Source of the DNA: a phage
DNA: 64,000 nucleotides
Direction: 5' to 3' (one strand)
Sequence record: PZ583741.1
Position numbers and translations under genes: made by a program. Positions 1 to 64,000 of this stretch are shown here, one piece after another. Within the stretch, counting starts at the first letter, position 1; every line of letters starts with the position of its first letter. Below the pieces are notes generated by a model. It was not told where the DNA came from, ran no database searches, and worked only from the letters and a program-made list of their open reading frames with translations.

Positions 1-1302
<1,302 letters not shown>

Positions 1303-1385
1303 GGGCTTGGTTTTATCTTATTAGCATGCACAGAACAAATATTATTATCGCATAGCACAATATCTCTACGATGCTGAATATTGTT

Positions 1386-1970
1386 TTAATCATCCAGTTT
1401 CACGCCGGGAATCTTGCCTGCTGCGATGGCTTCATAAATTAGCTTGGCCTCACCCTCGCGCTTGTAATCTTGAGCTACCATTTCTAATACCGCGCAGATA
1501 GATTCAAGTACAGCCTCATGCTTCCTTTCTGATTCTGTGCGGAGTGGGCGGAACTGCGGTTTGTCGATGATGATATCCTTTGCTATTTCCGTGCCCTGCT
1601 CTACGCCGAGTATTTTAGTTATTCCATAAATAACAACCAGTTGGTCTGACGCATATTTAATTGTTACCGGATACCACTCACCGTTGTTGTCGCGATACTC
1701 ACACTCACACCCCACTGGCGGTAGGCCCTCTCCGTTCCATGCGGGCTTTTGCGATGCTGCTAGTGCGGATTCGTATTGGTCCTTGCTAATTTCAATGTCA
1801 TTATCTTCCACTTCAGAATCCATCTCAATGCACCATTCTGACAGACAATCACCATTGGCATCAATGAAGTACAGCGTGGTGTTGCTGCATAAAAAACCAG
1901 CCTCCACCGCACCATCAGGCCGCCCACCACGCTTAGGCAATTCTTGAACTAACAGGTCGATAAGTTTCAT
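1386..1970 (-). CDS. hypothetical protein
   Basis: 194-aa ORF, ATG with GGAGAA RBS. Confidence 0.55.
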   Translation of the reverse strand: MKLIDLLVQELPKRGGRPDGAVEAGFLCSNTTLYFIDANGDCLSEWCIEMDSEVEDNDIEISKDQYESALAASQKPAWNGEGLPPVGCECEYRDNNGEWYPVTIKYASDQLVVIYGITKILGVEQGTEIAKDIIIDKPQFRPLRTESERKHEAVLESICAVLEMVAQDYKREGEAKLIYEAIAAGKIPGVKLDD

Positions 1971-2191
1971 TTTGTTTCTCCATCAAAAAGGATTTCTTTG
2001 TATTCATCACTAACTTCATATGCTTTATTTAGCTCAAATACCTCATAGTGGTTTTGACCACCTTCTCGCCATGAGTGTTTGTCATTTAGTTTTGCGGCAA
2101 CAGCGTCGGCTTCATGCTTGTGTGGATAAATAGCAACGACATTTGATGAGACGCCGCATTCGATACAACCAACATTAAACACAAGCCACAT
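1967..2191 (-). CDS. hypothetical protein
   Basis: 74-aa ORF, AGGAGAA RBS, overlaps downstream gene start by 4 nt. Confidence 0.5.
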   Translation of the reverse strand: MWLVFNVGCIECGVSSNVVAIYPHKHEADAVAAKLNDKHSWREGGQNHYEVFELNKAYEVSDEYKEILFDGETK

Positions 2192-2201
2192 AATTATTCT
2201 C

Positions 2202-2459
2202 CTAACGCCTTATTAACCGCCGCATGCGCATTATCAAGAGCGCGGCGCTTGCTTGATGTTGTCCAGCCTTGCCGGATTGGTCGTCGTAGATTTCAAGTAG
2301 TTGCTGGAGTGCTGATAGTAGCTCTGGCGATTCTGCGATTAATTTTGCGTTATGCCATTGTTCGGTTTTATCACCGTTATATGTTGGAGTGAACGCAATC
2401 TCAACGCCAATATCCGAGACAACATCTGGCGCGTTATCGTCACCATTAACAACCTCCAC
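2202..2459 (-). CDS. hypothetical protein (GTG start)
   Basis: 85-aa ORF, no ATG near 5' end. Confidence 0.35.
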   Translation of the reverse strand: MEVVNGDDNAPDVVSDIGVEIAFTPTYNGDKTEQWHNAKLIAESPELLSALQQLLEIYDDQSGKAGQHQASAALLIMRMRRLIRR

Positions 2460-2496
2460 ACACCCGGCGTACCTTTAAATTTTCTCATCACCAATC

Positions 2497-2640
2497 TCAC
2501 TTAATATATTCAATGATTTCGCATTCACGTATCTGCACCAGACCAAATGGCGCAACCACTTTACCGCACGGACGGATTTTGATTTGCTCAAGGCAGAACA
2601 CTCCGCAGCGTCCGTTTTCTTTGAATTTGACCATTACCAT
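2497..2640 (-). CDS. small hypothetical protein (47 aa, Cys-rich)
   Basis: ORF below track cutoff found by manual translation. Confidence 0.25.
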   Translation of the reverse strand: MVMVKFKENGRCGVFCLEQIKIRPCGKVVAPFGLVQIRECEIIEYIK

Positions 2641-2649
2641 GATTTAACC

Positions 2650-3033
2650 TTAAAAAATAATTAATGTAGGCTGCAATTCTTCTTCATACCAAGTCCAGCC
2701 AATACACCGCCCTTCCATGGCGTCAATGTAAGGCTTTACCCAATCCAAAAATGCCTGAATCTCACCGCTATAGTTTTTGATATCGCTGCGACTGAAGATG
2801 TATTGCTCGTCGCTGTAGTCAAATTTTGGGCAACTATTAACTACGGATGGGTGATGGTAAAAGCTACAGTAGTTACCAATAGAATCCCAGCGCGGTAGTG
2901 TGAAAAATTCATGCTCAGGAAGCTTTACTGGCCTGTCGGCACCAGCAAACATATACTGGATTACATCCATCACCTCTTTCGGTACACCCCCCTTAATCTG
3001 ACACTTAAGAACCAACTCTGTGTACATTCCCAT
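2650..3033 (-). CDS. hypothetical protein
   Basis: 127-aa ORF, GGTGAGGAA RBS. Confidence 0.5.
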   Translation of the reverse strand: MGMYTELVLKCQIKGGVPKEVMDVIQYMFAGADRPVKLPEHEFFTLPRWDSIGNYCSFYHHPSVVNSCPKFDYSDEQYIFSRSDIKNYSGEIQAFLDWVKPYIDAMEGRCIGWTWYEEELQPTLIIF

Positions 3034-3055
3034 CCTTTATTCCTCACCGTTTGAT

Positions 3056-3112
3056 TGATGTAGATACTATGCACCACCACTCAATCTACGTCAATAGCCA
3101 TTGTGATAGAAT
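3056..3112 (+). promoter_or_regulatory. divergent promoter region: inverted motif pair TGATGTAGAT / ATCTACGTCA plus extended -10 TGaTAGAAT
   Basis: motif copies at 3056..3065 and 3084..3093; TAGAAT at 3107..3112 upstream of lysozyme gene. Confidence 0.4.
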
Positions 3113-3137
3113 TAATCATTATTGAACAGGAGGCAGA

Positions 3138-3578
3138 ATGAAACTATCGCAACGCGGCAAAGAACTCATTAAGTCGTTCGAAGGGCTTGAGCTACGCGCT
3201 TATCCAGACCCAGCCACGGGAGGAGCGCCGTGGACCGCTGGATATGGCCACACTGGCGCAGATGTGAAGCCTGGAATGACAGTGACACAGGAAATAGCTA
3301 ACGCATGGCTGGATAGTGACGTGAAGAAGTTTGAGGATGGCGTGTCAGCACTGTTAACTGCACCAACCACTCAGTCTCAATTCGATGCAATGGTGTCTCT
3401 GGCATACAACATTGGACTTGGCAACTTCCGCAAATCAACCCTACTACGCAAGCATAACGAGAAGTGCTACACCTGCGCCGCGAGTCAGTTCCTTGTGTGG
3501 AATCGCGCTGCTGGTAAGGTTATGAATGGCCTGACGCGGAGGCGTAACGCAGAACGCGCTATGTATATGGGGCAATGA
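3138..3578 (+). CDS. endolysin, GH24 (T4-type) lysozyme
   Basis: ELIKSFEGLELRAYPD...GYGHT motif pattern typical of phage lysozymes. Confidence 0.85.
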   Translation: MKLSQRGKELIKSFEGLELRAYPDPATGGAPWTAGYGHTGADVKPGMTVTQEIANAWLDSDVKKFEDGVSALLTAPTTQSQFDAMVSLAYNIGLGNFRKSTLLRKHNEKCYTCAASQFLVWNRAAGKVMNGLTRRRNAERAMYMGQ

Positions 3579-3814
3579 AAAAGCTAAGTAACTGGCTACT
3601 CGGCGCGTGGATTTCATTCTGTTCGCTGTTGCAGTTATGGCCCGATGCAATGATGCATGTATGGGTAATGATGCCGGATGACCTGAAAGCGGCTCTACCG
3701 CCAATCGTGGTGAAAGGGGTGAGTTATTCAATCATGCTGGTTGGCATACTCGGAAAGATGCACGGCATGAGGAAGGAAAACCGGAGGCTGCGCGATGATG
3801 TCGATTCTCGCTAA
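3575..3814 (+). CDS. putative holin / small membrane protein
   Basis: 79 aa, hydrophobic segments, between endolysin and spanin genes, ATGA overlap. Confidence 0.4.
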   Translation: MKKLSNWLLGAWISFCSLLQLWPDAMMHVWVMMPDDLKAALPPIVVKGVSYSIMLVGILGKMHGMRKENRRLRDDVDSR

Positions 3815-4274
3815 ATACTGGCGACCACTGGCAATTATTATAATTGTTGCTGCTGGCGCGTTGTGGGTTCGTAGTGAAGTCATCAACTACGGCGACCAGC
3901 GATACGCAGAAGGCAAAGCTCAGGCAATCGCAGAACAGAAGGCCGCAGACGAACAAGAGGAGCAACGACGCAATGCAGAACTGCAAAAGATTCAGGCCGA
4001 CGCACAGCAAAGGATTGATGCTGCGCGTAATGATTCTGTCAATGCTGCTGCTAAGTCTGGCAGGTTGCGCGCAGAAACAGAGCGCATCCGTAAGCTCGCA
4101 GAGCGTTATACCGGGACTCAGCCAGCAAGCGTACCAACCAGAAAGGTCATCGTTATGCTCACCCAATTGCTTGACGAGAGCAATGATGCTTATAGACGAA
4201 CAGCGGAGGAAGCTGACAGATATTACAACGCTGGACTGACTTGTCAAAAACAGTACGAATCACTAATTAAATGA
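3795..4274 (+). CDS. i-spanin (Rz-like)
   Basis: N-terminal TM helix then charged coiled-coil region; position after endolysin. Confidence 0.65.
   Translation: MMSILAKYWRPLAIIIIVAAGALWVRSEVINYGDQRYAEGKAQAIAEQKAADEQEEQRRNAELQKIQADAQQRIDAARNDSVNAAAKSGRLRAETERIRKLAERYTGTQPASVPTRKVIVMLTQLLDESNDAYRRTAEEADRYYNAGLTCQKQYESLIK
4018..4239 (+). CDS. o-spanin (Rz1-like lipoprotein) embedded in +1 frame of i-spanin
   Basis: signal peptide ending in lipobox LSLAGC; wholly inside 3795..4274. Confidence 0.6.
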   Translation: MLRVMILSMLLLSLAGCAQKQSASVSSQSVIPGLSQQAYQPERSSLCSPNCLTRAMMLIDEQRRKLTDITTLD

Positions 4275-4279
4275 TATAA

Positions 4280-4370
4280 TCACAAGTGCAGCTAGTCCGG
4301 CCAGACGAAAAGCAACTCATCACTGCCTGCTGCATCCCGCCAAAAGATGACCCTGATGAGGAATCCAATA
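4280..4370 (+). promoter_or_regulatory. conserved 5' leader element, copy 1 (hairpin CUCAUCA / UGAUGAG overlapping the SD GAGGAA)
   Basis: ~85 bp with high identity to 42207..42290. Confidence 0.5.
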
Positions 4371-4871
4371 ATGACTCAAGAAGAATTAAAAAGCATCCTT
4401 AATTACAACAGTGAAACGGGAAAATTCCAATGGGTATCAATGAAGTGGAAAAAGTCAAACCGTGTTGGCAGCAAAAAGTCTAACGGCTATATGCAGGTGG
4501 CTATAGGTGGCAAGGTTTATTATCAGCACAGACTGGCTTGGCTTTATATGACTGGTGAGATGCCTGACTCAGAGATTGATCATATAAATGGAATTAGGGA
4601 TGACAACAGGTGGTGTAACTTGAGGTTAGCAACAAGATCACAAAATGAGATGAATACAGTACTCTCATCAGCAAACACCTCTGGTGTAAAAGGGGTTAGT
4701 TGGGATAAGAGGAATAAGAAATGGTGCGCAACAATAGTGATAAATAGAAAAACAGTATGGCTAGGAAGACATTCATCCATCGAGTCAGCAAAAGCGGTGA
4801 TAGAAAGAGCAAGAGCACATATACATGGTGATTTTGCTTGCGATGGAATAAGGCAAGAGAAGCGGGATTGA
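4371..4871 (+). CDS. HNH homing endonuclease with AP2 DNA-binding domain
   Basis: HRLAWLYMTGE...IDHINGIRDDNRWCNLR HNH motif; C-terminal AP2-like region. Confidence 0.85.
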   Translation: MTQEELKSILNYNSETGKFQWVSMKWKKSNRVGSKKSNGYMQVAIGGKVYYQHRLAWLYMTGEMPDSEIDHINGIRDDNRWCNLRLATRSQNEMNTVLSSANTSGVKGVSWDKRNKKWCATIVINRKTVWLGRHSSIESAKAVIERARAHIHGDFACDGIRQEKRD

Positions 4872-4902
4872 TGTGTGAGGCGCAGTATAATTCGCTGCGC
4901 AA

Positions 4903-4933
4903 TAAAAAAGCCCCGTAATGGGGCTTGTGTTTA
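4903..4933. terminator. bidirectional rho-independent terminator
   Basis: hairpin aagccccgtaatggggctt flanked by A-run and T-rich tract. Confidence 0.55.
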
Positions 4934-5149
4934 ATTGGCTTGCTCGGTGTTTTCTCTCTTCTTCCACATCTGTTTTAGCTGGAAATAAGCATAAGCCTCA
5001 TCACCATCTTTCGCATTGCGCTCCATTTGCTCACACCATGCTGATGGTTTTGGTGGCTCACTCTGCTGGCAATGTTGTTGGTTCATCAACAGATTCCTCA
5101 ACCGCAGTTTCGACGATGCGCACCAACGAACACTCAAGGTCCGGTGCAT
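4931..5149 (-). CDS. hypothetical protein (uncertain)
   Basis: 72-aa ORF; overlaps 5058..5366 in another frame. Confidence 0.25.
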   Translation of the reverse strand: MHRTLSVRWCASSKLRLRNLLMNQQHCQQSEPPKPSAWCEQMERNAKDGDEAYAYFQLKQMWKKRENTEQAN

Positions 5150-5366
5150 TGTAATTACCCGCCAGAAACAGAACGCTACCCGTGCTAATCAGCACCTGTT
5201 TTGCGTTTGCCTGCGACAGATTCTGCACGATGAATTGCGCCGTTTCTGTGCCGATTTTCAGCACTGCGCTGCCGTCGCTGTTCAGTGATACCAGTTGCGC
5301 GGAAGTGTCAGCAATATTGGTGAAGTTCGCGTTTCGTTGCGCGATTGTGATGTCGCAGAATGACAT
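5058..5366 (-). CDS. hypothetical protein (uncertain)
   Basis: 102-aa ORF abutting upstream gene. Confidence 0.3.
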   Translation of the reverse strand: MSFCDITIAQRNANFTNIADTSAQLVSLNSDGSAVLKIGTETAQFIVQNLSQANAKQVLISTGSVLFLAGNYNAPDLECSLVRIVETAVEESVDEPTTLPAE

Positions 5367-5635
5367 TATTTAATCTCTCCATTCAGTTCATTAACAATTA
5401 ACGTTGCATAGCCAGCAATATCTTTCCAGCTATCATCATAGGTCGGATCGCCATTCAGAATGCGCCCAATTTTGTGCTGAATCATGTCGAGTGCCTCGCG
5501 CTGGCTTGGCGTCAGGTTATGCCAACCATCCACTTCACGCATCACATCTTTCAGTTCCTGCATGATTTCAGCACCGTCTTTGAATTTGCCATATCTACTG
5601 CCGCGTTCGGTGATGAGTTGCTCTGTATCTTTCAT
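5366..5635 (-). CDS. hypothetical protein
   Basis: 89-aa ORF tightly packed with HNH gene. Confidence 0.5.
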   Translation of the reverse strand: MKDTEQLITERGSRYGKFKDGAEIMQELKDVMREVDGWHNLTPSQREALDMIQHKIGRILNGDPTYDDSWKDIAGYATLIVNELNGEIK

Positions 5636-6121
5636 TTACTTTAATGCTCCGTGATTTTTATGGAAACAATATTTTCCCTCAGCTGCCTTTCTGCATTCCG
5701 CAGCCATTGACAAGTTTGAGAATCTGCCAAGCGCAATCTGCTTTCCGTTCACGGCAATCTTTGCATACCATTTCTTACTCTTGTTATCCCAACTAACTCC
5801 GACAACATTACTCGTGTTATCAGATCGCATAGAAAGATTCTTAGCGTTCTGCTTTCTGCTTACCAATCTGAGATTCTCAATCCTATTATCATCACGAATG
5901 TGGTTTATATGATCGATCTCCATCCCCTCTGGTATCTCACCATTGTGCATTTCCCAAATTATTCTATGCATCAGTCGCACTTTTCCAAAGCAATGAACCT
6001 GCATGTACCCATTACCTGCCATGCTTCCTGCCAGCCTCCCTATTTTCATGTTTCTGTTTGTTTTTATCTTCCAATATAGCAACCCATCACGGTATTCGAA
6101 CACATCATTCCAATCCATCAT
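5636..6121 (-). CDS. HNH homing endonuclease with AP2 domain
   Basis: HRIIWEMHNGEIPEGMEIDHINH...DNRIENLRLV and C-terminal GxHKNHG; paralog of 45718 and 51801 genes. Confidence 0.85.
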   Translation of the reverse strand: MMDWNDVFEYRDGLLYWKIKTNRNMKIGRLAGSMAGNGYMQVHCFGKVRLMHRIIWEMHNGEIPEGMEIDHINHIRDDNRIENLRLVSRKQNAKNLSMRSDNTSNVVGVSWDNKSKKWYAKIAVNGKQIALGRFSNLSMAAECRKAAEGKYCFHKNHGALK

Positions 6122-6320
6122 CACTCTCCTTTATTGTGACTTTGTTATTCTCGTCAACACTGAAGTTGGCGCGAATTAAATCATACATGTCATTTTTAGA
6201 CATATCAGCCAGCGCCACATAGCAACGGGCAAAGTAGCGAACATCACGGAGAGTCAGCGGCTGCCGCTTCTCCACAATGCTGGTGATAATGTCCATCGGC
6301 TCGCGTCGTGGTCTTGGCAT
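6105..6320 (-). CDS. hypothetical protein
   Basis: 71-aa ORF with AAGGAG RBS. Confidence 0.5.
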   Translation of the reverse strand: MPRPRREPMDIITSIVEKRQPLTLRDVRYFARCYVALADMSKNDMYDLIRANFSVDENNKVTIKESDDGLE

Positions 6321-6347
6321 ATTTGCTACTCCTTCTCGAAAAACATC

Positions 6348-6392
6348 TTGACGTTTCTACATCACCTAGTCAATACTTATTGACGTAGATTG
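6348..6392. promoter_or_regulatory. divergent promoter/operator region with motif pair TCTACATCA (6356..6364) and TGACGTAGATTG (6381..6392)
   Basis: strand-switch intergenic region; motif in both orientations. Confidence 0.4.
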
Positions 6393-6419
6393 TACCACAA
6401 CGGAAAAGGTGATGTGGAA

Positions 6420-6617
6420 ATGCAATACAAAGAAATAGCAGCGAGATACCAGAAAGAGGTGCGCGAGGTTATGGAAATCCTTAACGTTCGCGAAGATACC
6501 ATTAAGTATGTGGAAACTGCCATGTGTTCACTGGCGCTTGAGGCGGAGGTTGCTGGTCGTGAAAAGGCTGACGAACTTATATCTGCGGTGGTTTATAGTT
6601 CAGCCAGTAACGGTTGA
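6420..6617 (+). CDS. hypothetical protein
   Basis: ATG at 6420 in ORF 6390..6617. Confidence 0.45.
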   Translation: MQYKEIAARYQKEVREVMEILNVREDTIKYVETAMCSLALEAEVAGREKADELISAVVYSSASNG

Positions 6618-6677
6618 GGATGAAGGTTATCTGTGCGTTGAGCACGTTGTTATCAAATTCTATGGGAGAAATTACAA

Positions 6678-6872
6678 ATGGCGCATGACGAACTGTACGA
6701 AGAATCGTTAATCCAGCGACTGAATGAAGTTGAGCGCACACGCGAATGGCTGGAATGCGAACTGCGAGAAGTGCGCAATCGCCTGCAACGCAAACGCAGT
6801 CAGCAGAAGGACGTTATCGACTGGTCTGGTGATACGCCTAAATTTAATAACCTTGGAGAATGGGTAAAATGA
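6678..6872 (+). CDS. hypothetical protein
   Basis: 64-aa ORF, GGAGAA RBS. Confidence 0.5.
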   Translation: MAHDELYEESLIQRLNEVERTREWLECELREVRNRLQRKRSQQKDVIDWSGDTPKFNNLGEWVK

Positions 6873-7117
6873 GCGCACCACATATGCCGATGATGAACGA
6901 TGAAATGCTATTACAATGCCCGTTTTGTGGTTGTGATGACGTAAGGGTTATTGATGACGGAGAAGGTTTGCACGTTGAGTGTGGAGATTGTTTTTGCCGC
7001 ACTGACTCGTATTGCTGTGCATCCACGGCAATGAAGAAATGGAACACCAGCAACGGACACCAATACACCGCTGACGACTTCAATCAGGCAGCAGCGGAGC
7101 GTGAGCATGGACTATAA
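6869..7117 (+). CDS. zinc-ribbon protein, Lar-like (restriction-alleviation family candidate)
   Basis: CPFCG...C..C zinc ribbon; ATGA overlap with upstream gene. Confidence 0.45.
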   Translation: MSAPHMPMMNDEMLLQCPFCGCDDVRVIDDGEGLHVECGDCFCRTDSYCCASTAMKKWNTSNGHQYTADDFNQAAAEREHGL

Positions 7118-7595
7118 ATCACAAATCATGCGCGTGATTGTCAATCATCCGGGAGCAACGCGTGCATATATTGAAAAGCATTGCGGAGGAAAACATTCAA
7201 GCACCACAACACATCGCCTGCATGAGATGCTTGCGCTTGGATTCATTCGTCGAGAGAAGTCCGTGATTCGTGGTGGTAAGTGGCAGTATAAGTATTTCAT
7301 CTCTGATGATGCAGCAGGAATTGATGATGCGATTAAGTGCCATTTGCTTGATAACGCTGGCGCAGAGGTTAAAGAAATCAGCGCCACAACCGGCATTGAT
7401 TATCGCATCGTAAAAAGCCGCATTCGCATCATGTTTCATAATGGCGATGTGACGCGAAGCTATGACCACCACAAGAAGCTATGGCGTTATTCTTGGCATG
7501 AGCAGGAAGTTAACGTCAGCAACCTGTTCAATTCACTTCTTCGCAACGTAAGAGGTCAGCGTGGGGAAAGCAAAACGCAAGAAGCAAGAGTATGA
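7107..7595 (+). CDS. hypothetical protein (possible winged-helix DNA-binding)
   Basis: ORF 7101..7595, ATG at 7107 with GGAG RBS. Confidence 0.45.
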   Translation: MDYKSQIMRVIVNHPGATRAYIEKHCGGKHSSTTTHRLHEMLALGFIRREKSVIRGGKWQYKYFISDDAAGIDDAIKCHLLDNAGAEVKEISATTGIDYRIVKSRIRIMFHNGDVTRSYDHHKKLWRYSWHEQEVNVSNLFNSLLRNVRGQRGESKTQEARV

Positions 7596-7720
7596 GCCGC
7601 TGCCGCCATGCGAAATGTCAGGAATGCCACAACAGGAGGATGTGATTCTCACCGAAGCTGAGTGGCGCAAGGTGGCAAGAGTGCAAATCATGTTCCGCAA
7701 ACTTGCTGAGGATGTACTAA

Positions 7721-8074
7721 ATGAGATGGGCTATTAAGCATAAATCAGGCATGACTCTGTTTGTTACATCGGATGAGTTTATTGCCAATAACCGTAGAAA
7801 GATGGGATGGATAGTGGAGGAAGTGAAGATGACTAGTAGAGAGCAGTTTGAGCTCCAATGCAGAAATGGGTTGATCAATGGCGGATTAGCAGTGTTTGAA
7901 AATGGTGTTTACGCTTCCGAATTAACAAGAGCTGTCTGGGCTGGATGGAAAGCATCGCGCGCAGCAATTGAAATTGAATTGCCAGAGGAAGAAAGTTTGG
8001 GATGCTACGCTATTTACTATGCAGAAGATGTTATTGAGGCAATTGAACAATCAGGCTTAAAGGTGAAAAAATGA
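7721..8074 (+). CDS. hypothetical protein
   Basis: 117-aa ORF. Confidence 0.5.
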   Translation: MRWAIKHKSGMTLFVTSDEFIANNRRKMGWIVEEVKMTSREQFELQCRNGLINGGLAVFENGVYASELTRAVWAGWKASRAAIEIELPEEESLGCYAIYYAEDVIEAIEQSGLKVKK

Positions 8075-8397
8075 TTATCCAACTAAACGACATTATGAAA
8101 GCAGACATCATTAAGCTTGAAGATTATGACATGCAACTAGCATTTGAAATCGAAACTGTTGAACGCCAACTGCAATATGCGGATAAGAAGAATGATCGCA
8201 TCTGGCATGAGAAAGCACTTAAGGCACGCGATCACATGAAGCGCACGCGAGCACTCATTAAAACGCGACTGGATAAGCTGTATTACGGCGAGGAGCGCAT
8301 GCTGCATGGAGCGATTCTGGCGCAAATCCGCAAGGAAATGCCGATTGGAAAATTCATGTCATACGTTCACCGGGCAAAGCAGGAGGCTGGGTTATGA
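8071..8397 (+). CDS. hypothetical protein
   Basis: 108-aa ORF, AAGGTGA RBS. Confidence 0.5.
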   Translation: MIIQLNDIMKADIIKLEDYDMQLAFEIETVERQLQYADKKNDRIWHEKALKARDHMKRTRALIKTRLDKLYYGEERMLHGAILAQIRKEMPIGKFMSYVHRAKQEAGL

Positions 8398-8582
8398 GCG
8401 AGCCAAAATTTCCAGAACTGCCTGTTGAGGTTCAGGTTGCATTGATTAATGCAGCAAGCGCAATGGCGACAAAGAAGATTGAGGCAATAGGCAGTGATTA
8501 CAACAGGAACATAGACTGGTTTCAGAGGGAGTATCAAAAAATCTGCGACGCACTCTACAAAGAAAACAGGGGTAGACCATGA
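8394..8582 (+). CDS. hypothetical protein
   Basis: 62-aa ORF, AGGAGG RBS. Confidence 0.45.
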   Translation: MSEPKFPELPVEVQVALINAASAMATKKIEAIGSDYNRNIDWFQREYQKICDALYKENRGRP

Positions 8583-8725
8583 TTCCATTGCTGTGGATAT
8601 TATCAGCCTACGCATTCGCGAGGGTATTTGAGGCTGACACTCTGTACCAGATGATTTGCTATGGCGCTCTGTTTTGTCTTTCAGGTGCTGCGCTTGCATT
8701 TATGGATGATGTGATCTCAGACTAA
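8579..8725 (+). CDS. small membrane protein (48 aa)
   Basis: ATGA overlap with upstream gene; hydrophobic. Confidence 0.3.
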   Translation: MIPLLWILSAYAFARVFEADTLYQMICYGALFCLSGAALAFMDDVISD

Positions 8726-8919
8726 CACCGTATATCTTTTGTTCATCATGGGCTGCTATCATTTAATCAGGAGGTAGCCCATGAACATAATCCCTATCAC
8801 TTACTTTCTCACGCTCTACGCACTCACTGATTCGCCATTGTTTGCACTGGCTACCGCCTCATGGTGCTATATCTCCCTGTGTTATAATTCGACCACAAAC
8901 TAACCGTGGAGAGTTAACC

Positions 8920-10332
8920 ATGATTGTCAAGATTGGCGATAAGTGGGTGGTCAAGTCGAAAGACGGCTCACAGCAATTTGGCGAATACGACACAGAAGAA
9001 GCCGCCAAAAAACGCCTCGCAGAAGTGGAGGCATTCAAGCATATGAATAATAAATTGCAGGTTAACGTCCTGACGACCATCAACTCCGCAAGCAATATCA
9101 GTGAGCAAATCATTGATGGCGACCCGCACTACGTGATTAAAAACGTCGTGCCAGTAGTTGATGATGTCGTGATGAACAACGGCCTGTATCCGGGCGAGGA
9201 AATCCGCAAGAGCTATCACGGCCTTGATGGTAAGCCTGCACCATACAATCACCCGATGATTGATGGCAAATACGTTTCCGCAAGCATGACCCGCGCCGCT
9301 AACCAGTTCAGCGTTGGCGCATGGATTGAAAACTCATCCCATGACGGCAGCAAGGTGCTTGTTGACCTGAAGGTAAACAAAGTCATCGCCGAACGCGCAG
9401 AGAAAGGTCAGGAGTTGCTTGGTCGCATTGAGGCGCTGATGAACTCCGCAGACGGCGCTGAGCCAATCCACGTATCCACTGGCTTGTTGCTCAACCGCGA
9501 AGCTGCGGAAGGCACAAGCAAAGGCAAAAAATACTCATGGATTGCACGCAATATGGAATGGGACCACCTCGCCATCCTGCCGCTGGGAGTGCCGGGAGCC
9601 GGAACGCCAGAAGATGGTGTTGGCATCTTTGCCACCAATGGCGAGCAAATCGAACGCATCACCGTAAACCTTGAGGATTCAACCGTGCCGGACGAAAGCG
9701 CTAACAAGATTAATTATAAATCGTGGCTGCATAAAGCCATCAACTACATCACCAATAAATCAGATCTGTCTTTTGAGAATATCAGTGAGCAGATTCGCCA
9801 GATTCTTAAGGCTGAAGTCGGTGAAGATGTCTGGCCTTATATCGTGGCCGTGTACGACGACCGCGTCGGATTTGAAATCAAAGGCCAGATTTTCCAGCAG
9901 TTCTACATCGTTGAAGATGATGTGGTAAAATTGGTCGGTGAGCGGGTCAAGGCTGTTTATAAGACTGAACTTGAGCCGGTAAAATCAACTGAAGGGGAAA
10001 TCTCAATGACTAACGAGGAATTACAGGCGGCATTCGCTGAAGCCCTCAAGCCGGTTCAGGAATCGTTGACAGCTGTCAACCAGAAGCTGACCGACATCGA
10101 AGCTGAAAACGTTAAGCTGAAAGAGCAATTGCAGGCGAATACCGAGCAGGAAGAAACCGCGATGCGTGCTGCTATCATCGCTGAACTGAAACTGCCAGAA
10201 TCAGCTGTGAATGCGCTGAAAGGCGAAGCACTGCGTGAAACCTATGCGCTGACCAGCAAGCCTGCCGCGCTGAAGGGTGGCTTCCAGCCGAACCACGCCG
10301 ATGACGATTTTGATATGGAGGCACCTGAATAA
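8920..10332 (+). CDS. putative scaffolding protein / prohead protease
   Basis: GGAGAG RBS; coiled-coil E/K/L-rich C-terminus; directly upstream of decoration-like and major capsid genes. Confidence 0.6.
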
Positions 10333-10802
10333 TGGCTACTATCCGTTATGGCACCATCATCGGCGGCCCGGCCCGCAAAAATGACCCGCAGATTCGTGAA
10401 GGCATCATGAAGGCAGCGTTGAAGCCGGGTGCACTGGTTGATTTCAATAATAATGACGAAATCATCGGACATGCTACCACTGACGGTCAGGGTTTCCCTT
10501 ACGTGCTTCAGCACAACTACATCGGCGGCGGTGATGTCTCTGAAGCAGTTCCGGCTAATGCCACTGGTATGGCTGTGCAGTGCGAATTTGGCGTAACTTA
10601 TCATGCGCTGGTTGCTGCATCTTCCCAGCTGAAGAAAGGTACTCCGCTGGCAAGTGATGGCACTGGTGCGCTGAAAGTTGCCGCTAATCAGGAAAATATC
10701 CTGTTCTATTCCGATGAAACTTATACCGTTGCCTCTGATGGCGCTGAGCTGGTTGCAGTTCGTCTCGCTGGCAATGCTTCCATTCCTGCTGGAGAAATGT
10801 AA
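10332..10802 (+). CDS. putative head decoration / structural protein
   Basis: 156-aa ORF between scaffold and major capsid genes. Confidence 0.45.
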
Positions 10803-11875
10803 TGGAAAAGATTATTTTTACCAAAGGCTTGGTAGCCAACTCCGCAGTAGTGGCTGACCAGTGGAAACATCTGACCATCGACCGCAAGATGTTCTGCAAT
10901 GCAGAGGCTGAGCTGGCGAAAACCTACGGTGTGAACGCCACCGCGCTGGTAACGAAAGATTACTGGCGCGACGTGGATAACGTCACCACCCGCGTTTTCC
11001 GCAACGAAGCTGGTCAGGATATGATGGCTGACCTGATGGGTATCGCGGCAAACATCAATATCGGTAAGACTGTGGCAATCAGCCGCATTGCTTCCGATGC
11101 TGGTAAGGTTGTCCGCACTCTGTCCGGTCAGGAACCGGAAGATCTGGATAAAACTCGCTACGATTACACTGGCGATGTGATTCCAATCTTCAAAACTGGC
11201 TACAGCCGCGAATGGCGTGAACTGCTGGGTATGCAATCTGAAGGCTTCGACCCGCTGCTGGACGATCAGGCTAACGTCACCTTCAACCTGCGTTCCGATA
11301 TGGCGCAGTACCTGCTGACTGGCGACCAGACTCTGAACGTGAACGGCGTGTACACTGGTTACGGTATCACCAACCACCCGAACACCATTCAGGTTAACCT
11401 GAACACCGATTCCACCGGCCTGAATATCGACCTGCAAACCGCAACGCCAGATAAAATCGTGACCTTCTTCAATCAAGATTTCCAGGCCATTCTGGATGCG
11501 CAGAACGTATTTGAGCAGGTGACTCTGTGGGTTTCCCCGGCAGTGCGCCGCAGCTTCATGCGTCCGTATTCTGATGCTGCTGGCTTTAAAGGTGGCACCG
11601 TTGAGCAGTACATCACTCAGTTCGGCAATGGTCGCATCGGTAAGATTGGCACCAACTTCCTGCTGACTGGCAACCATTTCGTTGGTTACGTTCGCAACGA
11701 CATGTACATCCGTCCGCGTGTTGCTCAACCTGTTTCCACCTACGCAGCAGCCCGTACCAACCCGCACGATAACTTTAACTTTATGGTATGGGCTGCTATG
11801 GGTCTTCAGGTGCGTAAGGATGCTACCGGCAAGTCCAGAGTGTTCAACGGCTACGGCACACAAACTCCGCTGTAA
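10802..11875 (+). CDS. major capsid protein
   Basis: 357 aa, last gene of head triad, followed by strong terminator. Confidence 0.7.
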   Translation: MEKIIFTKGLVANSAVVADQWKHLTIDRKMFCNAEAELAKTYGVNATALVTKDYWRDVDNVTTRVFRNEAGQDMMADLMGIAANINIGKTVAISRIASDAGKVVRTLSGQEPEDLDKTRYDYTGDVIPIFKTGYSREWRELLGMQSEGFDPLLDDQANVTFNLRSDMAQYLLTGDQTLNVNGVYTGYGITNHPNTIQVNLNTDSTGLNIDLQTATPDKIVTFFNQDFQAILDAQNVFEQVTLWVSPAVRRSFMRPYSDAAGFKGGTVEQYITQFGNGRIGKIGTNFLLTGNHFVGYVRNDMYIRPRVAQPVSTYAAARTNPHDNFNFMVWAAMGLQVRKDATGKSRVFNGYGTQTPL

Positions 11876-11877
11876 TA

Positions 11878-11905
11878 GAAAGGGGCGAAAGCCCCTTTGT
11901 GAATT
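11878..11905 (+). terminator. rho-independent terminator
   Basis: hairpin aaaggggcgaaagcccctttg. Confidence 0.6.
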
Positions 11906-11916
11906 TGAGGTGAATA

Positions 11917-12138
11917 ATGGCTAAGTACGAAGTCATCGCACGCGGAATCTTTGTTAAAGAGAAAGGCAAGATTCGTGAATTGCAGCTTGGCGAGGTTATC
12001 ACAGAACCTGCTGAGCATCTGATATCAAAGCTGCGCGTCATGCCTGAGCTGCCAAAGACGTTTGAGGTTGCCACGCCCGCAAAAGAAGGTGACAGCAAAC
12101 AAAAACGCCGTCGTCGCGCAGGTAGCGAAGATGAATAA
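11917..12138 (+). CDS. hypothetical protein
   Basis: 73-aa ORF, GAGGTGA RBS. Confidence 0.5.
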   Translation: MAKYEVIARGIFVKEKGKIRELQLGEVITEPAEHLISKLRVMPELPKTFEVATPAKEGDSKQKRRRRAGSEDE

Positions 12139-12140
12139 AT

Positions 12141-12166
12141 AAAGCCCCTAGTCAGGGGCTTTTGAT
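12141..12166. terminator. bidirectional terminator
   Basis: hairpin agcccctagtcaggggct plus T-tract. Confidence 0.6.
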
Positions 12167-12168
12167 TG

Positions 12169-12705
12169 CTACAGACGCATAGGCATAACAACAATTTTCG
12201 CAGTCTCGCCAGATAGCGCACTAAGACAGCAAACTGCGGCATTTGTGTTTCCATTTAGTTCAAATTTGACACCACAGAATTTATGATTAAACAGCTTCGC
12301 CACTTTCTCAATATCAACAAGGTATCCAGCATTAAAGCCAATTTCCTCTGCTGCTTTCTTCTCCTTTGGTATCACGCGATCAATATCTGGGAATCGACCA
12401 TCAATCTCTTCACAGATACCAGCGCCAACCATCGTGCCAGCTTCATCATGATACGTTGCAATTTTCGACTTAGTATCAATGATGGCGTACTCATAACGTT
12501 TTGTTGGTGACTTTCCAATCTTGATAATCACATTTTCTGTCAGCTTATTGTCATGACTGCCACCAATGAATGCGCGATGACCGTCAGTTGACGCAATGCG
12601 ACCATCATTCATAAAGCAGATTCCATTCAGGTAATATCGAACGTCGTTTCGAGCCTGAAAGATTAATGCTGATTCAAGTAATAATTTGCTGATTTTTAGT
12701 TTCAT
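12169..12705 (-). CDS. truncated DNA polymerase III beta sliding clamp homologue (mini-clamp, 178 aa)
   Basis: VRYYLNG, TDGHR, DGRFPDxxRVIP, EIGFNxxY and C-terminal VVMPMRL match DnaN pocket-forming motifs (DnaN sequence recalled from memory). Confidence 0.8.
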   Translation of the reverse strand: MKLKISKLLLESALIFQARNDVRYYLNGICFMNDGRIASTDGHRAFIGGSHDNKLTENVIIKIGKSPTKRYEYAIIDTKSKIATYHDEAGTMVGAGICEEIDGRFPDIDRVIPKEKKAAEEIGFNAGYLVDIEKVAKLFNHKFCGVKFELNGNTNAAVCCLSALSGETAKIVVMPMRL

Positions 12706-12878
12706 CACTTCACCTTAATCATGTGTTGTTTTGCAACTTTCAGGCATTCTTCAAAAATGCCACCTTTCTTAGCGCTCTGATTGCGCTTGTAATACTGAAT
12801 CGCCGCATCAACTGCCATCTGGTCGATGTCTGGCAGCTTGGCGCGAAGTTGTTTTTCTATGAATGATTCTGGAGACAT
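12705..12878 (-). CDS. small hypothetical protein (57 aa)
   Basis: manual translation; stop overlaps mini-clamp start. Confidence 0.35.
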   Translation of the reverse strand: MSPESFIEKQLRAKLPDIDQMAVDAAIQYYKRNQSAKKGGIFEECLKVAKQHMIKVK

Positions 12879-13060
12879 TTAATATCCTCATCATCGAAGT
12901 GGCGTTCATTCCATCTTTCTGCCGCATCTTCGGCACCGTACTCGCTTCTCTTTTCAGTGCCACAATAACCGCATTCAACAACAAACCTGTCCTGCCAGTT
13001 ATTATCAATGAATGCCGATGGTGTATTTCCGCAAAACGGGCATATTTTTAATTTAATCAT
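12857..13060 (-). CDS. zinc-ribbon protein, Lar-like (second copy)
   Basis: CPFCG...CGYCG zinc ribbon. Confidence 0.45.
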   Translation of the reverse strand: MIKLKICPFCGNTPSAFIDNNWQDRFVVECGYCGTEKRSEYGAEDAAERWNERHFDDEDIKCLQNHS

Positions 13061-13869
13061 CACATCTTCTCCAGAATTGCCATAACCTCGTGAATGTCAG
13101 CAACAGGGATCTGAATAAATTCCTCGTCCTCAGCAACCACATGACCAGCAGGAAGAATCACGTGATCCGCTGGCTTCAATAACTCAATCAGGCGGTCTAC
13201 TGGCTTAATCTTTTTCGACTTCAGAACCTTCGCCGTGACCTTATCCTTTCCTTGTGCTTTGGCCTCTTCGACGGCCTCGTCGATAACTTTAACCGCATCA
13301 TCGCCATGCTCACGCGTTACTGCTACGGCGTTTGCATAGCTGATTTTCCCAGCACTAATGCGAGCTTTTACTTCAGCAGGCACATCACCAAGCGACAGGT
13401 GCATTTGCACGTCAGATACTGAGCGACCTACCTTCTTGGCGATTTCTTCATTCGTCCAGCCAAAGCCTTTCAGTCTCGTGTAAGCCTTTGCGCGTTCAAA
13501 CGGGTCAAGCTGCTTACCCTGACTTGATGACACCATAAAGGCGATTTTATCCGCCTCATCGCCAGTGAAATCTTTGCACTCAATACGAACGATTGGTGCG
13601 CCTCGCTCAATGGCACGCAACGCGCCGAGATAGCGATGCTGACCATCAAGAATGCGGATTCCCTTCTCGTCTGGAATAACTGTTAATGCTGGTAATGGCT
13701 GACCTGATTCCCAGCACTGCGCGAAATACTCCACATGCTGCTCGTCTGCTTCGCGGATGTTGTATCCCGGTTCCAGATAGATTTGCCCCACTGGCACGAG
13801 ATAGGTTTTGTTAACAGCGATGCCGTTGCGAGTTTCTTTGTCTGAATAGATTTTGCTTAGTGTCTTCAT
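13060..13869 (-). CDS. ParB-like nuclease domain protein
   Basis: ILDGQHRY ParB N-terminal domain signature. Confidence 0.75.
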   Translation of the reverse strand: MKTLSKIYSDKETRNGIAVNKTYLVPVGQIYLEPGYNIREADEQHVEYFAQCWESGQPLPALTVIPDEKGIRILDGQHRYLGALRAIERGAPIVRIECKDFTGDEADKIAFMVSSSQGKQLDPFERAKAYTRLKGFGWTNEEIAKKVGRSVSDVQMHLSLGDVPAEVKARISAGKISYANAVAVTREHGDDAVKVIDEAVEEAKAQGKDKVTAKVLKSKKIKPVDRLIELLKPADHVILPAGHVVAEDEEFIQIPVADIHEVMAILEKM

Positions 13870-13870
13870 A

Positions 13871-14062
13871 TCATTCACCGCTTTCTTCTAACAATTGCTC
13901 GTAATATGCGACGTATTCATTAGCCAGATGGTACAGGCGCTCAGCAGACTTGCGTTCTGCATTGCTTAAGTCATCAATAGACTCAATGTTGCCAATTGCA
14001 TCAACGCAATCGTTGAAGTCTTGCTCTGTGTTACGAAATCGACAGTAGGACATGTTTGCCAT
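13871..14062 (-). CDS. hypothetical protein
   Basis: 63-aa ORF. Confidence 0.45.
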   Translation of the reverse strand: MANMSYCRFRNTEQDFNDCVDAIGNIESIDDLSNAERKSAERLYHLANEYVAYYEQLLEESGE

Positions 14063-14064
14063 GA

Positions 14065-14325
14065 TTATTTCTCATCACCCTGAAAAATTCCGCCAAACTC
14101 TTCTACCAGTTCATCAATACATTCGTCCGCCTCAGCGCAATTTCCAGCAGCACTAAGCAGAATATCAACCGCCTCATCATCAGGAATGTTAATTGCCGAG
14201 AAAAACTCAACAATGCATATTTTCACAACCTGATATTCACCTTCTGTCTGGCAGGATGCGAAACTGCAAGCGACCGCATCAATCAGCTTGGCTTTGTCAT
14301 CGCTTGGGTTATCAATATCAAACAT
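14065..14325 (-). CDS. small acidic protein (possible DNA mimic)
   Basis: 86 aa, strongly D/E-rich, GAGGTGA RBS. Confidence 0.5.
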   Translation of the reverse strand: MFDIDNPSDDKAKLIDAVACSFASCQTEGEYQVVKICIVEFFSAINIPDDEAVDILLSAAGNCAEADECIDELVEEFGGIFQGDEK

Positions 14326-14441
14326 TCCATCACCTCTAACATTTATTGTTGTTTCTACGTCACTAACTATAAACGCCCCATCAATCTACGTCAACAGGAA
14401 TATGCTAAAATCATGCTAATCAAACAACAGGAGATTTGAGC

Positions 14442-14561
14442 ATGGGTTCAACAAACGGTCCTTCTCGTTCACGCGCTACTGGCAATACCAAAACTGGCGG
14501 CAAAACTGGCGCAGTGAAGCCAAACGGTTCCACCCGTTCACCATCGCGCGGTAAGAAATAA
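14442..14561 (+). CDS. small basic protein (39 aa)
   Basis: manual ORF; ends taATG into next gene. Confidence 0.3.
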   Translation: MGSTNGPSRSRATGNTKTGGKTGAVKPNGSTRSPSRGKK

Positions 14562-15001
14562 TGTTCGGCGCAGACATGGCCATCATGATCATGTATGTGC
14601 TGGGTTTCGCTTGCACTGGCATGGTCGCGTTTCTGGTGTTCATTCCGGCAATGGTGATGTCTGTGTATCTTGGATGGGTGCTTGTTGATTCATTTTCCGC
14701 CGAATATCTGTATTACCTTGCGCAGTCTATGGTCTGGTTGTTCCCGGCTATTGCACTGCGCAAAAGTACAAAGATGGCGCTCTGCGTGCTGACGATGAGC
14801 CTTTACGAATGGCTGGTTGCGATAGAGTCATTCGTATGGGAATTTATCACGCCTGTAGAAACGCCACTTCATGCGCAGTACGCATTTATTATTATCGGCA
14901 TCCATCTGTTCATCCTTTCCATCACTTTTAAATGGGGCGGCGAAATTGGACATTATTCTTGGCGTGGTCGCCATTGTTTTTTCGCTGATTCAAATCTATA
15001 A
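14561..15001 (+). CDS. membrane protein
   Basis: 146 aa with multiple hydrophobic helices. Confidence 0.5.
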   Translation: MFGADMAIMIMYVLGFACTGMVAFLVFIPAMVMSVYLGWVLVDSFSAEYLYYLAQSMVWLFPAIALRKSTKMALCVLTMSLYEWLVAIESFVWEFITPVETPLHAQYAFIIIGIHLFILSITFKWGGEIGHYSWRGRHCFFADSNL

Positions 15002-15033
15002 GTGCTGGAAACATATCATCAGCGAGACGCACA

Positions 15034-15318
15034 ATGAACGGAGCACTAAGGCAGGCCGCAGAGCAGATTATAAACGGAACGGCAGGACAGGTGATTGACA
15101 AGGCTGGATACGCTTCTATTGGCGCAGGCATTAGCCTGAAAGTTGCAGAGCAAACGCCTGTCACACAATCTTATTTTGAGGCTATGATTCCACACAGCCT
15201 GACAGAGTGGGCGGCAGTGGCATCAATACTTGGCGCGCTGTCTCTGGTAATAAAAAACCTCTTTGAAATGTGGTGGACGGTACGGGAGTCGAAGAAAAAT
15301 GGCAGCACCAACACCTGA
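15034..15318 (+). CDS. hypothetical protein
   Basis: 94-aa ORF. Confidence 0.4.
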   Translation: MNGALRQAAEQIINGTAGQVIDKAGYASIGAGISLKVAEQTPVTQSYFEAMIPHSLTEWAAVASILGALSLVIKNLFEMWWTVRESKKNGSTNT

Positions 15319-15694
15319 AGAATTAGTAAGCCAGATGGCATCCCGTGGAATGACTATCACCACAACGGATGCGTCTGGCATTCTGTGTCTTGTGGCATCA
15401 ATCAGTGAATGCCTTGAACTAAACTATCCAAACGATGATTGCCGACAAAATGCGATCATGCTGTGGGCTTCAATCCTGATTGGGGCTAATACCGCAGGCC
15501 GATATGTTACCAGTCAGAGTGCACCATCCGGAGCGTCGCAATCATTCGCTTATGGCAGCAAGCCGTGGGTTGCGCTGCACAATCAGATGAAACTACTGGA
15601 CACAGCCGGATGCACTAGCGATTTAGTGGAAGACCCTGACGGAAGCGGTAAACCGTGGTTTGCGGTTGTGCGTGGGAGTAAATGCAAATGTTAA
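15299..15694 (+). CDS. hypothetical protein
   Basis: ATG at 15299 in ORF 15263..15694. Confidence 0.4.
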   Translation: MAAPTPEELVSQMASRGMTITTTDASGILCLVASISECLELNYPNDDCRQNAIMLWASILIGANTAGRYVTSQSAPSGASQSFAYGSKPWVALHNQMKLLDTAGCTSDLVEDPDGSGKPWFAVVRGSKCKC

Positions 15695-15837
15695 TGACAA
15701 AAGATTTAATTGAACGACTTGGCAAATTAACAAAAGAGCCGTCATTTACCATTCCAGTATGGTGTAAAACTCGTGAGCAGCGAAGAAAATTCATGCTCGA
15801 TTGTGCGAAAGGTTTAGTGGAGCCTGATAAATCATGA
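15688..15837 (+). CDS. small hypothetical protein (49 aa)
   Basis: manual ORF bridging neighbours with overlapping start/stop. Confidence 0.3.
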   Translation: MLMTKDLIERLGKLTKEPSFTIPVWCKTREQRRKFMLDCAKGLVEPDKS

Positions 15838-16175
15838 CCTCAATCTCTCGGTTCTCCTATACGCAACCATGCACAATCTGGCACAAAAGCGGCACTGATA
15901 AATACGGCAAGCCAACATTCGGTGCACCAGTGGGCATCATGTGCGATTATGGCTTTAACGATGATGTATCGACCGATGCGAAAGGTAATGAGATTGTACA
16001 GAAGAATACTTTCTGGACAGAATACGCTGGCGCTAACGCTGGCGATTACATCATGATTGGCACGGTAACAGATGCTGACCCGCTGGCGGCTGGAGCTAAC
16101 CAGATTCTGAATGTGATTAATTATGGCAACACTTTTCAAAGAAGTGAGCCACCTGATTTTGCACTGGTGACATAA
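15834..16175 (+). CDS. putative neck / head-tail joining protein
   Basis: position between capsid and tail tube genes. Confidence 0.4.
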   Translation: MTSISRFSYTQPCTIWHKSGTDKYGKPTFGAPVGIMCDYGFNDDVSTDAKGNEIVQKNTFWTEYAGANAGDYIMIGTVTDADPLAAGANQILNVINYGNTFQRSEPPDFALVT

Positions 16176-16573
16176 TGCCAGCAAAATTAAGAGGTGTCCG
16201 CCAAGCCGTAGAAAGAACATCGCAGATTGTGGATGAGATAATCGCCACGAAAGCGGTGCGTGCTATGAAATCAGCAACATACATCATCCGCACTGAATCA
16301 GCCACGCTAACGCCAATTGATACATCGACGCTAATTAACAGCCAGTTTGATACCGTGGAAATTAGCGGAACGCGAATCACTGGCAAGGTTGGCTATTCTG
16401 CTAAATATGCTCTGTACGTCCATAACGCCAGCGGAAAACTTGCAGGTAAACCGCGCAGCAATGGTAACGGTACATACTGGTCGCCGGGCGGTGAGCCGCA
16501 ATTTTTAACCAAAGGGGCGCGGCGCACAAAAGACCTTGTCGATGGCGCGATTAAGAAGGAGATGACACTCTAA
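16175..16573 (+). CDS. putative head-tail connector (HK97 gp10-like)
   Basis: PIDTSTL motif resembling gp10-family PxDTG block. Confidence 0.45.
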   Translation: MPAKLRGVRQAVERTSQIVDEIIATKAVRAMKSATYIIRTESATLTPIDTSTLINSQFDTVEISGTRITGKVGYSAKYALYVHNASGKLAGKPRSNGNGTYWSPGGEPQFLTKGARRTKDLVDGAIKKEMTL

Positions 16574-16947
16574 TGAATATGCTTGAACTGGTTGATGCAT
16601 ATCTTCAGGATGCTGGATTGTATGATGGCTGGACTTCGCAGTTGCAGTTCTGGAATGACACCGGAGATGGCAAAGAACAATTTATTGTCCTGCAATCCAA
16701 TGGTGGCACGCAGGTAATGGATGGCCTCGGCGGTGATTTCTATTTCTCGTTATACGTTGTTGGCAAACAAGGCCAGTACAACGTTGCTGATGTTGATGCG
16801 AAAGCCAATGAGATTATCGAATACATTAAGACGCATCCGATTGATTCATGCGTTAACTACATCCAGTTGCAGGCTCCGCTCGGTAGGCCAATGCTGACGG
16901 AAGAAAAAAGACCTGTGCATGAGTTGCTTTTGCGGGTTGTTAAATAA
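16573..16947 (+). CDS. putative neck / tail completion protein
   Basis: AAGGAGA RBS; position before tail tube. Confidence 0.4.
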   Translation: MNMLELVDAYLQDAGLYDGWTSQLQFWNDTGDGKEQFIVLQSNGGTQVMDGLGGDFYFSLYVVGKQGQYNVADVDAKANEIIEYIKTHPIDSCVNYIQLQAPLGRPMLTEEKRPVHELLLRVVK

Positions 16948-16975
16948 ATAAAGCCGCACTTGGCGGCCTTATTAC
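16948..16975 (+). terminator. putative terminator
   Basis: hairpin gccgcacttggcggc. Confidence 0.4.
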
Positions 16976-17001
16976 TGGTTTAAGCATTGCCAGCGTGCTT
17001 T

Positions 17002-17067
17002 CTTAATATCCAGCCCCGTAACCCATACATACCCCTACATATGATTGCGATAATGCTGGATATTAAG
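17002..17067. repeat. 13-bp perfect inverted repeat CTTAATATCCAGC / GCTGGATATTAAG separated by 40 bp, in a ~560 bp ORF-free region
   Basis: read directly: 17002..17014 and 17055..17067. Confidence 0.6.
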
Positions 17068-17458
17068 TGTTGTGGTGGCCGGTGCTGATCTCCGGCATAA
17101 GGCGCTTATTCGGCGGCGTCGAGCTTGCTTATTCGCTTGAGCCATCCTCGTGAGTCAGCCACGTCCCACTGCGCATCAGCCTGCGCATTCACCACAACGG
17201 AAAGAGCACTGATGCGCTCACTAGGGACTCCTTAGCCATAACCAACGGGCTTCTGGTACACCAATGCTCTTACCTGTTGTGTGCCCATTATTAATCACAG
17301 CGGGCCACTGCGCCGAATTTGTTTACAAGGAATCGGAAGACCTTGCTGACTTACAGGCTATTACGCCGCTATCAGAACAACATCATCGTTTGCATTTATC
17401 TTTGTGGTCAGTTTCTAAAAAGTCCGCAAAGTCGCTCACGAAAACTATCTGAGATACA

Positions 17459-17501
17459 ATCTACACCACAAAAATAACGCTGTCAACACCTGTGATATAA
17501 T
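17459..17501 (+). promoter_or_regulatory. tail-gene promoter: ATCTACACCA - N12 - TGTCAACACC - TGaTATAAT
   Basis: extended -10 at 17493..17501; same architecture as 19179..19227. Confidence 0.45.
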
Positions 17502-17537
17502 CACCACGTTAGCAGCTAACACAATTCGGAGATCGAA

Positions 17538-18257
17538 ATGGCTATTTGTGTAAATGATAAAGGCGTTCTGGTCGGTCGCATGACCCGACTGTTCCTTGCT
17601 GAAGGATGCGGTGACGCAGTTCCGTCAGCAGAAGACTGGAGGTATTTAGGATCAACCACCAGTAAAGGCGTTGACTACTCGCCGCAGACTACCACGTCGG
17701 AAGCGGATACCGCTGGCGGTTTTGTTTCCACTCTCGTTACCAGCTCTGATATGACCATTAGTGCAGAGGTGGAAATTCGCAAAAATGACCCAAGCGATGA
17801 GTTTGGCTTCCATCGCCTGGTTGAGATTTACACCACTGAACTGAAAGCGCGTCGCCAGCCTTCATTATGGGTGCGCGAGGTGACTGGTGCGACTATCGTC
17901 ACCGCGTACTGCAACATCACCAGCATCAGCTACGAAGGCGGCACTAACGACATCGTTACTGGAAGCCTTGAGTTTAAGGTGTATGATTCTGACAGCGTTA
18001 CCGTCGAAAGCCTTGAGCCTCTGAAGTTCACTACCGACCTGCAATCAACTGGCAGCACTGGCAGCCCGTTAACTGTTGCTGTTGAAGGTGGCGTCAATCC
18101 TTACACTTACGTGTGGCGCAAAGATGGCGTAGTTGTTGGTGGTGAATCAGGCGCATCACTGGCAAGCCCTACCGATGGTGTGTACACCGTAACGGTGACT
18201 GACTCGTCTACCGACCCTGAAATCATCATCAGCAAGGCTTGCACCGTATCCCAATAA
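17538..18257 (+). CDS. major tail (tube) protein with C-terminal Ig-like domain
   Basis: 239 aa; Ig-like C-terminal region; upstream of tape measure. Confidence 0.65.
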   Translation: MAICVNDKGVLVGRMTRLFLAEGCGDAVPSAEDWRYLGSTTSKGVDYSPQTTTSEADTAGGFVSTLVTSSDMTISAEVEIRKNDPSDEFGFHRLVEIYTTELKARRQPSLWVREVTGATIVTAYCNITSISYEGGTNDIVTGSLEFKVYDSDSVTVESLEPLKFTTDLQSTGSTGSPLTVAVEGGVNPYTYVWRKDGVVVGGESGASLASPTDGVYTVTVTDSSTDPEIIISKACTVSQ

Positions 18258-18290
18258 AGAAAAAGCCCCGAAAGGGGCTTTGTTTTATTC
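18258..18290. terminator. bidirectional terminator
   Basis: hairpin agccccgaaaggggct plus T-tract. Confidence 0.6.
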
Positions 18291-18482
18291 TGCTGGTGGT
18301 TCTGGCAGTGGCATCCAGTGGGTTATATCATCAGGACATACTGTTCGATAGCCACCATCCACCCAACTATCCCAATACCCATCACAATCTAACCACATCA
18401 CCTCTACATAAATTCCATCTGTAACAAGGACATCTAGAAAGTCATCCGGCATCCGCTCGCTACACTTAATCCACTGGCTCAT
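18285..18482 (-). CDS. DUF551-like phage protein
   Basis: C-terminal WMPLPEPP motif. Confidence 0.45.
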   Translation of the reverse strand: MSQWIKCSERMPDDFLDVLVTDGIYVEVMWLDCDGYWDSWVDGGYRTVCPDDITHWMPLPEPPAE

Positions 18483-18622
18483 ATCACCTTATCCTCATCA
18501 AAAATCACACCAATCACACGAAGCAAGTCTTTCGCCATGCGTTCAGCTTCTTCGTAATCATAACCTGCATCGACATACAGTTCAGTATAGAAAATCAGGT
18601 CAACTTTTGTTTGCTCGTTCAT
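18479..18622 (-). CDS. small hypothetical protein (47 aa)
   Basis: manual ORF filling gap in minus-strand island. Confidence 0.25.
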   Translation of the reverse strand: MNEQTKVDLIFYTELYVDAGYDYEEAERMAKDLLRVIGVIFDEDKVI

Positions 18623-18813
18623 TTCTTGTCGCCACTATTAACTAATGCCCAAACAAGTGCCGCAACCCATCCAATAAAGCTCCATCCGACAAGAATATTC
18701 AGAACACAGATTGCAGTCGTATTTACGTGCTTGCGTTGCAGAGCCACAAAAGATGGCAGAAGGTACGCAAATATCACCAAACCAACGAAAAACAACAAAA
18801 TAACAACGTCCAT
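18619..18813 (-). CDS. small two-helix membrane protein, superinfection-immunity-like
   Basis: LGWSFIGWVAALVWAL GW-rich TM pattern; GAGGT RBS. Confidence 0.4.
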   Translation of the reverse strand: MDVVILLFFVGLVIFAYLLPSFVALQRKHVNTTAICVLNILVGWSFIGWVAALVWALVNSGDKK

Positions 18814-18845
18814 AGCTAACCTCAATTGTTAATAACTTGTTTATA

Positions 18846-19139
18846 TTACATGCCATTCTTTTCGCACAAAGCAACAGATACATCACGCAACTGCTCTTTG
18901 GTCATATCCTTGCGCGCATAAACCATTTCTACGATAGCAAGTCCGATTATTTCTGCTGATTCGTTGTTTTTTGTGGAACCATTAACTACCACCTCGGCAA
19001 GATTCTTGCTGATACCGTTATCGCGAGCATCGGCAGTGTTTAATGCGATGTCGCCAATGTTCTTGCACACCTCGGAAGTTGCTACAGCAGAGAAAGAGGA
19101 AACCAATAGTGCAGATGCGATCAACATTTTAATTTTCAT
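18846..19139 (-). CDS. secreted protein with signal peptide (exclusion candidate)
   Basis: N-terminal MKIKMLIASALLVSSFSAVA signal-like; GAGGTGAG RBS. Confidence 0.5.
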   Translation of the reverse strand: MKIKMLIASALLVSSFSAVATSEVCKNIGDIALNTADARDNGISKNLAEVVVNGSTKNNESAEIIGLAIVEMVYARKDMTKEQLRDVSVALCEKNGM

Positions 19140-19178
19140 AACTCACCTCATTTATTCATATCTCGTTTCGATGACTTG

Positions 19179-19227
19179 AATCTACATCACCACCTCGCAG
19201 GTGTCAACACCACTGAGATGATATAAT
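19179..19227 (+). promoter_or_regulatory. tail-gene promoter: ATCTACATCA - N12 - GTCAACACC - TGaTATAAT
   Basis: extended -10 at 19219..19227. Confidence 0.45.
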
Positions 19228-19256
19228 CAACATCAGTCAAATTCAGGATGCAAAAC

Positions 19257-19964
19257 ATGAGCAATCGCACGCCACTAACAGAAATCGGGGAGATGCGCAT
19301 CTCGCTTTCTGACAGGAGTTTTTTCTTCAAGCCATCATTCCGCGCCATGAATGAAATCGGCACACCAAAAGAAATCGTCGAGGTGTATGCTAAGCTCAAC
19401 GGCATTGATTATGTTGCGCCATTGCAGCACGTGGAATACCTGCCATTTGGCGCGCAGATGCAGGTCATGAAAACCATCAGTAAGCCTGTGTATGGTCGCC
19501 ATGTACTGAGCGCGGCCTATATTGTCATGCAGTCATGCAGTGAAGATGATATTTCTGTGCTGATTGGTGGATGGAAACCAACACCACGCGGCGTGCGATA
19601 TGTCCCCAGCATCATGCCAGTGAGCGACATTATTATTATTGCGCGCAACCTGATGCAGCACGGCATCATTGGTAAGTCCCCACTCAAAGTACCTGAGCGT
19701 CTGGAAGAGCATGGCAAGAAAACAACAAACGAGTTTCATGCGTCGCAATACATCATCTCAGCACGCACGCATTTCGACATGACGCGCGATGAGGCTGAAA
19801 ACCTGTCCATGACAGAGTTTCAGATGATGATTAAGAATAAATATCCAGAGCCGAAAGGGTTAACGAAAGAAGAGCGCGCGGCAGAGTATAATCAGGCCAA
19901 AGCAGACCGTGAGCGCATGAAGGCACTGGCTGAACGCAAAGCGAAAAAAGCGAGGAATACATAA
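19257..19964 (+). CDS. putative tail assembly chaperone
   Basis: immediately upstream of tape measure gene. Confidence 0.45.
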   Translation: MSNRTPLTEIGEMRISLSDRSFFFKPSFRAMNEIGTPKEIVEVYAKLNGIDYVAPLQHVEYLPFGAQMQVMKTISKPVYGRHVLSAAYIVMQSCSEDDISVLIGGWKPTPRGVRYVPSIMPVSDIIIIARNLMQHGIIGKSPLKVPERLEEHGKKTTNEFHASQYIISARTHFDMTRDEAENLSMTEFQMMIKNKYPEPKGLTKEERAAEYNQAKADRERMKALAERKAKKARNT

Positions 19965-22339
19965 TGGCTGAAGAAGTCGGCGGAATTGTCTATGAAGTCG
20001 GGATGGATGTTAAAGGCCTGAAGGCTGGCGCGACAACAGCCAACAAGACTTTAGATGACCTTGAATCATCAACCAACAAAACCACAAGCGCGCTTGGCAG
20101 GCTGGATAAAAATGCCAGAAATGCTGGCAGCGGAATGAAGAATGCTGGCGGCGCAGCTTCAGGGCTAAAAACCAGTATGTCGATGCTGGCTAGCGCAATA
20201 TCCGTGTCACTGATTATCGAATGGGGTAAGCGATTCCTTGAGGTTGCTGATAACATGACGCAGCTTCAGGCAAGGATTGCTCGCCTGTCAACTGATGCGA
20301 AAACCGCGAACGAAACATTCAGTTCACTGGCAAATATCGCCTCAACCACTGGTGCAAGCCTGAGTGACACTACGAAGTTGTGGGAGACATTGACGTCATC
20401 ACTGAAAGAGGCTGGAGCGACAAATGCGCAGGTTCTGAACCTTACCGATACCCTGCAAAAAATAGGACGAATCGGCGGGTCATCAACCGAAGAAATGGCG
20501 AACGCATTACGTCAGTTCGGTCAGTCAATCGCATCTGGCACAATCCGTGCAGAAGAGTTCAACTCCATCCTTGAGCAGATGCCTGAGCTTGCTCGCCAGA
20601 TAGCTGCTGGTCTTGGTATTTCAATGGGTGAACTTCGAGCCAGAATGCTCGACGGAAAACTGACGGCGGAAGATGCACTGAACGCCATTCAGGACAGAAC
20701 AAGAGTCGTCAATGCTGAGTTTGAAAAACTTCCTCGCACAATGGATCAGGCTGTTGGTTCTCTTGAGATTTCATTCTCCAAACTTGTGGTTGCCGTTAAC
20801 GATGCTACTGACGCATCAAAAACAGCAGTTGAGATTATCGACCAGCTGGCAAAATACATTGATTTCCTCGGTGACAAGTCAACCAGCACGAGCGATAAAA
20901 TTCTGTCTCTCGCCACGGTTATATCGAAGTTAAACCCGGGCGCGTGGGCGCAAATGGGAGTTGATGCGCTTTTTGGTGATGACGATATTGAGAAGCAAAA
21001 ACAATATAACGATCAGGTTGAGCGATTCGTTAAGGCATCGGCGGAAGGCTACGAACAGACAAAAAAACAGGCTGAAGCAACAAAACACCTGAAGATTGCG
21101 CAAGCACCAACAAAAGATAAAAAAGGCAAAGGAAAGGGTAAGAGCGCAGAGGAACGTCAGGCTGAATCAGTCGCTGAAAAGCTGGAGAAATTACGCCAGC
21201 AGACCATGCTTAATGCCACATCTACCAGCGAATTATCCCGCGAGCAAGCCATTCTCAATGCTCAGCAATCACTTGGAAAGGCGGCGACTCAGGAGCAAAT
21301 AAAACTGGCTGGTGAATATGCCGCTAAGATTTGGGACCAGAAGAATGCGTTGAAGGAGCAGGCAGAAGCGGAGAAGGAAAGGCAGCGTGTAGAAAAATCA
21401 TATCAGGGACTACGCGCCATTGCGTCACCAACGACTGGCATTGACAGTGAATACCAGCAACGCATGGCTGACCTTGATGCTTATGCTGCTGCGTACCCGC
21501 AGAAAATTACGGAGATTGAACAGACTCGCGCAGCAATTGAAGCGCAATATCGCCAGCAGCGAATGGATGCCATGTGGGCAGAATGGCAGCAACAAAGCCT
21601 CGGAGCGCAACTTTTCGGTACGGCGCTTGATTCGGCAATGAGTACGGCATCAAACAGCATAACCGGATTACTGACAGGTACAATGAGTGTACAGGATGCA
21701 ATGCGCAGCCTCGGCTCTACTGTACTGAACTCTCTGGTAAATAGTTTCGTCGAAATGGGTGTGCAGTGGGTTAAATCTGCGGTTATGGGGCAGACTGCGC
21801 AGGTTGCAGCAACCGCTACCACAACAGCGGCGCAAACAGCAGGACTGGCAACTACCACAGCCGCCTCAACTGCGGCGGCAGCCACCACTACGGCGGCATG
21901 GACCCCAGCTGCAATTGTTGCTTCAATCGGTTCATTCGGCGGTGCGGCTGCAATTGGTGTAGGTGCTGTACTTGGGGCGTTGGCGATGGGGATAGCTGGC
22001 AAGCGCAAGAATGGCGGTCCTGTTAGCGCCGGAAGCATGTACGAAGTGGGCGAAAATGGCTTGCCTGAAATATTCCAGGCGTCCAACGGTCGCCAGTACA
22101 TGATTCCCGGTAACGATGGCTCAGTTATCAGCAACAAAGACCTGACAGGCGGTGGTAGTGGCGTTGTGGTTTATAATAACGTGATAAATAACAGCTCAGC
22201 GCAGGTTAGCAGCAGCGCCAGAGATAACGGTGACGGCAGCGTGACGATTGAGACGATTGTGAGTGATATTTCTGAAAATGGCCCGATAGGGCAAGCCATC
22301 TCAAGAAACTACAACACCAACAGACGAGCAACAGAGTAA
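19964..22339 (+). CDS. tail tape measure protein
   Basis: 791 aa, coiled-coil, Ala/Thr/Gly-rich hydrophobic segment. Confidence 0.85.
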   Translation: MAEEVGGIVYEVGMDVKGLKAGATTANKTLDDLESSTNKTTSALGRLDKNARNAGSGMKNAGGAASGLKTSMSMLASAISVSLIIEWGKRFLEVADNMTQLQARIARLSTDAKTANETFSSLANIASTTGASLSDTTKLWETLTSSLKEAGATNAQVLNLTDTLQKIGRIGGSSTEEMANALRQFGQSIASGTIRAEEFNSILEQMPELARQIAAGLGISMGELRARMLDGKLTAEDALNAIQDRTRVVNAEFEKLPRTMDQAVGSLEISFSKLVVAVNDATDASKTAVEIIDQLAKYIDFLGDKSTSTSDKILSLATVISKLNPGAWAQMGVDALFGDDDIEKQKQYNDQVERFVKASAEGYEQTKKQAEATKHLKIAQAPTKDKKGKGKGKSAEERQAESVAEKLEKLRQQTMLNATSTSELSREQAILNAQQSLGKAATQEQIKLAGEYAAKIWDQKNALKEQAEAEKERQRVEKSYQGLRAIASPTTGIDSEYQQRMADLDAYAAAYPQKITEIEQTRAAIEAQYRQQRMDAMWAEWQQQSLGAQLFGTALDSAMSTASNSITGLLTGTMSVQDAMRSLGSTVLNSLVNSFVEMGVQWVKSAVMGQTAQVAATATTTAAQTAGLATTTAASTAAAATTTAAWTPAAIVASIGSFGGAAAIGVGAVLGALAMGIAGKRKNGGPVSAGSMYEVGENGLPEIFQASNGRQYMIPGNDGSVISNKDLTGGGSGVVVYNNVINNSSAQVSSSARDNGDGSVTIETIVSDISENGPIGQAISRNYNTNRRATE

Positions 22340-22370
22340 AAAGAAGCCCCTCACGGGGCTTTGTTCATTA
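22340..22370 (+). terminator. rho-independent terminator
   Basis: hairpin agcccctcacggggct. Confidence 0.55.
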
Positions 22371-23430
22371 TCTCGCTCATTAATTCAGGTGAGTATTTCA
22401 GCCATTCTGTTGCCCCATCAAAACCCGTCAGTCCTGCGCTTTCATATTTCTTATGGTAATACTTTTCAATGCGCATGGCTTCGGCTCCGGTCGTTTTTAT
22501 TTTATGTATGAGGTTGAAGTCGAATGGTGTTCCTGATTTAAGTTGCGATAATCTTTTTCTGATTTTATTAGTTATTCCAACCTTAATAATTCCATCGGCC
22601 ATCAAGAAATACACATATCCGGTCAATGATGGATTATATCCACCTTTTGCACAAGAAGGGCAGCCACTACCTTTCATATGTGTATTTGGTGATTGCATGA
22701 ATATCCCATGAATAGGGCAAACTATTTTTACCTTACTCATCACATTTCTATAATCAACAAGATGATAGTCATATCTTGAATCGTGAATTTTATTTGACCT
22801 GATGATGAACTCACCTACCTTTAAAGTTCTTCCTTCAACTCTAGACTGAATGCCGCATGACGGACACCCTTTGCCGTTTACATGTGATATGGCTCTCTGA
22901 GTAAATAACCCGTGTATGTTGCATTTAATATTAACATCGGCATCCATGCCATTAAAATTAGCAGCAGAGTAATCATATCTCAATCCATGCCTAGCAACAG
23001 CCCTAGAAATAAAACTATCAATAGAATGCGTTTTCTTTTCGGATATCCTTTTATATCCGCACAATCTACACCCTAAACCTTCAAGGTGTTTATAAGGAAG
23101 CTGTTCGAAATCCCCATGGGTTGCGCATGTTATTGTTATTTTCGTGTGTGAGTTTATATATTCAACTTTAGAATAGTCATAAGAGTCACCATGCTTTGCA
23201 ATCGCATCAGTCACAAACTCACGCGTTGTTTTCCTCTTACCTCCAGAGCATGATTGGCACCCGGCCCCATTCAAATGAGCGTCTGGAGTTTGCTCAAAAT
23301 CACCGTGATAATGGCACGTTATAATTATCTTCATCTTTGAACGGATGTACACTGATTTATCATAAACGTACTTATCGCCATGAACCGATTTAGCTTTGGC
23401 AATGAATTCTTCGGTAGTTAGCTTGCGCAT
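22351..23430 (-). CDS. GIY-YIG (T5orf172-type) nuclease with four N-terminal tandem zinc-binding repeats
   Basis: four ~65-aa repeats of C..HG.F.Q.P..H..G.GC..C; C-terminal GYVYFL...KVGIT GIY-YIG-like domain. Confidence 0.7.
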   Translation of the reverse strand: MRKLTTEEFIAKAKSVHGDKYVYDKSVYIRSKMKIIITCHYHGDFEQTPDAHLNGAGCQSCSGGKRKTTREFVTDAIAKHGDSYDYSKVEYINSHTKITITCATHGDFEQLPYKHLEGLGCRLCGYKRISEKKTHSIDSFISRAVARHGLRYDYSAANFNGMDADVNIKCNIHGLFTQRAISHVNGKGCPSCGIQSRVEGRTLKVGEFIIRSNKIHDSRYDYHLVDYRNVMSKVKIVCPIHGIFMQSPNTHMKGSGCPSCAKGGYNPSLTGYVYFLMADGIIKVGITNKIRKRLSQLKSGTPFDFNLIHKIKTTGAEAMRIEKYYHKKYESAGLTGFDGATEWLKYSPELMSEIMNKAP

Positions 23431-23564
23431 TTTGAACCCTCGGTTAAAGGTGGTTTGAAGTGATGCAGCAGGCGATAACCAATCGCTTTTCGGACGCCTC
23501 CTAGCTGCACTTATTATTGTACCATCAGCGTGCTAAAATACAACAATACGAGATGGAGACTATC

Positions 23565-27366
<3,802 letters not shown>

Positions 27367-27405
27367 TACAATATACATCAAATTCACAAAGGAGCATTTA
27401 TTATA

Positions 27406-29673
27406 ATGGCTACCACACCAACCAATAAACCAATTCCGTCAGAAGACCCGCGCGACCTGAAGTTTAATGCTGGTAAAATTGACGAAGTTGTCAACTCTGA
27501 CAATCACTACTACACCGATCGCTTTGGTCATCGCCGCTTTACAATTGCAGGATTCCAACACACCGCAGAAGAAGCAATTCGTAACTATGGCTACATCACA
27601 ATGGATAGCTTCGAGGATGGCGCGACGCTGACGTTACCGAATCAGGTTTTGCGCTATGAAGTTACTGGAGAATATTACCGCTGGGATGGTGAATTCCCTA
27701 AAACAGTCGCTTCTGGTTCAGCTCCTGCATCCGCTGGCGGTGTTGGAATTGGGAAATGGCTGAGCGTCGGTGATGCAGTCCTGCGCAGCCAGATTTCAGA
27801 CCCGGATGGTGCGTCCAATTACCCGGAATTGCAGATGGCAAGATGGCGTGATGAGGGTGATGTTCGAGGCTGGGGTGCTAAAGGGGATGGTGTAACGGAT
27901 AGTACGGAGAATATAGCTGCTTCACTAAATTCTCAAAAAGCTGTCGTAGCATCAGACGGTGTATTCTCTAGTTCTGGTATTAATAGTAATTACTGTAACT
28001 TAGACGGTAGAGGCAGTGGTGTACTAAGTCACCGTTCAAGTACAGGTAACTACTTAGTATTTAACAATCTACGCTCAGGTCGCTTAAGTAATATTACGGT
28101 AGAAAGTAATAAGGCGACCGATACCACTCATGGGCAGCAGGTATCTCTTGCTGGTGGCAATGATGTTACTATAAGTGATGTTAATTTCTCAAACGTTAAG
28201 GGCACTGGTTTCAGTTTAATCACATACCCTAATGATGCACCCTCTGATGGGCTTATGATTAAAGGCATTCGAGGTAGCTACTCCGGCTATGCTACTAATA
28301 AGGCGGCTGGATGCATACTTGCTGATTCCTCGGTTAACTCCCTCATAAATAACGTCATTGCTAAGAACTACCCTCAGTTCGGAGCCGTAGAGTTGAAAGG
28401 TACAGCCAGTTACAACATAGTCAGTAATGTTATAGGGACAGATTGCCAGCATGTAACTTACAACGGTACTGAGGGACCAATGGCTCCCTCTAATAACCTT
28501 ATCAATGGGGTAGTGGCTAATAATCCTAAGTATGCAGCGGTTGTTGCAGGCAAAGGTAGTACGAACTTAATATCAGACGTGCTCGTAGATTACTCAACCT
28601 CTGATGCTAGGCAGGCTCATGGTGCTACCGTAGAAGGTTCTGATAACGTCATAAATAATGTGCTTATGTCAGGATGTGATGGTACTAACTCTTTAGGGCA
28701 AACTCAGACTGCTACAATTGCGCGCTTTATAGGTACAGCTAATAACAACTATGCGTCTGTATTTCCTAGCTACAGTGCTACAGGTGTTATTGCTTTCGAA
28801 TCAGGTTCTACCCGTAACTTCGTAGAGGTAAAGCATCCGGGAAGGAGAAACGACCTTCTCAGTAAGGCTGGTACTATTGAAGGTGCAGTTACTATTGACG
28901 GCACTAGTAATAGCAACGTAGTGCACGCTCCTGCATTAGGACAGTACATAGGCAGTATGTCCGGTAGGTTCGAATGGCGGATTAAGTCCATATCACTTCC
29001 GTCAGGCGTTCTTACCTCGGCTGATAAGTACAGAATGCTTGGGGATGGTGATGTGTCATTAGCTGTAGGTGGGGGTACTTCTTCTCAAGTTCGCCTATTT
29101 ACTTCTGATGGTACTTATCGGGCAGTATCACTCACCAAGGGTAACGTGCGTCTTCCTACCAGTAGCACTGGTTATTTGCAGTTAGGTTCTGATGCAATAA
29201 CCCCAGATCGTACTGGTACATACGCATTAGGTTCCGCAAGTCTAGCATGGTCTGGCGGTTTTACTCAATCAGAATTCATTGTTGTCTCAGATGCTAGGGA
29301 TAAAACAGAGCCTCTTATTATCTCAGATGCTTTACTGGATGCTTGGTCTGAAGTTGACTTTGTGCAGTTTCAGTACTTGGACCGAATTGAGGAGAAGGGC
29401 GCAGACTCAGCTAGGTGGCACTTCGGCATCATCGCTCAGCGAGCTAAGGAGGCATTCGAACGTCACGGTATAGATGCACATCGTTATGGCTTCCTGTGCT
29501 TCGACAGTTGGGATGCTGTATACGAGGAAGATGCCAATGGCTCTCGTAAACTGATTACACCAGCAGGTTCCCGCTACGGTATACGTTACGATGAAGTACT
29601 GATATTAGAGGCTGCGTTGATGCGGCGTACTATTAAGCGTATGCAGGAAGCATTAGCTGTTATGTCTAAGTGA
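27406..29673 (+). CDS. tail fibre / tailspike with C-terminal S74 intramolecular chaperone domain
   Basis: SDARDK autoproteolysis motif at codon ~628 (nt 29287); central repetitive beta-helix-like region. Confidence 0.8.
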   Translation: MATTPTNKPIPSEDPRDLKFNAGKIDEVVNSDNHYYTDRFGHRRFTIAGFQHTAEEAIRNYGYITMDSFEDGATLTLPNQVLRYEVTGEYYRWDGEFPKTVASGSAPASAGGVGIGKWLSVGDAVLRSQISDPDGASNYPELQMARWRDEGDVRGWGAKGDGVTDSTENIAASLNSQKAVVASDGVFSSSGINSNYCNLDGRGSGVLSHRSSTGNYLVFNNLRSGRLSNITVESNKATDTTHGQQVSLAGGNDVTISDVNFSNVKGTGFSLITYPNDAPSDGLMIKGIRGSYSGYATNKAAGCILADSSVNSLINNVIAKNYPQFGAVELKGTASYNIVSNVIGTDCQHVTYNGTEGPMAPSNNLINGVVANNPKYAAVVAGKGSTNLISDVLVDYSTSDARQAHGATVEGSDNVINNVLMSGCDGTNSLGQTQTATIARFIGTANNNYASVFPSYSATGVIAFESGSTRNFVEVKHPGRRNDLLSKAGTIEGAVTIDGTSNSNVVHAPALGQYIGSMSGRFEWRIKSISLPSGVLTSADKYRMLGDGDVSLAVGGGTSSQVRLFTSDGTYRAVSLTKGNVRLPTSSTGYLQLGSDAITPDRTGTYALGSASLAWSGGFTQSEFIVVSDARDKTEPLIISDALLDAWSEVDFVQFQYLDRIEEKGADSARWHFGIIAQRAKEAFERHGIDAHRYGFLCFDSWDAVYEEDANGSRKLITPAGSRYGIRYDEVLILEAALMRRTIKRMQEALAVMSK

Positions 29674-29749
29674 GTAATACTAGTACGGTTAGATCAGTAG
29701 AGTTGGTTAACAGTAGCCTACGTACTACCAGGCTATTATTTATCAAGGT

Positions 29750-29782
29750 ATAAAACCCCGCCCAGGCGGGGTTTGTTTTATC
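29750..29782. terminator. bidirectional terminator
   Basis: hairpin aaaccccgcccaggcggggttt. Confidence 0.6.
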
Positions 29783-29783
29783 A

Positions 29784-30293
29784 TCAGAACGGAATGTCGT
29801 CGTCGAAGTCAATCGGCGGCTCATTGCCTCCTTGTGGGCTTTGTTGTTTTTGTGGCTGTTGTTGTTGCGGATTTGTCCCCCATCCACCTTGAGGTTGCTG
29901 TCCTGATTGCTGGCGTGGTTGTTGCTGATCAGAATCATCACGTCTACCACCAAGCATCTGCATAACACCACCCATCTGCGGAATGACAATCTCAGTGGTG
30001 TATTTTTCAACGCCGCTCTGGTCTGTCCATTTGCGAGTGAGTAATTTACCTTCCACGTACACCTGAGAGCCTTTCCGCAGGTATTCACCAGCAACTTCTG
30101 CCAGCTTCCCGAAGATAACCACGCGATGCCATTCAGTTTGCTCTTTCTTTTCACCTGTGGCCTTGTCATTCCACTGTTCTGATGTTGCAACGGAAAGATT
30201 GGCAATTGCAGAACCTGATGCTGAATATCTAATTTCCGGGTCATTACCAACTCGACCAAGGATTATGCACTTATTAATACCAATCGAAGACAT
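29784..30293 (-). CDS. ssb: single-stranded DNA-binding protein
   Basis: OB-fold region, Gln/Gly-rich linker, C-terminal DFDDDIPF tail. Confidence 0.9.
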
Positions 30294-30793
30294 TACTTGA
30301 ATCTCCCGTTTTTATCTCTTAATCTGCCATTATGATTCTCTGTGGCGTGTAATGATGCGTGCTCTGACTTCGTCATAAGCATTAGGTTACTTGGATGGTT
30401 GTTTGTTTTATCATGGTCTATATGATGAACGCATTCATTGTGAAACAACCTCCTCCCAATAATGCCTTCCATAACTACAACATGCTCTCCTCTTCCTTTG
30501 TTTTCACCCATAGTTATCTCGACATAACCGTTCGGTTTTACAGAGCGCCCCTTGCCAACTCCTTTCTTTGATTTTGATATATTTTGCTTCCATTCTTCAG
30601 TAAACTCTCGTTTTTTACCCCTAAGTCCTGAGCCAAGCCTTCCCTCTGCGGCAGCAATTCTTATTGCATCCCCTCTGCTTCTCAATATTCCGGCTTTCTT
30701 AAATCTAAACCTCAATGTTGACATGGCTATTCCTGTTTCATTGGAGATTTGAGGGATGCTCATGCCAGACAAATACATATCAAACTCATTCAT
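30293..30793 (-). CDS. HNH endonuclease
   Basis: [18 protein letters not shown] motif; GGAGG RBS before ATG at 30793. Confidence 0.75.
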
Positions 30794-30873
30794 ATGCACC
30801 TCCTTGTGCAATATAGTAATTTACAACCATCAAGTCAACTTTTAATTACTTTATTTACGCCGCGTGCCATTTA

Positions 30874-31533
30874 TTAAAATCCTTCAATTGGAGTTGGTTT
30901 ATGTTCGGTTTTTTCTTCCTGCGGTTCTGGCTGCTGTGGTTGCTGTTTGGCCAGTTTTGCAGGGTTAAATGATTCACCTGATACCATGAATTTAGCCTTC
31001 ATCTCCTGATAAGCGCCAACAATAACGCGAGTTGCTGCATCATCACCACGAAACGCCTTGTATTCTTCGCCATAGATTGAAGTTAATTCTTCCATGCTCG
31101 CTGCGTTTCGAATTAATGCGACTGCGTCTTTTGGTGATTTGCGAGCGGCATTACCGTCATCATCAGCCTGAGCAATACCAAACATTGCCGCGATGGAATA
31201 TCTGCGTGCGTACGTCATTGCGGAACCATACCCTTGCGCATCCTTCTTGGCTACTGGCATTGGCATCACTGATGACATGTACTCGCCAGACTCATGCATT
31301 ATCGTTGTTTCAAGTTTAAGCACATCCATTGAGTCGCCATCAATGGCATTCTGGATGATTATAAGACCATTAGCCTCAAGCGCTGGACGTATCGCATCAA
31401 GGAATGACTCAAGGTTTGCGTAATTGCTTTTCAGGTGTGGGTTTTTGGCGTTTTTCTTTGCGCCGCTACTCATCACCTTGCGAGCCTCAACCAGAGCCTT
31501 AATCAGATTTGCTTTCTGTTCCGAGAAAATCAT
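30874..31533 (-). CDS. ERF-family single-strand annealing protein
   Basis: GSAMTYARRY and surrounding ERF-like pattern. Confidence 0.8.
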   Translation of the reverse strand: MIFSEQKANLIKALVEARKVMSSGAKKNAKNPHLKSNYANLESFLDAIRPALEANGLIIIQNAIDGDSMDVLKLETTIMHESGEYMSSVMPMPVAKKDAQGYGSAMTYARRYSIAAMFGIAQADDDGNAARKSPKDAVALIRNAASMEELTSIYGEEYKAFRGDDAATRVIVGAYQEMKAKFMVSGESFNPAKLAKQQPQQPEPQEEKTEHKPTPIEGF

Positions 31534-31550
31534 TTACATCACCTCACTAA

Positions 31551-32489
31551 TTATAAATTAAATTGTTTTTTGAACCATTCTGGCGTTTCCATTTCTATTA
31601 CAGGATTACCCATTGAATAACCCGGCCACGAATTGGCCTTTTTGCACGCCTTGTAAATTTCCATTGCACCATTTAACTGGATGCGACCGATTCGTAATTG
31701 CTCCTCTGTCAATCGAATCAACGCAGGAATAAACGGCGCTTTCTTTTCCTGCACGAGAAGATTCACAGAGCGTGGCGCATGACCATATGCCGCAACAAAC
31801 ATGTCGTGCTGCATCGCCATTTTCATAAAGTAGCCAAGTCGCGCAGCATGGCGGAAAAACTCATCAGGCTTGGCGCTAACTGCCGTCTTGTAGTCAATGA
31901 TTTCGCCACCTTTTGTCAGGCAGTCAAAGCGAACTTTTGCTTTTTCTCCATTAAGTTCACCGAGGATTGACACTTCCGCATAAGCACCAGAAAGAAGGCT
32001 GCTGTAATAGCTGTTTGCGTGAATTACAGCACGCATTTGCTGAATAGCATCATAATAATGCCCTTCTAACAAAATGCGACCATTGGAGTTAATTTCAGCA
32101 ATAAGACGCTCTTCGTCGTAAATCTTCACTGGCTCGCCAGTTGCACGAATGATTTTGATCACATCAGCTTTCGACTTCCCTGAGAGTCCTTTGATGCCTC
32201 GCTCTTTCGCCCATGAGTTCATGTCACTGACAGTAACTAGCAGATCATCACCAAAATCTTCTTTGGTTGGCATGCGAGCATATTCAGCATCGAAACGCTC
32301 AGGTTCAAGCAGAGCTGTATGACTTCCGGTTCCGAAGATAAGTGCTTTTGATTGCTCATCTTCTTCGTCTTTGTAGCGCCAAGCTGCTGGGCATCTGTCA
32401 AGTATATTCCATAACCCAGAACCATTAATATGCTCGGTGTCAGCGTGGTATTGCTCATTAGTTAATTCATTATTGAAATAGACCTTCAT
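31551..32489 (-). CDS. PD-(D/E)XK family exonuclease (recombination partner of ERF)
   Basis: D...E.K-type motif; adjacency to ERF. Confidence 0.55.
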   Translation of the reverse strand: MKVYFNNELTNEQYHADTEHINGSGLWNILDRCPAAWRYKDEEDEQSKALIFGTGSHTALLEPERFDAEYARMPTKEDFGDDLLVTVSDMNSWAKERGIKGLSGKSKADVIKIIRATGEPVKIYDEERLIAEINSNGRILLEGHYYDAIQQMRAVIHANSYYSSLLSGAYAEVSILGELNGEKAKVRFDCLTKGGEIIDYKTAVSAKPDEFFRHAARLGYFMKMAMQHDMFVAAYGHAPRSVNLLVQEKKAPFIPALIRLTEEQLRIGRIQLNGAMEIYKACKKANSWPGYSMGNPVIEMETPEWFKKQFNL

Positions 32490-32526
32490 TGTTAACCTCA
32501 CTCATCATCACGTAAATGAATCTACA

Positions 32527-32967
32527 TCAATCCACATCAAAAGGCAAGCCAAAATAGGTCAACACTGCAATCTTTATCTGGTCGAGTCCACACGCCACCG
32601 CAGAGAATGCACCAGCGCTGGCGCTATCGTTGAGAAACGGTATCTGTCCTGGTTGCCATTTGCTAAGCGTTGAATCATGGCGCTTCAACTCTATCGTCGC
32701 TTTATGCCACCCACCCCCGGGCGTCAGGATTATCACATCAGACACCCCTGACCTGACACCTTTCCTTGCGCGCGATGCAAGATGCTGCACTGAGTTGCTT
32801 TTGGTCTCCTGAGACGGATGGAACCACAGCACATCAGGAAACCGGTAATCCATCCACCACTTGAACGCTATCAATTCGGAATCCTCAAGCGGACACTCGC
32901 CGCGGTAACCATCATCAAAAATTAATACCTTGTCACTCAGCTCATGCTGCTTGAATCGCTTTTTCAC
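32527..32967 (-). CDS. VRR-NUC domain nuclease
   Basis: DVIILTPGGGWHKATIELKRHD...Q pattern; GTG start with AGGAGAG RBS. Confidence 0.55.
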   Translation of the reverse strand: MKKRFKQHELSDKVLIFDDGYRGECPLEDSELIAFKWWMDYRFPDVLWFHPSQETKSNSVQHLASRARKGVRSGVSDVIILTPGGGWHKATIELKRHDSTLSKWQPGQIPFLNDSASAGAFSAVACGLDQIKIAVLTYFGLPFDVD

Positions 32968-34876
32968 TATTCTCTCCTGTAAAATCTTTTCTGTGGATTA
33001 TGTCGCGACCTTTATCATTAATACGATGCGTGATGCGTTTTGGCGCTTTAATCAATCCCGCATACATCATGAACTGCTTGGCGTTCTGGCATTTCAGGAT
33101 TTTTCCAGCCATTGACTTATCATCAAGGTGAGGAAATACTGCCTTTGCCTTGAACATATTTTTCATGTGAGTTGCGCCGCCATAAGGGTAGAAAACTTCG
33201 TTAGCCCAGCCTTCTTTGCCATCACAACGATTAATCCAGTAGCGATATAAAATACCATCTCCATCCTTCGTTAACTGGACTTTGAAATCCATAACATCAG
33301 CCCACTCATTATCCGTATACGCACGCTCATTCAGTGCCGCATTCGGGTCACGCAAAACATGATCACAATGCCGGCAATAGCGCGCTGTCGGGTCGTTTTT
33401 AGTACCGCATCCATCATCAAAAATACGGATTCCATGCTTATCGAAGCCGCAACGGATGTAACTGAAAAACTCCTCGCAGCGACCATCTTGCGACAATGCA
33501 TCTTTGCCAATGCAGCGGCGCGCAGATGGGCTGTTCATTGTTCCGCATTTCGGACACGGAACTTGTTCGCCGCTGCGTTTTGAACGTTGCGCTTCAGCCT
33601 CTTCCAGAATAGGGTCTTCATACAGCTGACCAAGCTCAAACATCGTTCCTGAGAAATCAAGAACCAGATGGTCTTCTTTATGATACCCGGCATCAATTTG
33701 CTCTTTCTTCAGCAGGCGCATTCCGCGACCAAGCAGCTGAACAAGAAGAGTGAGTGACATTATTTTTCGTAATATGCAGCTCGTATCCCATAACGGTATA
33801 TTTACGCCAGTGGTAAGGGCTGCTATCTGGAATGTGAATTTTTTACGCCCGGTGTATGCATCTTTTAGAGCCTTCCTTCTGGCTTTTGACCCAATATCTT
33901 CTGTAACTATTGAATAACTTCCTTCAGGCAAATATTTTGCCGCCTCCTGGCAATGCTTTTTACCAGCACATGTAATTAGCACTCCGTTCCTGTTTTTAGT
34001 CAACTCCATAACCTTGAGCATGATTTTCTGCGTCAACGTACCTTGCTCAAGAATTTCTTTCTGCATCTGCTTGAGCTGCTCGGCGGTAAAGTCCTGAGTG
34101 CCATCAACATCTGAACCATGAAAATCCGAAAGGTCATAATGCAGACTATCAACATCATGAAGACCAAAAATTGTTGGCACAAGAAAACCGTTTTCAACCA
34201 TGTACTTGGTGTCTATGTTGATAATCTCTTTCTTCCAGAAAGCGCCTTTTATTGATGTAGTTCCGCGAAACGGTGAGCCTGTATAACCTATTATTCTTAA
34301 CTCATGGCCGTGCTTATCTTTGCACCTTTTCATTAGCTCATTAATTATCACTGCATACTGCGTATCACCATCATTAACAACGTCAATGTCATTAACCATA
34401 TGATTTTCATCGATCAGCAGAAATCTTGGGCAAAAGTCAGAAAGCGCGCCTTTTGCAATAACATTCCCTGACTCATCCTTTTTGTCAAACAAAGCATTTG
34501 CAACAGTACCCTCAGAGCCACAGATTATTGGGTACGTAGAACTTTTCCTACCCAACGAAGCACTGAATAGTGAGTTTCTAACACCAAGCGCCCATAGCTC
34601 TTCCGCATCTTGCTCCACTATTTCGCCCTGTCTTGATAAAATCATCCCTGAATAGCCCATTTCCTGAAAACGCTTTGCTATCATGGCAATCATTAGTGAC
34701 TTTCCGCTACCGACGCTTGCTGTTACATAGCTCGGGCCAACATAATGACGAATAACATCGCCAGTTAACTTATATATCAACCACTGATAAGGTCTTGGCT
34801 CGATATCACCAGTATCCAAGCAGGATTTCAGCAAGTTAATGTCAATCTCTGAAATCATCTTGTCTATTTTGTGCAT
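32942..34876 (-). CDS. superfamily-2 DNA helicase with C-terminal zinc ribbons
   Basis: Walker A SVGSGKS, Walker B LLIDENH, Cys clusters. Confidence 0.75.
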   Translation of the reverse strand: MHKIDKMISEIDINLLKSCLDTGDIEPRPYQWLIYKLTGDVIRHYVGPSYVTASVGSGKSLMIAMIAKRFQEMGYSGMILSRQGEIVEQDAEELWALGVRNSLFSASLGRKSSTYPIICGSEGTVANALFDKKDESGNVIAKGALSDFCPRFLLIDENHMVNDIDVVNDGDTQYAVIINELMKRCKDKHGHELRIIGYTGSPFRGTTSIKGAFWKKEIINIDTKYMVENGFLVPTIFGLHDVDSLHYDLSDFHGSDVDGTQDFTAEQLKQMQKEILEQGTLTQKIMLKVMELTKNRNGVLITCAGKKHCQEAAKYLPEGSYSIVTEDIGSKARRKALKDAYTGRKKFTFQIAALTTGVNIPLWDTSCILRKIMSLTLLVQLLGRGMRLLKKEQIDAGYHKEDHLVLDFSGTMFELGQLYEDPILEEAEAQRSKRSGEQVPCPKCGTMNSPSARRCIGKDALSQDGRCEEFFSYIRCGFDKHGIRIFDDGCGTKNDPTARYCRHCDHVLRDPNAALNERAYTDNEWADVMDFKVQLTKDGDGILYRYWINRCDGKEGWANEVFYPYGGATHMKNMFKAKAVFPHLDDKSMAGKILKCQNAKQFMMYAGLIKAPKRITHRINDKGRDIIHRKDFTGENSEKAIQAA

Positions 34877-35397
34877 TATTTTACCCTACCAAATTCACCA
34901 TGATACTTTTTTGATGCTTCCGCATAAACTTTTGCTGCTTCTTCTTTTGTATCATATCTGCCGAGCCATATTTTTTTATTATTTACATGTATAGAGCAAG
35001 TCCATTTTTTTGTTTGCTTGCAAAAACCAACCCCCTTTACACCGGATGTGTTATGGCTTGGAATCCTCATGTTTCTTAAATTTCCATTAAAGTTTGTTTC
35101 TCTTAGATTTTCTATCCTGTTATTCAATCTATTACCATCTTTATGGTCTATTATTAACTCAGGCCAATAACCATGCACTAAAGCCCAAATTATTCTATGA
35201 ACCTTTATATCAACACCTAAAAAGCCAACCTGAAGATATCCACTTACAGTCTTAGAACCTGCAATAGCGCCACGTTTAACCCTGTTTGTTGTTGTTCTTT
35301 TCCATATGAGATTTATTCCGTCATATGAAAAATACTCCCGCAACGTGGATACTGGTATTGACTTCTCTTTTAACTTCATCAATTCGAAATCATTCAC
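34876..35397 (-). CDS. HNH homing endonuclease with AP2 domain
   Basis: HRIIWALVHG...IDHKDGNRLNNRIENLR; AP2-like C-terminus. Confidence 0.8.
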   Translation of the reverse strand: MNDFELMKLKEKSIPVSTLREYFSYDGINLIWKRTTTNRVKRGAIAGSKTVSGYLQVGFLGVDIKVHRIIWALVHGYWPELIIDHKDGNRLNNRIENLRETNFNGNLRNMRIPSHNTSGVKGVGFCKQTKKWTCSIHVNNKKIWLGRYDTKEEAAKVYAEASKKYHGEFGRVK

Positions 35398-35459
35398 TTT
35401 ACGTTACCCTCATTCAGTGTTACGCTTAAAGCATACAAACAGTAACAGATGGAGTCAAC

Positions 35460-36410
35460 ATGTTTTCTTGGGAAGAGATACAACAAAAGATGATTGGAAA
35501 TTGGGAGGCGGCACTACTGTCAATAGTCAACATAGACAGGAAAATTTTTTCTGGAAAACATCAACCATGCCCTCATTGCATGGGGGTTGACCGGTTCCGT
35601 TGGGATAATCACTTCGAAACAAAAGGCGACGGCGGAGCAATCTGCAATCAGTGCGGTTCCGGTAGTGGCATGAACTGGCTGATGAAACTCTCCGGCATGA
35701 GCTTTCCCGAAGCACTGGAGGCGCTGGGTGGATTCCTGAACATGCACCCGCGTGAAAAGCTGGAGGCAATCAGGAAGGAGCTGCCGAAGATAAATCACAA
35801 CGATGACTTCATCACAGAGCAGGAAGTCGCAGCAATCATGGCTAAAACGACGCGTGTCTCGATGAATGAGTGGACTTTGATAAACGGTATTGGTTGCGAC
35901 GTTAATGTCGCCAGAGGTAAATCTGGAGAGCTTATTGTGGTTGAGATGGTGCGTGCTGACACAATGAAGCCGTGCAACGTGGCATTCATTGGCATGGATG
36001 GTGATGCATTCAAAACATTTTATAAAGCAGGATACAACAAAGACTCAGCCATAAACGGAAAACTCACGCGAGGCTCGATAAGCCCAATCGGAGAAGACAA
36101 CGGAAAGTTCATTTATCTGGTATCTGATTATGCCGATGCATGGAAATGCCATTACTTCACTGGCGCTCATGTCTGGTGTTGCTGGTCGCCGGAAAACATG
36201 TGGGAAGTGGTGCGTTCTGTTAGCGATGAGACGAAGGCGAGATTGCGCTGCATAGTTAATTATAAATTTGACGAACTTTGCGCTGCGGAAAATTCAGGGC
36301 TTCCGGTGATGTTGCCTGATGATGCTGACACTATCAGGATGGCGAAGAGAATCAGAAGAAAGATTTATGATGCTGGCGAGTTGATAGAGAAAATGTCAGT
36401 CAGCAGATAA
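35460..36410 (+). CDS. DNA primase (P4-alpha-type zinc-ribbon primase domain)
   Basis: CPHCMGVDRFRWD...GAICNQCGSG zinc-ribbon motif. Confidence 0.65.
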   Translation: MFSWEEIQQKMIGNWEAALLSIVNIDRKIFSGKHQPCPHCMGVDRFRWDNHFETKGDGGAICNQCGSGSGMNWLMKLSGMSFPEALEALGGFLNMHPREKLEAIRKELPKINHNDDFITEQEVAAIMAKTTRVSMNEWTLINGIGCDVNVARGKSGELIVVEMVRADTMKPCNVAFIGMDGDAFKTFYKAGYNKDSAINGKLTRGSISPIGEDNGKFIYLVSDYADAWKCHYFTGAHVWCCWSPENMWEVVRSVSDETKARLRCIVNYKFDELCAAENSGLPVMLPDDADTIRMAKRIRRKIYDAGELIEKMSVSR

Positions 36411-36440
36411 AAGAAACCCTCCAATCGGAGGGTTTTTGTT
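36411..36440. terminator. bidirectional terminator
   Basis: hairpin aaaccctccaatcggagggttt plus T-tract. Confidence 0.55.
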
Positions 36441-36441
36441 A

Positions 36442-36843
36442 TCAGCGTTTCATCTTGTCAATTTCATCGTCAATAATCTTTATTATCTCTCGCTTTGCAT
36501 TCCTCCATGCATAAATGGCATCAAGCGAAGCTCTGTCTTTTGAATCACCGGTAGCTGTTGAATACAGGATTATGTCTCCCATCTTACAAAATGTATCTAT
36601 GTAAACAGCCCTAAAAAGACCATCGCCGCAACTCCAGCACAAGCAATTATTTATTTTCTTGCAATCATTACCAATGATTCCGGTGCTAAACAACTGAATC
36701 CAGCCAATAGGTTCACCAATGGAAATGTCATACTCATCACTATGACCACTAACAGAGCACTCAAGACGGAACGTTCGATATTCATGCAGATTGAGACATA
36801 ATGATCTGTAAATAAGGAATTTAGATCTTTTCTTAACGCTCAT
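36442..36843 (-). CDS. hypothetical protein
   Basis: 133-aa ORF, GAGGGGG RBS. Confidence 0.5.
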   Translation of the reverse strand: MSVKKRSKFLIYRSLCLNLHEYRTFRLECSVSGHSDEYDISIGEPIGWIQLFSTGIIGNDCKKINNCLCWSCGDGLFRAVYIDTFCKMGDIILYSTATGDSKDRASLDAIYAWRNAKREIIKIIDDEIDKMKR

Positions 36844-38435
36844 CACAACCCCCTCATAAATCTCATGCGCTTAACGGCAGCAGAAAGATAATTTCTAACC
36901 GTTGAGTTCATCCGCAGACCATCCCATGAACCATCACTGCACATCTTAATTGCTCTTGGATTATCCCTGTCCAGCATTAGTGGTGAATGTTTGTTCTCCT
37001 CAATAGCAAGAAGAACTTCATAAACAAATTTATCAGGCGTTAACGTGATGTTGTTCGAGTCAGCAGAATTGATTATCTTTTCGACTCTGTCACGGCACAG
37101 CTTGTTCTTTATAACAGACAAATAAGGCGTTTTAATGAATGCTTGTGATTCACAAATTCGCTTTATTTTTTCAACAATGTTCGACCACTCAGTATTCTCA
37201 AGTCCATCAAATGCCTGTTCACCCTCAAGGAATCTTTTCAGCCCCGCGAGGTGTTCAAGAACAGTGAGATAACCCCACTCGATATGCTCCGTCGTAACTG
37301 ATGGTGTCATTCCCTGACGACTTGACAGATCGGTATACGCCGCCAGAGTTGCAAGATCGACAATCATTAGACCCATGCGAGGGATAACATCACCAACAAC
37401 ACCATCGCAATCACCAAGCTCACTTTCCAGTTTCATAGACAGAGATCTGTGCAGTTTTTTCGCATTATCATCAGCCCATACAACGTGAGTTTTCGCGGTA
37501 AGAACCCTACCTTTCCACTCATTGATTATTTTTCTTGAAAGCGTACCACTCACTTCCACATCCTTCATCGCTGGCATTTCCTCACCAGCAAGATGTCCAA
37601 GCTGGAACAGAACGCGACCCATACCGCCATCTTTCTGCCATGAACGCGCAGCATCTATTCCCTGCTCTGGTGTGACAGTAATCAGCGGAACAAATTTTGC
37701 GTTTTCAATTCCACCGTCTTTTGTTGCAATTTCGTACTCATTCATTGCCGACTTTAGCGCGCGCCCAACGCTGTGATCCATCATCGCAAGTCGCTTATAA
37801 TCTATAACTCCTTTTCCATCATCGCCACCAGTAAGTGGCACTATCCATCCCTCAGCGCTTGCTGCCGCCATGATGCGTTTTGGGTTTTGTTCCCAAGTAA
37901 GGTTTTCAAGCAACTCCTTGATTATTGGTCTGTTAGGAACCCACACGCCGCCATCAGTGAGGCCTCTATACCACGCCATAGTACCGCCAAGATATGCATT
38001 ACGCGGGTTATTCCAGTCTTCAAGATGTTGCTTGTCATCATTCACAACGTAGAGCAAAGACCCACCTCCGGCAATCAGGTCTAACTGCATCTGTTTCGTA
38101 GATGTTGATTTAGACGCGCAAACTCTGGACCCTATTCCCAGCGCATTGGCATATGCCCTGACGAAACTCACCGGGGCACCCTTACCTGCACCAGAGCGAG
38201 CTACCAGAAATATGCCAGTATTGCAGATACTACCTGTTGGACCAATCAAGTATCGTCCAGCCATCGCCTGAGCAAGACCCAAAGCGCCAGTTAAACGATA
38301 TCTTCCACCTCCATCACGGCGCTCAAACCCCCTTGCGATCTCATCCATAAACTCACCAAGTGCCCCGGGAGCATCCCGCTTTATGCCCATAGCCAGAGAC
38401 TCAAAATCAATCGAACTCATCAATACACCATCCAT
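36843..38435 (-). CDS. P-loop NTPase, putative replication helicase/ATPase
   Basis: Walker A ARSGAGKG, Walker B-like LLYVVNDD. Confidence 0.55.
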   Translation of the reverse strand: MDGVLMSSIDFESLAMGIKRDAPGALGEFMDEIARGFERRDGGGRYRLTGALGLAQAMAGRYLIGPTGSICNTGIFLVARSGAGKGAPVSFVRAYANALGIGSRVCASKSTSTKQMQLDLIAGGGSLLYVVNDDKQHLEDWNNPRNAYLGGTMAWYRGLTDGGVWVPNRPIIKELLENLTWEQNPKRIMAAASAEGWIVPLTGGDDGKGVIDYKRLAMMDHSVGRALKSAMNEYEIATKDGGIENAKFVPLITVTPEQGIDAARSWQKDGGMGRVLFQLGHLAGEEMPAMKDVEVSGTLSRKIINEWKGRVLTAKTHVVWADDNAKKLHRSLSMKLESELGDCDGVVGDVIPRMGLMIVDLATLAAYTDLSSRQGMTPSVTTEHIEWGYLTVLEHLAGLKRFLEGEQAFDGLENTEWSNIVEKIKRICESQAFIKTPYLSVIKNKLCRDRVEKIINSADSNNITLTPDKFVYEVLLAIEENKHSPLMLDRDNPRAIKMCSDGSWDGLRMNSTVRNYLSAAVKRMRFMRGL

Positions 38436-38710
38436 ACGCGCAAGAATTTACCATGGATAACACCATGTTTCACCGTTAACACAGCACCCACCCTGTCAGC
38501 CTCAATTTTTAGCGCCCTCTGAAGTGACGCCATTGTCATCTGAAAACCTCGCTCTATGTCGTATGCGTAGCACCCATCTCTGCCACCAATCAAAATTGAA
38601 GTTGAATACCCGTTCTCAAAGTAAAACTGACACCCATCAGGAGCGGTAAGATTATTTATCACGTCGTGAGCAAGCGATGTCGTAACAGGGAATATCGGAG
38701 CGCAACTCAT
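38420..38710 (-). CDS. hypothetical protein
   Basis: ATG at 38710 with GAGGTGAG RBS. Confidence 0.45.
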   Translation of the reverse strand: MSCAPIFPVTTSLAHDVINNLTAPDGCQFYFENGYSTSILIGGRDGCYAYDIERGFQMTMASLQRALKIEADRVGAVLTVKHGVIHGKFLRVWMVY

Positions 38711-38717
38711 ACTCACC

Positions 38718-38948
38718 TCACTCAACTCGCTTAATGTGCAAAACTTCATCGAAATATGAGCACGTTCTGAATTTCATCCCAAAATCCTCACCAACCCTTC
38801 CGAGACACGCGCGAAATCTTTCAACAGAAAGCCCTTTATCTGCAATATCCTCATAAGCAATTGAATTAACCTGGCCAACATCCATATGTTTTGCAACGCG
38901 ATACACGAATTCCATCTTTGAACCATCACGATACATTTTGTTTCTCAT
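38718..38948 (-). CDS. hypothetical protein
   Basis: ATG at 38948 with GAGGTGA RBS. Confidence 0.45.
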   Translation of the reverse strand: MRNKMYRDGSKMEFVYRVAKHMDVGQVNSIAYEDIADKGLSVERFRACLGRVGEDFGMKFRTCSYFDEVLHIKRVE

Positions 38949-39126
38949 AGTCACCTCAATCCGCATTCCAACAGTAACTATAGATAAAAAATAAAATTAA
39001 CGCAACGCAAAACAGGTCTAACCAGCAACAACAGCTACCACACTTAACAACTAGTCTGACCACCATCTCGTATCAGATATATGTGGATGGTGCCCGTCGT
39101 TTAATTTGTGCTCGATTTTTACCTAA

Positions 39127-39470
39127 TTTACCGTATATTTATTGGTCAGTTTTTGCATAACTAATTGATTTATATGATTTACCGGTTTTACCGGAACTCT
39201 AAGGAGTATTTTCATCATTGAGAGTAGTAGTATATTAATTGGTCTAATTTTTAAATAACTCTAATAAAATCAATATATTAATATAAGAAAGTAACTTGCT
39301 TACTTATATAGGATTTACCGGGTAAAACCGGTAACTCCTCCGCATCCCGCGTCATTACTGGATTGATTTTTACCACCTGTAGGTAAATACAGTAGTTTTT
39401 AAGTCAGGATTGTTTTTGTAAGATGTTGATTACCGGTACTTTATTTGAAAAACCGGGATTTACCGGGTTT
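39127..39470. repeat. iteron-like array: at least 8 copies of TTTACCGG in direct and inverted orientation inside a ~640 bp AT-rich ORF-free region (candidate replication origin or genome terminus)
   Basis: copies near 39127, 39178, 39187, 39314, 39322(inv), 39430(palindromic TACCGGTA), 39452(inv), 39460. Confidence 0.55.
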
Positions 39471-39544
39471 TTGTTGTGTGATTAATAATTGCGCAATTGG
39501 TCATGTTTCAACAGAACACACTGATGCGACATCTGAAAATCATA

Positions 39545-39574
39545 TTGACGTAGAATTACAACTGATGTAGATTG
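39545..39574. promoter_or_regulatory. early promoter/operator with motif copies TTGACGTAGAAT and TGATGTAGATTG
   Basis: A-module motif at strand-switch region. Confidence 0.35.
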
Positions 39575-39603
39575 AACTCATCGAAACAAACGAGGGTGAA
39601 GAG

Positions 39604-39789
39604 ATGAAAGAAGAAAGCACGTACAGCATTGACCAGATGAAGTTATTCAGCGATATATGCATGGCATTGTCACAACAGGTTCCAAGCCTGCCTGCTGATA
39701 TGCGCTCAAATGCCATCATTGATGCGGCAAACATGATTTGCGAGGCATATGCGATGACTGAAGATGAATATAAGGATTCGAAGAAATGA
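39604..39789 (+). CDS. small acidic early protein
   Basis: 61 aa, GAGGGTGAAG RBS. Confidence 0.5.
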   Translation: MKEESTYSIDQMKLFSDICMALSQQVPSLPADMRSNAIIDAANMICEAYAMTEDEYKDSKK

Positions 39790-40188
39790 CAGGCGCAGCA
39801 TTCGAGCTTATCGCCAGTCTGGTTATCGCGGCATTCATTATCATCGCAGTGGCAGTTTATAAATCAGGATATAAGGAGTGACAGAATGAGCAGCTGGCAT
39901 AATGAACACATCATGCAATGGTATCGTCGCCGCATTAAGACAATCATTAACTCTCACGAGGTGCAATAAATGGCAAAGACTATCTATCGTCGCGAGAAGC
40001 TGGAATAAGAACTCGGTCACGTTGGCGCGCAGAACTTCATGAGCAAGCAGGCACGCAATGCAATGGAATCTATCCGCGTAAATCGCGTTGTGCGCGTGTT
40101 CAATGGCGAGGGTAAACGAAGAGTAATGGATGAGCTGATTATCGTATTTTGACCTCGATTCAGCGCTCTTATTTTTAATGGTGATGAT

Positions 40189-40422
40189 ATGGCAAAAGTA
40201 AAAACATATGAGTTCTGGTTTGTGCAGAACAAAATTCATGCAAGCAAGATAATCAAGCGAGCGCACTGGTGGAATAAGTGGCTAATCCTGTCAGGATGCA
40301 TTGTGCTGGCAAAGTGCAAATTCAAAGCGATTGACATCACAGATGAGGATTCACTCAAAATCGCAAAGATTGAGTTTGAAGAAGATGGCTATTACGAAGA
40401 AATTATGGGGGTTAGGGTATGA
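40189..40422 (+). CDS. hypothetical early protein
   Basis: 77-aa ORF. Confidence 0.45.
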   Translation: MAKVKTYEFWFVQNKIHASKIIKRAHWWNKWLILSGCIVLAKCKFKAIDITDEDSLKIAKIEFEEDGYYEEIMGVRV

Positions 40423-40820
40423 GTGAAGTTAAAACATACGCAGTGAATTGCAATGACGCATGGCTAAACACCGAAGGTGATAACATCTCCGGGTCATACG
40501 TTAAGTACAAAGACCATCAGGAAGTGGTTGCCGCTATTGAGGCCAAGTGCGCGGCGCTAGCAGCGGAGAATGCGGCGCTTAAACAGTCGGAGAAGGAATT
40601 TAATAACTTCTGTCGTCAGGAGTACTACGGTTGGGAGGACAACTTCACGGAAACCCCAGCCACCGATGATTTTCTGGTTGAAATTGAACGCAAAGCAATC
40701 CGCAAGTTCATTAACAGTATTGAACACATTCTTCGCGACAAGTTGTCACCGTATGACACAGAAGAGATGCTTGAGGATATGCGTATTTTCCTGGAAGAGC
40801 AGAGTGGTGAGCAAAAATGA
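40419..40820 (+). CDS. hypothetical early protein
   Basis: 133-aa ORF, overlapping stop/start. Confidence 0.5.
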   Translation: MSEVKTYAVNCNDAWLNTEGDNISGSYVKYKDHQEVVAAIEAKCAALAAENAALKQSEKEFNNFCRQEYYGWEDNFTETPATDDFLVEIERKAIRKFINSIEHILRDKLSPYDTEEMLEDMRIFLEEQSGEQK

Positions 40821-41119
40821 CAATCACAAAACAACGTGTAGAAGAAATAATATCGCGCATTGAAATGTATGGGCATGGTGCCGGGTATACCGCAGAAGAG
40901 GTTTATGACCTTGCTATACTGGCGCTGAATTTATCAAATATCGCAAACCTGAAGCGATACGAACTTGATATGGATGGTTGCGACTCGTGCGGTCAGGATT
41001 GTGGCGCTGACATGAGCGAAGACCCTGAAGGCGAATTTGTCATGTTCGACGATGTTGTCAAGATGGTTCAGTTCGACACTACCAACCTGCAATTCGAAAG
41101 CCTGGCTAAAAGTGAATAG
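40817..41119 (+). CDS. hypothetical early protein
   Basis: 100-aa ORF. Confidence 0.5.
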   Translation: MTITKQRVEEIISRIEMYGHGAGYTAEEVYDLAILALNLSNIANLKRYELDMDGCDSCGQDCGADMSEDPEGEFVMFDDVVKMVQFDTTNLQFESLAKSE

Positions 41120-41182
41120 CTACCCGTTCATATTAATTATCAGTGCGCTCTATGTGTCGCACGCTTTAGTGGAGGCATACCA

Positions 41183-41290
41183 ATGAACAACCACAAACGA
41201 CGCCGATACACCACTGGCGCTAAAATCTTCCTTGCTGTTTATGTGCTGGCACTTGTAGCAGCTGTTGCAGGAGTTGTGCATTATGTTTAA
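41183..41290 (+). CDS. small membrane peptide (35 aa)
   Basis: strong GGAGG RBS; basic N-terminus then TM helix. Confidence 0.35.
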   Translation: MNNHKRRRYTTGAKIFLAVYVLALVAAVAGVVHYV

Positions 41291-41462
41291 CGATATCAGT
41301 GACGCAATGCAAAACATGTGGGAACGCTACTGGGACGGTATGATGACGTGTCATTACATGATGGTGCAGCTCGGCAATCGCATTGAGGTTGTACCTGACA
41401 ATGGTGTGCATGACATCAAGTACATGTGCTCTACGAGGGATTATGCTAATGCAAACAACTAA
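41283..41462 (+). CDS. hypothetical protein
   Basis: ATG at 41283 in ORF 41265..41462. Confidence 0.4.
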   Translation: MFNDISDAMQNMWERYWDGMMTCHYMMVQLGNRIEVVPDNGVHDIKYMCSTRDYANANN

Positions 41463-41622
41463 AGCCAAGGTTTGGCAACTCGCCAAGCAGCACGAATTGG
41501 ACGATTTTATAGCGAAGGTTGCCAAAACATTCCCAGATGCGCTTGAAATCGTTCATGTGCAGACGCAAACAGAAAATGCATGGTGCTATGCTGGCAAGCG
41601 TGGTAATGATAGTGTACAATAA
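41443..41622 (+). CDS. hypothetical protein
   Basis: internal ATG of ORF 41383..41622. Confidence 0.35.
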   Translation: MLMQTTKAKVWQLAKQHELDDFIAKVAKTFPDALEIVHVQTQTENAWCYAGKRGNDSVQ

Positions 41623-41665
41623 ACGCATAACCACCATTGCTTTCACTCATATCATCACCCAACCT

Positions 41666-41695
41666 TTGACCCGCCTTGTGCGGGTTCTTTTTTGT
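41666..41695 (+). terminator. rho-independent terminator
   Basis: hairpin gacccgccttgtgcgggtt plus T-run. Confidence 0.55.
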
Positions 41696-41770
41696 CATTA
41701 ACAGCATGGCGTAGAATCTGTTACAATATCGAATAACGGGAAAAAAGCGGAATATTGATAGGGTTTATAT

Positions 41771-42187
41771 ATGGCTAAAAAGCTATTCAGTAAAGAAAAT
41801 CAACCACAAAATAAACGTGGGAAAGACAAGCGTAAGTTGCTCGTTGAAGCTCTTGAGAGAAAGGGGTTTAGTGAGGAAAAGCTCTATGACGCCATCGTTG
41901 AGATGGCGATGATTGAGCGTGATACTGCAATGATGAAAGAGCTTATCGTTCGATTCAGTCCGTTACCTAAGCCTGTCGCCCCTGTTTTTGAAGTTGATTT
42001 CCCTGATGACGGAACTCCGGTAGAGAAGATTGATGCTGTTATTCGTGGCATAGCTGCTGGTGTTATACCTGTGGACATTGGAAAGACATTTGCGGAGGTT
42101 ATCAGGACTGGGCTTGATATTGCTGAAGTTACCGAACTCGCCGCGCGCCTTGAGCGACTGGAGAAATTACTGGCGCAGCAACAGTAA
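41771..42187 (+). CDS. putative terminase small subunit
   Basis: 138 aa, immediately upstream of large terminase; coiled-coil C-terminus. Confidence 0.45.
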   Translation: MAKKLFSKENQPQNKRGKDKRKLLVEALERKGFSEEKLYDAIVEMAMIERDTAMMKELIVRFSPLPKPVAPVFEVDFPDDGTPVEKIDAVIRGIAAGVIPVDIGKTFAEVIRTGLDIAEVTELAARLERLEKLLAQQQ

Positions 42188-42206
42188 CTGATTTATAATA
42201 ATTAAT

Positions 42207-42290
42207 GCGGCTAGGGGGCACCCGAAAAGCGACTCATCACCGCCTGCCGCATTCACTTCAATGATGCCCTGATGAGGAATCTATATATGG
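42207..42290 (+). promoter_or_regulatory. conserved 5' leader element, copy 2 (same hairpin/SD arrangement as 4280..4370)
   Basis: aligned by eye to copy 1. Confidence 0.5.
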
Positions 42291-44806
42291 CACGCAAAAG
42301 ACTGTCAGCACCAGCAATTGAAAAACTCGAAGAGATTATTGGCGATGGCGTGATTGATACGCCTGAATCCGCGGTGTTCGGTGTTGTTAATACAGATAAG
42401 CAGATTGTTCGCAAACTAAAAATGACGCAAAGCGGAGTTGATGACGTTAGCGACTCTGATATTAACGTTGATCACCTGATACCAGAAAAGCTGGAAAAGC
42501 TACTTTACCCCAAGCGAAATAAGATTGTGTTTGGCGGGCGCGGATGCTTAGCCATCGGCACAATGGTTAGGATGTTTGATGGTAGCCTAAAACGCGTAGA
42601 GGATATCGCTGTTGGCGATAAGGTTATGGGTCCAGACAGTAAACCACGAAATGTTTTAAGCATCTGCCGTGGGTTTGATGACATGTATACGGTTCATCAA
42701 AAATATGCTGAGGACTACACTGTCAACTCAAGTCACATACTGTCATTACGAAAGATTCCATCTGCTATCAGTGACGAGACAAAAACACCGGATGGTAAAA
42801 GAATTTATCGTTATTACCCAAATGACCCTGAAATACTTAATATCGGTGTTTCAGAATATTTGTCGCGCGCAACTTCCACGAAGTTCCGTCATGTCTTTAA
42901 AGGGTGGCGAACAGGATGGGATTTTCAGGAACAAAGCGTTCCAATTGACCCGTACTTTCTTGGTTTATGGTTAGGTGATGGCTCATCTCGTAGTGTTGAA
43001 GTATGCACGCCTGATCCAGAGATAGTTGACTACCTTCACGGTGTGGCAAGCCAATATGGGATGCAGGTAAAGGTTCGCGACGATGATAGATGCCCTGTCT
43101 ATGCGATAACTAATGGTCGAGCTGCTGGCATGGGGAAAAACACCAACCCTTTACTAACTAAAATGCAGCAGCTTGGGGTGATTAATAATAAACACATACC
43201 TGACTGCTATATTAAAAACAGCAGACAGGTAAGACTTCAGATTCTGGCTGGGCTATTGGATACTGATTCGCATTACCACAAAGAAAAGAAAAGCTATTGT
43301 TTTACATCAATAAATAAAGATATAGCCTTCTCTTTGATGGATGTGGCAAGATCACTTGGCTTCAAGTCAAGCATAATCAAAAAGACCGATGTCACCTTTG
43401 AGTATAAAGGTGAGAAAAGAATATACGAAAAGGATGTGTGGGAGGTGTTCGTTAGTGGTGAACTTCATACAATCCCATGCCGAGTAAAAAGGAAGATAGC
43501 AGAGAAAACCAAGTCAACCCGTGGAAAGATGACTGAGGTGTCATTGTCTTATGCCGGGCATGGTGTATACGCTGGATTCACTCTTGATGGCGATCATCTT
43601 TTCTTGCTTGCTGATGGCACAGTTACACACAACAGCGGAAAAACAAGAACAGTAACTACAATACTTACGGAGCGTGCACGCTTTAAGCCTGACAGGATAG
43701 CTTGTTTCCGTGAGATTCAGCAGTCTATTGAGGATAGTTCGTATCAGGAACTGAAAGACGAGATTGACAGGAAGGGCGAGACAAAAGAGTTTCGCGTAAT
43801 CAACAACGAAATAACACACAAGGTAACGAAAGCAAAGTTCCGCTTTAAAGGTCTGTATCGCAACCAGACGACCGTTAAAGGCTTTGCTGGCATTACAGTC
43901 GCTTGGGTTGAGGAGGCTGAAAACGTTAGCCAGACAAGCTGGGAAATCCTCACTCCAACTGTTCGCGCTGATGGCTCTGAGATATGGGTGACATTCAACC
44001 CAAATAAGGAGCATGACCCCACATGGAAGACGTGGGTTGAGCCGTTTTATAGCAAACTGCGCTCAAGTGGCGGTATTTACGAAGACGAAGAAAACCTGAT
44101 TATTGAATGTAACTATTCAGATAATCCGTGGTTTTGGGATACGCCACTACCCAGCCAAATGCAACGAATGAAAGAGACAGACTTCGACCGCTATCAATGG
44201 GTTTGGGGTGGTCGCTTTAACAAGAGGAATGACGAGCAGGTCTTTGGCGGCAAATGGCGCATTGATAACTTTGAGGTTAAACCTGAATGGCACGGCCCAT
44301 ACTTCGGGATGGACTTCGGGTTTTCCACTGATCCTACCGCAATGATTGAAGTTTACATCGAAGAACTACCAGGTGCACGGCGCAACATTTATATTAATCG
44401 CGAATATGGCAAGGTTGGCCTTGAGATTACCGATACACCAGCTGCGATGGAGCAATCATTCCCGATGGCTAAGCGCGCGCGATGGTATGCAGACTGCGCT
44501 CGACCGGAAACCATCAGCCACATCAAGCGTTCTGGCTTTGATATTCATCCATGCACAAAATGGCCGGGAAGCGTTGAGGATGGCGTAACGTGGCTGCGCG
44601 GCTGCGACAGTATCATCATCCATGAGCGATGCAAGGAAATGCAGAATGAAGCGGCAATGTACAGCTATAAGGTTGATAAGCTGACCGGAAATGTACTCAC
44701 GGATATTGTTGATGCATATAACCATTACTGGGATGCCGTTCGCTATGCGCTTAATGACCACATCGTCCAGCGCGGTAGCGGAATGCTAATCCGGCGCAGG
44801 AGATAA
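42287..44806 (+). CDS. terminase large subunit, intein-containing
   Basis: Walker A GRG|SGKT split by intein; C-terminal nuclease region. Confidence 0.9.
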   Translation: MARKRLSAPAIEKLEEIIGDGVIDTPESAVFGVVNTDKQIVRKLKMTQSGVDDVSDSDINVDHLIPEKLEKLLYPKRNKIVFGGRGCLAIGTMVRMFDGSLKRVEDIAVGDKVMGPDSKPRNVLSICRGFDDMYTVHQKYAEDYTVNSSHILSLRKIPSAISDETKTPDGKRIYRYYPNDPEILNIGVSEYLSRATSTKFRHVFKGWRTGWDFQEQSVPIDPYFLGLWLGDGSSRSVEVCTPDPEIVDYLHGVASQYGMQVKVRDDDRCPVYAITNGRAAGMGKNTNPLLTKMQQLGVINNKHIPDCYIKNSRQVRLQILAGLLDTDSHYHKEKKSYCFTSINKDIAFSLMDVARSLGFKSSIIKKTDVTFEYKGEKRIYEKDVWEVFVSGELHTIPCRVKRKIAEKTKSTRGKMTEVSLSYAGHGVYAGFTLDGDHLFLLADGTVTHNSGKTRTVTTILTERARFKPDRIACFREIQQSIEDSSYQELKDEIDRKGETKEFRVINNEITHKVTKAKFRFKGLYRNQTTVKGFAGITVAWVEEAENVSQTSWEILTPTVRADGSEIWVTFNPNKEHDPTWKTWVEPFYSKLRSSGGIYEDEENLIIECNYSDNPWFWDTPLPSQMQRMKETDFDRYQWVWGGRFNKRNDEQVFGGKWRIDNFEVKPEWHGPYFGMDFGFSTDPTAMIEVYIEELPGARRNIYINREYGKVGLEITDTPAAMEQSFPMAKRARWYADCARPETISHIKRSGFDIHPCTKWPGSVEDGVTWLRGCDSIIIHERCKEMQNEAAMYSYKVDKLTGNVLTDIVDAYNHYWDAVRYALNDHIVQRGSGMLIRRRR
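42545..43633 (+). mobile_element. intein (363 aa) with LAGLIDADG homing endonuclease domain inside terminase Walker A motif
   Basis: starts CLAIGT, ends VTHN followed by extein Ser; two LAGLIDADG motifs (LGLWLGDGSS, LAGLLDTDSH). Confidence 0.8.
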
Positions 44807-44807
44807 A

Positions 44808-44840
44808 AATAAAGCCCTCATCTGAGGGCTACTTTCATTT
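44808..44840. terminator. bidirectional terminator
   Basis: hairpin agccctcatctgagggct. Confidence 0.55.
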
Positions 44841-44987
44841 AATCAATGCTCGTCGACCAAGTTCAGCAATCCATTCCGCCGCATCCTCTATTTTGTTGAA
44901 CTCATAAAGATGCTTGCCGTCTTCCATGACATAAAACAGAATGCGACCAAATTTATTTTTCTTTGCGCTAAATTTAACATCTTTCAT
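44835..44987 (-). CDS. small hypothetical protein (50 aa)
   Basis: manual ORF with strong GGAAGGAG RBS, convergent with terminase. Confidence 0.4.
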   Translation of the reverse strand: MKDVKFSAKKNKFGRILFYVMEDGKHLYEFNKIEDAAEWIAELGRRALIK

Positions 44988-45014
44988 ATTTTCACTCCTT
45001 CCGTTTCATGAGTT

Positions 45015-45120
45015 CAATCTACATCACAAGCATATCCACGTCAACATTTATTGTTGTTGATAAATCTGCATCACCACACTTGACCAATCTACACCGAGCG
45101 CATAGTATAATCTACATCAG
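45015..45120. promoter_or_regulatory. cluster of at least four ATCTACATCA-type motif copies with -10-like TATAAT
   Basis: copies at 45015, 45063, 45086 and 45108. Confidence 0.4.
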
Positions 45121-45139
45121 GCTTACCGGAGATATCACT

Positions 45140-45346
45140 ATGCGCAGCTATGCAGGATTTACACAGGAGGAAAAAGAACAGGTTTATTCACTGGCGCGGG
45201 CTGGCGTGCCTGATGAGGTGATTTGCTGTCGGTATGATATCGACGAGGACTTCCTGCTGCGTGTTATTGATGACGTTTTCGTTAACCTGCAAGAGAAGCG
45301 AGGATATAAGGGTATCTGCTGCAAGAATGATTTTTTGAGAGGGTGA
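45140..45346 (+). CDS. hypothetical protein
   Basis: ATG at 45140 with GGAG RBS. Confidence 0.45.
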   Translation: MRSYAGFTQEEKEQVYSLARAGVPDEVICCRYDIDEDFLLRVIDDVFVNLQEKRGYKGICCKNDFLRG

Positions 45347-45508
45347 TGTGGTGATTATTGAAAAAACAAATGAATGCCACAGTCTGTATATAAATACAGA
45401 ACTAGTCATCAATTTAAGGCAATGTGACGACTGGGTTCAGCTTGACAAACACCAAGCCGCGCAACTAATCGAAGTCCTGCAACGCTGGGTTAATGGTGAG
45501 GAGATTGA

Positions 45509-45718
45509 ATGATGAGCGTTTATTTTTATTGCGGTCACATTGAGCGACAAGGAAGCGTAGCGAGCGTTGGTAGTTTCTGCGGATTATCAATTGGACCTGA
45601 TGCTGTTAGCGCATATGAAGATGTCATGAGAGCGCAGGTGAAGGAAATCCAGTCAATCACTGAGAGCGGCGCTTTTAATCTTTCTGTTATTTTTGATAAA
45701 TTCGAAAAGGTGGAGTGA
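45509..45718 (+). CDS. hypothetical protein
   Basis: 69-aa ORF. Confidence 0.45.
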   Translation: MMSVYFYCGHIERQGSVASVGSFCGLSIGPDAVSAYEDVMRAQVKEIQSITESGAFNLSVIFDKFEKVE

Positions 45719-46194
45719 TGATTGATTGGGTATCTTTATTTGATTATGATGGAGCGTCTTTGGTGTGGAAGCATGGAAGGGGAGGTGTTTCCGTTGGCAG
45801 CATTGCGGGAACGGTTAATGCTGGCGGGTACATTCAGCTCAAAGTTAACGGAAGATTTTATTATGCCCACAGAATTATATGGGAAATGCATAACGGTCCT
45901 ATACCGGAAGGTATGGAGATTGACCACATAAATCATAACAAGGCGGACAACAGGATTGAGAATTTGCGTCTTGTTCGACACAAAACTAACACTAAAAACG
46001 CGCCTAAATACAAAAATAACACCAGCGGCGTTACTGGTGTGAGTTGGTATAAGAGAGATAAAAAATGGCTAGCACAAATAATGGTTGATGGCAATTACAT
46101 ACGTCTTGGTCTTTTTGATAATTTCGAAGCAGCAGTCGACGTGAGAAAGGAAGCAGAACTAAGGTATGGATTTCACAAGAACCACGGCGCTTGA
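45718..46194 (+). CDS. HNH homing endonuclease with AP2 domain
   Basis: HRIIWEMHNGPIPEGMEIDHINH...DNRIENLRLV; C-terminal GFHKNHG. Confidence 0.85.
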   Translation: MIDWVSLFDYDGASLVWKHGRGGVSVGSIAGTVNAGGYIQLKVNGRFYYAHRIIWEMHNGPIPEGMEIDHINHNKADNRIENLRLVRHKTNTKNAPKYKNNTSGVTGVSWYKRDKKWLAQIMVDGNYIRLGLFDNFEAAVDVRKEAELRYGFHKNHGA

Positions 46195-46222
46195 TGATAT
46201 AATGACCCTTGCAGAAATGTGA

Positions 46223-47461
<1,239 letters not shown>

Positions 47462-47516
47462 GTTATCTTACAAGGCATCTCGTGGGGTGCCTCAGTAAGA
47501 CAACCGGAGATAGAGC

Positions 47517-47702
47517 ATGAAAACCAAAATGATTCACAAGTCAGAAGTAAAAATTGGCGACACGGTAATTCACTGCGGTGAGATGAAGACGGTTGGCATG
47601 GAAACATTTGGCAAGGATGAGTTTATGGGACTCCTACTGTGGGGTGATAGCTATCGCTGCGGCTACAAGATGGTTGAGGTTGTAACTGAGGTTAAGTTTT
47701 GA
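47517..47702 (+). CDS. hypothetical early protein
   Basis: 61 aa, GGAGA RBS. Confidence 0.5.
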   Translation: MKTKMIHKSEVKIGDTVIHCGEMKTVGMETFGKDEFMGLLLWGDSYRCGYKMVEVVTEVKF

Positions 47703-47746
47703 ATAGCACGAATTGCTAAACCTTCCGCAAGGCCGTTTGATATAGT
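47703..47746 (+). promoter_or_regulatory. B-module promoter cassette 1: ATAGCACGAATTGCTAAA - N20 - TATAGT
   Basis: palindrome TAGCA-N5-TGCTA; -10 hexamer 38 bp after motif start. Confidence 0.5.
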
Positions 47747-47966
47747 GGTCTTGTTGAAGCAAAACAATCAATCATGGGGTTACACAAATGCAAGTTTATA
47801 AATCACCTGGCGGCGCTCGTTACGTTGTTGTTGATGGCATGGTGTACTGCAAGCCGCTAACCGGATTCACATTTCGCTCGTCAATGACGGTGGATCGATA
47901 CCTTTAGTTGATAGGTTGGGGATTTCTTAGGTTTGAAAAGGTAATCAAGCCTATAATGACCGTCAA

Positions 47967-48010
47967 ATAGCACGAATTGTTAAAATGGGATTCATCCTGA
48001 ATGGTATGAT
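47967..48010 (+). promoter_or_regulatory. B-module promoter cassette 2 (variant TTGTTA; -10 TATGAT)
   Basis: same 38-bp spacing. Confidence 0.4.
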
Positions 48011-48162
48011 CCACACATCAACCACAAGAATGGAAGTTAAGTGACGATATACGAACATAAATTCAGCAGTATGGGTATTGATATGCTCCTGCACTATGTA
48101 GACGAAAAATACGCAAATCTCATGCTTAATACGCATGGCGGCACAATAACGAGGATTGAGAT

Positions 48163-48426
48163 ATGAGTAAGTACAACCGTGAGATTATCGGCCTGGATGG
48201 GGAAGTAACCACAGTGGATGTATATCGAGTCCTGGATGCATTCCAGGTAACAGACCAAGCTATACAGCACGCAATCAAGAAGATGCTGTGCACTGGACTT
48301 AGAGGGCATAAGGACTATCTTACTGACATTGAAGACTCCATTGAATCACTGCAAAAAGCCAAGGAACTTTACGATCAGCGCAAGAGTTACGAGCGGCGAT
48401 ACAATTTATCTTTTACAGATAAATAG
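48163..48426 (+). CDS. hypothetical early protein
   Basis: 87 aa, GAGGA RBS; stop TAG lies inside next motif. Confidence 0.5.
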   Translation: MSKYNREIIGLDGEVTTVDVYRVLDAFQVTDQAIQHAIKKMLCTGLRGHKDYLTDIEDSIESLQKAKELYDQRKSYERRYNLSFTDK

Positions 48427-48466
48427 CACGAATTGCTAAACCCGCTCAGAAGGGTTTTGTTATAGT
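48423..48466 (+). promoter_or_regulatory. B-module promoter cassette 3
   Basis: motif plus TGtTATAGT extended -10. Confidence 0.5.
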
Positions 48467-48495
48467 TAGTTCACACCAAACGAGAGGAAATAAAG

Positions 48496-48714
48496 ATGAT
48501 TACTATTAACCTGTCAGATAAACAAGCAGCAGAACTCAAGTCCATGCTTTCAATCTTTGAGAAGCCAAATGACCAGGTAATTGCCAAAGAGGTAGTGGCT
48601 CAGATTAACAACCAGCAATTCGACGTAAGTGACTTCGAGTCATCGCGCCAGTACGAGGCAATGAGTGTTAATGCTGCATACCTGACTAACTGGGATAATG
48701 CGACTAAGAAATGA
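48496..48714 (+). CDS. hypothetical early protein
   Basis: 72 aa, GAGAGGAAA RBS. Confidence 0.5.
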   Translation: MITINLSDKQAAELKSMLSIFEKPNDQVIAKEVVAQINNQQFDVSDFESSRQYEAMSVNAAYLTNWDNATKK

Positions 48715-48860
48715 TTTTATACATACATGAGTACTGGACGGGGAAGTTTAACACAGTTCGACATGTCCGTGTTTACGAAGATTATGTAAATGCATTCAAT
48801 CAGCAGAAGGTTCTTGGTGGCACCATCAAGGTTTGCGATGTTGTGGATGAGATTTACTAA
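48711..48860 (+). CDS. small hypothetical protein (49 aa)
   Basis: manual ORF, ATGA overlap. Confidence 0.35.
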   Translation: MILYIHEYWTGKFNTVRHVRVYEDYVNAFNQQKVLGGTIKVCDVVDEIY

Positions 48861-48904
48861 ATAGCACGAATTGCTAAAGCAGTCTTGGGGTAATTTGTTA
48901 TAGT
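48861..48904 (+). promoter_or_regulatory. B-module promoter cassette 4
   Basis: motif plus TGtTATAGT. Confidence 0.5.
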
Positions 48905-48934
48905 TACCACATCAAAACTAACGAGGTTATAAGA

Positions 48935-49039
48935 ATGAGTGAATTAATTAAAACTATCGCGGACTATCCATTTGCTTCGCTTTTTCTTGCTATTGCAATA
49001 TATGAAATTGTAAAGATTATTGTCAAATGTATTAAATAG
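48935..49039 (+). CDS. small membrane peptide (34 aa)
   Basis: manual ORF, GAGG RBS. Confidence 0.3.
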   Translation: MSELIKTIADYPFASLFLAIAIYEIVKIIVKCIK

Positions 49040-49079
49040 CACGAATTTCTAAAACATTATCGGGGTATCTTACTATAGT
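49036..49079 (+). promoter_or_regulatory. B-module promoter cassette 5 (variant TTTCTA)
   Basis: motif plus TATAGT at fixed spacing. Confidence 0.45.
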
Positions 49080-49109
49080 TACCCCATCAAAACGAAACAG
49101 GAAGCAGAA

Positions 49110-49289
49110 ATGAAATTTCAACAAGGCGAGCCAAAGCTACAAGTCAACCACTTCGATGGTTACGCAACATTCATCATAGCCCAGGCTTGCGGGATGCGAG
49201 ATGAACCTCACGTTCACACCATTCACTTAACAGAAGAACAGGCACGAGAACTGGCTTACGAAATTCTTGAGCAATTGAACCGAATTTAA
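49110..49289 (+). CDS. hypothetical protein (59 aa)
   Basis: GGAAG RBS. Confidence 0.4.
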   Translation: MKFQQGEPKLQVNHFDGYATFIIAQACGMRDEPHVHTIHLTEEQARELAYEILEQLNRI

Positions 49290-49338
49290 CGCGCATAAAA
49301 CGCATTCTAACGAACGATAATTTAAGTAAGGCGATTCT

Positions 49339-49497
49339 ATGATTAAGGTTGTTTTTATTGCTGATGATGGTGTTTATCCATTATTATCTAATGGTGATGT
49401 TATTTACGTGCAAGACATGGGTTGCGCATATATCTATACAGATGAGTTTGGTGACTCTTATTATATTGAGAAATGGGAAGTTGAGGAGATTGCATGA
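49339..49497 (+). CDS. small protein, paralog 1 (52 aa)
   Basis: MIKVVFIADDG...; similar to next ORF. Confidence 0.4.
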   Translation: MIKVVFIADDGVYPLLSNGDVIYVQDMGCAYIYTDEFGDSYYIEKWEVEEIA

Positions 49498-49655
49498 TTA
49501 AGCTTGTTTATGTGGGTGAGAGTGATTATGTGGCGCTCATTCAGAGTGGTGATGTGTTCTTCGCAGAGATGAGTGATGATGGTAGTTTCTACATCGTAAA
49601 GAACAAGAATGGCGAAGATATCTACCTTTCAAAAGATGAGGTCATCATTTACTAA
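49494..49655 (+). CDS. small protein, paralog 2 (53 aa)
   Basis: MIKLVYVGESD...; tandem duplicate. Confidence 0.4.
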   Translation: MIKLVYVGESDYVALIQSGDVFFAEMSDDGSFYIVKNKNGEDIYLSKDEVIIY

Positions 49656-49780
49656 TGGATAACTACGAATCACCAGTAGAGTGGTGTAAGCGAATGCAGG
49701 ACGAAGCTAAAACTGGTGAAGAGGCGATGGCTTACTACGAACTGGCGCAAATTTGGATGGAACGTGAGAAGAAAGAATGA
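49655..49780 (+). CDS. small hypothetical protein (41 aa)
   Basis: manual ORF with overlapping start/stop. Confidence 0.3.
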   Translation: MDNYESPVEWCKRMQDEAKTGEEAMAYYELAQIWMEREKKE

Positions 49781-49920
49781 GCTTCACTGAATACGTTATC
49801 GCATGCGAGAGACTGGTCTTTGACATGAAGACTTTTCACTGGTTCATCATCAAGGATTTAATTAAGCCTTACAAGCAAGGCGTTACGCCAGAGGCTTTTG
49901 TTAAGTCATTCTACAAATAG
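49777..49920 (+). CDS. small hypothetical protein (47 aa)
   Basis: manual ORF; stop TAG inside next motif. Confidence 0.35.
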   Translation: MSFTEYVIACERLVFDMKTFHWFIIKDLIKPYKQGVTPEAFVKSFYK

Positions 49921-49960
49921 CACGAATTGCTAAACGCAGTCGCCATGGATGGCATATAAT
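49917..49960 (+). promoter_or_regulatory. B-module promoter cassette 6 (-10 TATAAT)
   Basis: motif plus consensus -10 at fixed spacing. Confidence 0.5.
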
Positions 49961-49993
49961 TACCACATCAACACAACGAAGAGAGATATAATA

Positions 49994-50140
49994 ATGAAAA
50001 ATGTATTTGGCATCAGCTATGAAGAAGAGTTTGTTGATTGCCTTATTTACCTGAATGAGATCTACGGAGATGAGTTTGAATGTGATGGTGATTCACTTCA
50101 TGCAAAAATAGAACTTGAAACATTTGGGGAGGTTGTCTAA
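49994..50140 (+). CDS. hypothetical protein (48 aa)
   Basis: ATG at 49994 in ORF 49949..50140. Confidence 0.4.
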   Translation: MKNVFGISYEEEFVDCLIYLNEIYGDEFECDGDSLHAKIELETFGEVV

Positions 50141-50382
50141 TGATGTTTGGATTATCAGAAGCACACTTCAACGCAGTTAAACGCCAGGCAGCAAAGTTGA
50201 ACGAAGAGTACAGCAAGTTATCGCCAAAACAGCGCAAGGACGATAAGCAGGTTGCGGCATTGATTTCAAAGATGTGGGAGCCAGTTTTCACAATCATTAG
50301 TCGAGACCGCTTTGTTTGGACCAGTGGGTATCTTAAGGGTAGAGTAGGTCACGACGAGAATGGGAATAGTCTTTATGAGTAA
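50140..50382 (+). CDS. hypothetical protein
   Basis: 80 aa, GGGAGG RBS. Confidence 0.5.
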   Translation: MMFGLSEAHFNAVKRQAAKLNEEYSKLSPKQRKDDKQVAALISKMWEPVFTIISRDRFVWTSGYLKGRVGHDENGNSLYE

Positions 50383-50557
50383 TTGCAATAAGCATAGGTA
50401 TAAGTACGCTTTCAGTTCAAAACTTACAGCCCACGACATAAAACTACTTAATCTAGGTTACTTCAAATCCAGCAAAAATGAAAATCATGTCGGGGATTAT
50501 AGATCATTTTATGAGTGCGTTAATTGCGGCGAGATGATTGCGATGGGGGTATTATGA
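50360..50557 (+). CDS. hypothetical protein (zinc-finger-like)
   Basis: 65-aa ORF; start uncertain (50360 or 50375). Confidence 0.35.
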   Translation: MGIVFMSNCNKHRYKYAFSSKLTAHDIKLLNLGYFKSSKNENHVGDYRSFYECVNCGEMIAMGVL

Positions 50558-50640
50558 GTGAGTTAACAATCTGGTTTATCGCAGGTCTGATTACTTGGGC
50601 TTACTTTTTAATCGTTTAGATTGAGCTTGTTAAAAAGAGC

Positions 50641-50669
50641 TTGCATCACTGACAGGAATTATCTAATAT
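50641..50669 (+). promoter_or_regulatory. sigma70-like promoter (TTGCAT - 17 bp - TAATAT) upstream of tRNA
   Basis: hexamers and spacing read from sequence. Confidence 0.4.
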
Positions 50670-50838
50670 TAACCACGTAGACAAACGAGGCCACCAGGTG
50701 GCAACGGCGCACGGAGCGCACTACACGGCAAGTCCGTAGCTCATTAAGTAGCGTATGCGGCATTAAGACCTAGCGCAAATAGGCAGATTAATCGGCTGTA
50801 TCAGGCAGCCCCGGAGCCGTAACCGGGACTCATTCAAA

Positions 50839-50916
50839 GCTCTGCTAGCTCAATTGGACAGAAGCAACGACCTTCTAAGTCGCAGGTTACTGGTTCGAAT
50901 CCAGTGCGGAGCGCCA
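50839..50916 (+). tRNA. tRNA-Arg (anticodon UCU), CCA encoded
   Basis: 7-bp acceptor stem, GG in D-loop, anticodon loop CUUCUAA, T-loop TTCGAAT, 3' GCCA. Confidence 0.75.
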
Positions 50917-50931
50917 ATAAAGGAGTTCATT

Positions 50932-51114
50932 ATGTGGGATGTGAAGTTGTCAATTCGCTTAATGGGCCGCTCGTGCAAGAATTGCACTCAAGAATACATC
51001 GCGTCAGTTGCCGCAATCAGCGCTGAGGATGCGGTAGCGAAAGTAAAGGAGATGTCAGGCGCTGACCCTGACACCCACAAATTCCTGGTAGCTTACGTTC
51101 GTGAGCAAAAGTAA
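50932..51114 (+). CDS. hypothetical protein (60 aa)
   Basis: AAGGAG RBS; track ORF 50854 overlaps the tRNA so start moved. Confidence 0.45.
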   Translation: MWDVKLSIRLMGRSCKNCTQEYIASVAAISAEDAVAKVKEMSGADPDTHKFLVAYVREQK

Positions 51115-51154
51115 AAAGTGTTATACCCTCGTTAAGTTTCGTTTCTCTCGTTGT

Positions 51155-51184
51155 TTTTAGCCCTCGCTTGAGGGCTTTTTTTCG
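51155..51184 (+). terminator. rho-independent terminator
   Basis: hairpin agccctcgcttgagggct plus T6. Confidence 0.6.
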
Positions 51185-51225
51185 TCTGCAATATGCTATA
51201 ATCTGGAATCAACAAAGGAGGATTT

Positions 51226-51732
51226 ATGAGCAAAGCAGCATTAAAGATGGGTGAGGGAAATTTCAAGGCGCTCTACAACAAGAAGTATGGCGACATTGCT
51301 ATGGTGGCAATCAACCGCAAGTACACGCCTGAGGAAGTTTTCGATTTCGCCGTTAGATACTTCTCCTGGGCTGAGAGCGAGGCAATTAAGGCTATTGAGA
51401 CGGCTGCTTTCCAGGGTGTGGTTAGCGAGAGCCTCGTACACAAGCCTAGAGTATTCACCTTAACTGGGCTGGCGCTCTTTATGGGTGTCAATATCAATAG
51501 ATTCGCTCGCTGGCGTACTGAGGCTGGATACTCTGATGTGATGGAATTCATTGATAACGTTATTTACGAGCAGAAGTACCAGCTTGGTGTCGCAGGCATC
51601 ATCAACTCTACCATCGTTGGTAAAGAGCTAGGAATTGATAAGCCGCAGGAGATTAAGATTAGCAACAACTCCACAGCTAACGATGTTGACAGTATGAAGG
51701 AAGCACTTGAGTCCGTGATCAGTAAGCTATAG
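51226..51732 (+). CDS. terminase small subunit
   Basis: 168 aa, HTH-like TLTGLALFMGVNINRFARW; AAGGAGG RBS; upstream of large terminase. Confidence 0.6.
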   Translation: MSKAALKMGEGNFKALYNKKYGDIAMVAINRKYTPEEVFDFAVRYFSWAESEAIKAIETAAFQGVVSESLVHKPRVFTLTGLALFMGVNINRFARWRTEAGYSDVMEFIDNVIYEQKYQLGVAGIINSTIVGKELGIDKPQEIKISNNSTANDVDSMKEALESVISKL

Positions 51733-51800
51733 CACTTATTGTTAAAAGAATGGGCCCAATCAATGAGATAATTGGGTCACTAACTTAACGAGGTGATGAT

Positions 51801-52313
51801 ATGAATTGGCATGATTATTTTGAATACAAAGATGGGAAGATTTACTGGAAAGATTACGATAGCGAGAAGCTTGGAAGGAGAAGGATACAGCGAAGATTCA
51901 TAGGGAAAGAGGTTGGCGGCATTGATAAAAGCCTAGGGTATGTTAGGGTAAACATGCCTGGTAAAAAATATTGGGTTCATAGAATAATCTGGGAAATGCA
52001 TAACGGAGCAATACCAGAAGGTATGCAAATTGACCATATAAATCATGTTAGAAATGATAACAGGATAGAAAACATTAGGTTAGTTACAATTCAGGAAAAT
52101 AGAAAGAATCAGTCAATAAATTCTAGGAATAAGACCGGGGTTACCGGAGTCTGCATAGTATCTAGGACTGGCAAGTATGTAGCTCAAATAAAAAAGGATG
52201 GAGAGAATATTCACTTGGGATTCTTTGATAATATTCACGACGCATCGATTGTCAGGGCGAGGGCTGAATTTATTCTTGGGTATCATAAAAACCACGGGAG
52301 GAAAGATGAGTGA
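51801..52313 (+). CDS. HNH homing endonuclease with AP2 domain, between terminase subunits
   Basis: HRIIWEMHNGAIPEGMQIDHINH...DNRIENIRLV; C-terminal GYHKNHG. Confidence 0.85.
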   Translation: MNWHDYFEYKDGKIYWKDYDSEKLGRRRIQRRFIGKEVGGIDKSLGYVRVNMPGKKYWVHRIIWEMHNGAIPEGMQIDHINHVRNDNRIENIRLVTIQENRKNQSINSRNKTGVTGVCIVSRTGKYVAQIKKDGENIHLGFFDNIHDASIVRARAEFILGYHKNHGRKDE

Positions 52314-53877
52314 TTTGATAGTTTGGGATGAGTTAAATCATGCGCAGAAGATGGCTATCAAGGCCATCTCTGAGCATAGTTTCGAGGGGTTCTTGCGGTG
52401 TTTCTTCCAGATAACTCAGGGCGAGAGATTCAAAATGAATTGGCATGCGAAGTACCTTTGCCGCGTCATTGATGAGATTCTTGAGGGTAAGAGAAAGGAT
52501 ACCATCATAAACGTATCTCCGGGATCTGCCAAAACCGAACTGTTTAGCATCCACTTCCCTGTATATAGCATGATTAAGATTAAGAAGGTTAGGAATCTTA
52601 GTTTGTCGTTCTCTGACTCATTGGTTAAGCGCAACTCCAAGCGCGTAAGGGATTTGATAAAATCAAAGGAGTTCCAGGAGCTTTGGCCCTGCACCTTTGG
52701 AACGTGCAGGGATGACGAGATTCAGGTTCTTGATGAGAATGGCAAAGTTAGGTTTGAGTCTATATCTAAGGCGATGGCTGGTCAGGTGACAGGAAGCAGG
52801 GGCGGCTACATGACTGACGATTATAGTGGTTGCATAATGCTGGATGACCCACTAAAGCCTGATGACGCGTTAAGTAATGTAAGAAGAGAGGCTGTCAATA
52901 TGCTTCTCAAGAACACAATCCGTTCACGTCGAGCTAGCTCAGTAAAGGGAAAAGAAACGCCAATACTTTCCGTGCAGCAAAGACTTCATGTTCTGGACAC
53001 TAGCCACTTCATGGAGTCAGGGCAAATGGGCATAAAGTTCGACGTAGTGAAAGTTCCAGCCATAGTCACAGAGGATTACGCCGACACGCTTCCTGATTGG
53101 ATCAAACAACAATTTATTGATGATGTTCTTTCATCACCATTTGTAGAGCGGGATGGAGTTAAGTATTACAGCTACTTTCCGGCAAAGGAGTCAATAGAAG
53201 ACCTGATGGCTATGTGGGATGCTGACCCGTACACGTTCCTTAGTCAGTACCAGCAGGAACCTGTAGCTCTGGGCGGCAATCTTATTAATGTGGATTGGTT
53301 CCAGCGCCTTAGTGATACATTCATACCTCCAGCCAAGTATGATTATCGATTCATCACATGCGATACCGCGATGACCACTAAAAGTTACAGCGACTTCTCT
53401 GTTCTTCAGTTGTGGGGCTATAAAGATGCTAAGATTTACCTTATTGATCAGCGCAGGGGTAAATGGGAGGCCCCAGAGTTGGAGGCTGAACTTCTGGACT
53501 TTGAGAAGAAATCAAGGGCAACCAGTCAGTCAGATGGTATCCTCAGAAAGATTATTATCGAGAAGAAAGCGTCTGGTATCGGCCTGATTCAATCAGCTGG
53601 CAGGGTTATGCGAACACCGATAGAGCCATACGTACCGGATAATGACAAGCTAACCAGGGTGATGAGTGCACTACCACAGATTAAGGCTGGTAACGTAGTT
53701 CTTCCAGAGTCATCGCCGTGGCTAAACGGATTGCTCACTGAGGTTGCGGCTTTTACGGCAGATGACTCGCATAAGCACGACGACCAAATTGACTGTCTAA
53801 CAATGGCGGTAAACCTTGTACTTAACATCGCTGATGATCCTAAGGCGAGACTGATGCGCATAGCGGGAATGAAATAG
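52306..53877 (+). CDS. terminase large subunit
   Basis: Walker A-like VSPGSAKTE; C-terminal nuclease Asp residues; overlaps HNH stop by 8 nt. Confidence 0.8.
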   Translation: MSDLIVWDELNHAQKMAIKAISEHSFEGFLRCFFQITQGERFKMNWHAKYLCRVIDEILEGKRKDTIINVSPGSAKTELFSIHFPVYSMIKIKKVRNLSLSFSDSLVKRNSKRVRDLIKSKEFQELWPCTFGTCRDDEIQVLDENGKVRFESISKAMAGQVTGSRGGYMTDDYSGCIMLDDPLKPDDALSNVRREAVNMLLKNTIRSRRASSVKGKETPILSVQQRLHVLDTSHFMESGQMGIKFDVVKVPAIVTEDYADTLPDWIKQQFIDDVLSSPFVERDGVKYYSYFPAKESIEDLMAMWDADPYTFLSQYQQEPVALGGNLINVDWFQRLSDTFIPPAKYDYRFITCDTAMTTKSYSDFSVLQLWGYKDAKIYLIDQRRGKWEAPELEAELLDFEKKSRATSQSDGILRKIIIEKKASGIGLIQSAGRVMRTPIEPYVPDNDKLTRVMSALPQIKAGNVVLPESSPWLNGLLTEVAAFTADDSHKHDDQIDCLTMAVNLVLNIADDPKARLMRIAGMK

Positions 53878-53917
53878 CACAAATTGCTAAACACTAAAGC
53901 CACGGATGGCGTATAGT
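53874..53917 (+). promoter_or_regulatory. B-module promoter cassette 7 (variant ATAGCACAAATTGCTAAA)
   Basis: terminase stop TAG is inside motif; TATAGT at fixed spacing. Confidence 0.45.
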
Positions 53918-53946
53918 TACTTCACACAAAAGAGAGGAGAAGAAAG

Positions 53947-54279
53947 ATGAAGGCAGTATTTAAAGGTTATAAAAAAGCTGGTCGTTTGGAATTTACTATT
54001 GGTAAGATTTATGAGTTATCAGAAACACGCGGAGTGGGTGGATATATGGTGGTGACTGATGACGGTGGCTTTCGGGCAATATTTATCCCAGACAACATCT
54101 ATGATTTCGAGGTGTTGATCCCAGATGAATTTATCGGTAAAGAAAAGCAATTCAAATATTACATCAATGGCGAAGCTGTTTCTAAAGTCAAGTTCGATGA
54201 TACACTGTTATGCGTCAAGGAATTTAAATCTGATGGCATTGATACATCATCAATCAAGTTCGAAGTAAAATTCGAGTAA
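53947..54279 (+). CDS. hypothetical protein
   Basis: 110 aa, GAGAGGAG RBS, own promoter and terminator. Confidence 0.5.
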   Translation: MKAVFKGYKKAGRLEFTIGKIYELSETRGVGGYMVVTDDGGFRAIFIPDNIYDFEVLIPDEFIGKEKQFKYYINGEAVSKVKFDDTLLCVKEFKSDGIDTSSIKFEVKFE

Positions 54280-54298
54280 CCACAAAAGCTATGATAAA

Positions 54299-54325
54299 CT
54301 AGCCCCTAAATGGGGCTTTTTTATT
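54299..54325 (+). terminator. rho-independent terminator
   Basis: hairpin agcccctaaatggggct plus T6. Confidence 0.6.
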
Positions 54326-54335
54326 GGAGAAAAAC

Positions 54336-55562
54336 ATGGTCAAGACAGACAGCTACGCCAATATCTTTCTAGGCGGCAGTGATGGTAGTGAGATTTACGG
54401 GAGCTTGCAGAACCAAGCGCCTACAATTCTGGCTTCGCTTTATGCGGATAATGCACTGGTGCGTCGAATTATCGACACAATCCCGGAGACGGCATTAGCG
54501 GCAGGATTCCACATTGACGGCATTGATGACGAGCCTGCATTCTGGTCTCGCTGGGACTATCTGGAGTTGACAAGGCACATCAACGAAGCGTGGTCGTGGG
54601 CTAGATTGTTCGGTGGAGCGGCAATTGTCGCTATCGTTAAGGACAACAGAGCTCTAACAAGCCCAGTCAGAGAAGGTTCTGAGCTTGAAACTGTTCGCGT
54701 ATACGACCGCACACAAGTAAAAGTCCAAACTCGAGAGGAGAATCCGCGCAACGCACGTTTTGGTAATCCACTAACCTATCGCATCACCACTAATGAGAGC
54801 GATATGTTTTACGATGTGCATTACAGCCGCATTCATATCATCGACGGAGAGCGAATCCCTAACGTAATGCGTCGGCAAAATGATGGCTGGGGCCGCAGCG
54901 TTCTCTCCAGTGATATTCTTGACTCAATCAAGGATTACACCAACTGCGAACGACTAGCGACTCAACTGCTCAAGCGTAAACAGCAAGCGGTCTGGAAAGT
55001 CAAGGACCTGGCATTGCTTTGTGATGATAGTGAAGGAGTTGGCGCGGCTCGTTTACGTCTCGCTCAAGTTGATAACAACAGCGGAGTTGGTCAGGCAATT
55101 GGCATTGATGCGGAATCGGAAGAATACAGCATTCTGAACTCTGATATTGGTGGGATTGATGCGTTCCTGGATAAGAAGTTCGACAGAATCGTTGCTCTGA
55201 GCGGCATCCATGAAATAATCCTGAAGAACAAGAACGTCGGCGGCTTATCATCAAGCCAGAATACAGCGCTTGAGACATTCCATAAGCTAGTCGATCGAAA
55301 GCGTAACGCTGAACTGCTGCCGATTCTCGGGTTCCTGATTCCGTTCATTTCAGACGAGCAAGAATGGTCAGTGGAGTTTAATCCTCTGGCTCAGGAATCA
55401 AGTAAAGATAAAGCGGAGACCCTTGAGAAGAACGTAAACAGTATAGCAACACTAATTGCAGCTGGCGCTATGGATACTAGCGAAGCGCGTGATACACTAC
55501 GAACTATCGCGCCAGAGATTAAGATTGGCGATGGCAATATCGAACCTAAAGAACCAGTCTAG
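54336..55562 (+). CDS. putative portal protein
   Basis: 408 aa; between large terminase and scaffold. Confidence 0.5.
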   Translation: MVKTDSYANIFLGGSDGSEIYGSLQNQAPTILASLYADNALVRRIIDTIPETALAAGFHIDGIDDEPAFWSRWDYLELTRHINEAWSWARLFGGAAIVAIVKDNRALTSPVREGSELETVRVYDRTQVKVQTREENPRNARFGNPLTYRITTNESDMFYDVHYSRIHIIDGERIPNVMRRQNDGWGRSVLSSDILDSIKDYTNCERLATQLLKRKQQAVWKVKDLALLCDDSEGVGAARLRLAQVDNNSGVGQAIGIDAESEEYSILNSDIGGIDAFLDKKFDRIVALSGIHEIILKNKNVGGLSSSQNTALETFHKLVDRKRNAELLPILGFLIPFISDEQEWSVEFNPLAQESSKDKAETLEKNVNSIATLIAAGAMDTSEARDTLRTIAPEIKIGDGNIEPKEPV

Positions 55563-55631
55563 GAAGCAATGGCGACGACAGAGGAACCTAATGAATGATG
55601 AATTTGATGGCTTTTAGTGAGGAGAATTGGG

Positions 55632-56717
55632 ATGTCTAAAGCCCGCTATGACAGTGTAAAGTTTAAAGCAACAATCGACGAGAATGGATTCTTAGTTGAC
55701 ACTCCGGTAGTCGCTCGTCTCGGCGTGCAAGTCTACTACATGGAAGATGGTCGAACGGTTCGAGAGTTTCGCCCGGCAGAGGAGGTTTTCAATGATGAAT
55801 CTCTGGCAAGCTACCAGGGTAAGCCAATGACTCTTGATCATGTTTTCGTTAACTCAGAGAACGCTAAAGAGGTAGTAGTCGGCTCAGTTGCTGGAAAGGC
55901 AGAGCCATTAGGCAGCTCCGTGGTTGCTCCAATTGTTATTTACGATAATGCCGCCATTCAGGAAGCTATGTCAGGTAACGCAAAGGAGTTATCCGTTGGA
56001 TACTCATCAGTCATTGATTACACCCCAGGTTGGGGTGACCCTGTTACTGGTGAGTACTTCCTTAAGTCTGAAAGTGAGCTATTCGACGTACCAGAAGGAT
56101 GGCAGGAGTTCGACGCAATTCAGCGTGACATTAAAGTGAACCATCTCGCAATGGTATATCGCGGTCGCGCAGGTATTGCCAAATTGAATATGGACGGTGA
56201 GCAGGAAAACCCGTATACTACTGACGTTGATATCAATAAAGAGGATAAACAGGAAATGATTAAGATTAAACTAGACGGCGCGCAGGAATTCGAAGTCGCC
56301 CCAGAAATCGCTTCTCACATCGAAGCGCTGAACGCAAAGGCTGACACTGCAATCGCAGAGCGCGACTCGCTGAAAGCTAAGGTAGATGCAATTCCAGCTG
56401 AAATCGAGAAAGCAGTAGCTAAAGCTAAAGCTGATGCCGATGCCCTAGCCGCTCTGGTTGCTGTTGCTGCTGAAGCTGGTGTTAAGGCTGACGGCCTGGA
56501 TGCTAAAGGCATTAAAGTTGCTTACGTTAAAGAAGTCTCCAGTCTTGATGTTTCCGAGAAGTCTGACGCTTACATCGACGCAGCGTTCGACATTGCCAAA
56601 GAATCTGATAAAATGGCTGAAGTACGTAAAGCGACTACCGCTTCCGACAAATCTGACAGCGCCGAAGAGCCTAAGAAATTAGACCCGCGTGCTCGTTTAG
56701 CTAAAATTAAGAAATAA
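55632..56717 (+). CDS. putative scaffolding protein / prohead protease
   Basis: GAGGAG RBS; Ala/Lys/Glu-rich coiled-coil C-terminus. Confidence 0.55.
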   Translation: MSKARYDSVKFKATIDENGFLVDTPVVARLGVQVYYMEDGRTVREFRPAEEVFNDESLASYQGKPMTLDHVFVNSENAKEVVVGSVAGKAEPLGSSVVAPIVIYDNAAIQEAMSGNAKELSVGYSSVIDYTPGWGDPVTGEYFLKSESELFDVPEGWQEFDAIQRDIKVNHLAMVYRGRAGIAKLNMDGEQENPYTTDVDINKEDKQEMIKIKLDGAQEFEVAPEIASHIEALNAKADTAIAERDSLKAKVDAIPAEIEKAVAKAKADADALAALVAVAAEAGVKADGLDAKGIKVAYVKEVSSLDVSEKSDAYIDAAFDIAKESDKMAEVRKATTASDKSDSAEEPKKLDPRARLAKIKK

Positions 56718-56729
56718 GGAGTTATAAAC

Positions 56730-57239
56730 ATGGCAATTCGTTCCGTAGCACTGGCTGGTATGGTTTCTGATACCTCTCTGTATAACATCGACGGCGCTTG
56801 CGTAGTTGGCGGCAGCGATGCAATTCCGGTTGGTACTGTTGTTGGTGTAACAGCCGCTCAGCCTATAGATGGTCACAAAGTTGTTGGCCTTCCAGCTGTA
56901 ACTGGCACGGCAGTTAAACCTTATGGTGTTGTTGTTAAATCTCATTACGAGACTCCAGATGGCACAGCTCGCGTAAATGAAGCAGTTAACGTAATGACTC
57001 ATGGTCGCATCTGGGTTCGCACCACTTTAGCAGCCGCGCCAGTTTTTGGTAGCAAGGTTTTCGTAAACGCAAGTGGTGTAGTTGTTGCTGAAGCGGCTAC
57101 TACTACTTGGGAAACTGGTTTTACATTTGCTGGCGGTTACATCGCAAACACTGGCACAGACCCACAAAACCTGAGCGTTGATGGTGCCCTAGTTGAGGTT
57201 CAGCTTATCCAATCCACGGACTCAACCGTTGCAGCATAA
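56730..57239 (+). CDS. putative head decoration protein
   Basis: 169 aa between scaffold and major capsid genes. Confidence 0.45.
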   Translation: MAIRSVALAGMVSDTSLYNIDGACVVGGSDAIPVGTVVGVTAAQPIDGHKVVGLPAVTGTAVKPYGVVVKSHYETPDGTARVNEAVNVMTHGRIWVRTTLAAAPVFGSKVFVNASGVVVAEAATTTWETGFTFAGGYIANTGTDPQNLSVDGALVEVQLIQSTDSTVAA

Positions 57240-57253
57240 TAGTTAAGACTAAA

Positions 57254-57280
57254 CTAACCCGCTTCGGCGGGTTTTTTATT
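57254..57280 (+). terminator. rho-independent terminator (UUCG loop)
   Basis: aacccgcttcggcgggtt plus T6. Confidence 0.6.
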
Positions 57281-57362
57281 GCCTATCATCTCATCATTGC
57301 GTGGTCTAAAAACTCGTGTATAATGAACACGTAGACACCTAACTGAAAAGGAACAATAAAGA

Positions 57363-58304
57363 ATGGCCATTAAATTTGATGCAGAACAAGCAAAAATCAC
57401 CGCTCATCTCGAGCAAATGGGCGTAGACAAAGCTGATGCCGCTGGTATCTGGACCGTTAAGCAACTGACCGCCAATCTGGCACGTGCTTACGAAAAAGAA
57501 TATCCAGACAACTCCGTTGTTAATATCTTCCCTGTAACCAATGAAATCCCAGGTCATGCGAAATATTTCGAATATCCAGAATTTGACGGCGTTGGCATTG
57601 CTCAGATTATCGCTGATTACTCTGACGACTTGCCGCTGGTTGATGCGTTTATGACAGAGAAACAAGGTAAAGTGTTCCGCTTCGGTAACGCGTTCCTGAT
57701 CTCTACTGATGAAATCAAAGCTGGCGCTGCTACTGGTCAATCGCTGTCATCTCGTAAGCAGGCGTTGGCATTCGAAGCGCACGATAACCTGTTGGATAAA
57801 CTGGTATGGTCCGGCTCTACACCGCACGGCATTCCTAGCGTATTCGACCATCCGAACATCAACAACGTTGTTGCTGGTACGTGGAACTCCGCAGCTGCCG
57901 CCATGACTGATATTACCGCACTTATTGATGCAATCGAGACTTCGACTAATGGCACTCACACCGCAACTGATATTCTGCTGCCTGCTTCCGCTCGCCGCTT
58001 GATGCAAGAGCTGGTTCCTAACACCTCTATCAGTTACGCGCAGCTGTTCGCCACCAACAACTCGGGTATCAATCTGCGTTACCTTCAGTTCCTGGATAAC
58101 TACGATGGCGCAGGCGGCAAAGCTGCTCTGGCTTTTGAGAAGGATGCATTAAATATGTCTATCGAGATCCCGGAGGCCACTAACGTACTTCCTGGTCAAA
58201 TGAAGGATTTACATATCAAGTACCCCGTAACCTCTAAGGCTACAGGTTTGATTTTATATCGTCCTCTGACGATGGCGGTAATGAAAGGCATTACCTACGA
58301 GTAA
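57363..58304 (+). CDS. major capsid protein
   Basis: 313 aa; own promoter and strong terminator. Confidence 0.65.
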   Translation: MAIKFDAEQAKITAHLEQMGVDKADAAGIWTVKQLTANLARAYEKEYPDNSVVNIFPVTNEIPGHAKYFEYPEFDGVGIAQIIADYSDDLPLVDAFMTEKQGKVFRFGNAFLISTDEIKAGAATGQSLSSRKQALAFEAHDNLLDKLVWSGSTPHGIPSVFDHPNINNVVAGTWNSAAAAMTDITALIDAIETSTNGTHTATDILLPASARRLMQELVPNTSISYAQLFATNNSGINLRYLQFLDNYDGAGGKAALAFEKDALNMSIEIPEATNVLPGQMKDLHIKYPVTSKATGLILYRPLTMAVMKGITYE

Positions 58305-58307
58305 TAA

Positions 58308-58333
58308 ATGGCCCTCTTCGGAGGGCTTTTTTA
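58308..58333 (+). terminator. rho-independent terminator (UUCG loop)
   Basis: gccctcttcggagggc plus T6. Confidence 0.6.
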
Positions 58334-58396
58334 CGTCTGTACCAAATGGAATTGTTGGGTTATAATCACTCAATCAGATAAACAAAGGAGACAAAA

Positions 58397-58642
58397 ATGA
58401 TTCGTTTAGAACACACTGGCGCTTGCCTTATCGTTTACAGTGGCGAGAAATATCTACCTGGTGACACTTTCGAGGTTGATGTAATTTGCGACGGACTAAA
58501 GCGTTTAATCGCAGAGGGCAAACTCACCATTGATGGTGATGCCAAAGCAACCAAACAGATTGCGCAGGAAGTTGTTAGCAAGAAAAAGCGCAAGGAACCG
58601 AAAACCATCTCCGAAGCTGAGACTGGCAACGAGTACAAATAA
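58397..58642 (+). CDS. hypothetical structural protein
   Basis: 81 aa, AAGGAG RBS. Confidence 0.45.
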   Translation: MIRLEHTGACLIVYSGEKYLPGDTFEVDVICDGLKRLIAEGKLTIDGDAKATKQIAQEVVSKKKRKEPKTISEAETGNEYK

Positions 58643-58683
58643 CAAACAGGGGGCTTAGGCCTCCTTTATTGTATGGAGCTAAT

Positions 58684-59085
58684 ATGAATGATGCAATTTT
58701 GGCGTTTATGCGCTCACTCGTTCCTGCGCTCAAGGCAGTGGATGACGAATCAATTAATGTATGGATTGATTTGGCACGTCTATACGTATGCGAAAGCAAG
58801 TTTGGCGCAGACAAAGATAAGGCAGTAGGACTTTACGCATTACACTTGATGCTTGCTGATGGCGCATTTAAGGGTGAGAATGAAGGATTGGAAACATACA
58901 GCCGTAGAATGGCAAGTTATGCACTGAGCGGTGAATTCTCTATCACCTACGATAACCAATCAGCAATCCAGGGTGATTTATCATCTTCCTCCTGGGGTCG
59001 TATGTACAAAGCACTGCTCCGCAAGAAAGGTGGCGGCTTTGGATTGATTACTTCCGCTGGTGGCGGTGGGTGCGGTTGCCGATGA
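58684..59085 (+). CDS. putative head-tail connector
   Basis: gene order. Confidence 0.4.
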   Translation: MNDAILAFMRSLVPALKAVDDESINVWIDLARLYVCESKFGADKDKAVGLYALHLMLADGAFKGENEGLETYSRRMASYALSGEFSITYDNQSAIQGDLSSSSWGRMYKALLRKKGGGFGLITSAGGGGCGCR

Positions 59086-59453
59086 ACTACAGCGAAATCG
59101 AATCAATCACTCGCTCTGGAATTAACTTCTTTAGTGATGCTAATGGTGTTTACGAGATGAGCACTGGCGCTGGATATGTTGAAATCGTTAACGGAGTTGA
59201 AGTAGAAGTGCCAGCGCAAACATTCCAGCTAAAAGGCTTAGTGCGAGAAATCAAGACGCGCGATATTGATGGTGAGTTTATCCAGTTTGGCGATAAGCGC
59301 GGAATCTTCACGGCTCAGGTGGAAATTAAGCAGGGTTATCAGATTAAAGTTGATGGTGAGACTTTTGTTGTCGTTGACCCGCGCCCAGTTAAACCGACTG
59401 GCACAGTTGTTGGGTATAGACCGATTCTTCGTAGGGTGGCTACTTATGGCTAG
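59082..59453 (+). CDS. putative head-tail joining protein
   Basis: ATGA overlap with upstream gene. Confidence 0.4.
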   Translation: MNYSEIESITRSGINFFSDANGVYEMSTGAGYVEIVNGVEVEVPAQTFQLKGLVREIKTRDIDGEFIQFGDKRGIFTAQVEIKQGYQIKVDGETFVVVDPRPVKPTGTVVGYRPILRRVATYG

Positions 59454-59883
59454 AAATATTGGAAGCGTTGCTACGTTTGAGAAATCTATTGCTGACTGGA
59501 TTGACAGAGCAGATAATGGATTTGAAATTGTAGTAGCTAATACAGTTACCAAGACAGCTAATGCAATTGTTGACCTTTCTCCTGTCGACACTGGTAGGTT
59601 CAAAGCTAACTGGCAAATCACCGCAAACTCACCAGCTCAGCAATCACTGAATGAGTACGATCAGACTGGTGGGCAGACAAAAACATATCTCGCCAGACAG
59701 GCTAGAGCTGTCGCCAACTCAAAAGCTACGAGTGTTATTTATATAACCAACCGACTTGATTACGCTGCTGGGCTTGAGTATGGGGCATCAAATCAGGCTC
59801 CAGCTGGCGTTTTGGGTGTTGTGCAAGCAAGGTTGGGCAGGTACTTCCAGGAAGCGGTAGAGGAGGCTCGTCGTGCAATATGA
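59446..59883 (+). CDS. putative HK97 gp10-like head-tail connector
   Basis: SPVDTGRFKANW motif. Confidence 0.45.
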   Translation: MARNIGSVATFEKSIADWIDRADNGFEIVVANTVTKTANAIVDLSPVDTGRFKANWQITANSPAQQSLNEYDQTGGQTKTYLARQARAVANSKATSVIYITNRLDYAAGLEYGASNQAPAGVLGVVQARLGRYFQEAVEEARRAI

Positions 59884-60274
59884 ATTATCATTAGCAGCAA
59901 GGAAATTCGTCAACGATTTGTTGGTAAATGAATTTCCGGTCAGGTATCCAGTTGCGTGGGAGAACGCTAAGTTTACTCCTCCTGTCGATGGCTCAATCTG
60001 GCTTAAGTACGACTACACGGAAGTTGACACCGTAACTTACGGATTAAGCAGGAAGTGCAAATACTACGTAGGCATGGTGCAGATTTCAGTATTCTTCAGT
60101 CCTGGTACTGGAATTGATAAGCCGAGACGTATTGCTAATCAATTGGCAGAATCTATCGTTGATGGTACAATGCTTGACAGCGGGACCATTTATGAGTCTG
60201 GAGTTGTTAACCCCGTTATCAAATCCAAGTCTGGGTGGTTTATCCCGGTTCGTTTTTATGTTCGTCTAGACTAA
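59873..60274 (+). CDS. putative tail completion protein (GTG start)
   Basis: AGGAGG RBS 6 nt before GTG. Confidence 0.4.
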   Translation: MQYELSLAARKFVNDLLVNEFPVRYPVAWENAKFTPPVDGSIWLKYDYTEVDTVTYGLSRKCKYYVGMVQISVFFSPGTGIDKPRRIANQLAESIVDGTMLDSGTIYESGVVNPVIKSKSGWFIPVRFYVRLD

Positions 60275-60289
60275 CAAAAGGAAAAATAC

Positions 60290-60946
60290 ATGGCTCATTT
60301 ATCAAACGGCACCCAGGTGTTCGTAGAAGGCTCTCGCGGAACTGCAATTGACGTAACAGCAATTTCTAACGCAGTTACACCTGTTTTAACTGTATCTGAC
60401 GCATCAGGCTTGGTTGTTGGTGATTACCTGCTTTTCACCTCCTCTGCTTCGACGCTTCTGGCTGACAAGCAGGTTCGCGTAACTGCAATCTCTGGCACGT
60501 CAGTAACTGTTGAAGGTATTGATACATCCAGCACTACCAAGTTCCCAGCTGGTTTAACTGGTGAAGTTGTTAAGATCACTTCATGGTTCGAAGTTCCTTG
60601 TGTTCAGGATGTATCTACTGATGGTGGCGAACAGCAATTCGTTAACTTCCAGTGTCTTTCTGATGACCGTGAACAGCAGATTCCTACTTATAAGTCTGCG
60701 GTAACGAACACCTTCACCTTCGCTCACGAGTACACCAACCCGGTCTATCCGGTTCTGCGTAACTACGATGAGTCAGGTCAGGTTGTTGCAATTCGCCTGT
60801 TCGTACCTCGCGCTCAGGAAATGCGCTTGCAGTCCGGCACTATCGCTTTCAACGACACCCCTACCATTGGTGTTAACGAAATCGAAACGGTATCCATCGC
60901 AGTATCCATTCGTGGTCGCCTGTCCTCTGTGGCAGCTGAAGTTTAA
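60290..60946 (+). CDS. major tail (tube) protein
   Basis: 218 aa, AAGGAA RBS, upstream of chaperone pair and tape measure. Confidence 0.6.
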   Translation: MAHLSNGTQVFVEGSRGTAIDVTAISNAVTPVLTVSDASGLVVGDYLLFTSSASTLLADKQVRVTAISGTSVTVEGIDTSSTTKFPAGLTGEVVKITSWFEVPCVQDVSTDGGEQQFVNFQCLSDDREQQIPTYKSAVTNTFTFAHEYTNPVYPVLRNYDESGQVVAIRLFVPRAQEMRLQSGTIAFNDTPTIGVNEIETVSIAVSIRGRLSSVAAEV

Positions 60947-60949
60947 AGC

Positions 60950-60977
60950 ATAAACCCTCTTCGGAGGGTTTTTTATT
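60950..60977 (+). terminator. rho-independent terminator (UUCG loop)
   Basis: aaccctcttcggagggtt plus T5. Confidence 0.6.
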
Positions 60978-61029
60978 GCTACCAACCTGCTATAATGCAA
61001 TCTCACAAACAATAAGAGGATTAACTAAG

Positions 61030-61344
61030 ATGGCAAAGTTCAAACTTTCACTGGCGGCACTCCCAGACTTTAAGCTACCAGTAAAATTTAAGCTGGCTAA
61101 CGACCAGGATGTAGAGGTTATCTTTACAGTCAAGCACAAGAAAACATCAGAGCTTCAGGTGTTACTACAGAAAGAAGACCTGAGTACTAAAGAATTGATT
61201 ATGGCAATCGCCTCTGATTGGGACTTGGAAGAGGAATATAACGAGGATAACGTTAATGAGTTCTCTGACCTGTTCCCAGCTTCAACCGTTGCCCTTACTA
61301 CCGCTTATATGCAAGCGCTTGCTGGTCAGCGAGTAAAAAACTAA
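61030..61344 (+). CDS. tail assembly chaperone (G-like)
   Basis: 104 aa directly before tape measure; AGAGGA RBS. Confidence 0.55.
   Translation: MAKFKLSLAALPDFKLPVKFKLANDQDVEVIFTVKHKKTSELQVLLQKEDLSTKELIMAIASDWDLEEEYNEDNVNEFSDLFPASTVALTTAYMQALAGQRVKN
61335..61341 (+). promoter_or_regulatory. -1 programmed frameshift slippery heptamer A_AAA_AAC
   Basis: X_XXY_YYZ in zero frame, 1 codon before the stop. Confidence 0.5.
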
Positions 61345-61664
61345 AACGAGCGGTGTATCTACAGTACCAGTCAGAGCCAACTGATGCCGAACTGGAAGCT
61401 ATTGGGATGCGCCGCTCTGATTACGAAGACGAAGAGCCTGAGGTTTTGCACTTTGACGACAACATGATGAAGGCGTGGGACATTTATTGCTCAATGGCTA
61501 CGCAGTGGAGAGTCGGAGCTAACGGAGCTACAGGCCTAGATTACAACGTGCTAAACTTCCTCTTTAGAGTGTATAATGTTTCTGAAGAAGAATTGGTACT
61601 CAGCGATTTACGCATCCTTGAAGCTAAGGCTCTTGAGATGATGGATAACCTGAGAAAAAAATAA
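61338..61664 (+). CDS. tail assembly chaperone extension (GT-like, reached by -1 frameshift)
   Basis: -1 frame ORF open from slip site to 61664, no ATG of its own. Confidence 0.45.
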   Translation, partial: KLKRAVYLQYQSEPTDAELEAIGMRRSDYEDEEPEVLHFDDNMMKAWDIYCSMATQWRVGANGATGLDYNVLNFLFRVYNVSEEELVLSDLRILEAKALEMMDNLRKK

Positions 61665-61688
61665 CCCGCTTCGGCGGGTTTTCTATTA
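61661..61688 (+). terminator. terminator/attenuator hairpin (same sequence as 57256..57273)
   Basis: aacccgcttcggcgggtt followed by ttctatt. Confidence 0.4.
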
Positions 61689-61699
61689 TGGAGGCTTAG

Positions 61700-64000
61700 A
61701 TGGCAACAAATGAATTAGCCGGAATCACACTAGCCGTAGACGTCTCGCAGGTAGACAGGGGAACGCAATCCCTACAAAAGTTCAGACAGGCCAACCAACA
61801 GGCTGCATCTGGGATTAGTGAGTTCGTCAATGCTGAGCAGGTTGCTAAAAACCAGGCTAGAGATACCGCTCGCGCACTTGCTGAGCAACAGGCATCTTTA
61901 GCTAAATTGCAAACAGCTATTGACCCAACTGCGGCAAAATTCCGCAAGCTGCAGGAGGCTGCTGTAGGTCTTGATAAGGCGTTCGCTGCTGGAGTGGTTC
62001 CCGATGAGGAGTTTTTCCGCTTAGGCGAGGCACTTGAAACGCAGAATGCAAAACTTGCTCGTTCACGTGCGGCGCTAACTGAAGAGGGTAGAGCAGCTGC
62101 TCAGGCTGCAAAAGATAAAGCAAAAGCAAAGGCTGAAGCGGATAGATTTATCGCATCACTTGAGCGTCAGGCTCAGGCGGCAACATTGACGCGTGAGGAG
62201 TACCTAAAGTTACAAGCGGCCCAGCTTGGAGTAAGTTCTCAGGCAGCGCCTATTATTGACAGAATCGCCGATGCATCACAGAAGGCAAACACCCAGCTAA
62301 TTGCTCAGAGCAAGGCTTTTCAACGATCTGGCTTAAGCGCTGGTCAATACAAGAACGCAATTTCTCAGCTGCCAGCGCAGATTACTGATATTGGCACGTC
62401 GCTTGCTGGCGGCATTCCTATTTGGCTTATTGCAATTCAGCAAGGTGGGCAGATCAAGGATTCATTTGGCGGTATTGGTAACACCTTTAGATTCGCGCTT
62501 GCAGCCTTAAACCCATTTAATGTAGCTGTTGGTGTTTTGGGTGGCGCACTTATTGCTCTTGGTGTTGGTGCAGCTCAGGCTGAAAGTGAATTCAGAGCAT
62601 TAAACTCCGCAATTGCTTTCTCCAACAACTCTACAATCGCATCAATCTCACAGGTTAGAGAGTTGGTTAGCTCTGTTTATGATGCAACAGGTGCTACCAG
62701 AGGACTTGTGACTAGCATCGCAACAAGCCTTATTGAGCAAGGGAACCTTACGCTGACGCAGATTGACAAGATTACTAAATCGACCGCAAGATGGGCGCAG
62801 TTGACAGGTAAGGATGCGAAGGAGATTACTGGTTACTATAACCAGATTGCAAGCGACCCAATCCAGGGTTTAGTTGATTTGGATAAGCGCTTTAACTTCC
62901 TCACACAGGGGCAGTTGACGACAATCGAAAACCTGAGAAAGACAAAGGGAGAAGTTGAGGCCGTTACTGCTGCGATTGATATTTTCAGCAAGTCTCAGGA
63001 AGCCAACCTTAACGACATAGCTGCGCAGTTAACTCCGCTTGAGCTAGCCTGGAATGATTTCAGAAAGTACATCTCTGATATCTGGGATGCAATTAGTCGT
63101 AGAACTGTCGGGGCGCTGAACCTATTTGTTGACGTAATCGCCGGAACGATTGAACAGATCAGGGTATTCATTAACCAGGGTGATGTTCTGATTGGTGAAT
63201 TCGTAATTAGCGCAACTCAGGCATTGCAGAACATTCCTGGTCTTGATGGCGTTGGTGATGATGTTATCAAGGGGCAGCAGAAGATTATCGATGCCGCCAA
63301 GAAGCAAAACCTTGAGCTAGAGAAGTCTATCAAGGAGCGAGATGCCAGAATCAGAGAGGGAGAGCTTGGTTACGTTACTCGCAGAGAAAATCAGAATACA
63401 AATGAGCAATCAGGGACAGATGAGGAATTTGCAAAAAGGAAGAAGGCGCTTCAGGATGAGCTTGATGCGATCAAGAAGAACAGGAAAGAAGAAAATAGTA
63501 GGGTTAAGGAGCAAAGAGATTTAACAATTGGTTATGAATCTGGCGTTCTGGCGCTTCAGGCTCAACTCAAGGTGCTTCAGGAAAACAGGGATATTGGCGC
63601 AGTAATAAGCAATGAGCGCAAGCAGTATCTTCATGAGGAGGCCAAATTCAGGATTCTTGAGCAGAGACAACTTGATGGCTCAATTACCAAAGAGCAAGCA
63701 AGACTTCTCATTGAAAAGGATAAAGTTCTTGAGTTAGCCAGACAGAAGGCTGAGCTAGGTGATCAGATTGCTTTGCAGGAGCGAGCTAATAAGTTAGCTG
63801 AAGATAACCGCAAGAAGATTCTTCAGATTAACAATGAGGCAAGTAACATTGATTTGGGTGCTGGTTTATCATCTCGCGAGCAGCAGAGAGCCAAAGAGAT
63901 TCAGGCTCTTCAATCCAATCAGGTTAATGCTGGTGGTTCTGTTGATGATGTTGATTTTCAGCAACTTCTCGAAGCAAGACGTAACTTTTATGCTCAGGAG
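61700..64000 (+). CDS. tail tape measure protein (3' end beyond window)
   Basis: open frame from ATG 61700 to window end; coiled-coil; hydrophobic Gly/Ala-rich segment. Confidence 0.8.
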   Translation, partial: MATNELAGITLAVDVSQVDRGTQSLQKFRQANQQAASGISEFVNAEQVAKNQARDTARALAEQQASLAKLQTAIDPTAAKFRKLQEAAVGLDKAFAAGVVPDEEFFRLGEALETQNAKLARSRAALTEEGRAAAQAAKDKAKAKAEADRFIASLERQAQAATLTREEYLKLQAAQLGVSSQAAPIIDRIADASQKANTQLIAQSKAFQRSGLSAGQYKNAISQLPAQITDIGTSLAGGIPIWLIAIQQGGQIKDSFGGIGNTFRFALAALNPFNVAVGVLGGALIALGVGAAQAESEFRALNSAIAFSNNSTIASISQVRELVSSVYDATGATRGLVTSIATSLIEQGNLTLTQIDKITKSTARWAQLTGKDAKEITGYYNQIASDPIQGLVDLDKRFNFLTQGQLTTIENLRKTKGEVEAVTAAIDIFSKSQEANLNDIAAQLTPLELAWNDFRKYISDIWDAISRRTVGALNLFVDVIAGTIEQIRVFINQGDVLIGEFVISATQALQNIPGLDGVGDDVIKGQQKIIDAAKKQNLELEKSIKERDARIREGELGYVTRRENQNTNEQSGTDEEFAKRKKALQDELDAIKKNRKEENSRVKEQRDLTIGYESGVLALQAQLKVLQENRDIGAVISNERKQYLHEEAKFRILEQRQLDGSITKEQARLLIEKDKVLELARQKAELGDQIALQERANKLAEDNRKKILQINNEASNIDLGAGLSSREQQRAKEIQALQSNQVNAGGSVDDVDFQQLLEARRNFYAQE

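Follow-up and report, generated by a model that had tools for sequence, protein, structure and literature searches.

Organization of the window and the phages compared

The stretch of DNA analysed here (the window; 64,000 nucleotides of sequence record PZ583741.1) harbours two phages. Positions 1-47403 (module A) constitute a complete Skatevirus-like virulent siphophage, and positions 47405-64000 (module B) belong to a separate, different phage. An assignment of module A to the subfamily Guernseyvirinae was rejected, its RefSeq relatives being Skatevirus. We compared it with the relatives Bas81, VSt472, HC6, seszw and Akira, and with the Klebsiella phages KP591P3 and VLCpiS13a. Neither an integrase nor a repressor is annotated in seven related genomes. 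The Skatevirus-type group has been described as lytic (PMC9825161; 10.1101/2024.09.12.612763). In the literature on Skatevirus and phage Vi II-E1 we found no description of the motif reported below, and no published account of the transcription programme of Skatevirus-type phages was found. The motif, here called M, is present in module A as 18 copies distributed over ten promoter regions; these are listed in Table 1 together with the genes of two candidate DNA-binding proteins.

Table 1. Copies of M in module A and genes of candidate readers (positions in the window; all promoters are predicted).
Feature	Sequence	Position	Strand	Context
M copy	TTGATGTAGATACT	3055..3068	+	near +1 of leftward promoter 3094..3066, inverted relative to it
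M copy	TTGACGTAGATTGA	3081..3094	-	-35 (TTGACG) of leftward promoter TTGACG-17-CATAGT (3094..3066)
M copy	GTGATGTAGAAACG	6352..6365	-	spacer of rightward promoter TTGACG(6348)-18-AATACT(6377)
M copy	TTGACGTAGATTGT	6380..6393	+	near +1 of rightward promoter 6348-6377; also overlaps leftward TGgTACAAT (6418..6389)
M copy	GTGACGTAGAAACA	14350..14363	-	near +1 of leftward promoter 14394..14366
M copy	TTGACGTAGATTGA	14381..14394	-	-35 of leftward TTGACG-17-TATAGT, anti-restriction / ParB-like operon
M copy	GTGGTGTAGATTGT	17456..17469	-	-10 (TAGATT) of leftward TTGACA-17-TAGATT (17486..17458)
M copy	GTGATGTAGATTCA	19177..19190	-	-10 of leftward TTGACA-17-TAGATT (19207..19179)
Weak conserved M-like copy	TTGATGTATATTGT	27368..27381	-	between tail-protein and tailspike genes; overlaps TGaTACAAT
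M copy	TTGATGTAGATTCA	32517..32530	-	-10 of predicted internal promoter TTGCCT-17-TAGATT (32547..32519), upstream of exonuclease VIII gene
M copy	TTGATGTGGATTGA	32527..32540	-	10 bp offset from the 32517 copy; spacer of promoter 32547..32519
M copy	TTGACGTAGAATTA	39545..39558	+	-35 of rightward TTGACG-17-TAGATT (39545-39573)
M copy	CTGATGTAGATTGA	39562..39575	+	-10 of promoter 39545-39573; direct repeat of the 39545 copy, 17 bp apart
M copy	GTGATGTAGATTGA	45014..45027	-	-10 of leftward TTGACG-17-TAGATT (45044..45016)
M copy	TTGACGTGGATATG	45031..45044	-	-35 of leftward promoter 45044..45016
M copy	GTGATGCAGATTTA	45061..45074	-	just upstream of -35, rightward promoter TTGACC(45080)-17-TAGTAT(45108)
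Weak M copy	TCGGTGTAGATTGG	45084..45097	-	spacer of rightward promoter 45080-45108
M copy	CTGATGTAGATTAT	45107..45120	-	over -10 / +1 of rightward promoter 45080-45108; 20 nt before ATG at 45140
162-aa basic (pI 9.7) tandem winged-helix protein		7107..7595	+	PHROG 1687, 'MarR family'
ParB/Spo0J-type HTH protein, 272 aa		13060..13878	-	alternative candidate reader

M is an enriched, asymmetric 11-bp word

An earlier note on this DNA had described an operator-like motif, ATCTACRTCA, in intergenic regions of module A and had suggested a single phage regulator of early and late divergent transcription units. The observation was borne out: the window holds nine exact matches against 0.33 expected, and none of 100 shuffles reached nine. 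The exact matches lie at 3056(-), 3084(+), 6381(-), 14384(+), 19180(+), 32520(+), 39563(-), 45017(+) and 45110(+). When up to one mismatch was allowed, 27 matches were obtained against 8.3 expected, including those at 6355, 14353, 17459, 32530, 39546, 45034 and 45064, to which the earlier note had also pointed. An unbiased k-mer count of module A returned ATCTACATCA / AATCTACATCA as the most over-represented 10-/11-mer. A weight matrix added the weak conserved copy at 27368 and the copy at 45084, which brought the total to 18.

Read on the other strand, M is (T/G)TGAYGTAGATT(G/C)A, with an asymmetric 11-bp core, TGAYGTAGATT. Among 204 distinct site contexts, information was restricted to positions 2-12 of M, and alignments showed M and its partner hexamers to be invariant while flanks and spacers diverge. 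M agrees with its own reverse complement at 6 of 14 positions and its information content is asymmetric; it is therefore no palindrome. Neighbouring copies are spaced by 10, 17, 24, 26, 28, 29 or 31 bp, showing no helical phasing, which fits independent binding to each copy and equally fits no binding at all. The reported absence of the motif from module B was confirmed (no exact copy; a single matrix match, at 62753, consistent with chance). An exact 14-mer scan of viral contigs gave mostly chance single matches, and several copies together were found only in Skatevirus-like contigs. One unrelated locus in that scan was an exception, carrying an inverted pair.

M lies in non-coding regions and is conserved across phage genera

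The distribution between coding and non-coding DNA was assessed on the RefSeq annotation of the relative VSt472. Nineteen of its 20 M sites fall in the non-coding 8.0% of the genome (binomial p = 2.5e-20), and the claimed intergenic bias is thus upheld. Relatives among Escherichia, Salmonella and Klebsiella phages carry 14-20 copies each, at orthologous positions. The Klebsiella phages KP591P3 and VLCpiS13a show only about 76% capsid-gene identity, yet M is again the top k-mer. No copy was found in a temperate phage having only structural genes in common. At the lysis region, the downstream copy (3055..3068) is inverted in Skatevirus, and its KP591P3 counterpart has the opposite orientation and is direct.

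The further claims that M occupies nearly every strand switch, often as inverted pairs, held in part. Many copies do lie at divergent regions, but those at 32520/32530 are located between same-strand genes, that at 17459 is at no ORF strand switch in the window, and the divergent regions 23430-23517 and 35397-35460 carry no copy, relatives having one at the primase region. Similarly, only 3056/3084 and 6355/6381 are inverted pairs, whereas 14353/14384, 39546/39563 and the cluster at 45014-45120 are direct repeats. This cluster is the largest, with five copies within 107 bp.

M is associated with two classes of predicted promoter

We determined the position of M relative to sigma-70 hexamers in 231 contexts. 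M provides the -35 in 66 and the -10 in 51 of them, in properly spaced promoters, against 11 and 15 with shuffled flanks, and 113 of the 231 are out of register. Nine of the 18 copies of module A are in the -35 or -10 register of predicted promoters, and the remaining ones are found in spacers, at +1 or upstream of promoters; sigma-70 use alone accounts for half of the copies. Since the registers vary and one copy flips orientation between genera, M was read as a unit and not as a fixed promoter element. Copies of the -35 type have a conserved TAGAT in the spacer, and those of the -10 type a conserved TGAYG at -17..-13; in neither place are bases read by sigma-70. The pattern TTGACR-N16-18-TAKADT occurs six times against 0.33 expected, with M present in all five occurrences of module A, and the three top-scoring promoter-like sites of the first 20 kb are all M-linked.

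The second class consists of extended -10 words (TGNTAWAAT; 15 against 6.9 expected), every one of which is on the late-gene strand. The M promoters are predicted to drive mostly leftward early or accessory operons and overlap the late-gene extended -10 promoters back-to-back. The copy at 3081..3094 also covers the -35 position of a rightward extended -10, TGaTAGAAT (3104-3112, lysis genes), and the copy at 14381..14394 that of TGcTAAAAT (14403-14411). The leftward promoter 17486..17458 is back-to-back with a rightward TGaTATAAT (17493-17501, major tail gene), and 19207..19179 with another (19219-19227, tail assembly / tape measure operon). Elsewhere, the predicted rightward promoter 39545-39573 would drive a small-gene cluster beginning at 39604, and the predicted leftward promoter 45044..45016 a 50-aa gene at 44835-44987; the copy at 32527..32540 overlaps the final codons of the VRR-NUC gene. 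We infer that these predicted promoters are used and that they divide into early and late ones as proposed. The earlier suggestion that M serves both transcription directions agrees with what is seen in divergent regions, where M overlaps predicted promoters of both kinds, early-type ones pointing leftward and late-type ones pointing rightward. Because its copies lie almost only in short non-coding promoter regions, often as the -35 or -10 of the strongest promoters, M most likely serves to control transcription throughout the phage genome, as that note had supposed.

Candidate readers of M

The 7107..7595 product, the only annotated transcription factor, had been put forward as a candidate regulator. 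Its AlphaFold model (pLDDT 82) has two tandem winged-helix domains per chain, and the best fold matches were the tandem winged-helix proteins SelB and RPC62, with TM ≤0.45. The match to Pfam MarR_2 scored 18.6 bits, below the cut-off of 27, and covered residues 6-52 only. A MarR-family regulator carries a single winged helix in each subunit, along with dimerisation helices, and recognises a palindromic operator; this product and M do not conform to that combination. Akira, a natural phage, retains only a 23-aa remnant of the gene, yet has 19 M sites. Of 70 records of viable seszw deletion mutants, about 43 lack the gene as well; MZ375351, the mutant checked, lacks it and keeps 18 M sites. This product is disfavoured as the reader of M, since it has been lost in Akira and most seszw mutants while the sites persist.

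The ParB-like protein matched Pfam HTH_ParB (2.1e-11) and KorB (8.6e-6) as well as the Spo0J structure 1vz0 (8e-13); TIGR00180 was matched at 5e-10, under its cut-off. Within Skatevirus it shows 98-99% identity, against 80% in KP591P3. VLCpiS13a encodes only the last 50 aa of the protein and has 14 M sites, and phage PT1 encodes a 50%-identical homologue and is devoid of M. ParB-parS and KorB-OB systems have a palindromic site of 13-16 bp, found together with its protein; M is not such a site, and in VLCpiS13a and PT1 protein and sites do not occur together. Repeats of TTTACCGG at 39.1-39.5 kb were considered as ParB sites and discarded, as they are present in the window and Bas81 only and co-vary with the helicase/primase type.

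Other proteins were also considered. The DUF6378 protein (5366-5635) was rejected as a regulator, its KP591P3 counterpart being 91% identical and that of seszw only 39%. The 68-aa protein encoded at 45140-45346 appears HTH-like by eye, but it matched no family model, is acidic and has a putative recognition helix beginning DEDF; it is unlikely to bind DNA. The protein encoded at 8071-8397 is present in all genomes examined and is basic, with an invariant Arg/Lys-rich helix; its AlphaFold model (pLDDT 88.5) is a helical hairpin that gave no significant fold match. The small proteins kept in every genome examined showed no recognisable DNA-binding fold, and no DNA-binding protein retained in all these genomes was found.

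Proposed explanation and its alternatives

We propose, and consider the chances about even, that M is an asymmetric operator-type site within consensus sigma-70 promoters, through which a putative factor controls early promoters in a coordinated manner. A sequence-specific factor, probably phage-encoded, would bind every copy independently. With copies lying over the -35, the -10, the spacer or the start site, it would occlude host RNA polymerase and so shut down, in coordination, the early/accessory and replication operons transcribed leftward as well as three small-gene operons transcribed rightward. In four divergent regions, at about 3.1, 14.4, 17.5 and 19.2 kb, a late extended -10 promoter (TGnTAnAAT, without -35) and the controlled promoter overlap back-to-back, and silencing of the early promoter would free the overlapping late promoter of the lysis, connector, major-tail or tail-assembly operon. 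Both the binding of a protein to M and the sign of the regulation we infer.

M may instead be a promoter building block that needs no dedicated factor, supplying TTGACG as -35 and then TAGATT as -10, either of which is read by the host sigma-70 polymerase; surplus copies would be decoys or competing polymerase-binding sites, or would serve, within the initially transcribed region, as -10-like pause elements, and conservation would reflect promoter strength and spread by recombination. We hold this to be unlikely, though it has several points in its favour. Roughly half the copies match the -35 or -10 register exactly, a complete promoter is formed by two copies 17 bp apart at 39545-39573 and again at 45044..45016, and no universally kept DNA-binding protein was found. 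In addition, TAGATT/TAGAAA falls at about +3..+8, in promoter orientation, in the copies at 6380 and 14350, a placement resembling that of sigma-dependent pausing at lambda PR'. However, this explanation leaves aside the copies out of register and the conserved positions outside the hexamers, whose bases sigma-70 does not contact. Two copies, those at 3055 and 6352, run opposite to the promoter that they overlap, one copy flips between genera, and the 107 bp before a 50-aa gene hold five copies. Somewhat less probable still is that M is no classical repressor's operator but a dual-use module, with a -35 and a -10 in 11 bp, by which a small phage factor or a remodelled host polymerase would switch the whole genome from consensus -35/-10 promoters to the overlapping extended -10 late promoters; dispensability of both recognisable DNA-binding proteins would then be expected.

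Positive control, in which a phage factor at M activates host polymerase or re-targets it to extended -10 promoters lacking a -35, in the manner of a T4 MotA box or a class II activator, appears more doubtful again. At the lysis (3084-3112) and connector (14384-14411) promoters, which have no -35, 11-13 bp separate the end of M from the downstream -10, which places it at -30, and the same is seen in KP591P3. A MotA box is found near -30 at all promoters of its class, whereas for M this holds at these two only: at the major-tail and tail-assembly promoters (17459, 19180) M lies 27 and 32 bp from the -10, a distance that is different again in KP591P3, the extended -10 promoters at 4272, 8880, 23531 and 46195 are without a copy, and most copies lie inside promoters already at consensus. 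We give slightly less credence to the idea that the phage exploits a host protein that binds M, be it a transcription factor or a nucleoid protein, and that is conserved across the Enterobacteriaceae. M is invariant in Escherichia, Salmonella and Klebsiella phages, while the candidate regulators that the phage itself encodes either show 36-80% identity or can be dispensed with; against this, M fits no enterobacterial factor consensus known to us. A non-transcriptional site, be it the target of an HNH-AP2 homing endonuclease, a packaging (pac) repeat close to the terminase gene or a linker for recombination between gene cassettes, is highly improbable. There are at least three HNH_3-AP2 genes, confirmed by Pfam at 4347-4871, 5636-6124 and 34876-35397, and a fourth ORF (45715-46194) matches an HNH gene of KP591P3 by tblastn only; the largest M cluster is just downstream of the terminase gene, and motif-bearing regions border variable cassettes. 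However, HNH genes vary in number and place from one relative to another, with none annotated in a 36.5-kb seszw mutant that keeps 18 M sites; dispersal over ten loci is unlike a pac site, and the tight link to promoter hexamers would be left unexplained.

Comparison with known systems

Several phage and plasmid regulators resemble the proposed operator-type system. C1 of phage P1 recognises a 17-bp asymmetric operator of consensus ATTGCTCTAATAAATTT, of which there are more than 14. As with M, the site is asymmetric, has many dispersed copies overlapping promoters (here predicted), occurs singly or in pairs in either orientation with independent binding (here proposed), and itself holds -35-like and -10-like words. 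In contrast, P1 is temperate and C1 maintains lysogeny, whereas the present group is virulent; the M word is 11 bp and not 17, and none of the scanned proteins was recognised as a C1 homologue. The stoperators bound by gp71 of phage L5 are 13-bp asymmetric sites, about 30 per genome. They too lie genome-wide in short intergenic regions and contain a -35-like hexamer, and the site doubles as a true operator at a promoter. Unlike M, stoperators lie within transcription units in one orientation and block elongation, and L5 is temperate; M is at promoters, with the copies at 3055 and 6352 inverted and orientation flipping between genera.

Protein p4 of phi29, a virulent Bacillus phage, acts where early and late promoters diverge at close spacing; the late promoter is without a -35, and this one factor represses early promoters and turns on the late one, as is proposed here. 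Its sites, however, are inverted repeats in one control region as against an 11-bp word at ten loci, and no p4 homologue was recognised. KorB of RK2, a ParB-family global repressor with 12 OB operators, shares with the present case a network of promoter-proximal sites covering most operons, and the present phage likewise encodes an HTH protein of ParB/KorB type; the asymmetric M differs from OB, a 13-bp palindrome, and VLCpiS13a keeps M sites without the ParB-like gene. T4 AsiA and gp39 of Thermus phage P23-45 exemplify phage-directed shut-off of -35-dependent promoters, with extended -10 late promoters. The early -35/-10 consensus class and the late TGn-extended -10 class lacking a -35, on the late-gene strand only, are alike, but AsiA and gp39 target sigma region 4 or the beta flap and do not work via a DNA word, and no homologue was identified here. 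The five tandem copies before the 50-aa gene and the flips in orientation do not suit promoters of a single-subunit RNA polymerase, and no phage RNA polymerase gene is annotated in the seven relatives.

Significance

Skatevirus-type phages are common isolates and are in development for biocontrol of Salmonella and E. coli, and several are in the BASEL collection. A single conserved 11-bp word marking essentially all of their strong early promoters, as predicted here, offers a direct experimental handle, and in hundreds of related genomes M can help to annotate promoters and transcription units. That the sites outlast the loss of either obvious DNA-binding protein sharpens the question of what reads M. 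If M were indeed a dual-use switch module, it would represent a new temporal-control logic for virulent siphophages.

Enrichment and placement of M in module A

The earlier note had reported at least 15 copies of the word ATCTACRTCA in module A (1-47403), and none in module B. Both claims held, as 18 copies were found at ten loci of module A and no exact copy in module B. The exact word occurred nine times against 0.33 expected, a count not reached in any shuffle, and 27 times against 8.3 expected with one mismatch. It was also the top 10- and 11-mer of module A in an unbiased k-mer count. Alignment of the copies on the complementary strand gave the operator-like word M, (T/G)TGAYGTAGATT(G/C)A. 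Among the inverted pairs described earlier, just 3055/3081 and 6352/6380 were confirmed; the remaining pairs and the five-copy cluster at 45014-45120 are direct repeats.

Related phages carry 14-20 copies each, at matching positions. In VSt472, scored with its RefSeq annotation, 19 of the 20 sites lie within the non-coding 8% of the genome (p = 2.5e-20), so that the intergenic placement claimed earlier, as against equal frequency in coding sequence, was upheld. Capsid genes of Klebsiella phage KP591P3 are only ~76% identical, yet M is again its top 9- to 11-mer. A scan of a temperate Cronobacter phage with only structural genes in common gave no copy. When four regions were aligned between Skatevirus and the Klebsiella phage, M and its partner promoter hexamers showed no change, in contrast to the diverged flanks and spacers. 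Across 53 related sequences with 204 distinct site contexts, information was limited to positions 2-12 (TGAYGTAGATT); as the contexts had been picked with a matrix, the sharp boundaries alone are informative and not the core.

An outward-facing, M-like inverted pair 7 bp apart, TCAATCTACGTCAA-CCAATAT-TTGATGTAGATTTA, was seen in three IMG/VR contigs unrelated to the Skatevirus-like phage (L010 6958-6992, L012 6470-6504 and L069 470-504), within a 650-bp element common to these low-GC contigs. Homologues of the candidate binding proteins were sought there and none was found. The pair may be due to chance or be the palindromic operator of an unrelated system.

M within predicted promoters

M contains a -35-like TTGACG followed directly by a -10-like TAGATT. 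Within the first 20 kb, the best three sigma-70-like sites are each linked to M. The strict pattern TTGACR-N16-18-TAKADT was counted six times (0.33 expected), and its five matches in module A all carry M. Nine copies of module A serve as neither -35 nor -10. Across relatives, 66 of 231 M contexts were in the -35 register and 51 in the -10 register (11 and 15, respectively, in shuffled-flank controls), and 113 were in neither.

Coordinates of M copies, predicted promoter elements and other features of the window
Feature	Position	Strand	Remark
Complete predicted promoter from two M copies	39545-39573; 45044..45016		copies 17 bp apart
M as -10 of predicted promoter	17486..17458; 19207..19179; 32547..32519		
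M as -35 of predicted promoter	3094..3066; 14394..14366		
Out-of-register M	6352, 32527, 45084		in spacer
Out-of-register M	3055, 6380, 14350, 45107		at or near +1
Out-of-register M	45061		just upstream of promoter
TGnTAnAAT words	3104, 4272, 8880, 14403, 17493, 19219, 23531, 27363, 46195	+	without -35
TGNTAWAAT	14403	+	before connector genes
TGNTAWAAT	17493	+	before major tail gene
TGNTAWAAT	19219	+	before tail-assembly genes
TGNTAWAAT	46195	+	before portal gene
TGaTAGAAT, related form	3104	+	before lysis genes
TGaTACAAT, related form	27363	+	before tailspike gene
Rfam int-alpA RNA motif	42204-42267	+	42.6 bits vs gathering score 35.8
tRNA-Arg	50839-50916		module B's own
Further HNH_3-AP2 genes, at least two	4347-4871; 34876-35397		
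T5orf172/MUG113-type endonuclease gene	22351-23430		interrupts tail operon

The conserved TAGAT falls within the spacer in -35-type copies, and -10-type copies have the conserved TGAYG at -17 to -13; sigma-70 makes no base-specific contacts in that spacer stretch or at -17 to -13. Downstream of the promoter in the lysis region, the M copy is direct in KP591P3 and inverted in Skatevirus. Since the register varies, conserved bases lie outside sigma-70 contacts and the orientation flips, M is read as one whole rather than as a fixed promoter element. The 15-mer ACATTTATTGTTGTT adjoins an M copy in two control regions (14331-14346 and 45045-45060), and is also invariant in KP591P3 at the 14.3-kb site; it may represent a further control word or a 5' leader that the regions share.

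Two predicted promoter classes overlap at divergent regions

The extended -10 word TGNTAWAAT occurred 15 times in the window against 6.9 expected, in all 15 cases on the + strand, which in module A carries the structural and lysis genes. Several of the TGnTAnAAT words lie immediately ahead of late operons, those for lysis, capsid, connector, major tail, tail assembly, tailspike and portal. At 3.1, 14.4, 17.5 and 19.2 kb, predicted extended -10 promoters and leftward M-carrying promoters overlap back-to-back, and from the coordinates two polymerases should be unable to bind together. The leftward operons begin with the anti-restriction gene and include superinfection-immunity, ParB-like, RusA and replication genes, a content that fits early expression. 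The strong predicted leftward promoter at 17.5 kb is directed into 16950-17455, 500 bp free of ORFs and tRNA genes, where relatives have one to three minus-strand tRNA genes; this region may be the source of a non-coding transcript or a tRNA-cluster remnant.

Candidate binding proteins

The 7107-7595 product, proposed in the earlier note as regulator, is basic (pI 9.7) and matches PHROG 1687 ('MarR family'), and its match to Pfam MarR was below cut-off. It is predicted to fold as a tandem winged helix (pLDDT 82), with fold matches to generic tandem winged-helix proteins only. The family is narrow; the KP591P3 orthologue is merely 36% identical, and the M word is the same in both. Loss of the gene in two phages argues against the proposal: the viable seszw mutant MZ375351 (36.5 kb) has kept 18 M sites, and the natural phage Akira has 19, out-of-register ones included, with a 23-aa remnant corresponding to the first 23 codons of the gene (L130 31129-31293). 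Only 27 of 70 seszw records matched 7107-7595, as against 70 of 70 for each of the capsid, ParB-like and 45140-region queries. Genes 3-10 of seszw are reported to form a deletable block (PMC9825161).

The alternative candidate, the ParB/Spo0J-type protein 13060-13878, shares 98-99% identity within Skatevirus and 80% with its KP591P3 counterpart. M is not palindromic, which counts against this protein as its reader. Klebsiella phage VLCpiS13a has 14 M sites, and its ParB-like protein is reduced to the last 50 residues, fused to the anti-restriction gene's first 16 codons (L131 7618-7800). Salmonella myophage PT1 (L128) encodes a 50% identical homologue and has zero M. Because the winged-helix and ParB-like deletions could be recent, or readers of M redundant, either protein might still read M. 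Small non-structural proteins in all eight genomes compared include 6105-6320, 6678-6872, a Lar-like protein, 8071-8397 and the acidic 45140-45346. The 8071-8397 product has an invariant basic helix and a predicted helical-hairpin fold, for which no fold match was found. The most repeated word of PT1 is an 11-bp palindrome, ACAATSATTGT (~6-7 sites).

Other elements of the window

Module A is a virulent siphophage genome, complete and of the Skatevirus group, which shares ~90-91% identity with Escherichia phage HC6, Salmonella virus VSt472 and BASEL phages Bas77-81. It was opened within the portal gene, leaving portal sequence at both ends (C-terminal part 6-371, N-terminal part 46232-47403). 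From ~47405 on follows a 16.6-kb piece of another siphophage, of vB_Ec-G8 / SU57 type.

The AT-rich, non-coding 550 bp at 38990-39540 carry TTTACCGG / CCGGTAAA repeats at 39178, 39187, 39314 and 39459, among them a perfect 13-bp palindrome, TTTACCGGGTAAA, at 39314. These repeats are restricted to the window and Bas81, with TTGGATAAG-type repeats in KP591P3 instead. As the repeat type tracks that of the adjoining helicase/primase gene (36843-38435), the region is probably a replication origin with iterons. A perfect 14-bp palindrome, GAGATGCGCATCTC (19290-19303), within the opening part of the first tail-assembly gene, is unchanged and co-located in VSt472 and KP591P3; a dimeric DNA-binding protein, e.g. 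the ParB-like one, may bind there. Another conserved palindrome, GTTGACAGCTGTCAAC, lies at 10065.

The large terminase ORF (42272-44806) encodes 844 aa against ~475 aa in relatives, with an intein containing a LAGLIDADG homing endonuclease (Hint, Hom_end; residues ~92-375) ahead of the Terminase_3 domain. The int-alpA motif abuts this gene upstream. The conserved DUF6378 gene (within 5366-6124, - strand) encodes only 89 aa, whereas its length in Bas81 and KP591P3 is 163-172 aa. Its N-terminal half is replaced by an HNH-AP2 endonuclease gene (5636-6124).

M as a proposed operator-type site

Our favoured reading, of moderate confidence, takes M for an operator-type site. A factor specific for the sequence would bind every copy independently and thereby occlude early promoters; at overlapping promoter pairs, early occlusion would also release the late promoter. 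It is unlikely that M is instead a promoter 'brick' with host polymerase as its only reader: M does supply promoter hexamers, but its conserved bases extend beyond sigma-70 contacts and about half of the contexts across relatives are in neither register. An activator box seems rather improbable, and binding of M by a host factor is slightly more doubtful still. That M marks an endonuclease, packaging or recombination site is very improbable.

In layout, M comes closest to the asymmetric operators that P1 has dispersed for C1 and to the stoperators of L5; in logic, to the p4 switch of phi29, which acts at divergent promoters, and to the extended -10 late promoter use of T4 and P23-45. M does not belong to the MarR or ParB/KorB operator families, whose defining features were looked for and not found. 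A search of the searchable literature gave no description of M or of Skatevirus promoters. The M network is best filed as belonging to a known kind, the phage-wide promoter-embedded operator network, for which its occurrence in a virulent phage and a single 11-bp word usable as either promoter hexamer are unusual.

Follow-up and report, generated by a model that had tools for sequence, protein, structure and literature searches.

Leaders and genes in the window

The window, meaning the whole stretch of 64,000 nt that was analysed, consists of two joined phage contigs, 1–47403 and 47404–64000. The first is a Skatevirus/Cedarrivervirus-like siphophage. Its ends, 1–127 and 47277–47403, are identical over 127 bp, most likely because the assembly of a circular or permuted genome overlaps itself. 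The second matches another E. coli phage group (vB_Ec-G8-like). Three genes of the first contig, annotated by Pfam scan, stand directly behind related leaders:

4371–4871, plus strand: free-standing HNH endonuclease gene (HNH_3 + AP2), forming one insertion block with its leader
22351–23430, minus strand: T5orf172/MUG113-type putative endonuclease gene with repeated zinc modules, in an insertion block with its leader
42287–44806, plus strand: large terminase (TerL) gene with a LAGLIDADG intein, directly behind its leader

In each leader, a promoter element precedes a predicted three-way junction formed by an outer helix, P1, and two enclosed hairpins, P2 and P3. The loop of P3 (L) is complementary to two downstream sites, S1 and S2. 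The parts are listed below with bit scores from the Rfam model RF02996 and from R1, a covariance model that we built from an alignment of 45 distinct cores, and with computed duplex energies.

HNH copy
4272–4280, plus strand: extended -10 element TGATATAAT, read from the sequence, overlapping the spanin stop codon
4286–4335, plus strand: int-alpA three-way junction (RF02996, 28.4 bits; R1, 47.3 bits)
4286–4292/4329–4335, 4295–4297/4304–4306, and 4312–4314/4324–4326, plus strand: helices P1, P2, and P3
4316–4322, plus strand: P3 loop L, CUCAUCA, a putative anti-ribosome-site element
4346–4350, plus strand: S1, GAUGA, the proximal complement of L (L:S1, -5.6 kcal/mol)
4354–4362, plus strand: S2, UGAUGAG (4354–4360), with overlapping Shine–Dalgarno GAGGA (4358–4362) (L:S2, -9.9 kcal/mol)

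TerL copy
42194–42199, plus strand: -10 element TATAAT, 7 nt past the TerS stop codon (42185–42187)
42204–42253, plus strand: int-alpA three-way junction (RF02996, 42.6 bits; R1, 54.6 bits)
42204–42211/42246–42253, 42214–42216/42221–42223, and 42229–42231/42241–42243, plus strand: helices P1, P2, and P3
42233–42239, plus strand: P3 loop L, CUCAUCA
42262–42266, plus strand: S1, UGAUG (L:S1, -4.2 kcal/mol)
42270–42278, plus strand: S2, UGAUGAG (42270–42276), with overlapping Shine–Dalgarno GAGGA (42274–42278) (L:S2, -9.9 kcal/mol)

Third copy
23516–23524, minus strand: extended -10 element TGGTACAAT, read from the sequence
23463–23510, minus strand: third int-alpA three-way junction (RF02996, 30.1 bits, match 23448–23511; R1, 50.2 bits)
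23504–23510/23463–23469, 23499–23501/23492–23494, and 23482–23486/23472–23476, minus strand: helices P1, P2, and P3
23476–23482, minus strand: loop region, UUGGUUA
23437–23455, minus strand: S1, AACCA (23451–23455; L:S1, -5.1 kcal/mol), and S2, UAACCGA (23440–23446; L:S2, -6.9 kcal/mol), the latter overlapping the Shine–Dalgarno GAGGG (23437–23441)

The leaders of the HNH and TerL genes are closely similar. A first-pass annotation of the sequence had described a leader of about 85 bp common to both genes, and this was borne out by pairwise alignment of 4240–4380 with 42160–42300, which gave a mean column identity of 81%. In a search of the window, a 30-nt core, CGAAAAGCNACTCATCACNGCCTGCNGCAT, was found at 4306–4335 and 42223–42252 only (0 expected, 100 shuffles), and CCTGATGAGGAATC was confined to 4352–4365 and 42268–42281. 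The annotation had also claimed that CUCAUCA can pair with UGAUGAG over the ribosome site, and this complementarity is present in both leaders: UGAUGAG overlaps the GAGGA ribosome site, and the AUG (4371 for HNH, 42287 for TerL) lies 8 nt past GAGGA. Since the HNH and TerL copies are homologous, we count their shared complementarity as one observation, and its significance depends on covariation across the wider family.

The annotation had proposed a nucleotide search for further copies. The core 30-mer has no occurrence in the window beyond these two, and the Rfam model and R1 found the third copy on the minus strand. With R1, the window contains exactly three copies, and the next-best match reached 12.6 bits. 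The loop of the third copy differs from CUCAUCA, and its S1 and S2 are cognate to its own loop, UUGGUUA, and not to CUCAUCA.

Family membership and fold

Judged by sequence and predicted structure, the three leaders are members of a known, functionally uncharacterised RNA family, int-alpA (RF02996). In an Rfam scan of the whole window, the TerL copy (match 42204–42267) exceeded the gathering score of 35.8 bits, and in a relaxed-threshold scan the HNH and third copies scored below it. A local search gave sub-threshold int-alpA copies E-values of 0.03 to 4e-4, with the HNH copy at 4e-4. All three window copies have the same three-way junction as the family, with P1 enclosing P2 and P3 and with the linkers CUAG, CGAAAAG, and CCUG. 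The 3' tail of the Rfam model ends at S1; S1 of the window copies aligns to this end and is complementary to the P3 loop in all three. Complementarity of tail and loop in RF02996 itself is read from the model consensus only (loop CCuU, tail aAgGG).

The int-alpA motif comes from Weinberg et al. 2017 (PMC5737381), where it is described in the supplement only; the main text contains no discussion of it. In Rfam, it is typed as gene/small RNA and named for an integrase/alpA neighbourhood. No such neighbourhood was found at the window copies, which are flanked instead by spanin and HNH genes, by TerS and TerL, and by tail (tape-measure) and T5orf172 genes, with a promoter just before and an ORF just after. 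A search of the E. coli genome with an alpA-type member found nothing.

Comparison across the family shows the fold clearly. We scanned IMG/VR with a sequence pattern and obtained 120 loci, which a structural filter reduced to 81 instances with 46 distinct P3 sequences. In the alignment of 45 distinct cores, 94% of pair cells of the three-way junction were standard pairs, and pairing fell to 33%–48% once one strand of each pair was slid. Double-sided changes among these 45 sequences numbered 178, compared with 52 ± 6 in shuffles, and RNAalifold, unaided, predicted the same three-way junction. Within the window, the three N positions at which the HNH and TerL cores differ are compensatory changes inside P1 and P3. 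A pattern scan of bacterial genome contigs gave mostly chance matches, and the 12 of 122 that passed the structural filter form a small replication set. We note that the IMG/VR and genome scan patterns required the junction sequences, so that the invariance of these sequences is partly built into the scanned sets, and that the Rfam consensus is the sole independent support for their conservation.

A degenerate form of the leader was found in the Klebsiella phage YX3973 (L002 2501–2603) and in PSH-1 (L125 ~24200–24330, minus strand). It keeps P1, the common P2 GGGUAGCUCCC, and a 7-bp P3 and has lost the CUAG and GAAAA junctions, with an HNH gene still downstream. As this leader was missed by both the Rfam model and R1, the copy counts that we give for relatives are lower bounds.

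Single-sequence folding of the HNH and TerL leaders gave Z-scores of +0.48 to -0.33, no better than shuffles, and did not yield the family fold, which lies 1–4.5 kcal/mol above the computed minimum-energy structure. Folding energies on their own are thus not informative for these leaders. The first-pass annotation had proposed a simple hairpin over the Shine–Dalgarno and had suggested folding both copies as a check. This folding did not single out the hairpin, and the proposal has to be given up in that form, as CUCAUCA is the loop of P3 inside the int-alpA three-way junction. Its pairing with UGAUGAG is thus a loop-to-ribosome-site pseudoknot. A related explanation would be a plain stem-loop, CUCAUCA(N31–32)UGAUGAG, over the ribosome site, peculiar to a terminase leader that was copied with the HNH cassette. 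The 7-bp complementarity of both copies agrees with this explanation, as does the folding of a truncated HNH construct, the only one in which the hairpin was seen (-8.2 kcal/mol). However, the 5' arm is the loop of a covarying helix in a three-way junction, folding is no better than that of shuffles, int-alpA is widespread and not specific to terminases, and relatives place the leader with an endonuclease cassette. The comparative data thus appear largely to refute the plain stem-loop, and we regard it as very improbable.

Three other candidate functions were rejected. A hammerhead ribozyme (CUGAUGAG plus CGAAA) was ruled out, with no Rfam hammerhead match up to E = 10; the presumed core CUGAUGAG is the variable S2, which elsewhere reads GACGAGG, UAACCGA, or CUACGGGG. 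A conserved leader peptide was ruled out, as AUGAUGCCCUGA is present in the TerL copy only and AUG is absent from the leader of the third copy. For the window copies, a role as terminator or attenuator was ruled out as well, since they have no U-run after P1 and gave no terminator match.

Promoter elements

Each leader directly follows a -10 element. The three elements of the window end 4–5 nt ahead of P1, and in the HNH copy, TGATATAAT predicts a transcript start at ~4286–4288, which is the 5' end of P1. The consensus TGnTAYAAT was found at equal distance in nine out of nine further copies from six relatives, so that, with the window copies included, all 12 copies of the group have a -10 element directly ahead of them. 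Family-wide, 32 of the 38 -10-like hexamers within 40 nt of P1 are located 1–11 nt ahead of it. A -10 element directly before P1 implies that the leader is the 5' end of the primary transcript and is carried by every transcript from that promoter.

Covariation of the loop with two downstream sites

The P3 loop varies together with two sites downstream of the junction. In nearly every member, it is Watson–Crick complementary to two direct repeats, S1 and S2, of which the proximal one had been missed by the first-pass annotation. Among the 46 distinct P3 sequences, the best exact complement to the loop was 6 nt or longer in 74%, compared with 10.8% when loops were swapped between loci, and 72% had a further site of 5 nt or more that does not overlap the first, compared with 8.4%. 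None of 2,000 permutations of the IMG/VR members reached the observed mean for either site, and for 11 bacterial members of several phyla, which served as a small independent set, 2 of 2,000 and 0 of 2,000 permutations did so for the two sites. Loop sequences are diverse (CUCAUCA, UCGUC, UUGGUUA, UACCUC, CCCUAAC, and UCAUGUUC, for example), and both sites track each of them. Relatives of the window phage have four loop classes with matched sites, namely CUCAUCA, UUGGUUA, AACGUAGA, and AACGUGA.

The position of S2 relative to the start of translation is regular. At the median, S1 starts 9 nt past P1, S2 starts 8 nt past S1, and S2 ends 7 nt ahead of the start codon. GG or GAG is found within S2 and the next 4 nt in 39 of 43 members, and in Rha-type members S2 covers the AUG itself. 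The earlier suggestion that the leader pairs with the ribosome-binding site gains support here, as the loop and the site overlapping the Shine–Dalgarno co-vary in many unrelated members; this is the comparative signature that a covariation search in related phages had been proposed to find. Covariation of L and S2 supports, at the level of sequence, a form of anti-Shine–Dalgarno translational control. We found no description in the literature of S2 on the ribosome site or of a link to endonuclease cassettes for int-alpA, and a loop:S1 pseudoknot may already be drawn in the Weinberg 2017 supplement.

Computed duplex strengths separate the window copies into classes. Cognate L:S2 duplexes have -9.9 (HNH), -9.9 (TerL), and -6.9 (third copy) kcal/mol, and non-cognate loop-site pairs have -1.4 to -3.5 kcal/mol. 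The weakness of the non-cognate duplexes points to two specificity classes in the window, with HNH and TerL in one of them. L:S2 is clearly stronger than L:S1 in the window copies, whereas family-wide the loop pairs more strongly with S1 in 30 of 43 members, so that the ribosome site might be free in the ground state in most members.

The same repeats could in principle act as DNA, with L, S1, and S2 being one inverted and two direct copies of an operator, recombination, or homing site and the RNA structure being incidental. Operators too co-vary between phages of different specificities, and counting G.U and A.C at the edges of the duplexes (28 and 30, respectively) cannot on its own tell RNA pairing from DNA repeats. 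However, this explanation would need at least two binding specificities in one 47-kb genome and at least four in the phage group. In addition, L is invariably found in the loop of a helix whose stems covary as RNA, and in every case the motif has the orientation of the downstream ORF, with S2 on the Shine–Dalgarno or the AUG. The third-copy S2 also pairs through a G.U in the window where PSH-1 has a Watson–Crick A.U at the same position. We therefore consider a DNA-level feature hardly credible and continue with pairing at the RNA level.

Endonuclease cassettes and the origin of the terminase leader

Copies of the leader in this phage group accompany endonuclease genes. All nine additional copies in relatives precede HNH or T5orf172-type genes, and the insertions are polymorphic. 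HC6 and Bas81 have no counterpart of 4069–4851, which contains the leader and the HNH gene at the spanin locus, and a remnant of the spanin 3' end is located downstream of the HNH gene in the window. EcoIv28_Lewi and EI_sp1 have a 14-nt empty site where the window has 22340–23579. These empty and filled sites indicate that leader and endonuclease gene are a mobile cassette, and comparison of the genomes suggests that, in this group, insertion-polymorphic endonuclease cassettes (HNH or T5orf172) have the leader as their expression module. A CUCAUCA-type leader stands on the T5orf172 gene of SeLz-2, which means that leaders and genes also reassort. Outside the phage group, int-alpA in IMG/VR precedes genes of many kinds, among them Rha/P22-type antirepressors, DUF1376, methyltransferases, tail genes, and LAGLIDADG genes.

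The spanin 3' end is present twice in the window, as a diverged working copy at 4069–4274 (ending in AGLTCQKQYESLIK and a stop) and as the remnant at 4852–4918 (ending in AGLMCEAQYNSLRNKKAP and a stop), which is collinear with the spanin end of HC6. This doubling indicates that the HNH cassette entered inside the spanin gene, bringing a replacement C-terminus. A second HNH_3 + AP2 gene, at 5636–6124 on the minus strand, has no int-alpA leader and overlaps the end of the upstream ORF, so that it looks translationally coupled. Two further stretches, at 45859–45936 and 51969–52046, one in each phage contig, resemble the HNH genes at the sequence level and are 82% identical to each other over 78 nt.

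The terminase probably took over an endonuclease leader, and not vice versa. The first-pass annotation had supposed that the HNH cassette was duplicated together with the terminase leader, and genome comparison suggests that the direction was probably the opposite. In Sf11, IME207, SEzh_1, and EcoIv28_Lewi, the identical leader stands before an HNH gene, and TerL comes next; the HNH gene in this position shows 46% identity to the window HNH. In SeLz-2, TerS and TerL overlap by their stop and start codons with no leader at the junction, and HC6 and Bas81 are empty at the spanin locus. The window terminase thus presumably came into possession of its leader by loss of the HNH gene. ECO111 5-P and vB_Se_EI_sp1 have small unrelated ORFs at the TerS/TerL junction. 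Co-regulation of HNH and TerL, which had also been suggested, is possible, given the same loop and site code in both leaders.

The TerS/TerL junction is a hot spot for insertions among these phages (L130 22130–22170; L128 13086–13371; L129 12170–12305), and an HNH gene precedes TerL in six out of nine relatives, four with the identical leader and two with a degenerate one. The intein of the window TerL (LAGLIDADG/Hint) spans ~aa 87–449 and is absent from all nine relatives checked. TerL intein and upstream HNH gene look mutually exclusive in this comparison, as if two selfish elements competed for one gene.

Proposed translational control by the leader

The arrangement of promoter, junction, and sites suggests a mechanism for the leader. 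A host-type -10 or extended -10 promoter would set the RNA start at P1, making the leader the 5' end of the primary transcript, and the leader RNA would fold into the int-alpA three-way junction with P1 around P2 and P3. The 7–9-nt P3 loop would then present an anti-ribosome-site sequence able to pair with S1, which sits 5–10 nt past P1, or with S2, which overlaps the Shine–Dalgarno ~8 nt ahead of the AUG. Pairing of L with S2 would occlude the ribosome site and limit downstream translation, and S1 would compete for L as a decoy or a kinetic delay. Promoter, junction, S1, and S2 with its Shine–Dalgarno would travel with free-standing endonuclease genes as one cassette, and the TerL copy would be an endonuclease-cassette leader minus its HNH gene. 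We hold with moderate confidence that the leader is an anti-Shine–Dalgarno brake, acting through L:S2, on cassette endonuclease genes and here on TerL. That L:S2 pairing represses translation, that it does so in cis, and that S1 competes for L are what we infer. Since TerL is essential, strong constitutive repression would need a relief mechanism, and we found none.

Control of this kind has precedent in T4-type phages, in which RNA structures that mask the ribosome site hold down the translation of homing endonucleases (PMC2988022), and the anti-Shine–Dalgarno reading fits this documented need to limit their synthesis. The T4-family genes I-TevI/II/III, segB, and mobE are likewise endonuclease genes with a translation-limiting structure over the Shine–Dalgarno (PMC2988022). 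T4 uses a local hairpin for this, and late transcripts, which start from a late promoter within the hairpin, have a free ribosome site, whereas the window leaders have their promoter upstream of the whole structure; no late promoter inside the inhibitory structure was found in them, and the -10 elements lie upstream of P1. The window leaders further differ in their long-range loop-to-site pseudoknot, their decoy site, and their membership in a family conserved across phyla.

By analogy of parts, the c4/CI antisense RNA is functionally the nearest of the known systems with duplicated targets. In phages P1/P7 (c4) and P4 (CI), this structured RNA is encoded in the leader of the operon that it controls (PMC8198154; Citron and Schuster 1990, cited there). 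C4 RNA (RF01695; targets c4-a1b1, RF03163) resembles the window leaders in having a long closing helix around two hairpins, an antisense loop, and targets duplicated on one transcript, one of which controls translation of or readthrough into the next gene. However, the junctions differ. The C4 covariance model, which finds P4 CI at 74.9 bits, was also run with a cutoff of E = 10 on the window and on two 301-nt regions and matched nothing there. In c4/CI, one target lies on each side of the RNA, whereas both are downstream in the window leaders, so that the analogy is one of function only. The c4/CI RNA matures through RNase P and exonucleases and acts in trans in immunity; RNase P-type processing would be unneeded in the window leaders if the promoter sets the 5' end, and these leaders belong to endonuclease genes in a phage with no evident lysogeny module.

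This analogue, like the "sRNA" label of the family in Rfam, also suggests an alternative, in which the junction RNA would be terminated or processed after P1 and accumulate and its loop would repress, as a trans-acting antisense sRNA, any mRNA with a cognate S2, while S1 would neutralise the loop within the full-length mRNA and HNH and TerL would cross-regulate. The topology is that of C4/CI RNA, with a long P1 around two hairpins and an antisense second loop, and C4/CI likewise has doubled targets on one transcript with one at the ribosome site (PMC8198154). Many family members have a terminator-like U-run right after P1, and the stronger L:S1 duplex family-wide fits masking of the loop by S1 in cis. 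The L and S2 codes of HNH and TerL are identical, so that cross-talk between both leaders would be allowed, and the code of the third copy is orthogonal to theirs. However, the U-run or terminator after P1 is absent from all three window copies, and we found no processing signal. Every copy adjoins an ORF with its own cognate S2, which makes action in cis the simpler explanation. A trans-acting RNA is compatible with the cis model and does not exclude it; on balance, we think it rather unlikely, though it deserves serious attention.

The most conserved part of the motif points to a further alternative. Near-invariant junction nucleotides are not accounted for by a pure anti-ribosome-site model, and the junction (CUAG, CGAAAAG, CCUG) could instead bind a protein or small ligand that chooses between L:S1 (on) and L:S2 (off), or the pseudoknot could activate translation. 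Junction nucleotides are invariant across phages and several bacterial phyla while helices and loop vary freely, and one loop with two mutually exclusive partners has the anatomy of a switch. Activating pseudoknots beside ribosome sites also exist. In repZ/repA of IncI-alpha and IncB plasmids (Rfam PK-repZ), a hairpin loop pairs beside the ribosome-binding site of the downstream gene, and the resulting pseudoknot switches translation on unless a separate antisense RNA blocks it; this system has no three-way junction and no duplicated target, and PK-repZ gave no Rfam match in the window. Against a switch, the invariance is partly built in by the search pattern, leaving the Rfam consensus as independent, and the PSH-1/YX3973 leader keeps P1–P3 without CUAG and GAAAA, which shows that at least one lineage can do without the junction sequence. 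For the activating version in particular, S2 covers the Shine–Dalgarno core in many members, which favours repression. We judge a regulated switch to be improbable and prefer the brake acting through L:S2.

More broadly, and as a tentative proposal that we would not yet call likely, int-alpA may be a portable, re-codable, self-targeting leader, with a fixed scaffold and a variable triplet of loop, decoy, and ribosome site, that is placed on selfish or accessory genes across phyla, with copies of the same code networked in trans and others insulated. If this is true, its accessory targets would include homing endonucleases, antirepressors, and methyltransferases of phages and prophages, an orphan "sRNA" family would become a general class of cis/trans translational governors, and terminase synthesis in this phage would be tied to a homing-endonuclease control circuit. 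The brake model gives an orphan Rfam motif with no known function a concrete, testable mechanism. Under it, free-standing homing endonuclease genes of T1-like siphophages would have their own promoter and translational governor within one mobile cassette, and an essential large terminase gene could fall under the control of a selfish element. The re-codable design of loop and site is also a possible compact orthogonal translation regulator for engineering.

Other observations

Salmonella phage seszw is represented by dozens of records (MZ375295–MZ375355, OL9647xx) of 36 to 46 kb, some of which lack the HNH gene through deletion and retain no more than the initial 79 nt of its leader. These records look like a deletion or minimisation series, which could be a natural test of whether leader and HNH gene are dispensable.

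In the second phage contig of the window, AAATAGCACGAATTGCTAAA occurs seven times within 47696–53891, and four of the seven copies are followed ~20–25 nt later by a TATAGTTA- or TATAATTAC-type sequence. From their sequence, these copies look like a phage-specific promoter or operator set. The same contig contains a tRNA gene at 50839–50913 (Rfam tRNA, 53.4 bits).

Follow-up and report, generated by a model that had tools for sequence, protein, structure and literature searches.

Organization of the two contigs

The window, by which we mean the whole 64,000-nucleotide stretch of phage DNA analysed (sequence record PZ583741.1), consists of two unrelated contigs that have been concatenated, with the junction at 47403/47404:

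1..47403, no strand: module A, a circular Skatevirus-like siphovirus contig (47,276 unique bp)
47404..64000, no strand: module B, a partial T1-like (Drexlerviridae) phage contig, unrelated to module A

The first 127 positions of module A recur exactly at 47277-47403, a 127-bp terminal repeat that is the assembly overlap of a circular contig; with the overlap removed, module A is 47,276 bp long, in agreement with the ~47 kb given in a preliminary description of this DNA. Between 50 and 78% of its length aligns with HC6, VSt472 (Skatevirus), swi2, Segz_1 and Bas77-81, at ~90% nucleotide identity, and it is the complete genome of an uncultivated Skatevirus-like siphovirus of the E. coli/Salmonella group. 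Module B is 95.8% identical at the nucleotide level to phage vB_Ec-G8 and 90% identical to SU57, 2725-N35 and DTL.

Free-standing endonuclease genes of module A

Module A carries seven homing-endonuclease elements (four HNH-AP2 genes, one HNH gene without AP2, one T5orf172-type gene of the GIY-YIG clan and one LAGLIDADG intein), which sum to 4,659 bp or 9.9% of the genome. The free-standing genes and their adjoining features, with Pfam E-values for the proteins, are:

4285..4349, plus strand: int-alpA-type RNA leader upstream of the 4371 HNH gene (RF02996 28.4 bits; nhmmer 1.8e-14)
4371..4871, plus strand: HNH-AP2 gene of the HRLAWLYMTG type, downstream of the spanin gene (HNH_3 6e-17; AP2 3e-07, 31.0 bits)
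4908..4926, no strand: bidirectional terminator-like hairpin directly 3' of the 4371 HNH gene
5636..6124, minus strand: HNH-AP2 gene of the HRIIWEMHNG type (HNH_3 2e-23; AP2 3e-04, 21.3 bits)
22343..22362, no strand: bidirectional terminator-like hairpin common to the tape-measure gene and the convergent T5orf172 gene
22351..23430, minus strand: T5orf172/MUG113 (GIY-YIG clan) endonuclease gene (MUG113 3e-11; T5orf172 1e-08; DUF723 1e-08)
23448..23511, minus strand: int-alpA-type RNA leader upstream of the T5orf172 gene (RF02996 30.1 bits, E=0.031; nhmmer 2.8e-16)
30293..30811, minus strand: HNH gene of the true H-N-H type, without AP2, between the SSB and Erf recombinase genes (HNH_3 6e-10)
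34876..35397, minus strand: HNH-AP2 gene of the HRIIWALVHG type (HNH_3 1.5e-15; AP2 4e-09, 37.0 bits)
45718..46194 (ORF from 45715), plus strand: HNH-AP2 gene of the HRIIWEMHNG type (HNH_3 4e-23; AP2 2e-05, 25.5 bits)

Screening of the 55 remaining module A ORFs against Pfam gave no additional homing-endonuclease family. All eight elements named in the preliminary description (seven here and one in module B) are present and were placed exactly or to within a few codons, but its five HNH-AP2 genes in module A are four together with a plain HNH gene (30293), which matches HNH_3 only. The HNH_3 E-values, the plain HNH included, span 6e-10 to 2e-23; the Pfam AP2 gathering score of 33.3 bits is exceeded only by the 34876 copy, and the AP2 matches of the other three of the four HNH-AP2 genes lie below it.

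The ORF of the first HNH-AP2 gene opens at 4347, with a likely start at 4371 preceded by the RBS GAGGAA. Its site spans 784 bp in module A versus ~152 bp in relatives; the gene is missing from all six isolate relatives and has an ortholog (89% amino acid identity) at the same site in Seszw_1-like genomes. A terminator is annotated at the equivalent empty site of ASO78B. The 5636 gene has the orientation of its surrounding leftward operon and adjoins an 89-aa ORF (5366-5635) whose match to a 163-aa family (phrog_17775) is confined to the C-terminal half, positions 78-163 of 163. This site is empty in five relatives and occupied in Segz_1 by a 56%-identical HNH gene, and a 99% amino acid ortholog stands at the same site in the Skatevirus-like contig IMGVR_UViG_3300045988_008801.

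The T5orf172 gene lies antisense between the tape-measure gene and tail genes, and encodes four N-terminal zinc-finger repeats (DUF723) and a match to phrog_681 'endonuclease' (2e-95). Its earlier designation as a GIY-YIG gene is right as to clan (T5orf172/MUG113), but it is not a canonical GIY-YIG family member. HC6 and Bas81 have empty sites of 24 and 64 bp, VSt472 and swi2 carry related endonucleases at this position, and in Segz_1 and ASO78B it is taken by a different gene. The plain HNH gene, with a likely ATG start at 30793, encodes a protein that matches many PHROG HNH families; HC6 alone among the relatives has one (90.6% nucleotide identity; E 8e-111), and in five relatives the empty site measures 15 bp.

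Between the helicase gene and the divergent primase gene, the 34876 gene is matched in ASO78B by the same gene at the same site (94% nucleotide identity), while other HNH genes stand there in VSt472, Segz_1 and swi2 and a split pseudogene in Bas81. The 45718 gene lies in a variable region between the terminase and portal genes; it is missing at this site in 6 of 6 relatives, and its best homolog anywhere is 57-59% identical. No homolog of the 5636 or 45718 gene above 60% identity was found among 50,697 phage records.

The terminase intein and the RNA leaders

The seventh element is carried within the large terminase gene, which has a leader of its own:

42204..42267, plus strand: int-alpA RNA leader directly upstream of the large terminase gene (Rfam RF02996 42.6 bits, E=1.9e-05)
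42287..44806, plus strand: large terminase subunit gene, intein host (Terminase_3 3e-31; Terminase_3C 8e-12)
42545..43633, plus strand: 363-aa class 1 intein with a LAGLIDADG homing endonuclease domain (Hom_end_hint 6e-20; Hom_end 1e-08; LAGLIDADG_3 4e-07)

The listed terminase ORF opens at 42272, and alignments place the likely start at 42287 (MARKR...). The three intein-related domains inside this ORF bear out the LAGLIDADG intein proposed earlier; it interrupts the Walker A motif (P-loop) between GGRG and SGKT, and alignment with intein-less TerL proteins gives the junctions as Cys1 ... His-Asn, followed by Ser+1. The intein occurs in Segz_1 and five IMG/VR relatives and is missing from 16 other TerL loci.

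Against the RF02996 gathering score of 35.8, the terminase leader scores above and the 4285 leader (28.4 bits) below; both endonuclease-gene leaders fit the three-helix structure of the family, with 97% of cells paired in an alignment check on the 4285..4349 leader, which is preceded by a TGnTATAAT -10 box. The 4371 and 22351 genes have a promoter and an int-alpA-type leader in common with the terminase gene. By sequence, each is an autonomous cassette (a -10 box and a leader homologous to that of the terminase), and the remaining four free-standing genes are promoter-less ORFs in the orientation of their host operons.

The endonuclease gene of module B

A single element was identified in module B:

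51801..52313, plus strand: HNH(-AP2-like) gene between TerS (51226-51732) and TerL (start 52306) (HNH_3 9e-22)

The gap between TerS and TerL contains a clean 572-bp insert in module B versus 18 bp in DTL and G8; the gene includes the TerL RBS at its 3' end, where its last 8 nt are also the first 8 of TerL. The gene had been described as HNH-AP2, which holds for the HNH_3 domain and for a full-length alignment with an AP2-bearing paralog (48% identity), but it has no Pfam AP2 match at E<=0.01. Copies with 96-99% amino acid identity occur at the same TerS-TerL site in five T1-like phages only, with identities below 60% everywhere else.

Load and relationships of the elements

Elements were counted in module A and in seven complete genomes of relatives, plus per-record tblastn place counts: module A has 7, VSt472 6, Segz_1 4, swi2 3, HC6 3, ASO78B 2, Bas81 1 and the T1-like DTL 6, all six of the last being HNH-AP2 genes. 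The load is high, as the preliminary description had it, but 'very high' overstates the case given VSt472, DTL and the Xanthomonas phages (6-8); it stands at the top of the range for its phage group and other small siphoviruses, yet within that range.

The HNH-AP2 proteins are paralogs, as proposed, with pairwise E-values of 1e-18 to 1e-53. Of the two paralogous groups suggested, the HRIIWEMHNG type is a real cluster (47-54% identity), but the second dissolves on alignment: the 4347 and 34876 copies are only 38-39% identical and fall in separate clusters, and the former is closer to the 5636 copy (45%).

Origin of the elements

Synteny comparison shows that each element is missing from some close relatives, so that the insertions are not fixed; for six of the seven in module A, an ortholog (85-99%) occupies the corresponding position in other relatives. 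This patchy distribution is, as read from sequence, a homing signature. The different HNH genes that share the helicase-primase site across genomes and the decayed copy in Bas81 are further signs of the endonuclease-gene life cycle. Ordinary illegitimate recombination or deletion could also give a sporadic distribution.

We consider it probable (roughly 0.85) that module A independently gained seven selfish homing elements and module B one HNH-AP2-like element, and that the load does not derive from exchange between the two. The six free-standing genes would have lodged in gaps between conserved genes: four HNH-AP2 copies of three distinct lineages, a classical HNH gene and, as a candidate homing endonuclease, the T5orf172/GIY-YIG-clan enzyme. 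The LAGLIDADG intein would have entered the large terminase at its P-loop. By analogy with T4 seg/mob and I-HmuI, each enzyme would, in mixed infection, nick or cut the allele lacking it in or near the neighbouring conserved gene; the phage Erf/exonuclease/SSB system would then repair the break from the endonuclease-bearing genome, copying the endonuclease gene and flanking sequence. Module A encodes Erf, a PDDEXK exonuclease, SSB and VRR-NUC.

Some of the nucleases may instead have been kept for phage benefit, by excluding co-infecting relatives, aiding terminase cutting or degrading host DNA. An HNH gene or remnant occupies the helicase-primase site in all seven genomes examined, HNH genes adjoin terminase genes in module B and four relatives, and marker exclusion by T4 homing endonucleases is documented (PMC2988022). 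We regard such retention as unlikely, as for each gene some close relative does without it, G8 (96% identical) and DTL both lack the module B gene, and the occupants of a given site are non-orthologous, one being a pseudogene. The proteins moreover belong to the I-HmuI-like HNH_3 family, which is not known to include the small packaging HNH proteins.

Multiplication of the HNH-AP2 copies by duplication and transposition within the module A genome, rather than by separate acquisitions, is very unlikely: the four copies align as homologs from end to end, but identities within the genome are only 37-54%, three copies have far closer orthologs (85-99%) in other genomes, and a neighbour-joining tree, with weak bootstrap support, mixes copies from different genomes. 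The leader and HNH cassette at 4275-4871 does resemble the leader and HNH unit before TerL in relatives, which points to one or more ectopic moves in this lineage.

We give equally little credence to an inflated count from chimeric assembly of co-occurring strains, each with fewer endonuclease genes. The 127-bp overlap points to de Bruijn-graph assembly, the module A contig is a metagenome-style assembly and many related 46-49-kb contigs come from the single metagenome 3300045988; against this, neither genome length nor gene order is unusual for the group, and the cultured isolate VSt472 and DTL each have six such genes, so that seven needs no artefact.

Finally, recent exchange of HRIIWEMHNG-type genes between the module A and B phages, as read in the preliminary description from their common motif, is extremely improbable: the three genes cluster together at a 50% identity threshold and are 78-86% identical in nucleotide sequence along 69-95 bp at the catalytic core, but the A and B copies are only 47-48% identical overall at the amino acid level, the closest orthologs of the module B gene (96-99%) are confined to T1-like phages and that of the 5636 copy (99%) is in a Skatevirus-like contig, the motif recurs in 47 of 109 sampled homologs (a biased count, since one scan pattern was IIWEMHNG), and the modules are separate contigs joined in the window. 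The alternative of a common pool is true only in the trivial sense that 3,293 of 50,697 phage records contain a member of the family.

Comparison with known systems

The Skatevirus-group isolates VSt472, Segz_1, HC6, ASO78B and Seszw_1 have the same backbone (~90% nucleotide identity) and insertion hot spots as module A and carry orthologs of five of its seven elements, the sixth (5636) being found in the IMG/VR contig; the combination in module A occurs in no single relative. The terminase leader scores above the RF02996 threshold and two more module A copies fit the family structure, but RF02996 is named for integrase/alpA contexts, whereas in this lytic siphovirus it precedes terminase and homing endonuclease genes.

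The only solved relative of the 5636 protein is I-HmuI (1U3E), the HNH homing nickase of the Bacillus phage SPO1, to which the N-terminal DNA-binding region and HNH(N) core align (E=0.0014, residues 3-107) with the catalytic His and Asn matched; I-HmuI is intron-encoded, whereas the module A genes are free-standing with an AP2-like C-terminal DNA-binding module. Multiple free-standing HNH copies have been cited for T1, Rtp, T5 and bIL170 (PMC2248197). Xop411, Xp10 and OP1 (8, 7 and 6 free-standing HNH(-AP2) genes, each in ~44 kb) resemble module A as small siphovirus genomes (~44-47 kb) with 6-8 dispersed free-standing HNH genes, mostly with an HNN-type catalytic motif and AP2, whose copies vary among close relatives (PMC2248197). 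They differ in host (Xanthomonas oryzae) and phage lineage, and module A also has a T5orf172-type enzyme, a terminase intein and an int-alpA-type leader on two genes.

The intronless homing genes of T4, seg (GIY-YIG) and mob (HNH), likewise occupy intergenic gaps between conserved genes, are patchy in relatives and mix promoter-less cassettes, of which there are many, with own-promoter cassettes (PMC2988022). Cleavage and homing have been demonstrated for the T4 enzymes, whereas for the module A elements both are predicted from sequence, and the domain architectures differ, module A having AP2 and T5orf172. T4 and module A devote similar shares to these genes (in T4, 15 genes with 11% of coding capacity, PMC2988022; in module A, 9.9% of the genome), and per kb they are denser in module A, which has 7 in 47 kb where T4 has 15 in 169 kb.

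Homing elements and their domain content

Pfam matches bore out all of the elements named in the preliminary description, which lie in two contigs: module A (1-47403), a circular Skatevirus-like siphovirus, and module B (47404-64000), a T1-like phage. Each element is referred to here by its start coordinate.

Homing-type genes and their Pfam domains
4347-4871, +, HNH_3 plus AP2 (4371)
5636-6124, -, HNH_3 plus AP2 (5636)
22351-23430, -, T5orf172/MUG113 endonuclease gene (22351)
30293-30811, -, HNH_3 alone, AP2 absent (30293)
34876-35397, -, HNH_3 plus AP2 (34876)
45715-46194, +, HNH_3 plus AP2 (45718)
51801-52313, +, HNH_3 (module B)

The E-values for HNH_3 range from 6e-10 to 2e-23 across all six HNH genes, and the nearest solved structure to the HNH-AP2 proteins is the SPO1 homing nickase I-HmuI, with which the DH, N and N residues of the 5636 copy align; these residues are also present in the sequences of the other HNH copies. 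Five HNH-AP2 genes had been proposed for module A; four match both families (AP2 at E ≤ 3e-4 in each), but 30293 has HNH_3 alone. The AP2 bit scores are 37.0 (34876), 31.0 (4347), 25.5 (45715) and 21.3 (5636), of which only the first exceeds the Pfam cut-off of 33.3 bits. The module B gene has no AP2 match at E ≤ 0.01, and its full-length alignment with the AP2-bearing 5636 paralog covers the AP2 region. Likely start codons lie at 4371, 30793, 42287 and 45718.

The description of 22351 as a GIY-YIG gene holds at the level of the clan (MUG113, 3e-11; T5orf172, 1e-08; both families that we take to be clan members) but not of the family, there being no canonical GIY-YIG match at E ≤ 0.01. The T5orf172/MUG113 domain is C-terminal and accompanied by four zinc-finger repeats, and a GYVYFL...KVGIT motif is readable in the protein sequence. 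Simple regular expressions for GIY...YIG and LAGLIDADG gave no match, and these domains were detected with Pfam instead. No additional homing-type gene of module A emerged from a six-frame phmmer scan or from a Pfam census of the remaining 55 ORFs.

The seventh element of module A is inserted in the large terminase (TerL). The 844-aa terminase ORF (42272-44806, with the likely start at 42287) contains Hint and LAGLIDADG domains (Hom_end_hint, 6e-20; Hom_end, 1e-08; LAGLIDADG_3, 4e-07). When it is aligned with intein-less terminases, a 363-aa intein (DNA 42545-43633) stands out within the Walker A motif, interrupting GGRG|SGKT. This intein begins with Cys1 and ends with His-Asn followed by Ser+1 (CLAIG...VTHN|S), with the motifs LGLWLGDG and LAGLLDTDS readable in the intein alignment. 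Both in structure and in distribution (7 intein-bearing against 16 intein-less among 23 sampled TerL loci, with swi2 and VSt472 among those without it) the element has the features of a class 1 intein with a predicted LAGLIDADG homing endonuclease.

Identity of the two contigs

Positions 1-127 and 47277-47403 form an exact 127-bp terminal repeat of module A. The repeat is the terminal overlap from circular de Bruijn-graph assembly, and module A is therefore a complete genome of 47,276 bp; its portal gene spans the circular junction, and the portal ORF seems to continue into module B by chance at 47403/47404. Module A shares ~90% nucleotide identity with HC6, VSt472, swi2, Segz_1, Sf11 and Bas77-81 (Skatevirus-group siphoviruses of E. 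coli and Salmonella), with best matches covering 50-78% per query half; in the BASEL paper (PMC11990801) these phages are grouped into a single Skatevirus-like cluster. Module B is part of a T1-like Drexlerviridae genome, with nucleotide identities of 95.8% to vB_Ec-G8 (G8) and about 90% to SU57, 2725-N35 and DTL; a Dhillonvirus identity was rejected on the taxonomy of DTL (Drexlerviridae / T1-like).

Several other features were recorded in passing. None of six relatives matches the C-terminal two thirds of the tailspike gene (27779-29751) at the nucleotide level, and one domain found among the module A ORFs is Peptidase_S74 (endosialidase chaperone); together these probably reflect a host-range module swap. 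The tape-measure gene of Segz_1 (19371-22664) measures 3,294 bp against 2,376 bp in the window and other relatives (~900 bp extra), and a 70-bp inverted repeat of 77% identity (39542-39611 / 44980-45047) links the early region with sequence downstream of the terminase gene. A promoter-like repeat, AAATAGCACGAATTGCTAAA - about 20 nt - TATAGTTAC, each time followed by a ribosome-binding site and ATG, occurs five times in module B, mostly in front of small early ORFs; module B also has a tRNA gene upstream of the small terminase gene (TerS).

Repeats and tRNA gene of module B
48405-48510, +, promoter-like repeat
48840-48945, +, promoter-like repeat
49012-49110, +, promoter-like repeat
49900-50005, +, promoter-like repeat
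50839-50916, +, tRNA-Arg (anticodon TCT)
53857-53960, +, promoter-like repeat

Three HNH-AP2 lineages and the module B gene

Relationships among the HNH proteins were read from pairwise identities and single-linkage clusters rather than from tree topology, because the neighbor-joining tree was poorly supported and resolved only near-identical pairs. The five HNH-AP2-type proteins are 34-54% identical to one another. The HRIIWEMHNG proteins (5636, 45718 and module B; 47-54% mutual identity) belong to one 56-sequence cluster at a 50% threshold, and the first of the two paralogous groups suggested earlier is thus real. The second dissolves: 4371 (HRLAWLYMTG) and 34876 (HRIIWALVHG) are 38-39% identical and fall into separate small clusters, with 4371 nearer to 5636 (45%) than to 34876. 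Because identities and clusters split these two, sequence comparison divides the HNH proteins into three HNH-AP2 lineages and one unrelated HNH, not two groups.

The preliminary description also proposed an exchange of HNH genes between the two phages, to which nothing points: the module B protein is 47-48% identical to the module A copies, and five T1-like phages carry orthologs of 96-99% identity at the corresponding terminase site, all others being below 60%. Modules A and B are unrelated contigs that merely adjoin in the window. The module B gene is a 572-bp insert where the TerS-TerL gap is 18 bp in DTL and G8; the ribosome-binding site of TerL lies within the gene, which also overlaps the start of TerL. 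Neither G8 (96% identical over the part of module B that it matches) nor DTL has the gene, which was found in only 5 T1-like records. On the TerS side of the insert identity to G8 is 97%, dropping to 80% on the TerL side; a recombination breakpoint at the insert would account for this drop. A role as a terminase-associated packaging HNH (HK97 gp74-like) was considered and rejected, as the closest relatives do without the gene.

Empty and occupied insertion sites

Module A was set against six complete relatives (HC6, VSt472, swi2, Segz_1, ASO78B and Bas81) and IMG/VR loci. Occupied and empty sites were mapped for every HNH gene, and presence proved sporadic, at fixed sites between conserved genes.

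Occupancy of the module A insertion sites
4371: missing in each of the six relatives (about 152 bp, against 784 bp in module A); present in Seszw_1-like genomes, 89% amino acid identity
5636: absent from five relatives; 56%-identical HNH in Segz_1; 99% ortholog in an IMG/VR contig
22351: empty in HC6 (24 bp) and Bas81 (64 bp); related endonucleases in VSt472 and swi2; a different gene in Segz_1 and ASO78B
30293: absent from five relatives (15-bp empty site); present in HC6 only
34876: other HNH genes in VSt472, Segz_1 and swi2; present in ASO78B, 94% nucleotide identity
Intein: missing in 16 of the 23 TerL loci sampled; same-site copies in Segz_1 and five IMG/VR loci
45718: absent from all six relatives; no same-site occurrence

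The IMG/VR contig with the 99% ortholog of 5636 is without 4371, a T5orf172-type gene also occupies a second site in VSt472, and 45718 has no homolog above 60% anywhere in the phage records and IMG/VR loci. Homing endonuclease genes make up 7 of the ~14 segments of module A that are rare among relatives. Site mapping shows that the insertions are not fixed across the group, because every element is absent from some relatives; on this comparative evidence, the elements behave like homing elements.

The 34876 site holds an 88-aa ORF of unknown type in HC6 and a split pseudogene in Bas81. In the latter genome, the helicase|primase site carries an HNH gene broken into two unannotated ORFs (40098-40685); it is a decaying homing endonuclease gene. 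Adjoining the HNH gene at 5636, an 89-aa ORF (5366-5635, -) matches only residues 78-163 of the 163-aa phrog_17775 (VSt472 gp17); the N-terminal half of this type of protein, present in relatives, is here replaced by the HNH gene.

Proposed homing mechanism and an int-alpA-type leader

By analogy with intronless homing in T4 (PMC2988022), each enzyme would, on co-infection, cut or nick the allele lacking its gene near its own insertion site, and recombinational repair would then copy the endonuclease gene and its flanks. Module A encodes Erf, a PDDEXK exonuclease, an SSB and a VRR-NUC nuclease.

Four genes, 5636, 30293, 34876 and 45718, share the orientation of their neighbors, and a promoter of their own is not obvious. 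Those at 4371 and 22351 each have an operon end on one side and a bidirectional terminator hairpin on the other, and are preceded by a roughly 90-bp cassette (TATAAT box, structured leader and ribosome-binding site) that is homologous to sequence 5' of the terminase gene.

The -10 box and int-alpA-type leader in module A
4275-4365, +, before HNH-AP2 gene 4371
23448-23521, -, before T5orf172 gene 22351
42194-42281, +, before the large terminase gene

The terminase leader (42204-42267) matches Rfam RF02996 (int-alpA RNA) with 42.6 bits and exceeds the gathering score (35.8); the two leaders linked to endonuclease genes score 30.1 and 28.4 bits, below the gathering score, with the same structure. 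An eight-sequence leader alignment has 97% of cells paired, with compensatory changes at two pairs. Leader detection used Rfam together with an nhmmer profile and a filter on stem pairing, because MAFFT put the helix 2 and 3 pairs in inconsistent columns. The profile found 18 copies in the Skatevirus-like loci searched, and all 18 precede a large terminase, 4371-type HNH-AP2 or T5orf172-type gene. In Bas81 an HNH gene sits between leader and TerL, and VSt472, HC6 and ASO78B share the HNH-TerL arrangement. A degenerate pattern for the conserved leader junctions matched in at least 120 IMG/VR stretches, and 87 of 121 matches have 7 or 8 of 8 outer-stem pairs, formed by many different, covarying stem sequences. 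Among the 76 distinct first downstream ORFs in these diverse contigs, HNH- or T5orf172-type nucleases account for a raw share of roughly one fifth (raw counts: HNH_3 8, HNH 5, T5orf172 2); NUMOD3 is matched by 1 of the ORFs, and 1 is an intein-bearing terminase.

The motif is named for integrase/alpA contexts and, to our knowledge, this promoter-proximal three-helix leader is known only as a bioinformatic motif; in the literature searched a single paper names it, giving no functional data, the main text of the discovery paper is silent on it, and a regular-expression search and Pfam census of 55 ORFs revealed no AlpA-like regulator in module A. We tentatively propose, at less than even odds, that the leader is a portable expression module or landing pad that accompanies free-standing homing endonuclease genes from unrelated nuclease families as they move, or behind which such genes insert. 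Of the 7 sampled TerL loci with the intein, 0 have an HNH-AP2 gene upstream of TerL, against 10 of the 16 without it. The loci are phylogenetically non-independent and the intein alleles closely related to one another, so it is only suggestive that the HNH gene between leader and TerL and the TerL P-loop intein may be alternative, perhaps competing, occupants of the TerL 5' region. The leader association is the one lead worth following: its position before the terminase and endonuclease cassettes offers a testable handle on cassette expression and possibly on landing sites.

Homing endonuclease load

The load of module A had been called very high. Its seven elements sum to 4,659 bp, or 9.9% of the genome, but a census of relatives run with the same HMMs places this within the known range.

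Homing endonuclease elements per genome
Module A: 7
VSt472: 6
DTL (45.8 kb, T1-like): 6 HNH-AP2 genes
Segz_1: 4
swi2: 3
HC6: 3
ASO78B: 2
Bas81: 1, plus a pseudogene

A tblastn search with the 5636 protein placed its family in 3,293 phage records out of 50,697, at 4,757 places, with 2-4 places per record in the Skatevirus group and, by the same criterion, 4 in module A. The window documents a further small siphovirus with selfish homing DNA in about a tenth of its genome, and leaves knowledge of homing endonucleases unchanged. What it does provide is a map of seven insertion hot spots in the Skatevirus group together with matched empty and occupied alleles, which makes the group convenient as a natural system for crosses on homing and marker exclusion.

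The phenomenon is well known, and close isolates carry nearly as many elements. Free-standing HNH genes, mostly of the HNN-AP2 type, number 8 in Xop411, 7 in Xp10 and 6 in OP1 (about 44 kb), and several HNH copies also occur in T1, Rtp, T5 and bIL170 (PMC2248197); T4 has 15 homing endonuclease genes, 11% of its coding capacity (PMC2988022). Set beside these phages, module A stands at the top of the known range, not beyond it.

Follow-up and report, generated by a model that had tools for sequence, protein, structure and literature searches.

The six minus-strand genes at 12169-14325 of the window (the whole 64,000-nt stretch of phage DNA that was analysed) probably form a non-structural operon that a Skatevirus/Segzyvirus-like siphophage without its own polymerase expresses early or in the middle phase, transcribed by the host RNA polymerase and composed of a conserved ParB-like backbone with swappable cargo slots. 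The initial annotation had proposed that these genes do not serve morphogenesis. This proposal was supported by the predicted domains, which comprised a beta-clamp fragment, a ParB/KorB helix-turn-helix (HTH) and a Lar zinc ribbon, and by the kinship of the promoter with those of recombination and replication operons.

Gene layout and transcription signals

According to the ORF list, six minus-strand ORFs, overlapping or nearly so, occupied 12169-14325 between the capsid and neck genes. This arrangement exactly matched the initial annotation, and its claim that six reverse-oriented genes interrupt the structural operon was borne out. The first gene of the operon encodes an 86-aa strongly acidic protein (14065-14325; phrog_14587) and is followed by the gene for a 63-aa acidic protein (13871-14062; phrog_8760, PHROG category "function unknown"); both are cargo of variable slot A. 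The remaining genes encode a 272-aa ParB/KorB-like DNA-binding protein (13060-13878), a 68-aa Lar-family zinc ribbon (12857-13063), a 57-aa basic protein (12705-12878; phrog_4439, also of category "function unknown") and a 179-aa protein, the mini-clamp (12169-12708). Neighbouring genes overlapped by 4-22 nt or were separated by a 2-nt gap, which is the pattern expected of a single translationally coupled operon. All six genes matched a PHROG family (E <= 3e-14), and five of them had homologues in related phages, where none was found for the Lar-like gene. These results indicated that the ORFs of the block were real genes rather than chance ORFs. The block is one of several reverse units in the present genome.

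On the structural side, the genes for a head decoration protein and the major capsid/virion protein (10332-11875) form the upstream flank of the block, and its downstream flank encodes the major tail protein together with a DUF7370 protein and a Neck1/tail-completion protein. The non-structural interruption was found to exceed the six genes, as the plus-strand genes at 11917-12138 and 14442-15318 belong to it too. The former, the final plus-strand gene ahead of the block, encodes a 73-aa basic protein (phrog_2138, category "function unknown") with homologues detected in most relatives. The latter region, defined from the ORF list and PHROG matches, encodes a 39-aa protein (p39, pI 12), a 146-aa multi-pass membrane protein (TM146), which carries the PHROG label "lipoprotein", and a 94-aa membrane protein; p39 and TM146 were missing from the Klebsiella-type clade.

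A bidirectional intrinsic terminator, AAAGCCCCTAGTCAGGGGCTTT, was recognized on both strands at 12141-12162 by a terminator scan and by sequence reading, and it was the top-scoring terminator match of the region. The hairpin has a 4-nt loop and a 9-bp stem in which five pairs are GC, with an A-run upstream, a T-run downstream and T-rich tails on both strands. It is predicted to end both the convergent plus-strand transcript and the block operon. The same hairpin type was found at other convergent junctions (1288-1308, 4908-4926 and 18262-18281), and a hairpin of the form AAAGCCCC..GGGGCTTT was present somewhere in 58 of the 79 related loci. A GC-rich plus-strand hairpin, AAAGGGGC-GAAA-GCCCCTTT, was read right after the capsid stop codon (11879-11898); it resembles a terminator whose T tail is weak, and the consensus scan made no call there.

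The predicted block promoter (14366-14394, minus strand) is of the sigma-70 type and agreed with the consensus at 10 of 12 positions, with a -35 hexamer TTGACG (14394-14389), a 17-nt spacer and a -10 hexamer TATAGT (14371-14366). The motif TTGACGTAGATTGA (14394-14381) includes the -35 hexamer. Taken with the hairpin and T-run, this promoter gives the block the predicted signals of a transcription unit. The ATG is preceded by a minus-strand leader (14326-14362; TGACGTAGAAACAACAATAAATGTTAGAGGTGATGGA) that includes a Shine-Dalgarno sequence. The alignment of relatives revealed that the leader was unchanged whatever gene came first, with few exceptions among the sequences displayed. Across 65 relatives, the promoter hexamers and the leader were conserved, whereas the spacer and the first gene were variable. 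On the plus strand, an extended -10 element, TGcTAAAAT (14403-14411), was read 9 nt from the -35 hexamer of the block and had a conserved counterpart, TGaTAAAAT, in the Klebsiella-type clade; it may drive the divergent transcript that covers p39, the membrane proteins and the neck genes. The 5' boundary of the block is thus a predicted divergent promoter region, with no terminator there. The initial annotation had described bounding by bidirectional terminators and a motif-bearing promoter region; the promoter and its motif were recovered, but only one bidirectional terminator was found, at 12141-12162.

The motif TGAYGTAGA occurred at 12 sites in the window versus 0.82 expected, and 12 sites were reached by none of 100 shuffles. 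All 12 sites fell in the first phage genome of the window, and those whose context was read were all located in promoter or leader regions upstream of gene clusters. In the annotated relative LPSTLL, motif sites lay upstream of the exoVIII-recombinase-SSB genes, the EndoVII-helicase genes, early small genes and the block. Two copies were found at the block promoter, at 14385-14393 and at 14354-14362, the latter spanning roughly -3 to +6 relative to the predicted start site. About eight non-structural promoters share the motif, including those of recombination, replication and small-gene operons, so that the promoter type implies early or middle expression of the block. In the proposed mechanism, transcription would begin near 14359 from TTGACG-17-TATAGT, cross the six coupled genes and halt at 12141-12162. 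With TGAYGTAGA at both -35 and +1, and with the same element on the recombination, replication and small-gene operons, the block would be switched alongside the DNA-metabolism genes, probably via a phage regulator that binds the motif.

Conserved backbone and exchangeable cargo

The block was compared across about 195 phage records and about 75-79 related IMG/VR loci, the latter recruited via their ParB gene. All Skatevirus-like relatives sampled, both the phage records (about 195) and the 79 IMG/VR loci, carried it in the same place. The amino acid identity of ParB was 97-99% in the close clade, compared with 94-97% for the capsid protein, and it was 79-82% in the Klebsiella-type clade. At the sequence level, the conserved core consists of the ParB/KorB-like protein and the 57-aa protein, with the mini-clamp in about three-quarters of the relatives. 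The mini-clamp was detected in 54 of the 79 related loci and was missing from about 17 complete ones, indicating that it is not essential to the block backbone; the 57-aa protein accompanied ParB even in loci without the clamp.

Only internal cassettes varied between relatives, and they occupied three variable slots. In the relatives, these slots held C5 or N6/N4 DNA methyltransferases, HNH or EndoVII nucleases, or uncharacterised genes; in about 14 of 64 relatives (about 22%), the gene directly following ParB encoded a C5 or N6/N4 methyltransferase. The Lar-like gene (slot B) was absent from all 79 related loci and was unique to the present genome among the relatives. The 63-aa gene was found by tblastn in 20 of the 79 loci, and the 86-aa gene had clear homologues (at least 72% identity) in 13 of them, plus one weak match of 26%. 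These sequence comparisons identified the locus as a hot spot for accessory genes. We propose that accessory genes exchange at three recombination slots, whose junctions would lie at the start codon behind the invariant leader and at the gene overlaps, and that the cargo in the present genome consists of the Lar-family restriction-alleviation zinc ribbon and the two small acidic proteins.

The Lar-like protein scored 40.2 bits against Pfam PF14354 (gathering score 28.6) and 44.3 bits against TIGR03655 (cut-off 39.6), and its translation contains the zinc ribbon cysteines C8-x2-C11 ... C31-x2-C34. The curated scores and the zinc ribbon place the protein in the Lar restriction-alleviation family as judged from its sequence. 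Its nearest phage homologues, 46-54% identical, came from an Enterobacter phage fragment and from Pectobacterium and Cronobacter myophages, and a second, conserved Lar paralogue was present in the same genome at 6908-7054. The 86-aa protein has a pI of 4.05, with 21 D+E versus 4 K+R residues and 5 Cys. It has the strong negative charge of DNA mimics, a property that is necessary but not sufficient. Its family comprised 17 clusters among 5.8 billion proteins, all on contigs of at most about 49 kb, and searches of Pfam, NCBIfam, PADLOC and the PDB (including profiles) returned no significant match. An Ocr/ArdA-type DNA mimic was considered for this protein and was not supported, since no homology to a characterised anti-restriction family was found and only the phrog_14587 label reads "anti-restriction". 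[quoted passage not shown]

These observations bear on an alternative in which the block arrived by horizontal insertion as an accessory island that serves mainly host takeover or anti-defence, above all restriction alleviation. The Lar-family gene, which clears two curated cut-offs, would fit such an island, as would the methyltransferases found in the same slot, the highly variable slot content, and an operon that opens with two small acidic proteins, one of them labelled "anti-restriction". We nevertheless regard this explanation as unlikely: the whole block kept its locus in all Skatevirus-like relatives sampled, ParB was more conserved than the capsid protein, no mobility genes (integrase, transposase) or flanking repeats were found when searched for at the block, the block GC of 0.44-0.47 was within the usual 0.39-0.52 of the phage, and the acidic protein lacked homology to known anti-restriction or anti-defence families. 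The initial annotation, which had suggested an inserted accessory island, was therefore upheld with respect to the variable cargo (the unique Lar-like gene here, methyltransferases and nucleases in relatives) but not with respect to insertion, as the block as a whole was constant in position. Its suggested check for presence or absence of the island in related phages found the block in about 195 phage records and 79 IMG/VR loci, with the cassettes alone varying. Only the PHROG label spoke for an anti-defence function of the acidic protein, and Bas77, which carries its gene, is among the RM-sensitive phages. The conserved operon with exchangeable slots remained the preferred reading.

The ParB/KorB-like protein and the mini-clamp

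In the ParB/KorB-like protein, a ParB/Srx-type domain that bears a DGQHR motif makes up the N-terminal part; an HTH lies in the centre, followed by a C-terminal part that is uncharacterised. The protein scored 44.3 bits against HTH_ParB PF17762 (gathering score 22.6; E 2e-11) and 26.1 bits against the KorB domain PF08535 (22.3; E 9e-6), and PF02195 was not reported at E <= 0.1. Spo0J (1vz0) was matched over residues 42-205 with E 8e-13, and relative to Spo0J the CTP motifs were degenerate (GQHRYL for GERRYR and SSSQG for ENLQR). The DGQHR motif weakly resembled DndB-type proteins (TIGR03187, E 0.0075). The designation "ParB-like nuclease" in the initial annotation was rejected, as there was no sign of a nuclease and the protein belongs with the HTH proteins of the ParB/KorB family. 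Together with its 57-aa partner, the protein would act on phage DNA, most likely as an organiser, a regulator or a cofactor of DNA-modifying enzymes rather than in partition. In line with this, a homologous ParB (32% identity, E 2e-28) accompanied a mini-clamp and a C5 methyltransferase in the Pseudomonas phage TC7, and published work links phage ParB folds to methyltransferases and to a DNA dioxygenase (PMC12704722; PMC13229309).

A plasmid-type ParB-parS partition module, serving a plasmid-prophage or carrier state, is suggested by the database names "ParB-like partition protein" and "Spo0J" and by the similarity to Spo0J and Noc. The results largely refuted this explanation, and we consider it highly improbable. 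The TIGR00180 score was 39.4 against a cut-off of 58.45, the ParA-binding LG(R/K)GL motif was absent from the protein, and no repeated parS-like palindrome or other ParB binding site was identified. No ParA was annotated in the block, and neither ParA, integrase, repressor nor phage DNA polymerase was annotated in the close relative LPSTLL. In addition, related Skatevirus phages were isolated in the BASEL study as plaque-forming small siphoviruses (PMC11990801).

The ParB-like protein could instead be a KorB-like switch that acts at or near the TGAYGTAGA promoters, shutting early operons, including its own, and helping to turn on the divergent extended -10 neck promoter. This explanation, which appears doubtful to us, draws on the KorB and HTH_ParB domains above gathering scores, on the role of KorB as a sliding-clamp repressor (PMC11790492) and on the distribution of the motif: the promoter of the protein itself carries it at both -35 and +1, the other non-structural promoters share it, and its upstream copy covers the expected -35 position of the divergent TGcTAAAAT promoter. 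However, the residues of the CTP motifs are degenerate, TGAYGTAGA is non-palindromic, which sets it apart from parS and from OB, the operator of KorB, and other candidate regulators are encoded, such as a winged-HTH protein in LPSTLL. Moreover, the motif itself supplies the -35 (TTGACG) or -10 (TAGATT) hexamer in several promoters, and it may thus be part of the promoters themselves and no operator.

A further explanation gives the ParB-like protein, perhaps together with the mini-clamp, a cofactor role in post-replicative DNA modification, in which it would load or activate the methyltransferase of the adjacent slot on double-stranded phage DNA. The methyltransferase genes that directly follow ParB in some relatives (about 22%) are consistent with this, and mini-clamps recurred beside DNA methyltransferases in unrelated phages. 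Among 12 contexts examined, methyltransferases were adjacent or nearby in IME279, Skarpretter, TC7, R19R, BcepC6B and SBP9, and Nmad5 was found in EP23. It has been reported that ParB folds in phages are often fused to methyltransferases (PMC12704722), and a phage ParB-like protein was shown experimentally to activate a DNA (T-) dioxygenase (PMC13229309). On balance we find such a cofactor quite unlikely. The block of the present genome and of most relatives has no methyltransferase, yet ParB is highly identical; the dioxygenase activators are HTH-less, whereas the HTH of the block protein is complete; a search of the neighbouring methyltransferases revealed no clamp-binding motif; and the neighbourhood association could simply mirror joint siting in replication modules.

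The mini-clamp was aligned by phmmer against the PDB to residues 136-288 and 313-366 of E. coli DnaN (E 1.5e-12 to 5e-12). Its AF2 model (pLDDT 97, pTM 0.91) was a compact monomer with only two long helices, and the top Foldseek matches in the PDB were all beta clamps (TMq 0.60-0.67, probability 1.00). In the predicted model, the mini-clamp has the clamp fold, and it corresponds roughly to a beta-clamp domain II that lacks its second helix, joined to a single collapsed half of domain III; nothing of domain I is present. A full DnaN protomer was rejected, since the protein has 179 aa versus three domains and about 366 aa, and its scores were far below the curated cut-offs (37.3 bits versus 137.65 for TIGR00663, and 17.1 and 13.9 bits versus 27 for Pfam DNA_pol3_beta_2 and _3). 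A closed-ring dimer was not supported either. Besides the loss of domain I and of half of domain III, the pair I272/L273, which we take to be domain III residues of the DnaN dimer interface, reads K and L in the alignment and is only half kept. The interface is thus not intact, and together with the compact monomer model this makes a DNA-encircling ring unlikely.

The positions of the hydrophobic clamp-binding-motif (CBM) cleft, by contrast with the ring-forming parts, were kept and were the most conserved columns of the family. Across an alignment of 124 diverse members, the conserved cleft residues were R152, Y154, L155, T172, G174, H175, P242, R246, N320, Y323, M362, P363 and R365, with P242 in 124/124 sequences, G174 in 123/124, R152 in 121/124, Y154 in 119/124 and M362 in 118/124. 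Sequence conservation and the predicted model together suggest that the cleft is retained. No canonical CBM was found in the block proteins. The family is large, 131 of the 150 best-scoring cluster representatives had 160-220 aa, and its phrog_3007 label "RusA-like Holliday junction resolvase" proved wrong. Having lost its ring-forming parts, the mini-clamp would most likely engage host or phage CBM proteins, for example Pol III alpha, as an adaptor or decoy. We tentatively extend this to a broader possibility: the mini-clamps may represent a large uncharacterised phage class in which the beta-clamp ring was discarded and the client-binding cleft kept. In a polymerase-less phage, such a soluble adaptor or decoy might capture host CBM proteins (Pol III alpha, Hda, MutS/L, translesion polymerases) and thereby steer replication towards phage DNA or disable the surveillance of DNA by the host, possibly with the DNA-bound ParB-like protein and methyltransferases.

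Significance and comparison with known systems

Many small siphophages have early operons on the reverse strand, and hot spots of accessory genes, scattered among their late genes, and the block is ordinary as a genomic feature. It is already present, poorly annotated, in about 200 GenBank phages, for which the present results provide corrections: phrog_3007 is a beta-clamp remnant, and there is no support for calling the other products a "partition protein", a "nuclease" or an "anti-restriction protein". The locus is also a clean case of cassette exchange at a fixed promoter-leader "landing pad", which helps the mining of anti-restriction and host-interaction genes. The mini-clamp family is widespread, and its conservation pattern predicts CBM binding, a prediction directly testable in the BASEL phages Bas77-81. 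Such binding, if true, would be a new phage route into the host replisome hub.

With the bacterial beta clamp DnaN (PDB 1mmi/2pol), the mini-clamp shares sequence and predicted fold homology and the residues of the peptide cleft. It differs from DnaN (366 aa) in its length of 179 aa, in a domain III reduced to one beta-alpha-beta-beta-beta unit and in the lost second helix of domain II. The herpesvirus UL42 protein is a monomeric clamp-fold processivity factor that forms no closed ring and keeps the groove for the polymerase peptide. UL42-type factors may offer a functional analogy for the mini-clamp, although UL42 comprises two complete PCNA-like domains and works with a polymerase that the virus itself encodes, whereas the present phage has no polymerase.

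The 68-aa protein resembles Lar/RalR of the Rac prophage in passing the PF14354 and TIGR03655 cut-offs and in its four-cysteine ribbon, but it is no equivalog of RalR (19 bits versus a cut-off of 113) and is a one-off cargo here. The ParB/Srx-type domain, the ParB HTH and the KorB domain are common to the block protein and the ParB/KorB/Noc family, from which it differs in its degenerate CTP motifs and in having no ParA partner, ParA-binding motif or parS found. As in the reported ParB-methyltransferase associations, a ParB fold adjoins DNA-modifying enzymes (PMC12704722; PMC13229309); here it is a separate HTH-bearing protein with no fusion. Finally, phage hot spots and hyperplastic regions likewise have conserved flanks and regulatory signals around exchangeable cassettes enriched in methyltransferases, homing nucleases and small uncharacterised proteins (PMC12704722; PMC13229309), whereas the present hot spot lies inside a conserved operon that is itself antisense within the late structural region.

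Organization and boundaries of the reverse-strand block

The first 47,276 bases of the window represented one complete Skatevirus/Segzyvirus-like phage genome with a 131-bp terminal overlap, and positions 1-131 recurred at 47277-47406. Positions 47407-64000 belonged to a second, Dhillonvirus-like phage (terminase to tape measure), which was 96% identical to Escherichia phage vB_Ec-G8. The query region shared approximately 92% identity with Salmonella phage LPSTLL (Segzyvirus) and approximately 90% identity with Escherichia phage Bas77, whose cluster is classed by BASEL as Skatevirus and relatives (PMC11990801). The LPSTLL annotation contained a replicative helicase, a primase, exonuclease VIII, a recombinase and SSB, and no DNA polymerase.

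The six minus-strand ORFs proposed in the initial annotation were recovered exactly: the mini-clamp (12169-12708), a 57-aa protein (12705-12878), a Lar-like protein (12857-13063), a ParB-like protein (13060-13878), a 63-aa protein (13871-14062) and an acidic 86-aa protein (14065-14325). Neighbouring genes overlapped by 4, 22, 4 and 8 nt or were otherwise separated by a 2-nt gap, and all six proteins matched PHROG families (E <= 3e-14). Together with a promoter and a terminator at its ends, these results indicated that the block was a real transcription unit. Three 22-nt direct repeats (D10) within the ParB and acidic genes encoded similar acidic peptides (DDAV, DEAD and DEAV) and were probably compositional.

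The block was flanked upstream by the head decoration and major virion proteins and downstream by a DUF7370 protein, a Neck1/tail-completion protein and the major tail protein. The proposal that the block itself is non-structural was judged to be correct. The interruption of the structural genes did comprise the six minus-strand genes, but it extended further, as the adjoining plus-strand genes at 11917-12138 and 14442-15318 were also non-structural. The p39 gene (14442-14561, plus strand), which opens the divergent transcript on the neck side, encoded a Gly/Ser/Thr-rich protein of 39 aa with a pI of 12, nine Lys and Arg residues and no acidic residues; its conservation was limited to the Salmonella/E. 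coli clade.

At the 3' end of the block, the top terminator match was the hairpin AAAGCCCCTAGTCAGGGGCTTT (12141-12162), which lay between an A-run and a T-run. The expectation of several bidirectional terminators bounding the block was reduced to one such hairpin. GC-rich hairpins that were nearly identical to one another, AAGCCC(C)...(G)GGGCTT, were observed at 1288-1308, 4908-4926, 12141-12162 and 18262-18281, all at convergent junctions. These four hairpins are predicted to be bidirectional terminators, which would partition the genome into numerous short units on alternating strands.

Promoter and recurrent TGAYGTAGA motif

The 5' promoter of the block was TTGACG-17-TATAGT (14394-14366, minus strand; 10/12 match), and the claim of a motif-bearing promoter region was upheld. 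TGAYGTAGA occurred in 12 copies, compared with 0.82 expected, all within the first phage's genome and at about eight promoter regions. Every site whose context was read lay in a promoter or leader region. The motif was often extended to TTGAYGTAGATTGA, and was paired, directly or inversely, at the promoters of non-structural operons (3056-3093, 6356-6389, 14354-14393, 19181-19189, 32521-32540, 39546-39571 and 45018-45119). In LPSTLL, the equivalent sites were located 5' of the exoVIII-recombinase-SSB genes, the EndoVII-helicase genes, a cluster of small early genes, several short units on the reverse strand and the block. The motif may be the operator of some regulator, or else it may simply be a common promoter core; at several promoters, the -35 (TTGACG) or -10 (TAGATT) hexamer was part of the motif itself. 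A further promoter, TTGACA-17-TAGATT, was found at 17486-17458 on the minus strand.

Among 65 related loci, the -35 and -10 hexamers and the leader of approximately 35 nt were essentially invariant, while the spacer between the hexamers varied and the first gene after the leader changed. These features favour a functional sigma-70 promoter and also suggest that recombination has a fixed junction, located at the start codon. On the opposite strand, an extended -10 element, TGcTAAAAT (14403-14411), was located 9 nt from the -35 of the block and preceded the p39, membrane and neck genes; its version in the Klebsiella-type clade was TGaTAAAAT. GCTAAA repeats resembling a KorB operator (14404-14420) were rejected as a candidate, as the Klebsiella-type clade did not conserve them. 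From these sequence features, we infer that the block may be expressed together with DNA-metabolism genes. A literature search for transcriptomes of these phages returned nothing useful.

Proteins encoded by the block

The ParB-like protein (272 aa) scored above the HTH_ParB and KorB thresholds and aligned with Spo0J. It differed from Spo0J in that GQHR replaced GERR and SSSQG replaced ENLQR. The suggestion that it is a nuclease received no support, the domains found being HTH_ParB and KorB instead. The ParA-binding motif was absent from the protein, and a ParA partner was absent from the LPSTLL annotation. Only two perfect 16-bp palindromes, GTTGACAGCTGTCAAC (10065-10080) and TTCAGGTTAACCTGAA (11388-11403), were observed in the scaffold-like and capsid genes. 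They were considered as parS-like sites and not taken as ParB sites: they were unrelated to each other, approximately 0.7 were expected by chance and each was exact in only 23 of 79 relatives. Both probably occurred by chance.

The Lar-like protein exceeded the Pfam and TIGR03655 cut-offs, and its closest relatives (46-54% identity) came from myophages of Pectobacterium and Cronobacter and from a fragment of an Enterobacter phage. A second Lar-family paralogue, at 6908-7054 on the plus strand, was 35% identical to the block copy; it is this paralogue that appears to match the Lar-like gp52 of LPSTLL, which occupies the equivalent position, and not the block copy. The acidic 86-aa protein belonged to a tiny family restricted to contigs no larger than a phage genome, with no detectable relatives of known function. 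A PADLOC scan of the six block proteins yielded no matches. Previous work has reported marked sensitivity of the Skatevirus phages Bas77-81 to Old as well as to restriction-modification systems (PMC11990801), and Bas77 carries the acidic gene. These observations argue against a strong, broad anti-restriction function of the conserved parts, and the description of the block as an anti-defence cassette overstated the evidence.

The mini-clamp (179 aa) aligned with residues 136-288 and 313-366 of E. coli DnaN. With a deep alignment, AF2 gave a confident model (pLDDT 97, pTM 0.91), which required the addition of 50%-cluster representatives, as a 25-sequence alignment (>=70% identity) gave a pLDDT of 45. 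The best PDB structural matches were beta clamps. The best viral matches were models of approximately 180-210 aa from Pantoea and Serratia phages, with weaker matches in Burkholderia and Rhodococcus phages. An exhaustive search identified 1,907 cluster representatives (E <= 0.001); among the best 150, 131 were 160-220 aa long, and most aligned almost end to end. In a 124-member alignment, the best-conserved columns corresponded mostly to DnaN R152, Y154, L155, G157, T172, G174, H175, P242, Y323, M362, P363 and R365, which line the cleft for clamp-binding motifs. Since the protein lacks domain I together with half of domain III, and has also lost one inner helix, ring formation is predicted to be unlikely. 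A tetrameric ring (four times three beta-alpha-beta-beta-beta units, giving 12) was considered and dropped, as the monomer model contained only two long helices and had lost the second helix of domain II. The sole clamp-binding motif match in the block proteins, QMHLSL (ParB 158-163), was taken as chance because it lies within the conserved HTH helix, where Spo0J has "RLLQLP" in the alignment. The family, phrog_3007, comprises beta-clamp fragments, and its name, "RusA-like Holliday junction resolvase", is wrong; it is carried by many RefSeq phage records and appears to be a propagated misannotation. The literature on phage mini-clamps yielded nothing useful. The cleft-retaining mini-clamp is the one component of the block that deserves experiments.

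Twelve further phage records with a mini-clamp were inspected. The gene was reversed within head or tail gene clusters in EP23, VIPECOTPH05A, Bcep43 and Shewanella 1/41. A DNA methyltransferase gene directly adjoined it in IME279 (L089) and Skarpretter (L092) and was one or a few genes away in R19R (L006), TC7 (L090), SBP9 and BcepC6B; an Nmad5 modification-associated domain stood beside it in EP23 (L004), and in Bcep43 a DNA modification methylase gene lay at the edge of the examined stretch. No clamp-binding motifs were found in the adjoining methyltransferases. This recurring vicinity across unrelated phages, seen by case inspection and not statistically, is suggestive. Pseudomonas phage TC7 also encoded a true homologue of the window ParB (32% identity, E 2e-28) approximately 1.2 kb upstream of its mini-clamp. 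Two publications make it plausible that ParB and DNA modification are linked: fusions of ParB folds to methyltransferases are frequent in phages (PMC12704722), and activation of a thymine dioxygenase on double-stranded DNA has been reported for a ParB-like phage protein (PMC13229309).

Conserved backbone and variable slots

The block had been described as an inserted island, which was an overstatement: megablast found the region in 195 phage records, and the backbone was conserved across 79 IMG/VR loci, which were recruited through the ParB protein and scored for every gene of the region. ParB was found in all 79 loci, partly as a consequence of this recruitment, and in the close clade its identity was 97-99%, compared with 94-97% for the capsid protein. 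The 57-aa gene followed ParB in most loci. The mini-clamp was detected by HMM search in 54 of the 79 and was truly missing from approximately 17 complete loci.

The proposal that the block is rich in accessory genes was confirmed by three positions whose cargo differed among loci. Slot A, between the leader and ParB, held clear homologues of the acidic gene in 13/79 loci, the 63-aa gene in 20/79, and unrelated proteins, such as phrog_2260 and phrog_1273, in others. The window's Lar gene, which sits in slot B between ParB and the 57-aa gene, was absent from all 79 loci; cargo there included C5 cytosine methyltransferases (Bas77 has one too), N6/N4 methyltransferases, an EndoVII fusion, HNH nucleases and small uncharacterised proteins. 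Among the genes in slot C (clamp to capsid) were HNH genes and one for a gp49/66-family protein. On the structural strand of slot C, a 276-334-aa gene without a Pfam match was observed in 34 relatives, most of them from the Klebsiella-type clade (L036-L076), and was absent from the window.

The presence/absence comparison in relatives thus gave a divided answer, in which the cargo slots varied but the operon as a unit was conserved. The conserved backbone and the variable slots indicated that the block, rather than being an inserted island, is a conserved operon containing plug-in sites. We filed it as a putative early operon and accessory hot spot embedded in late genes, which is a known kind of layout.
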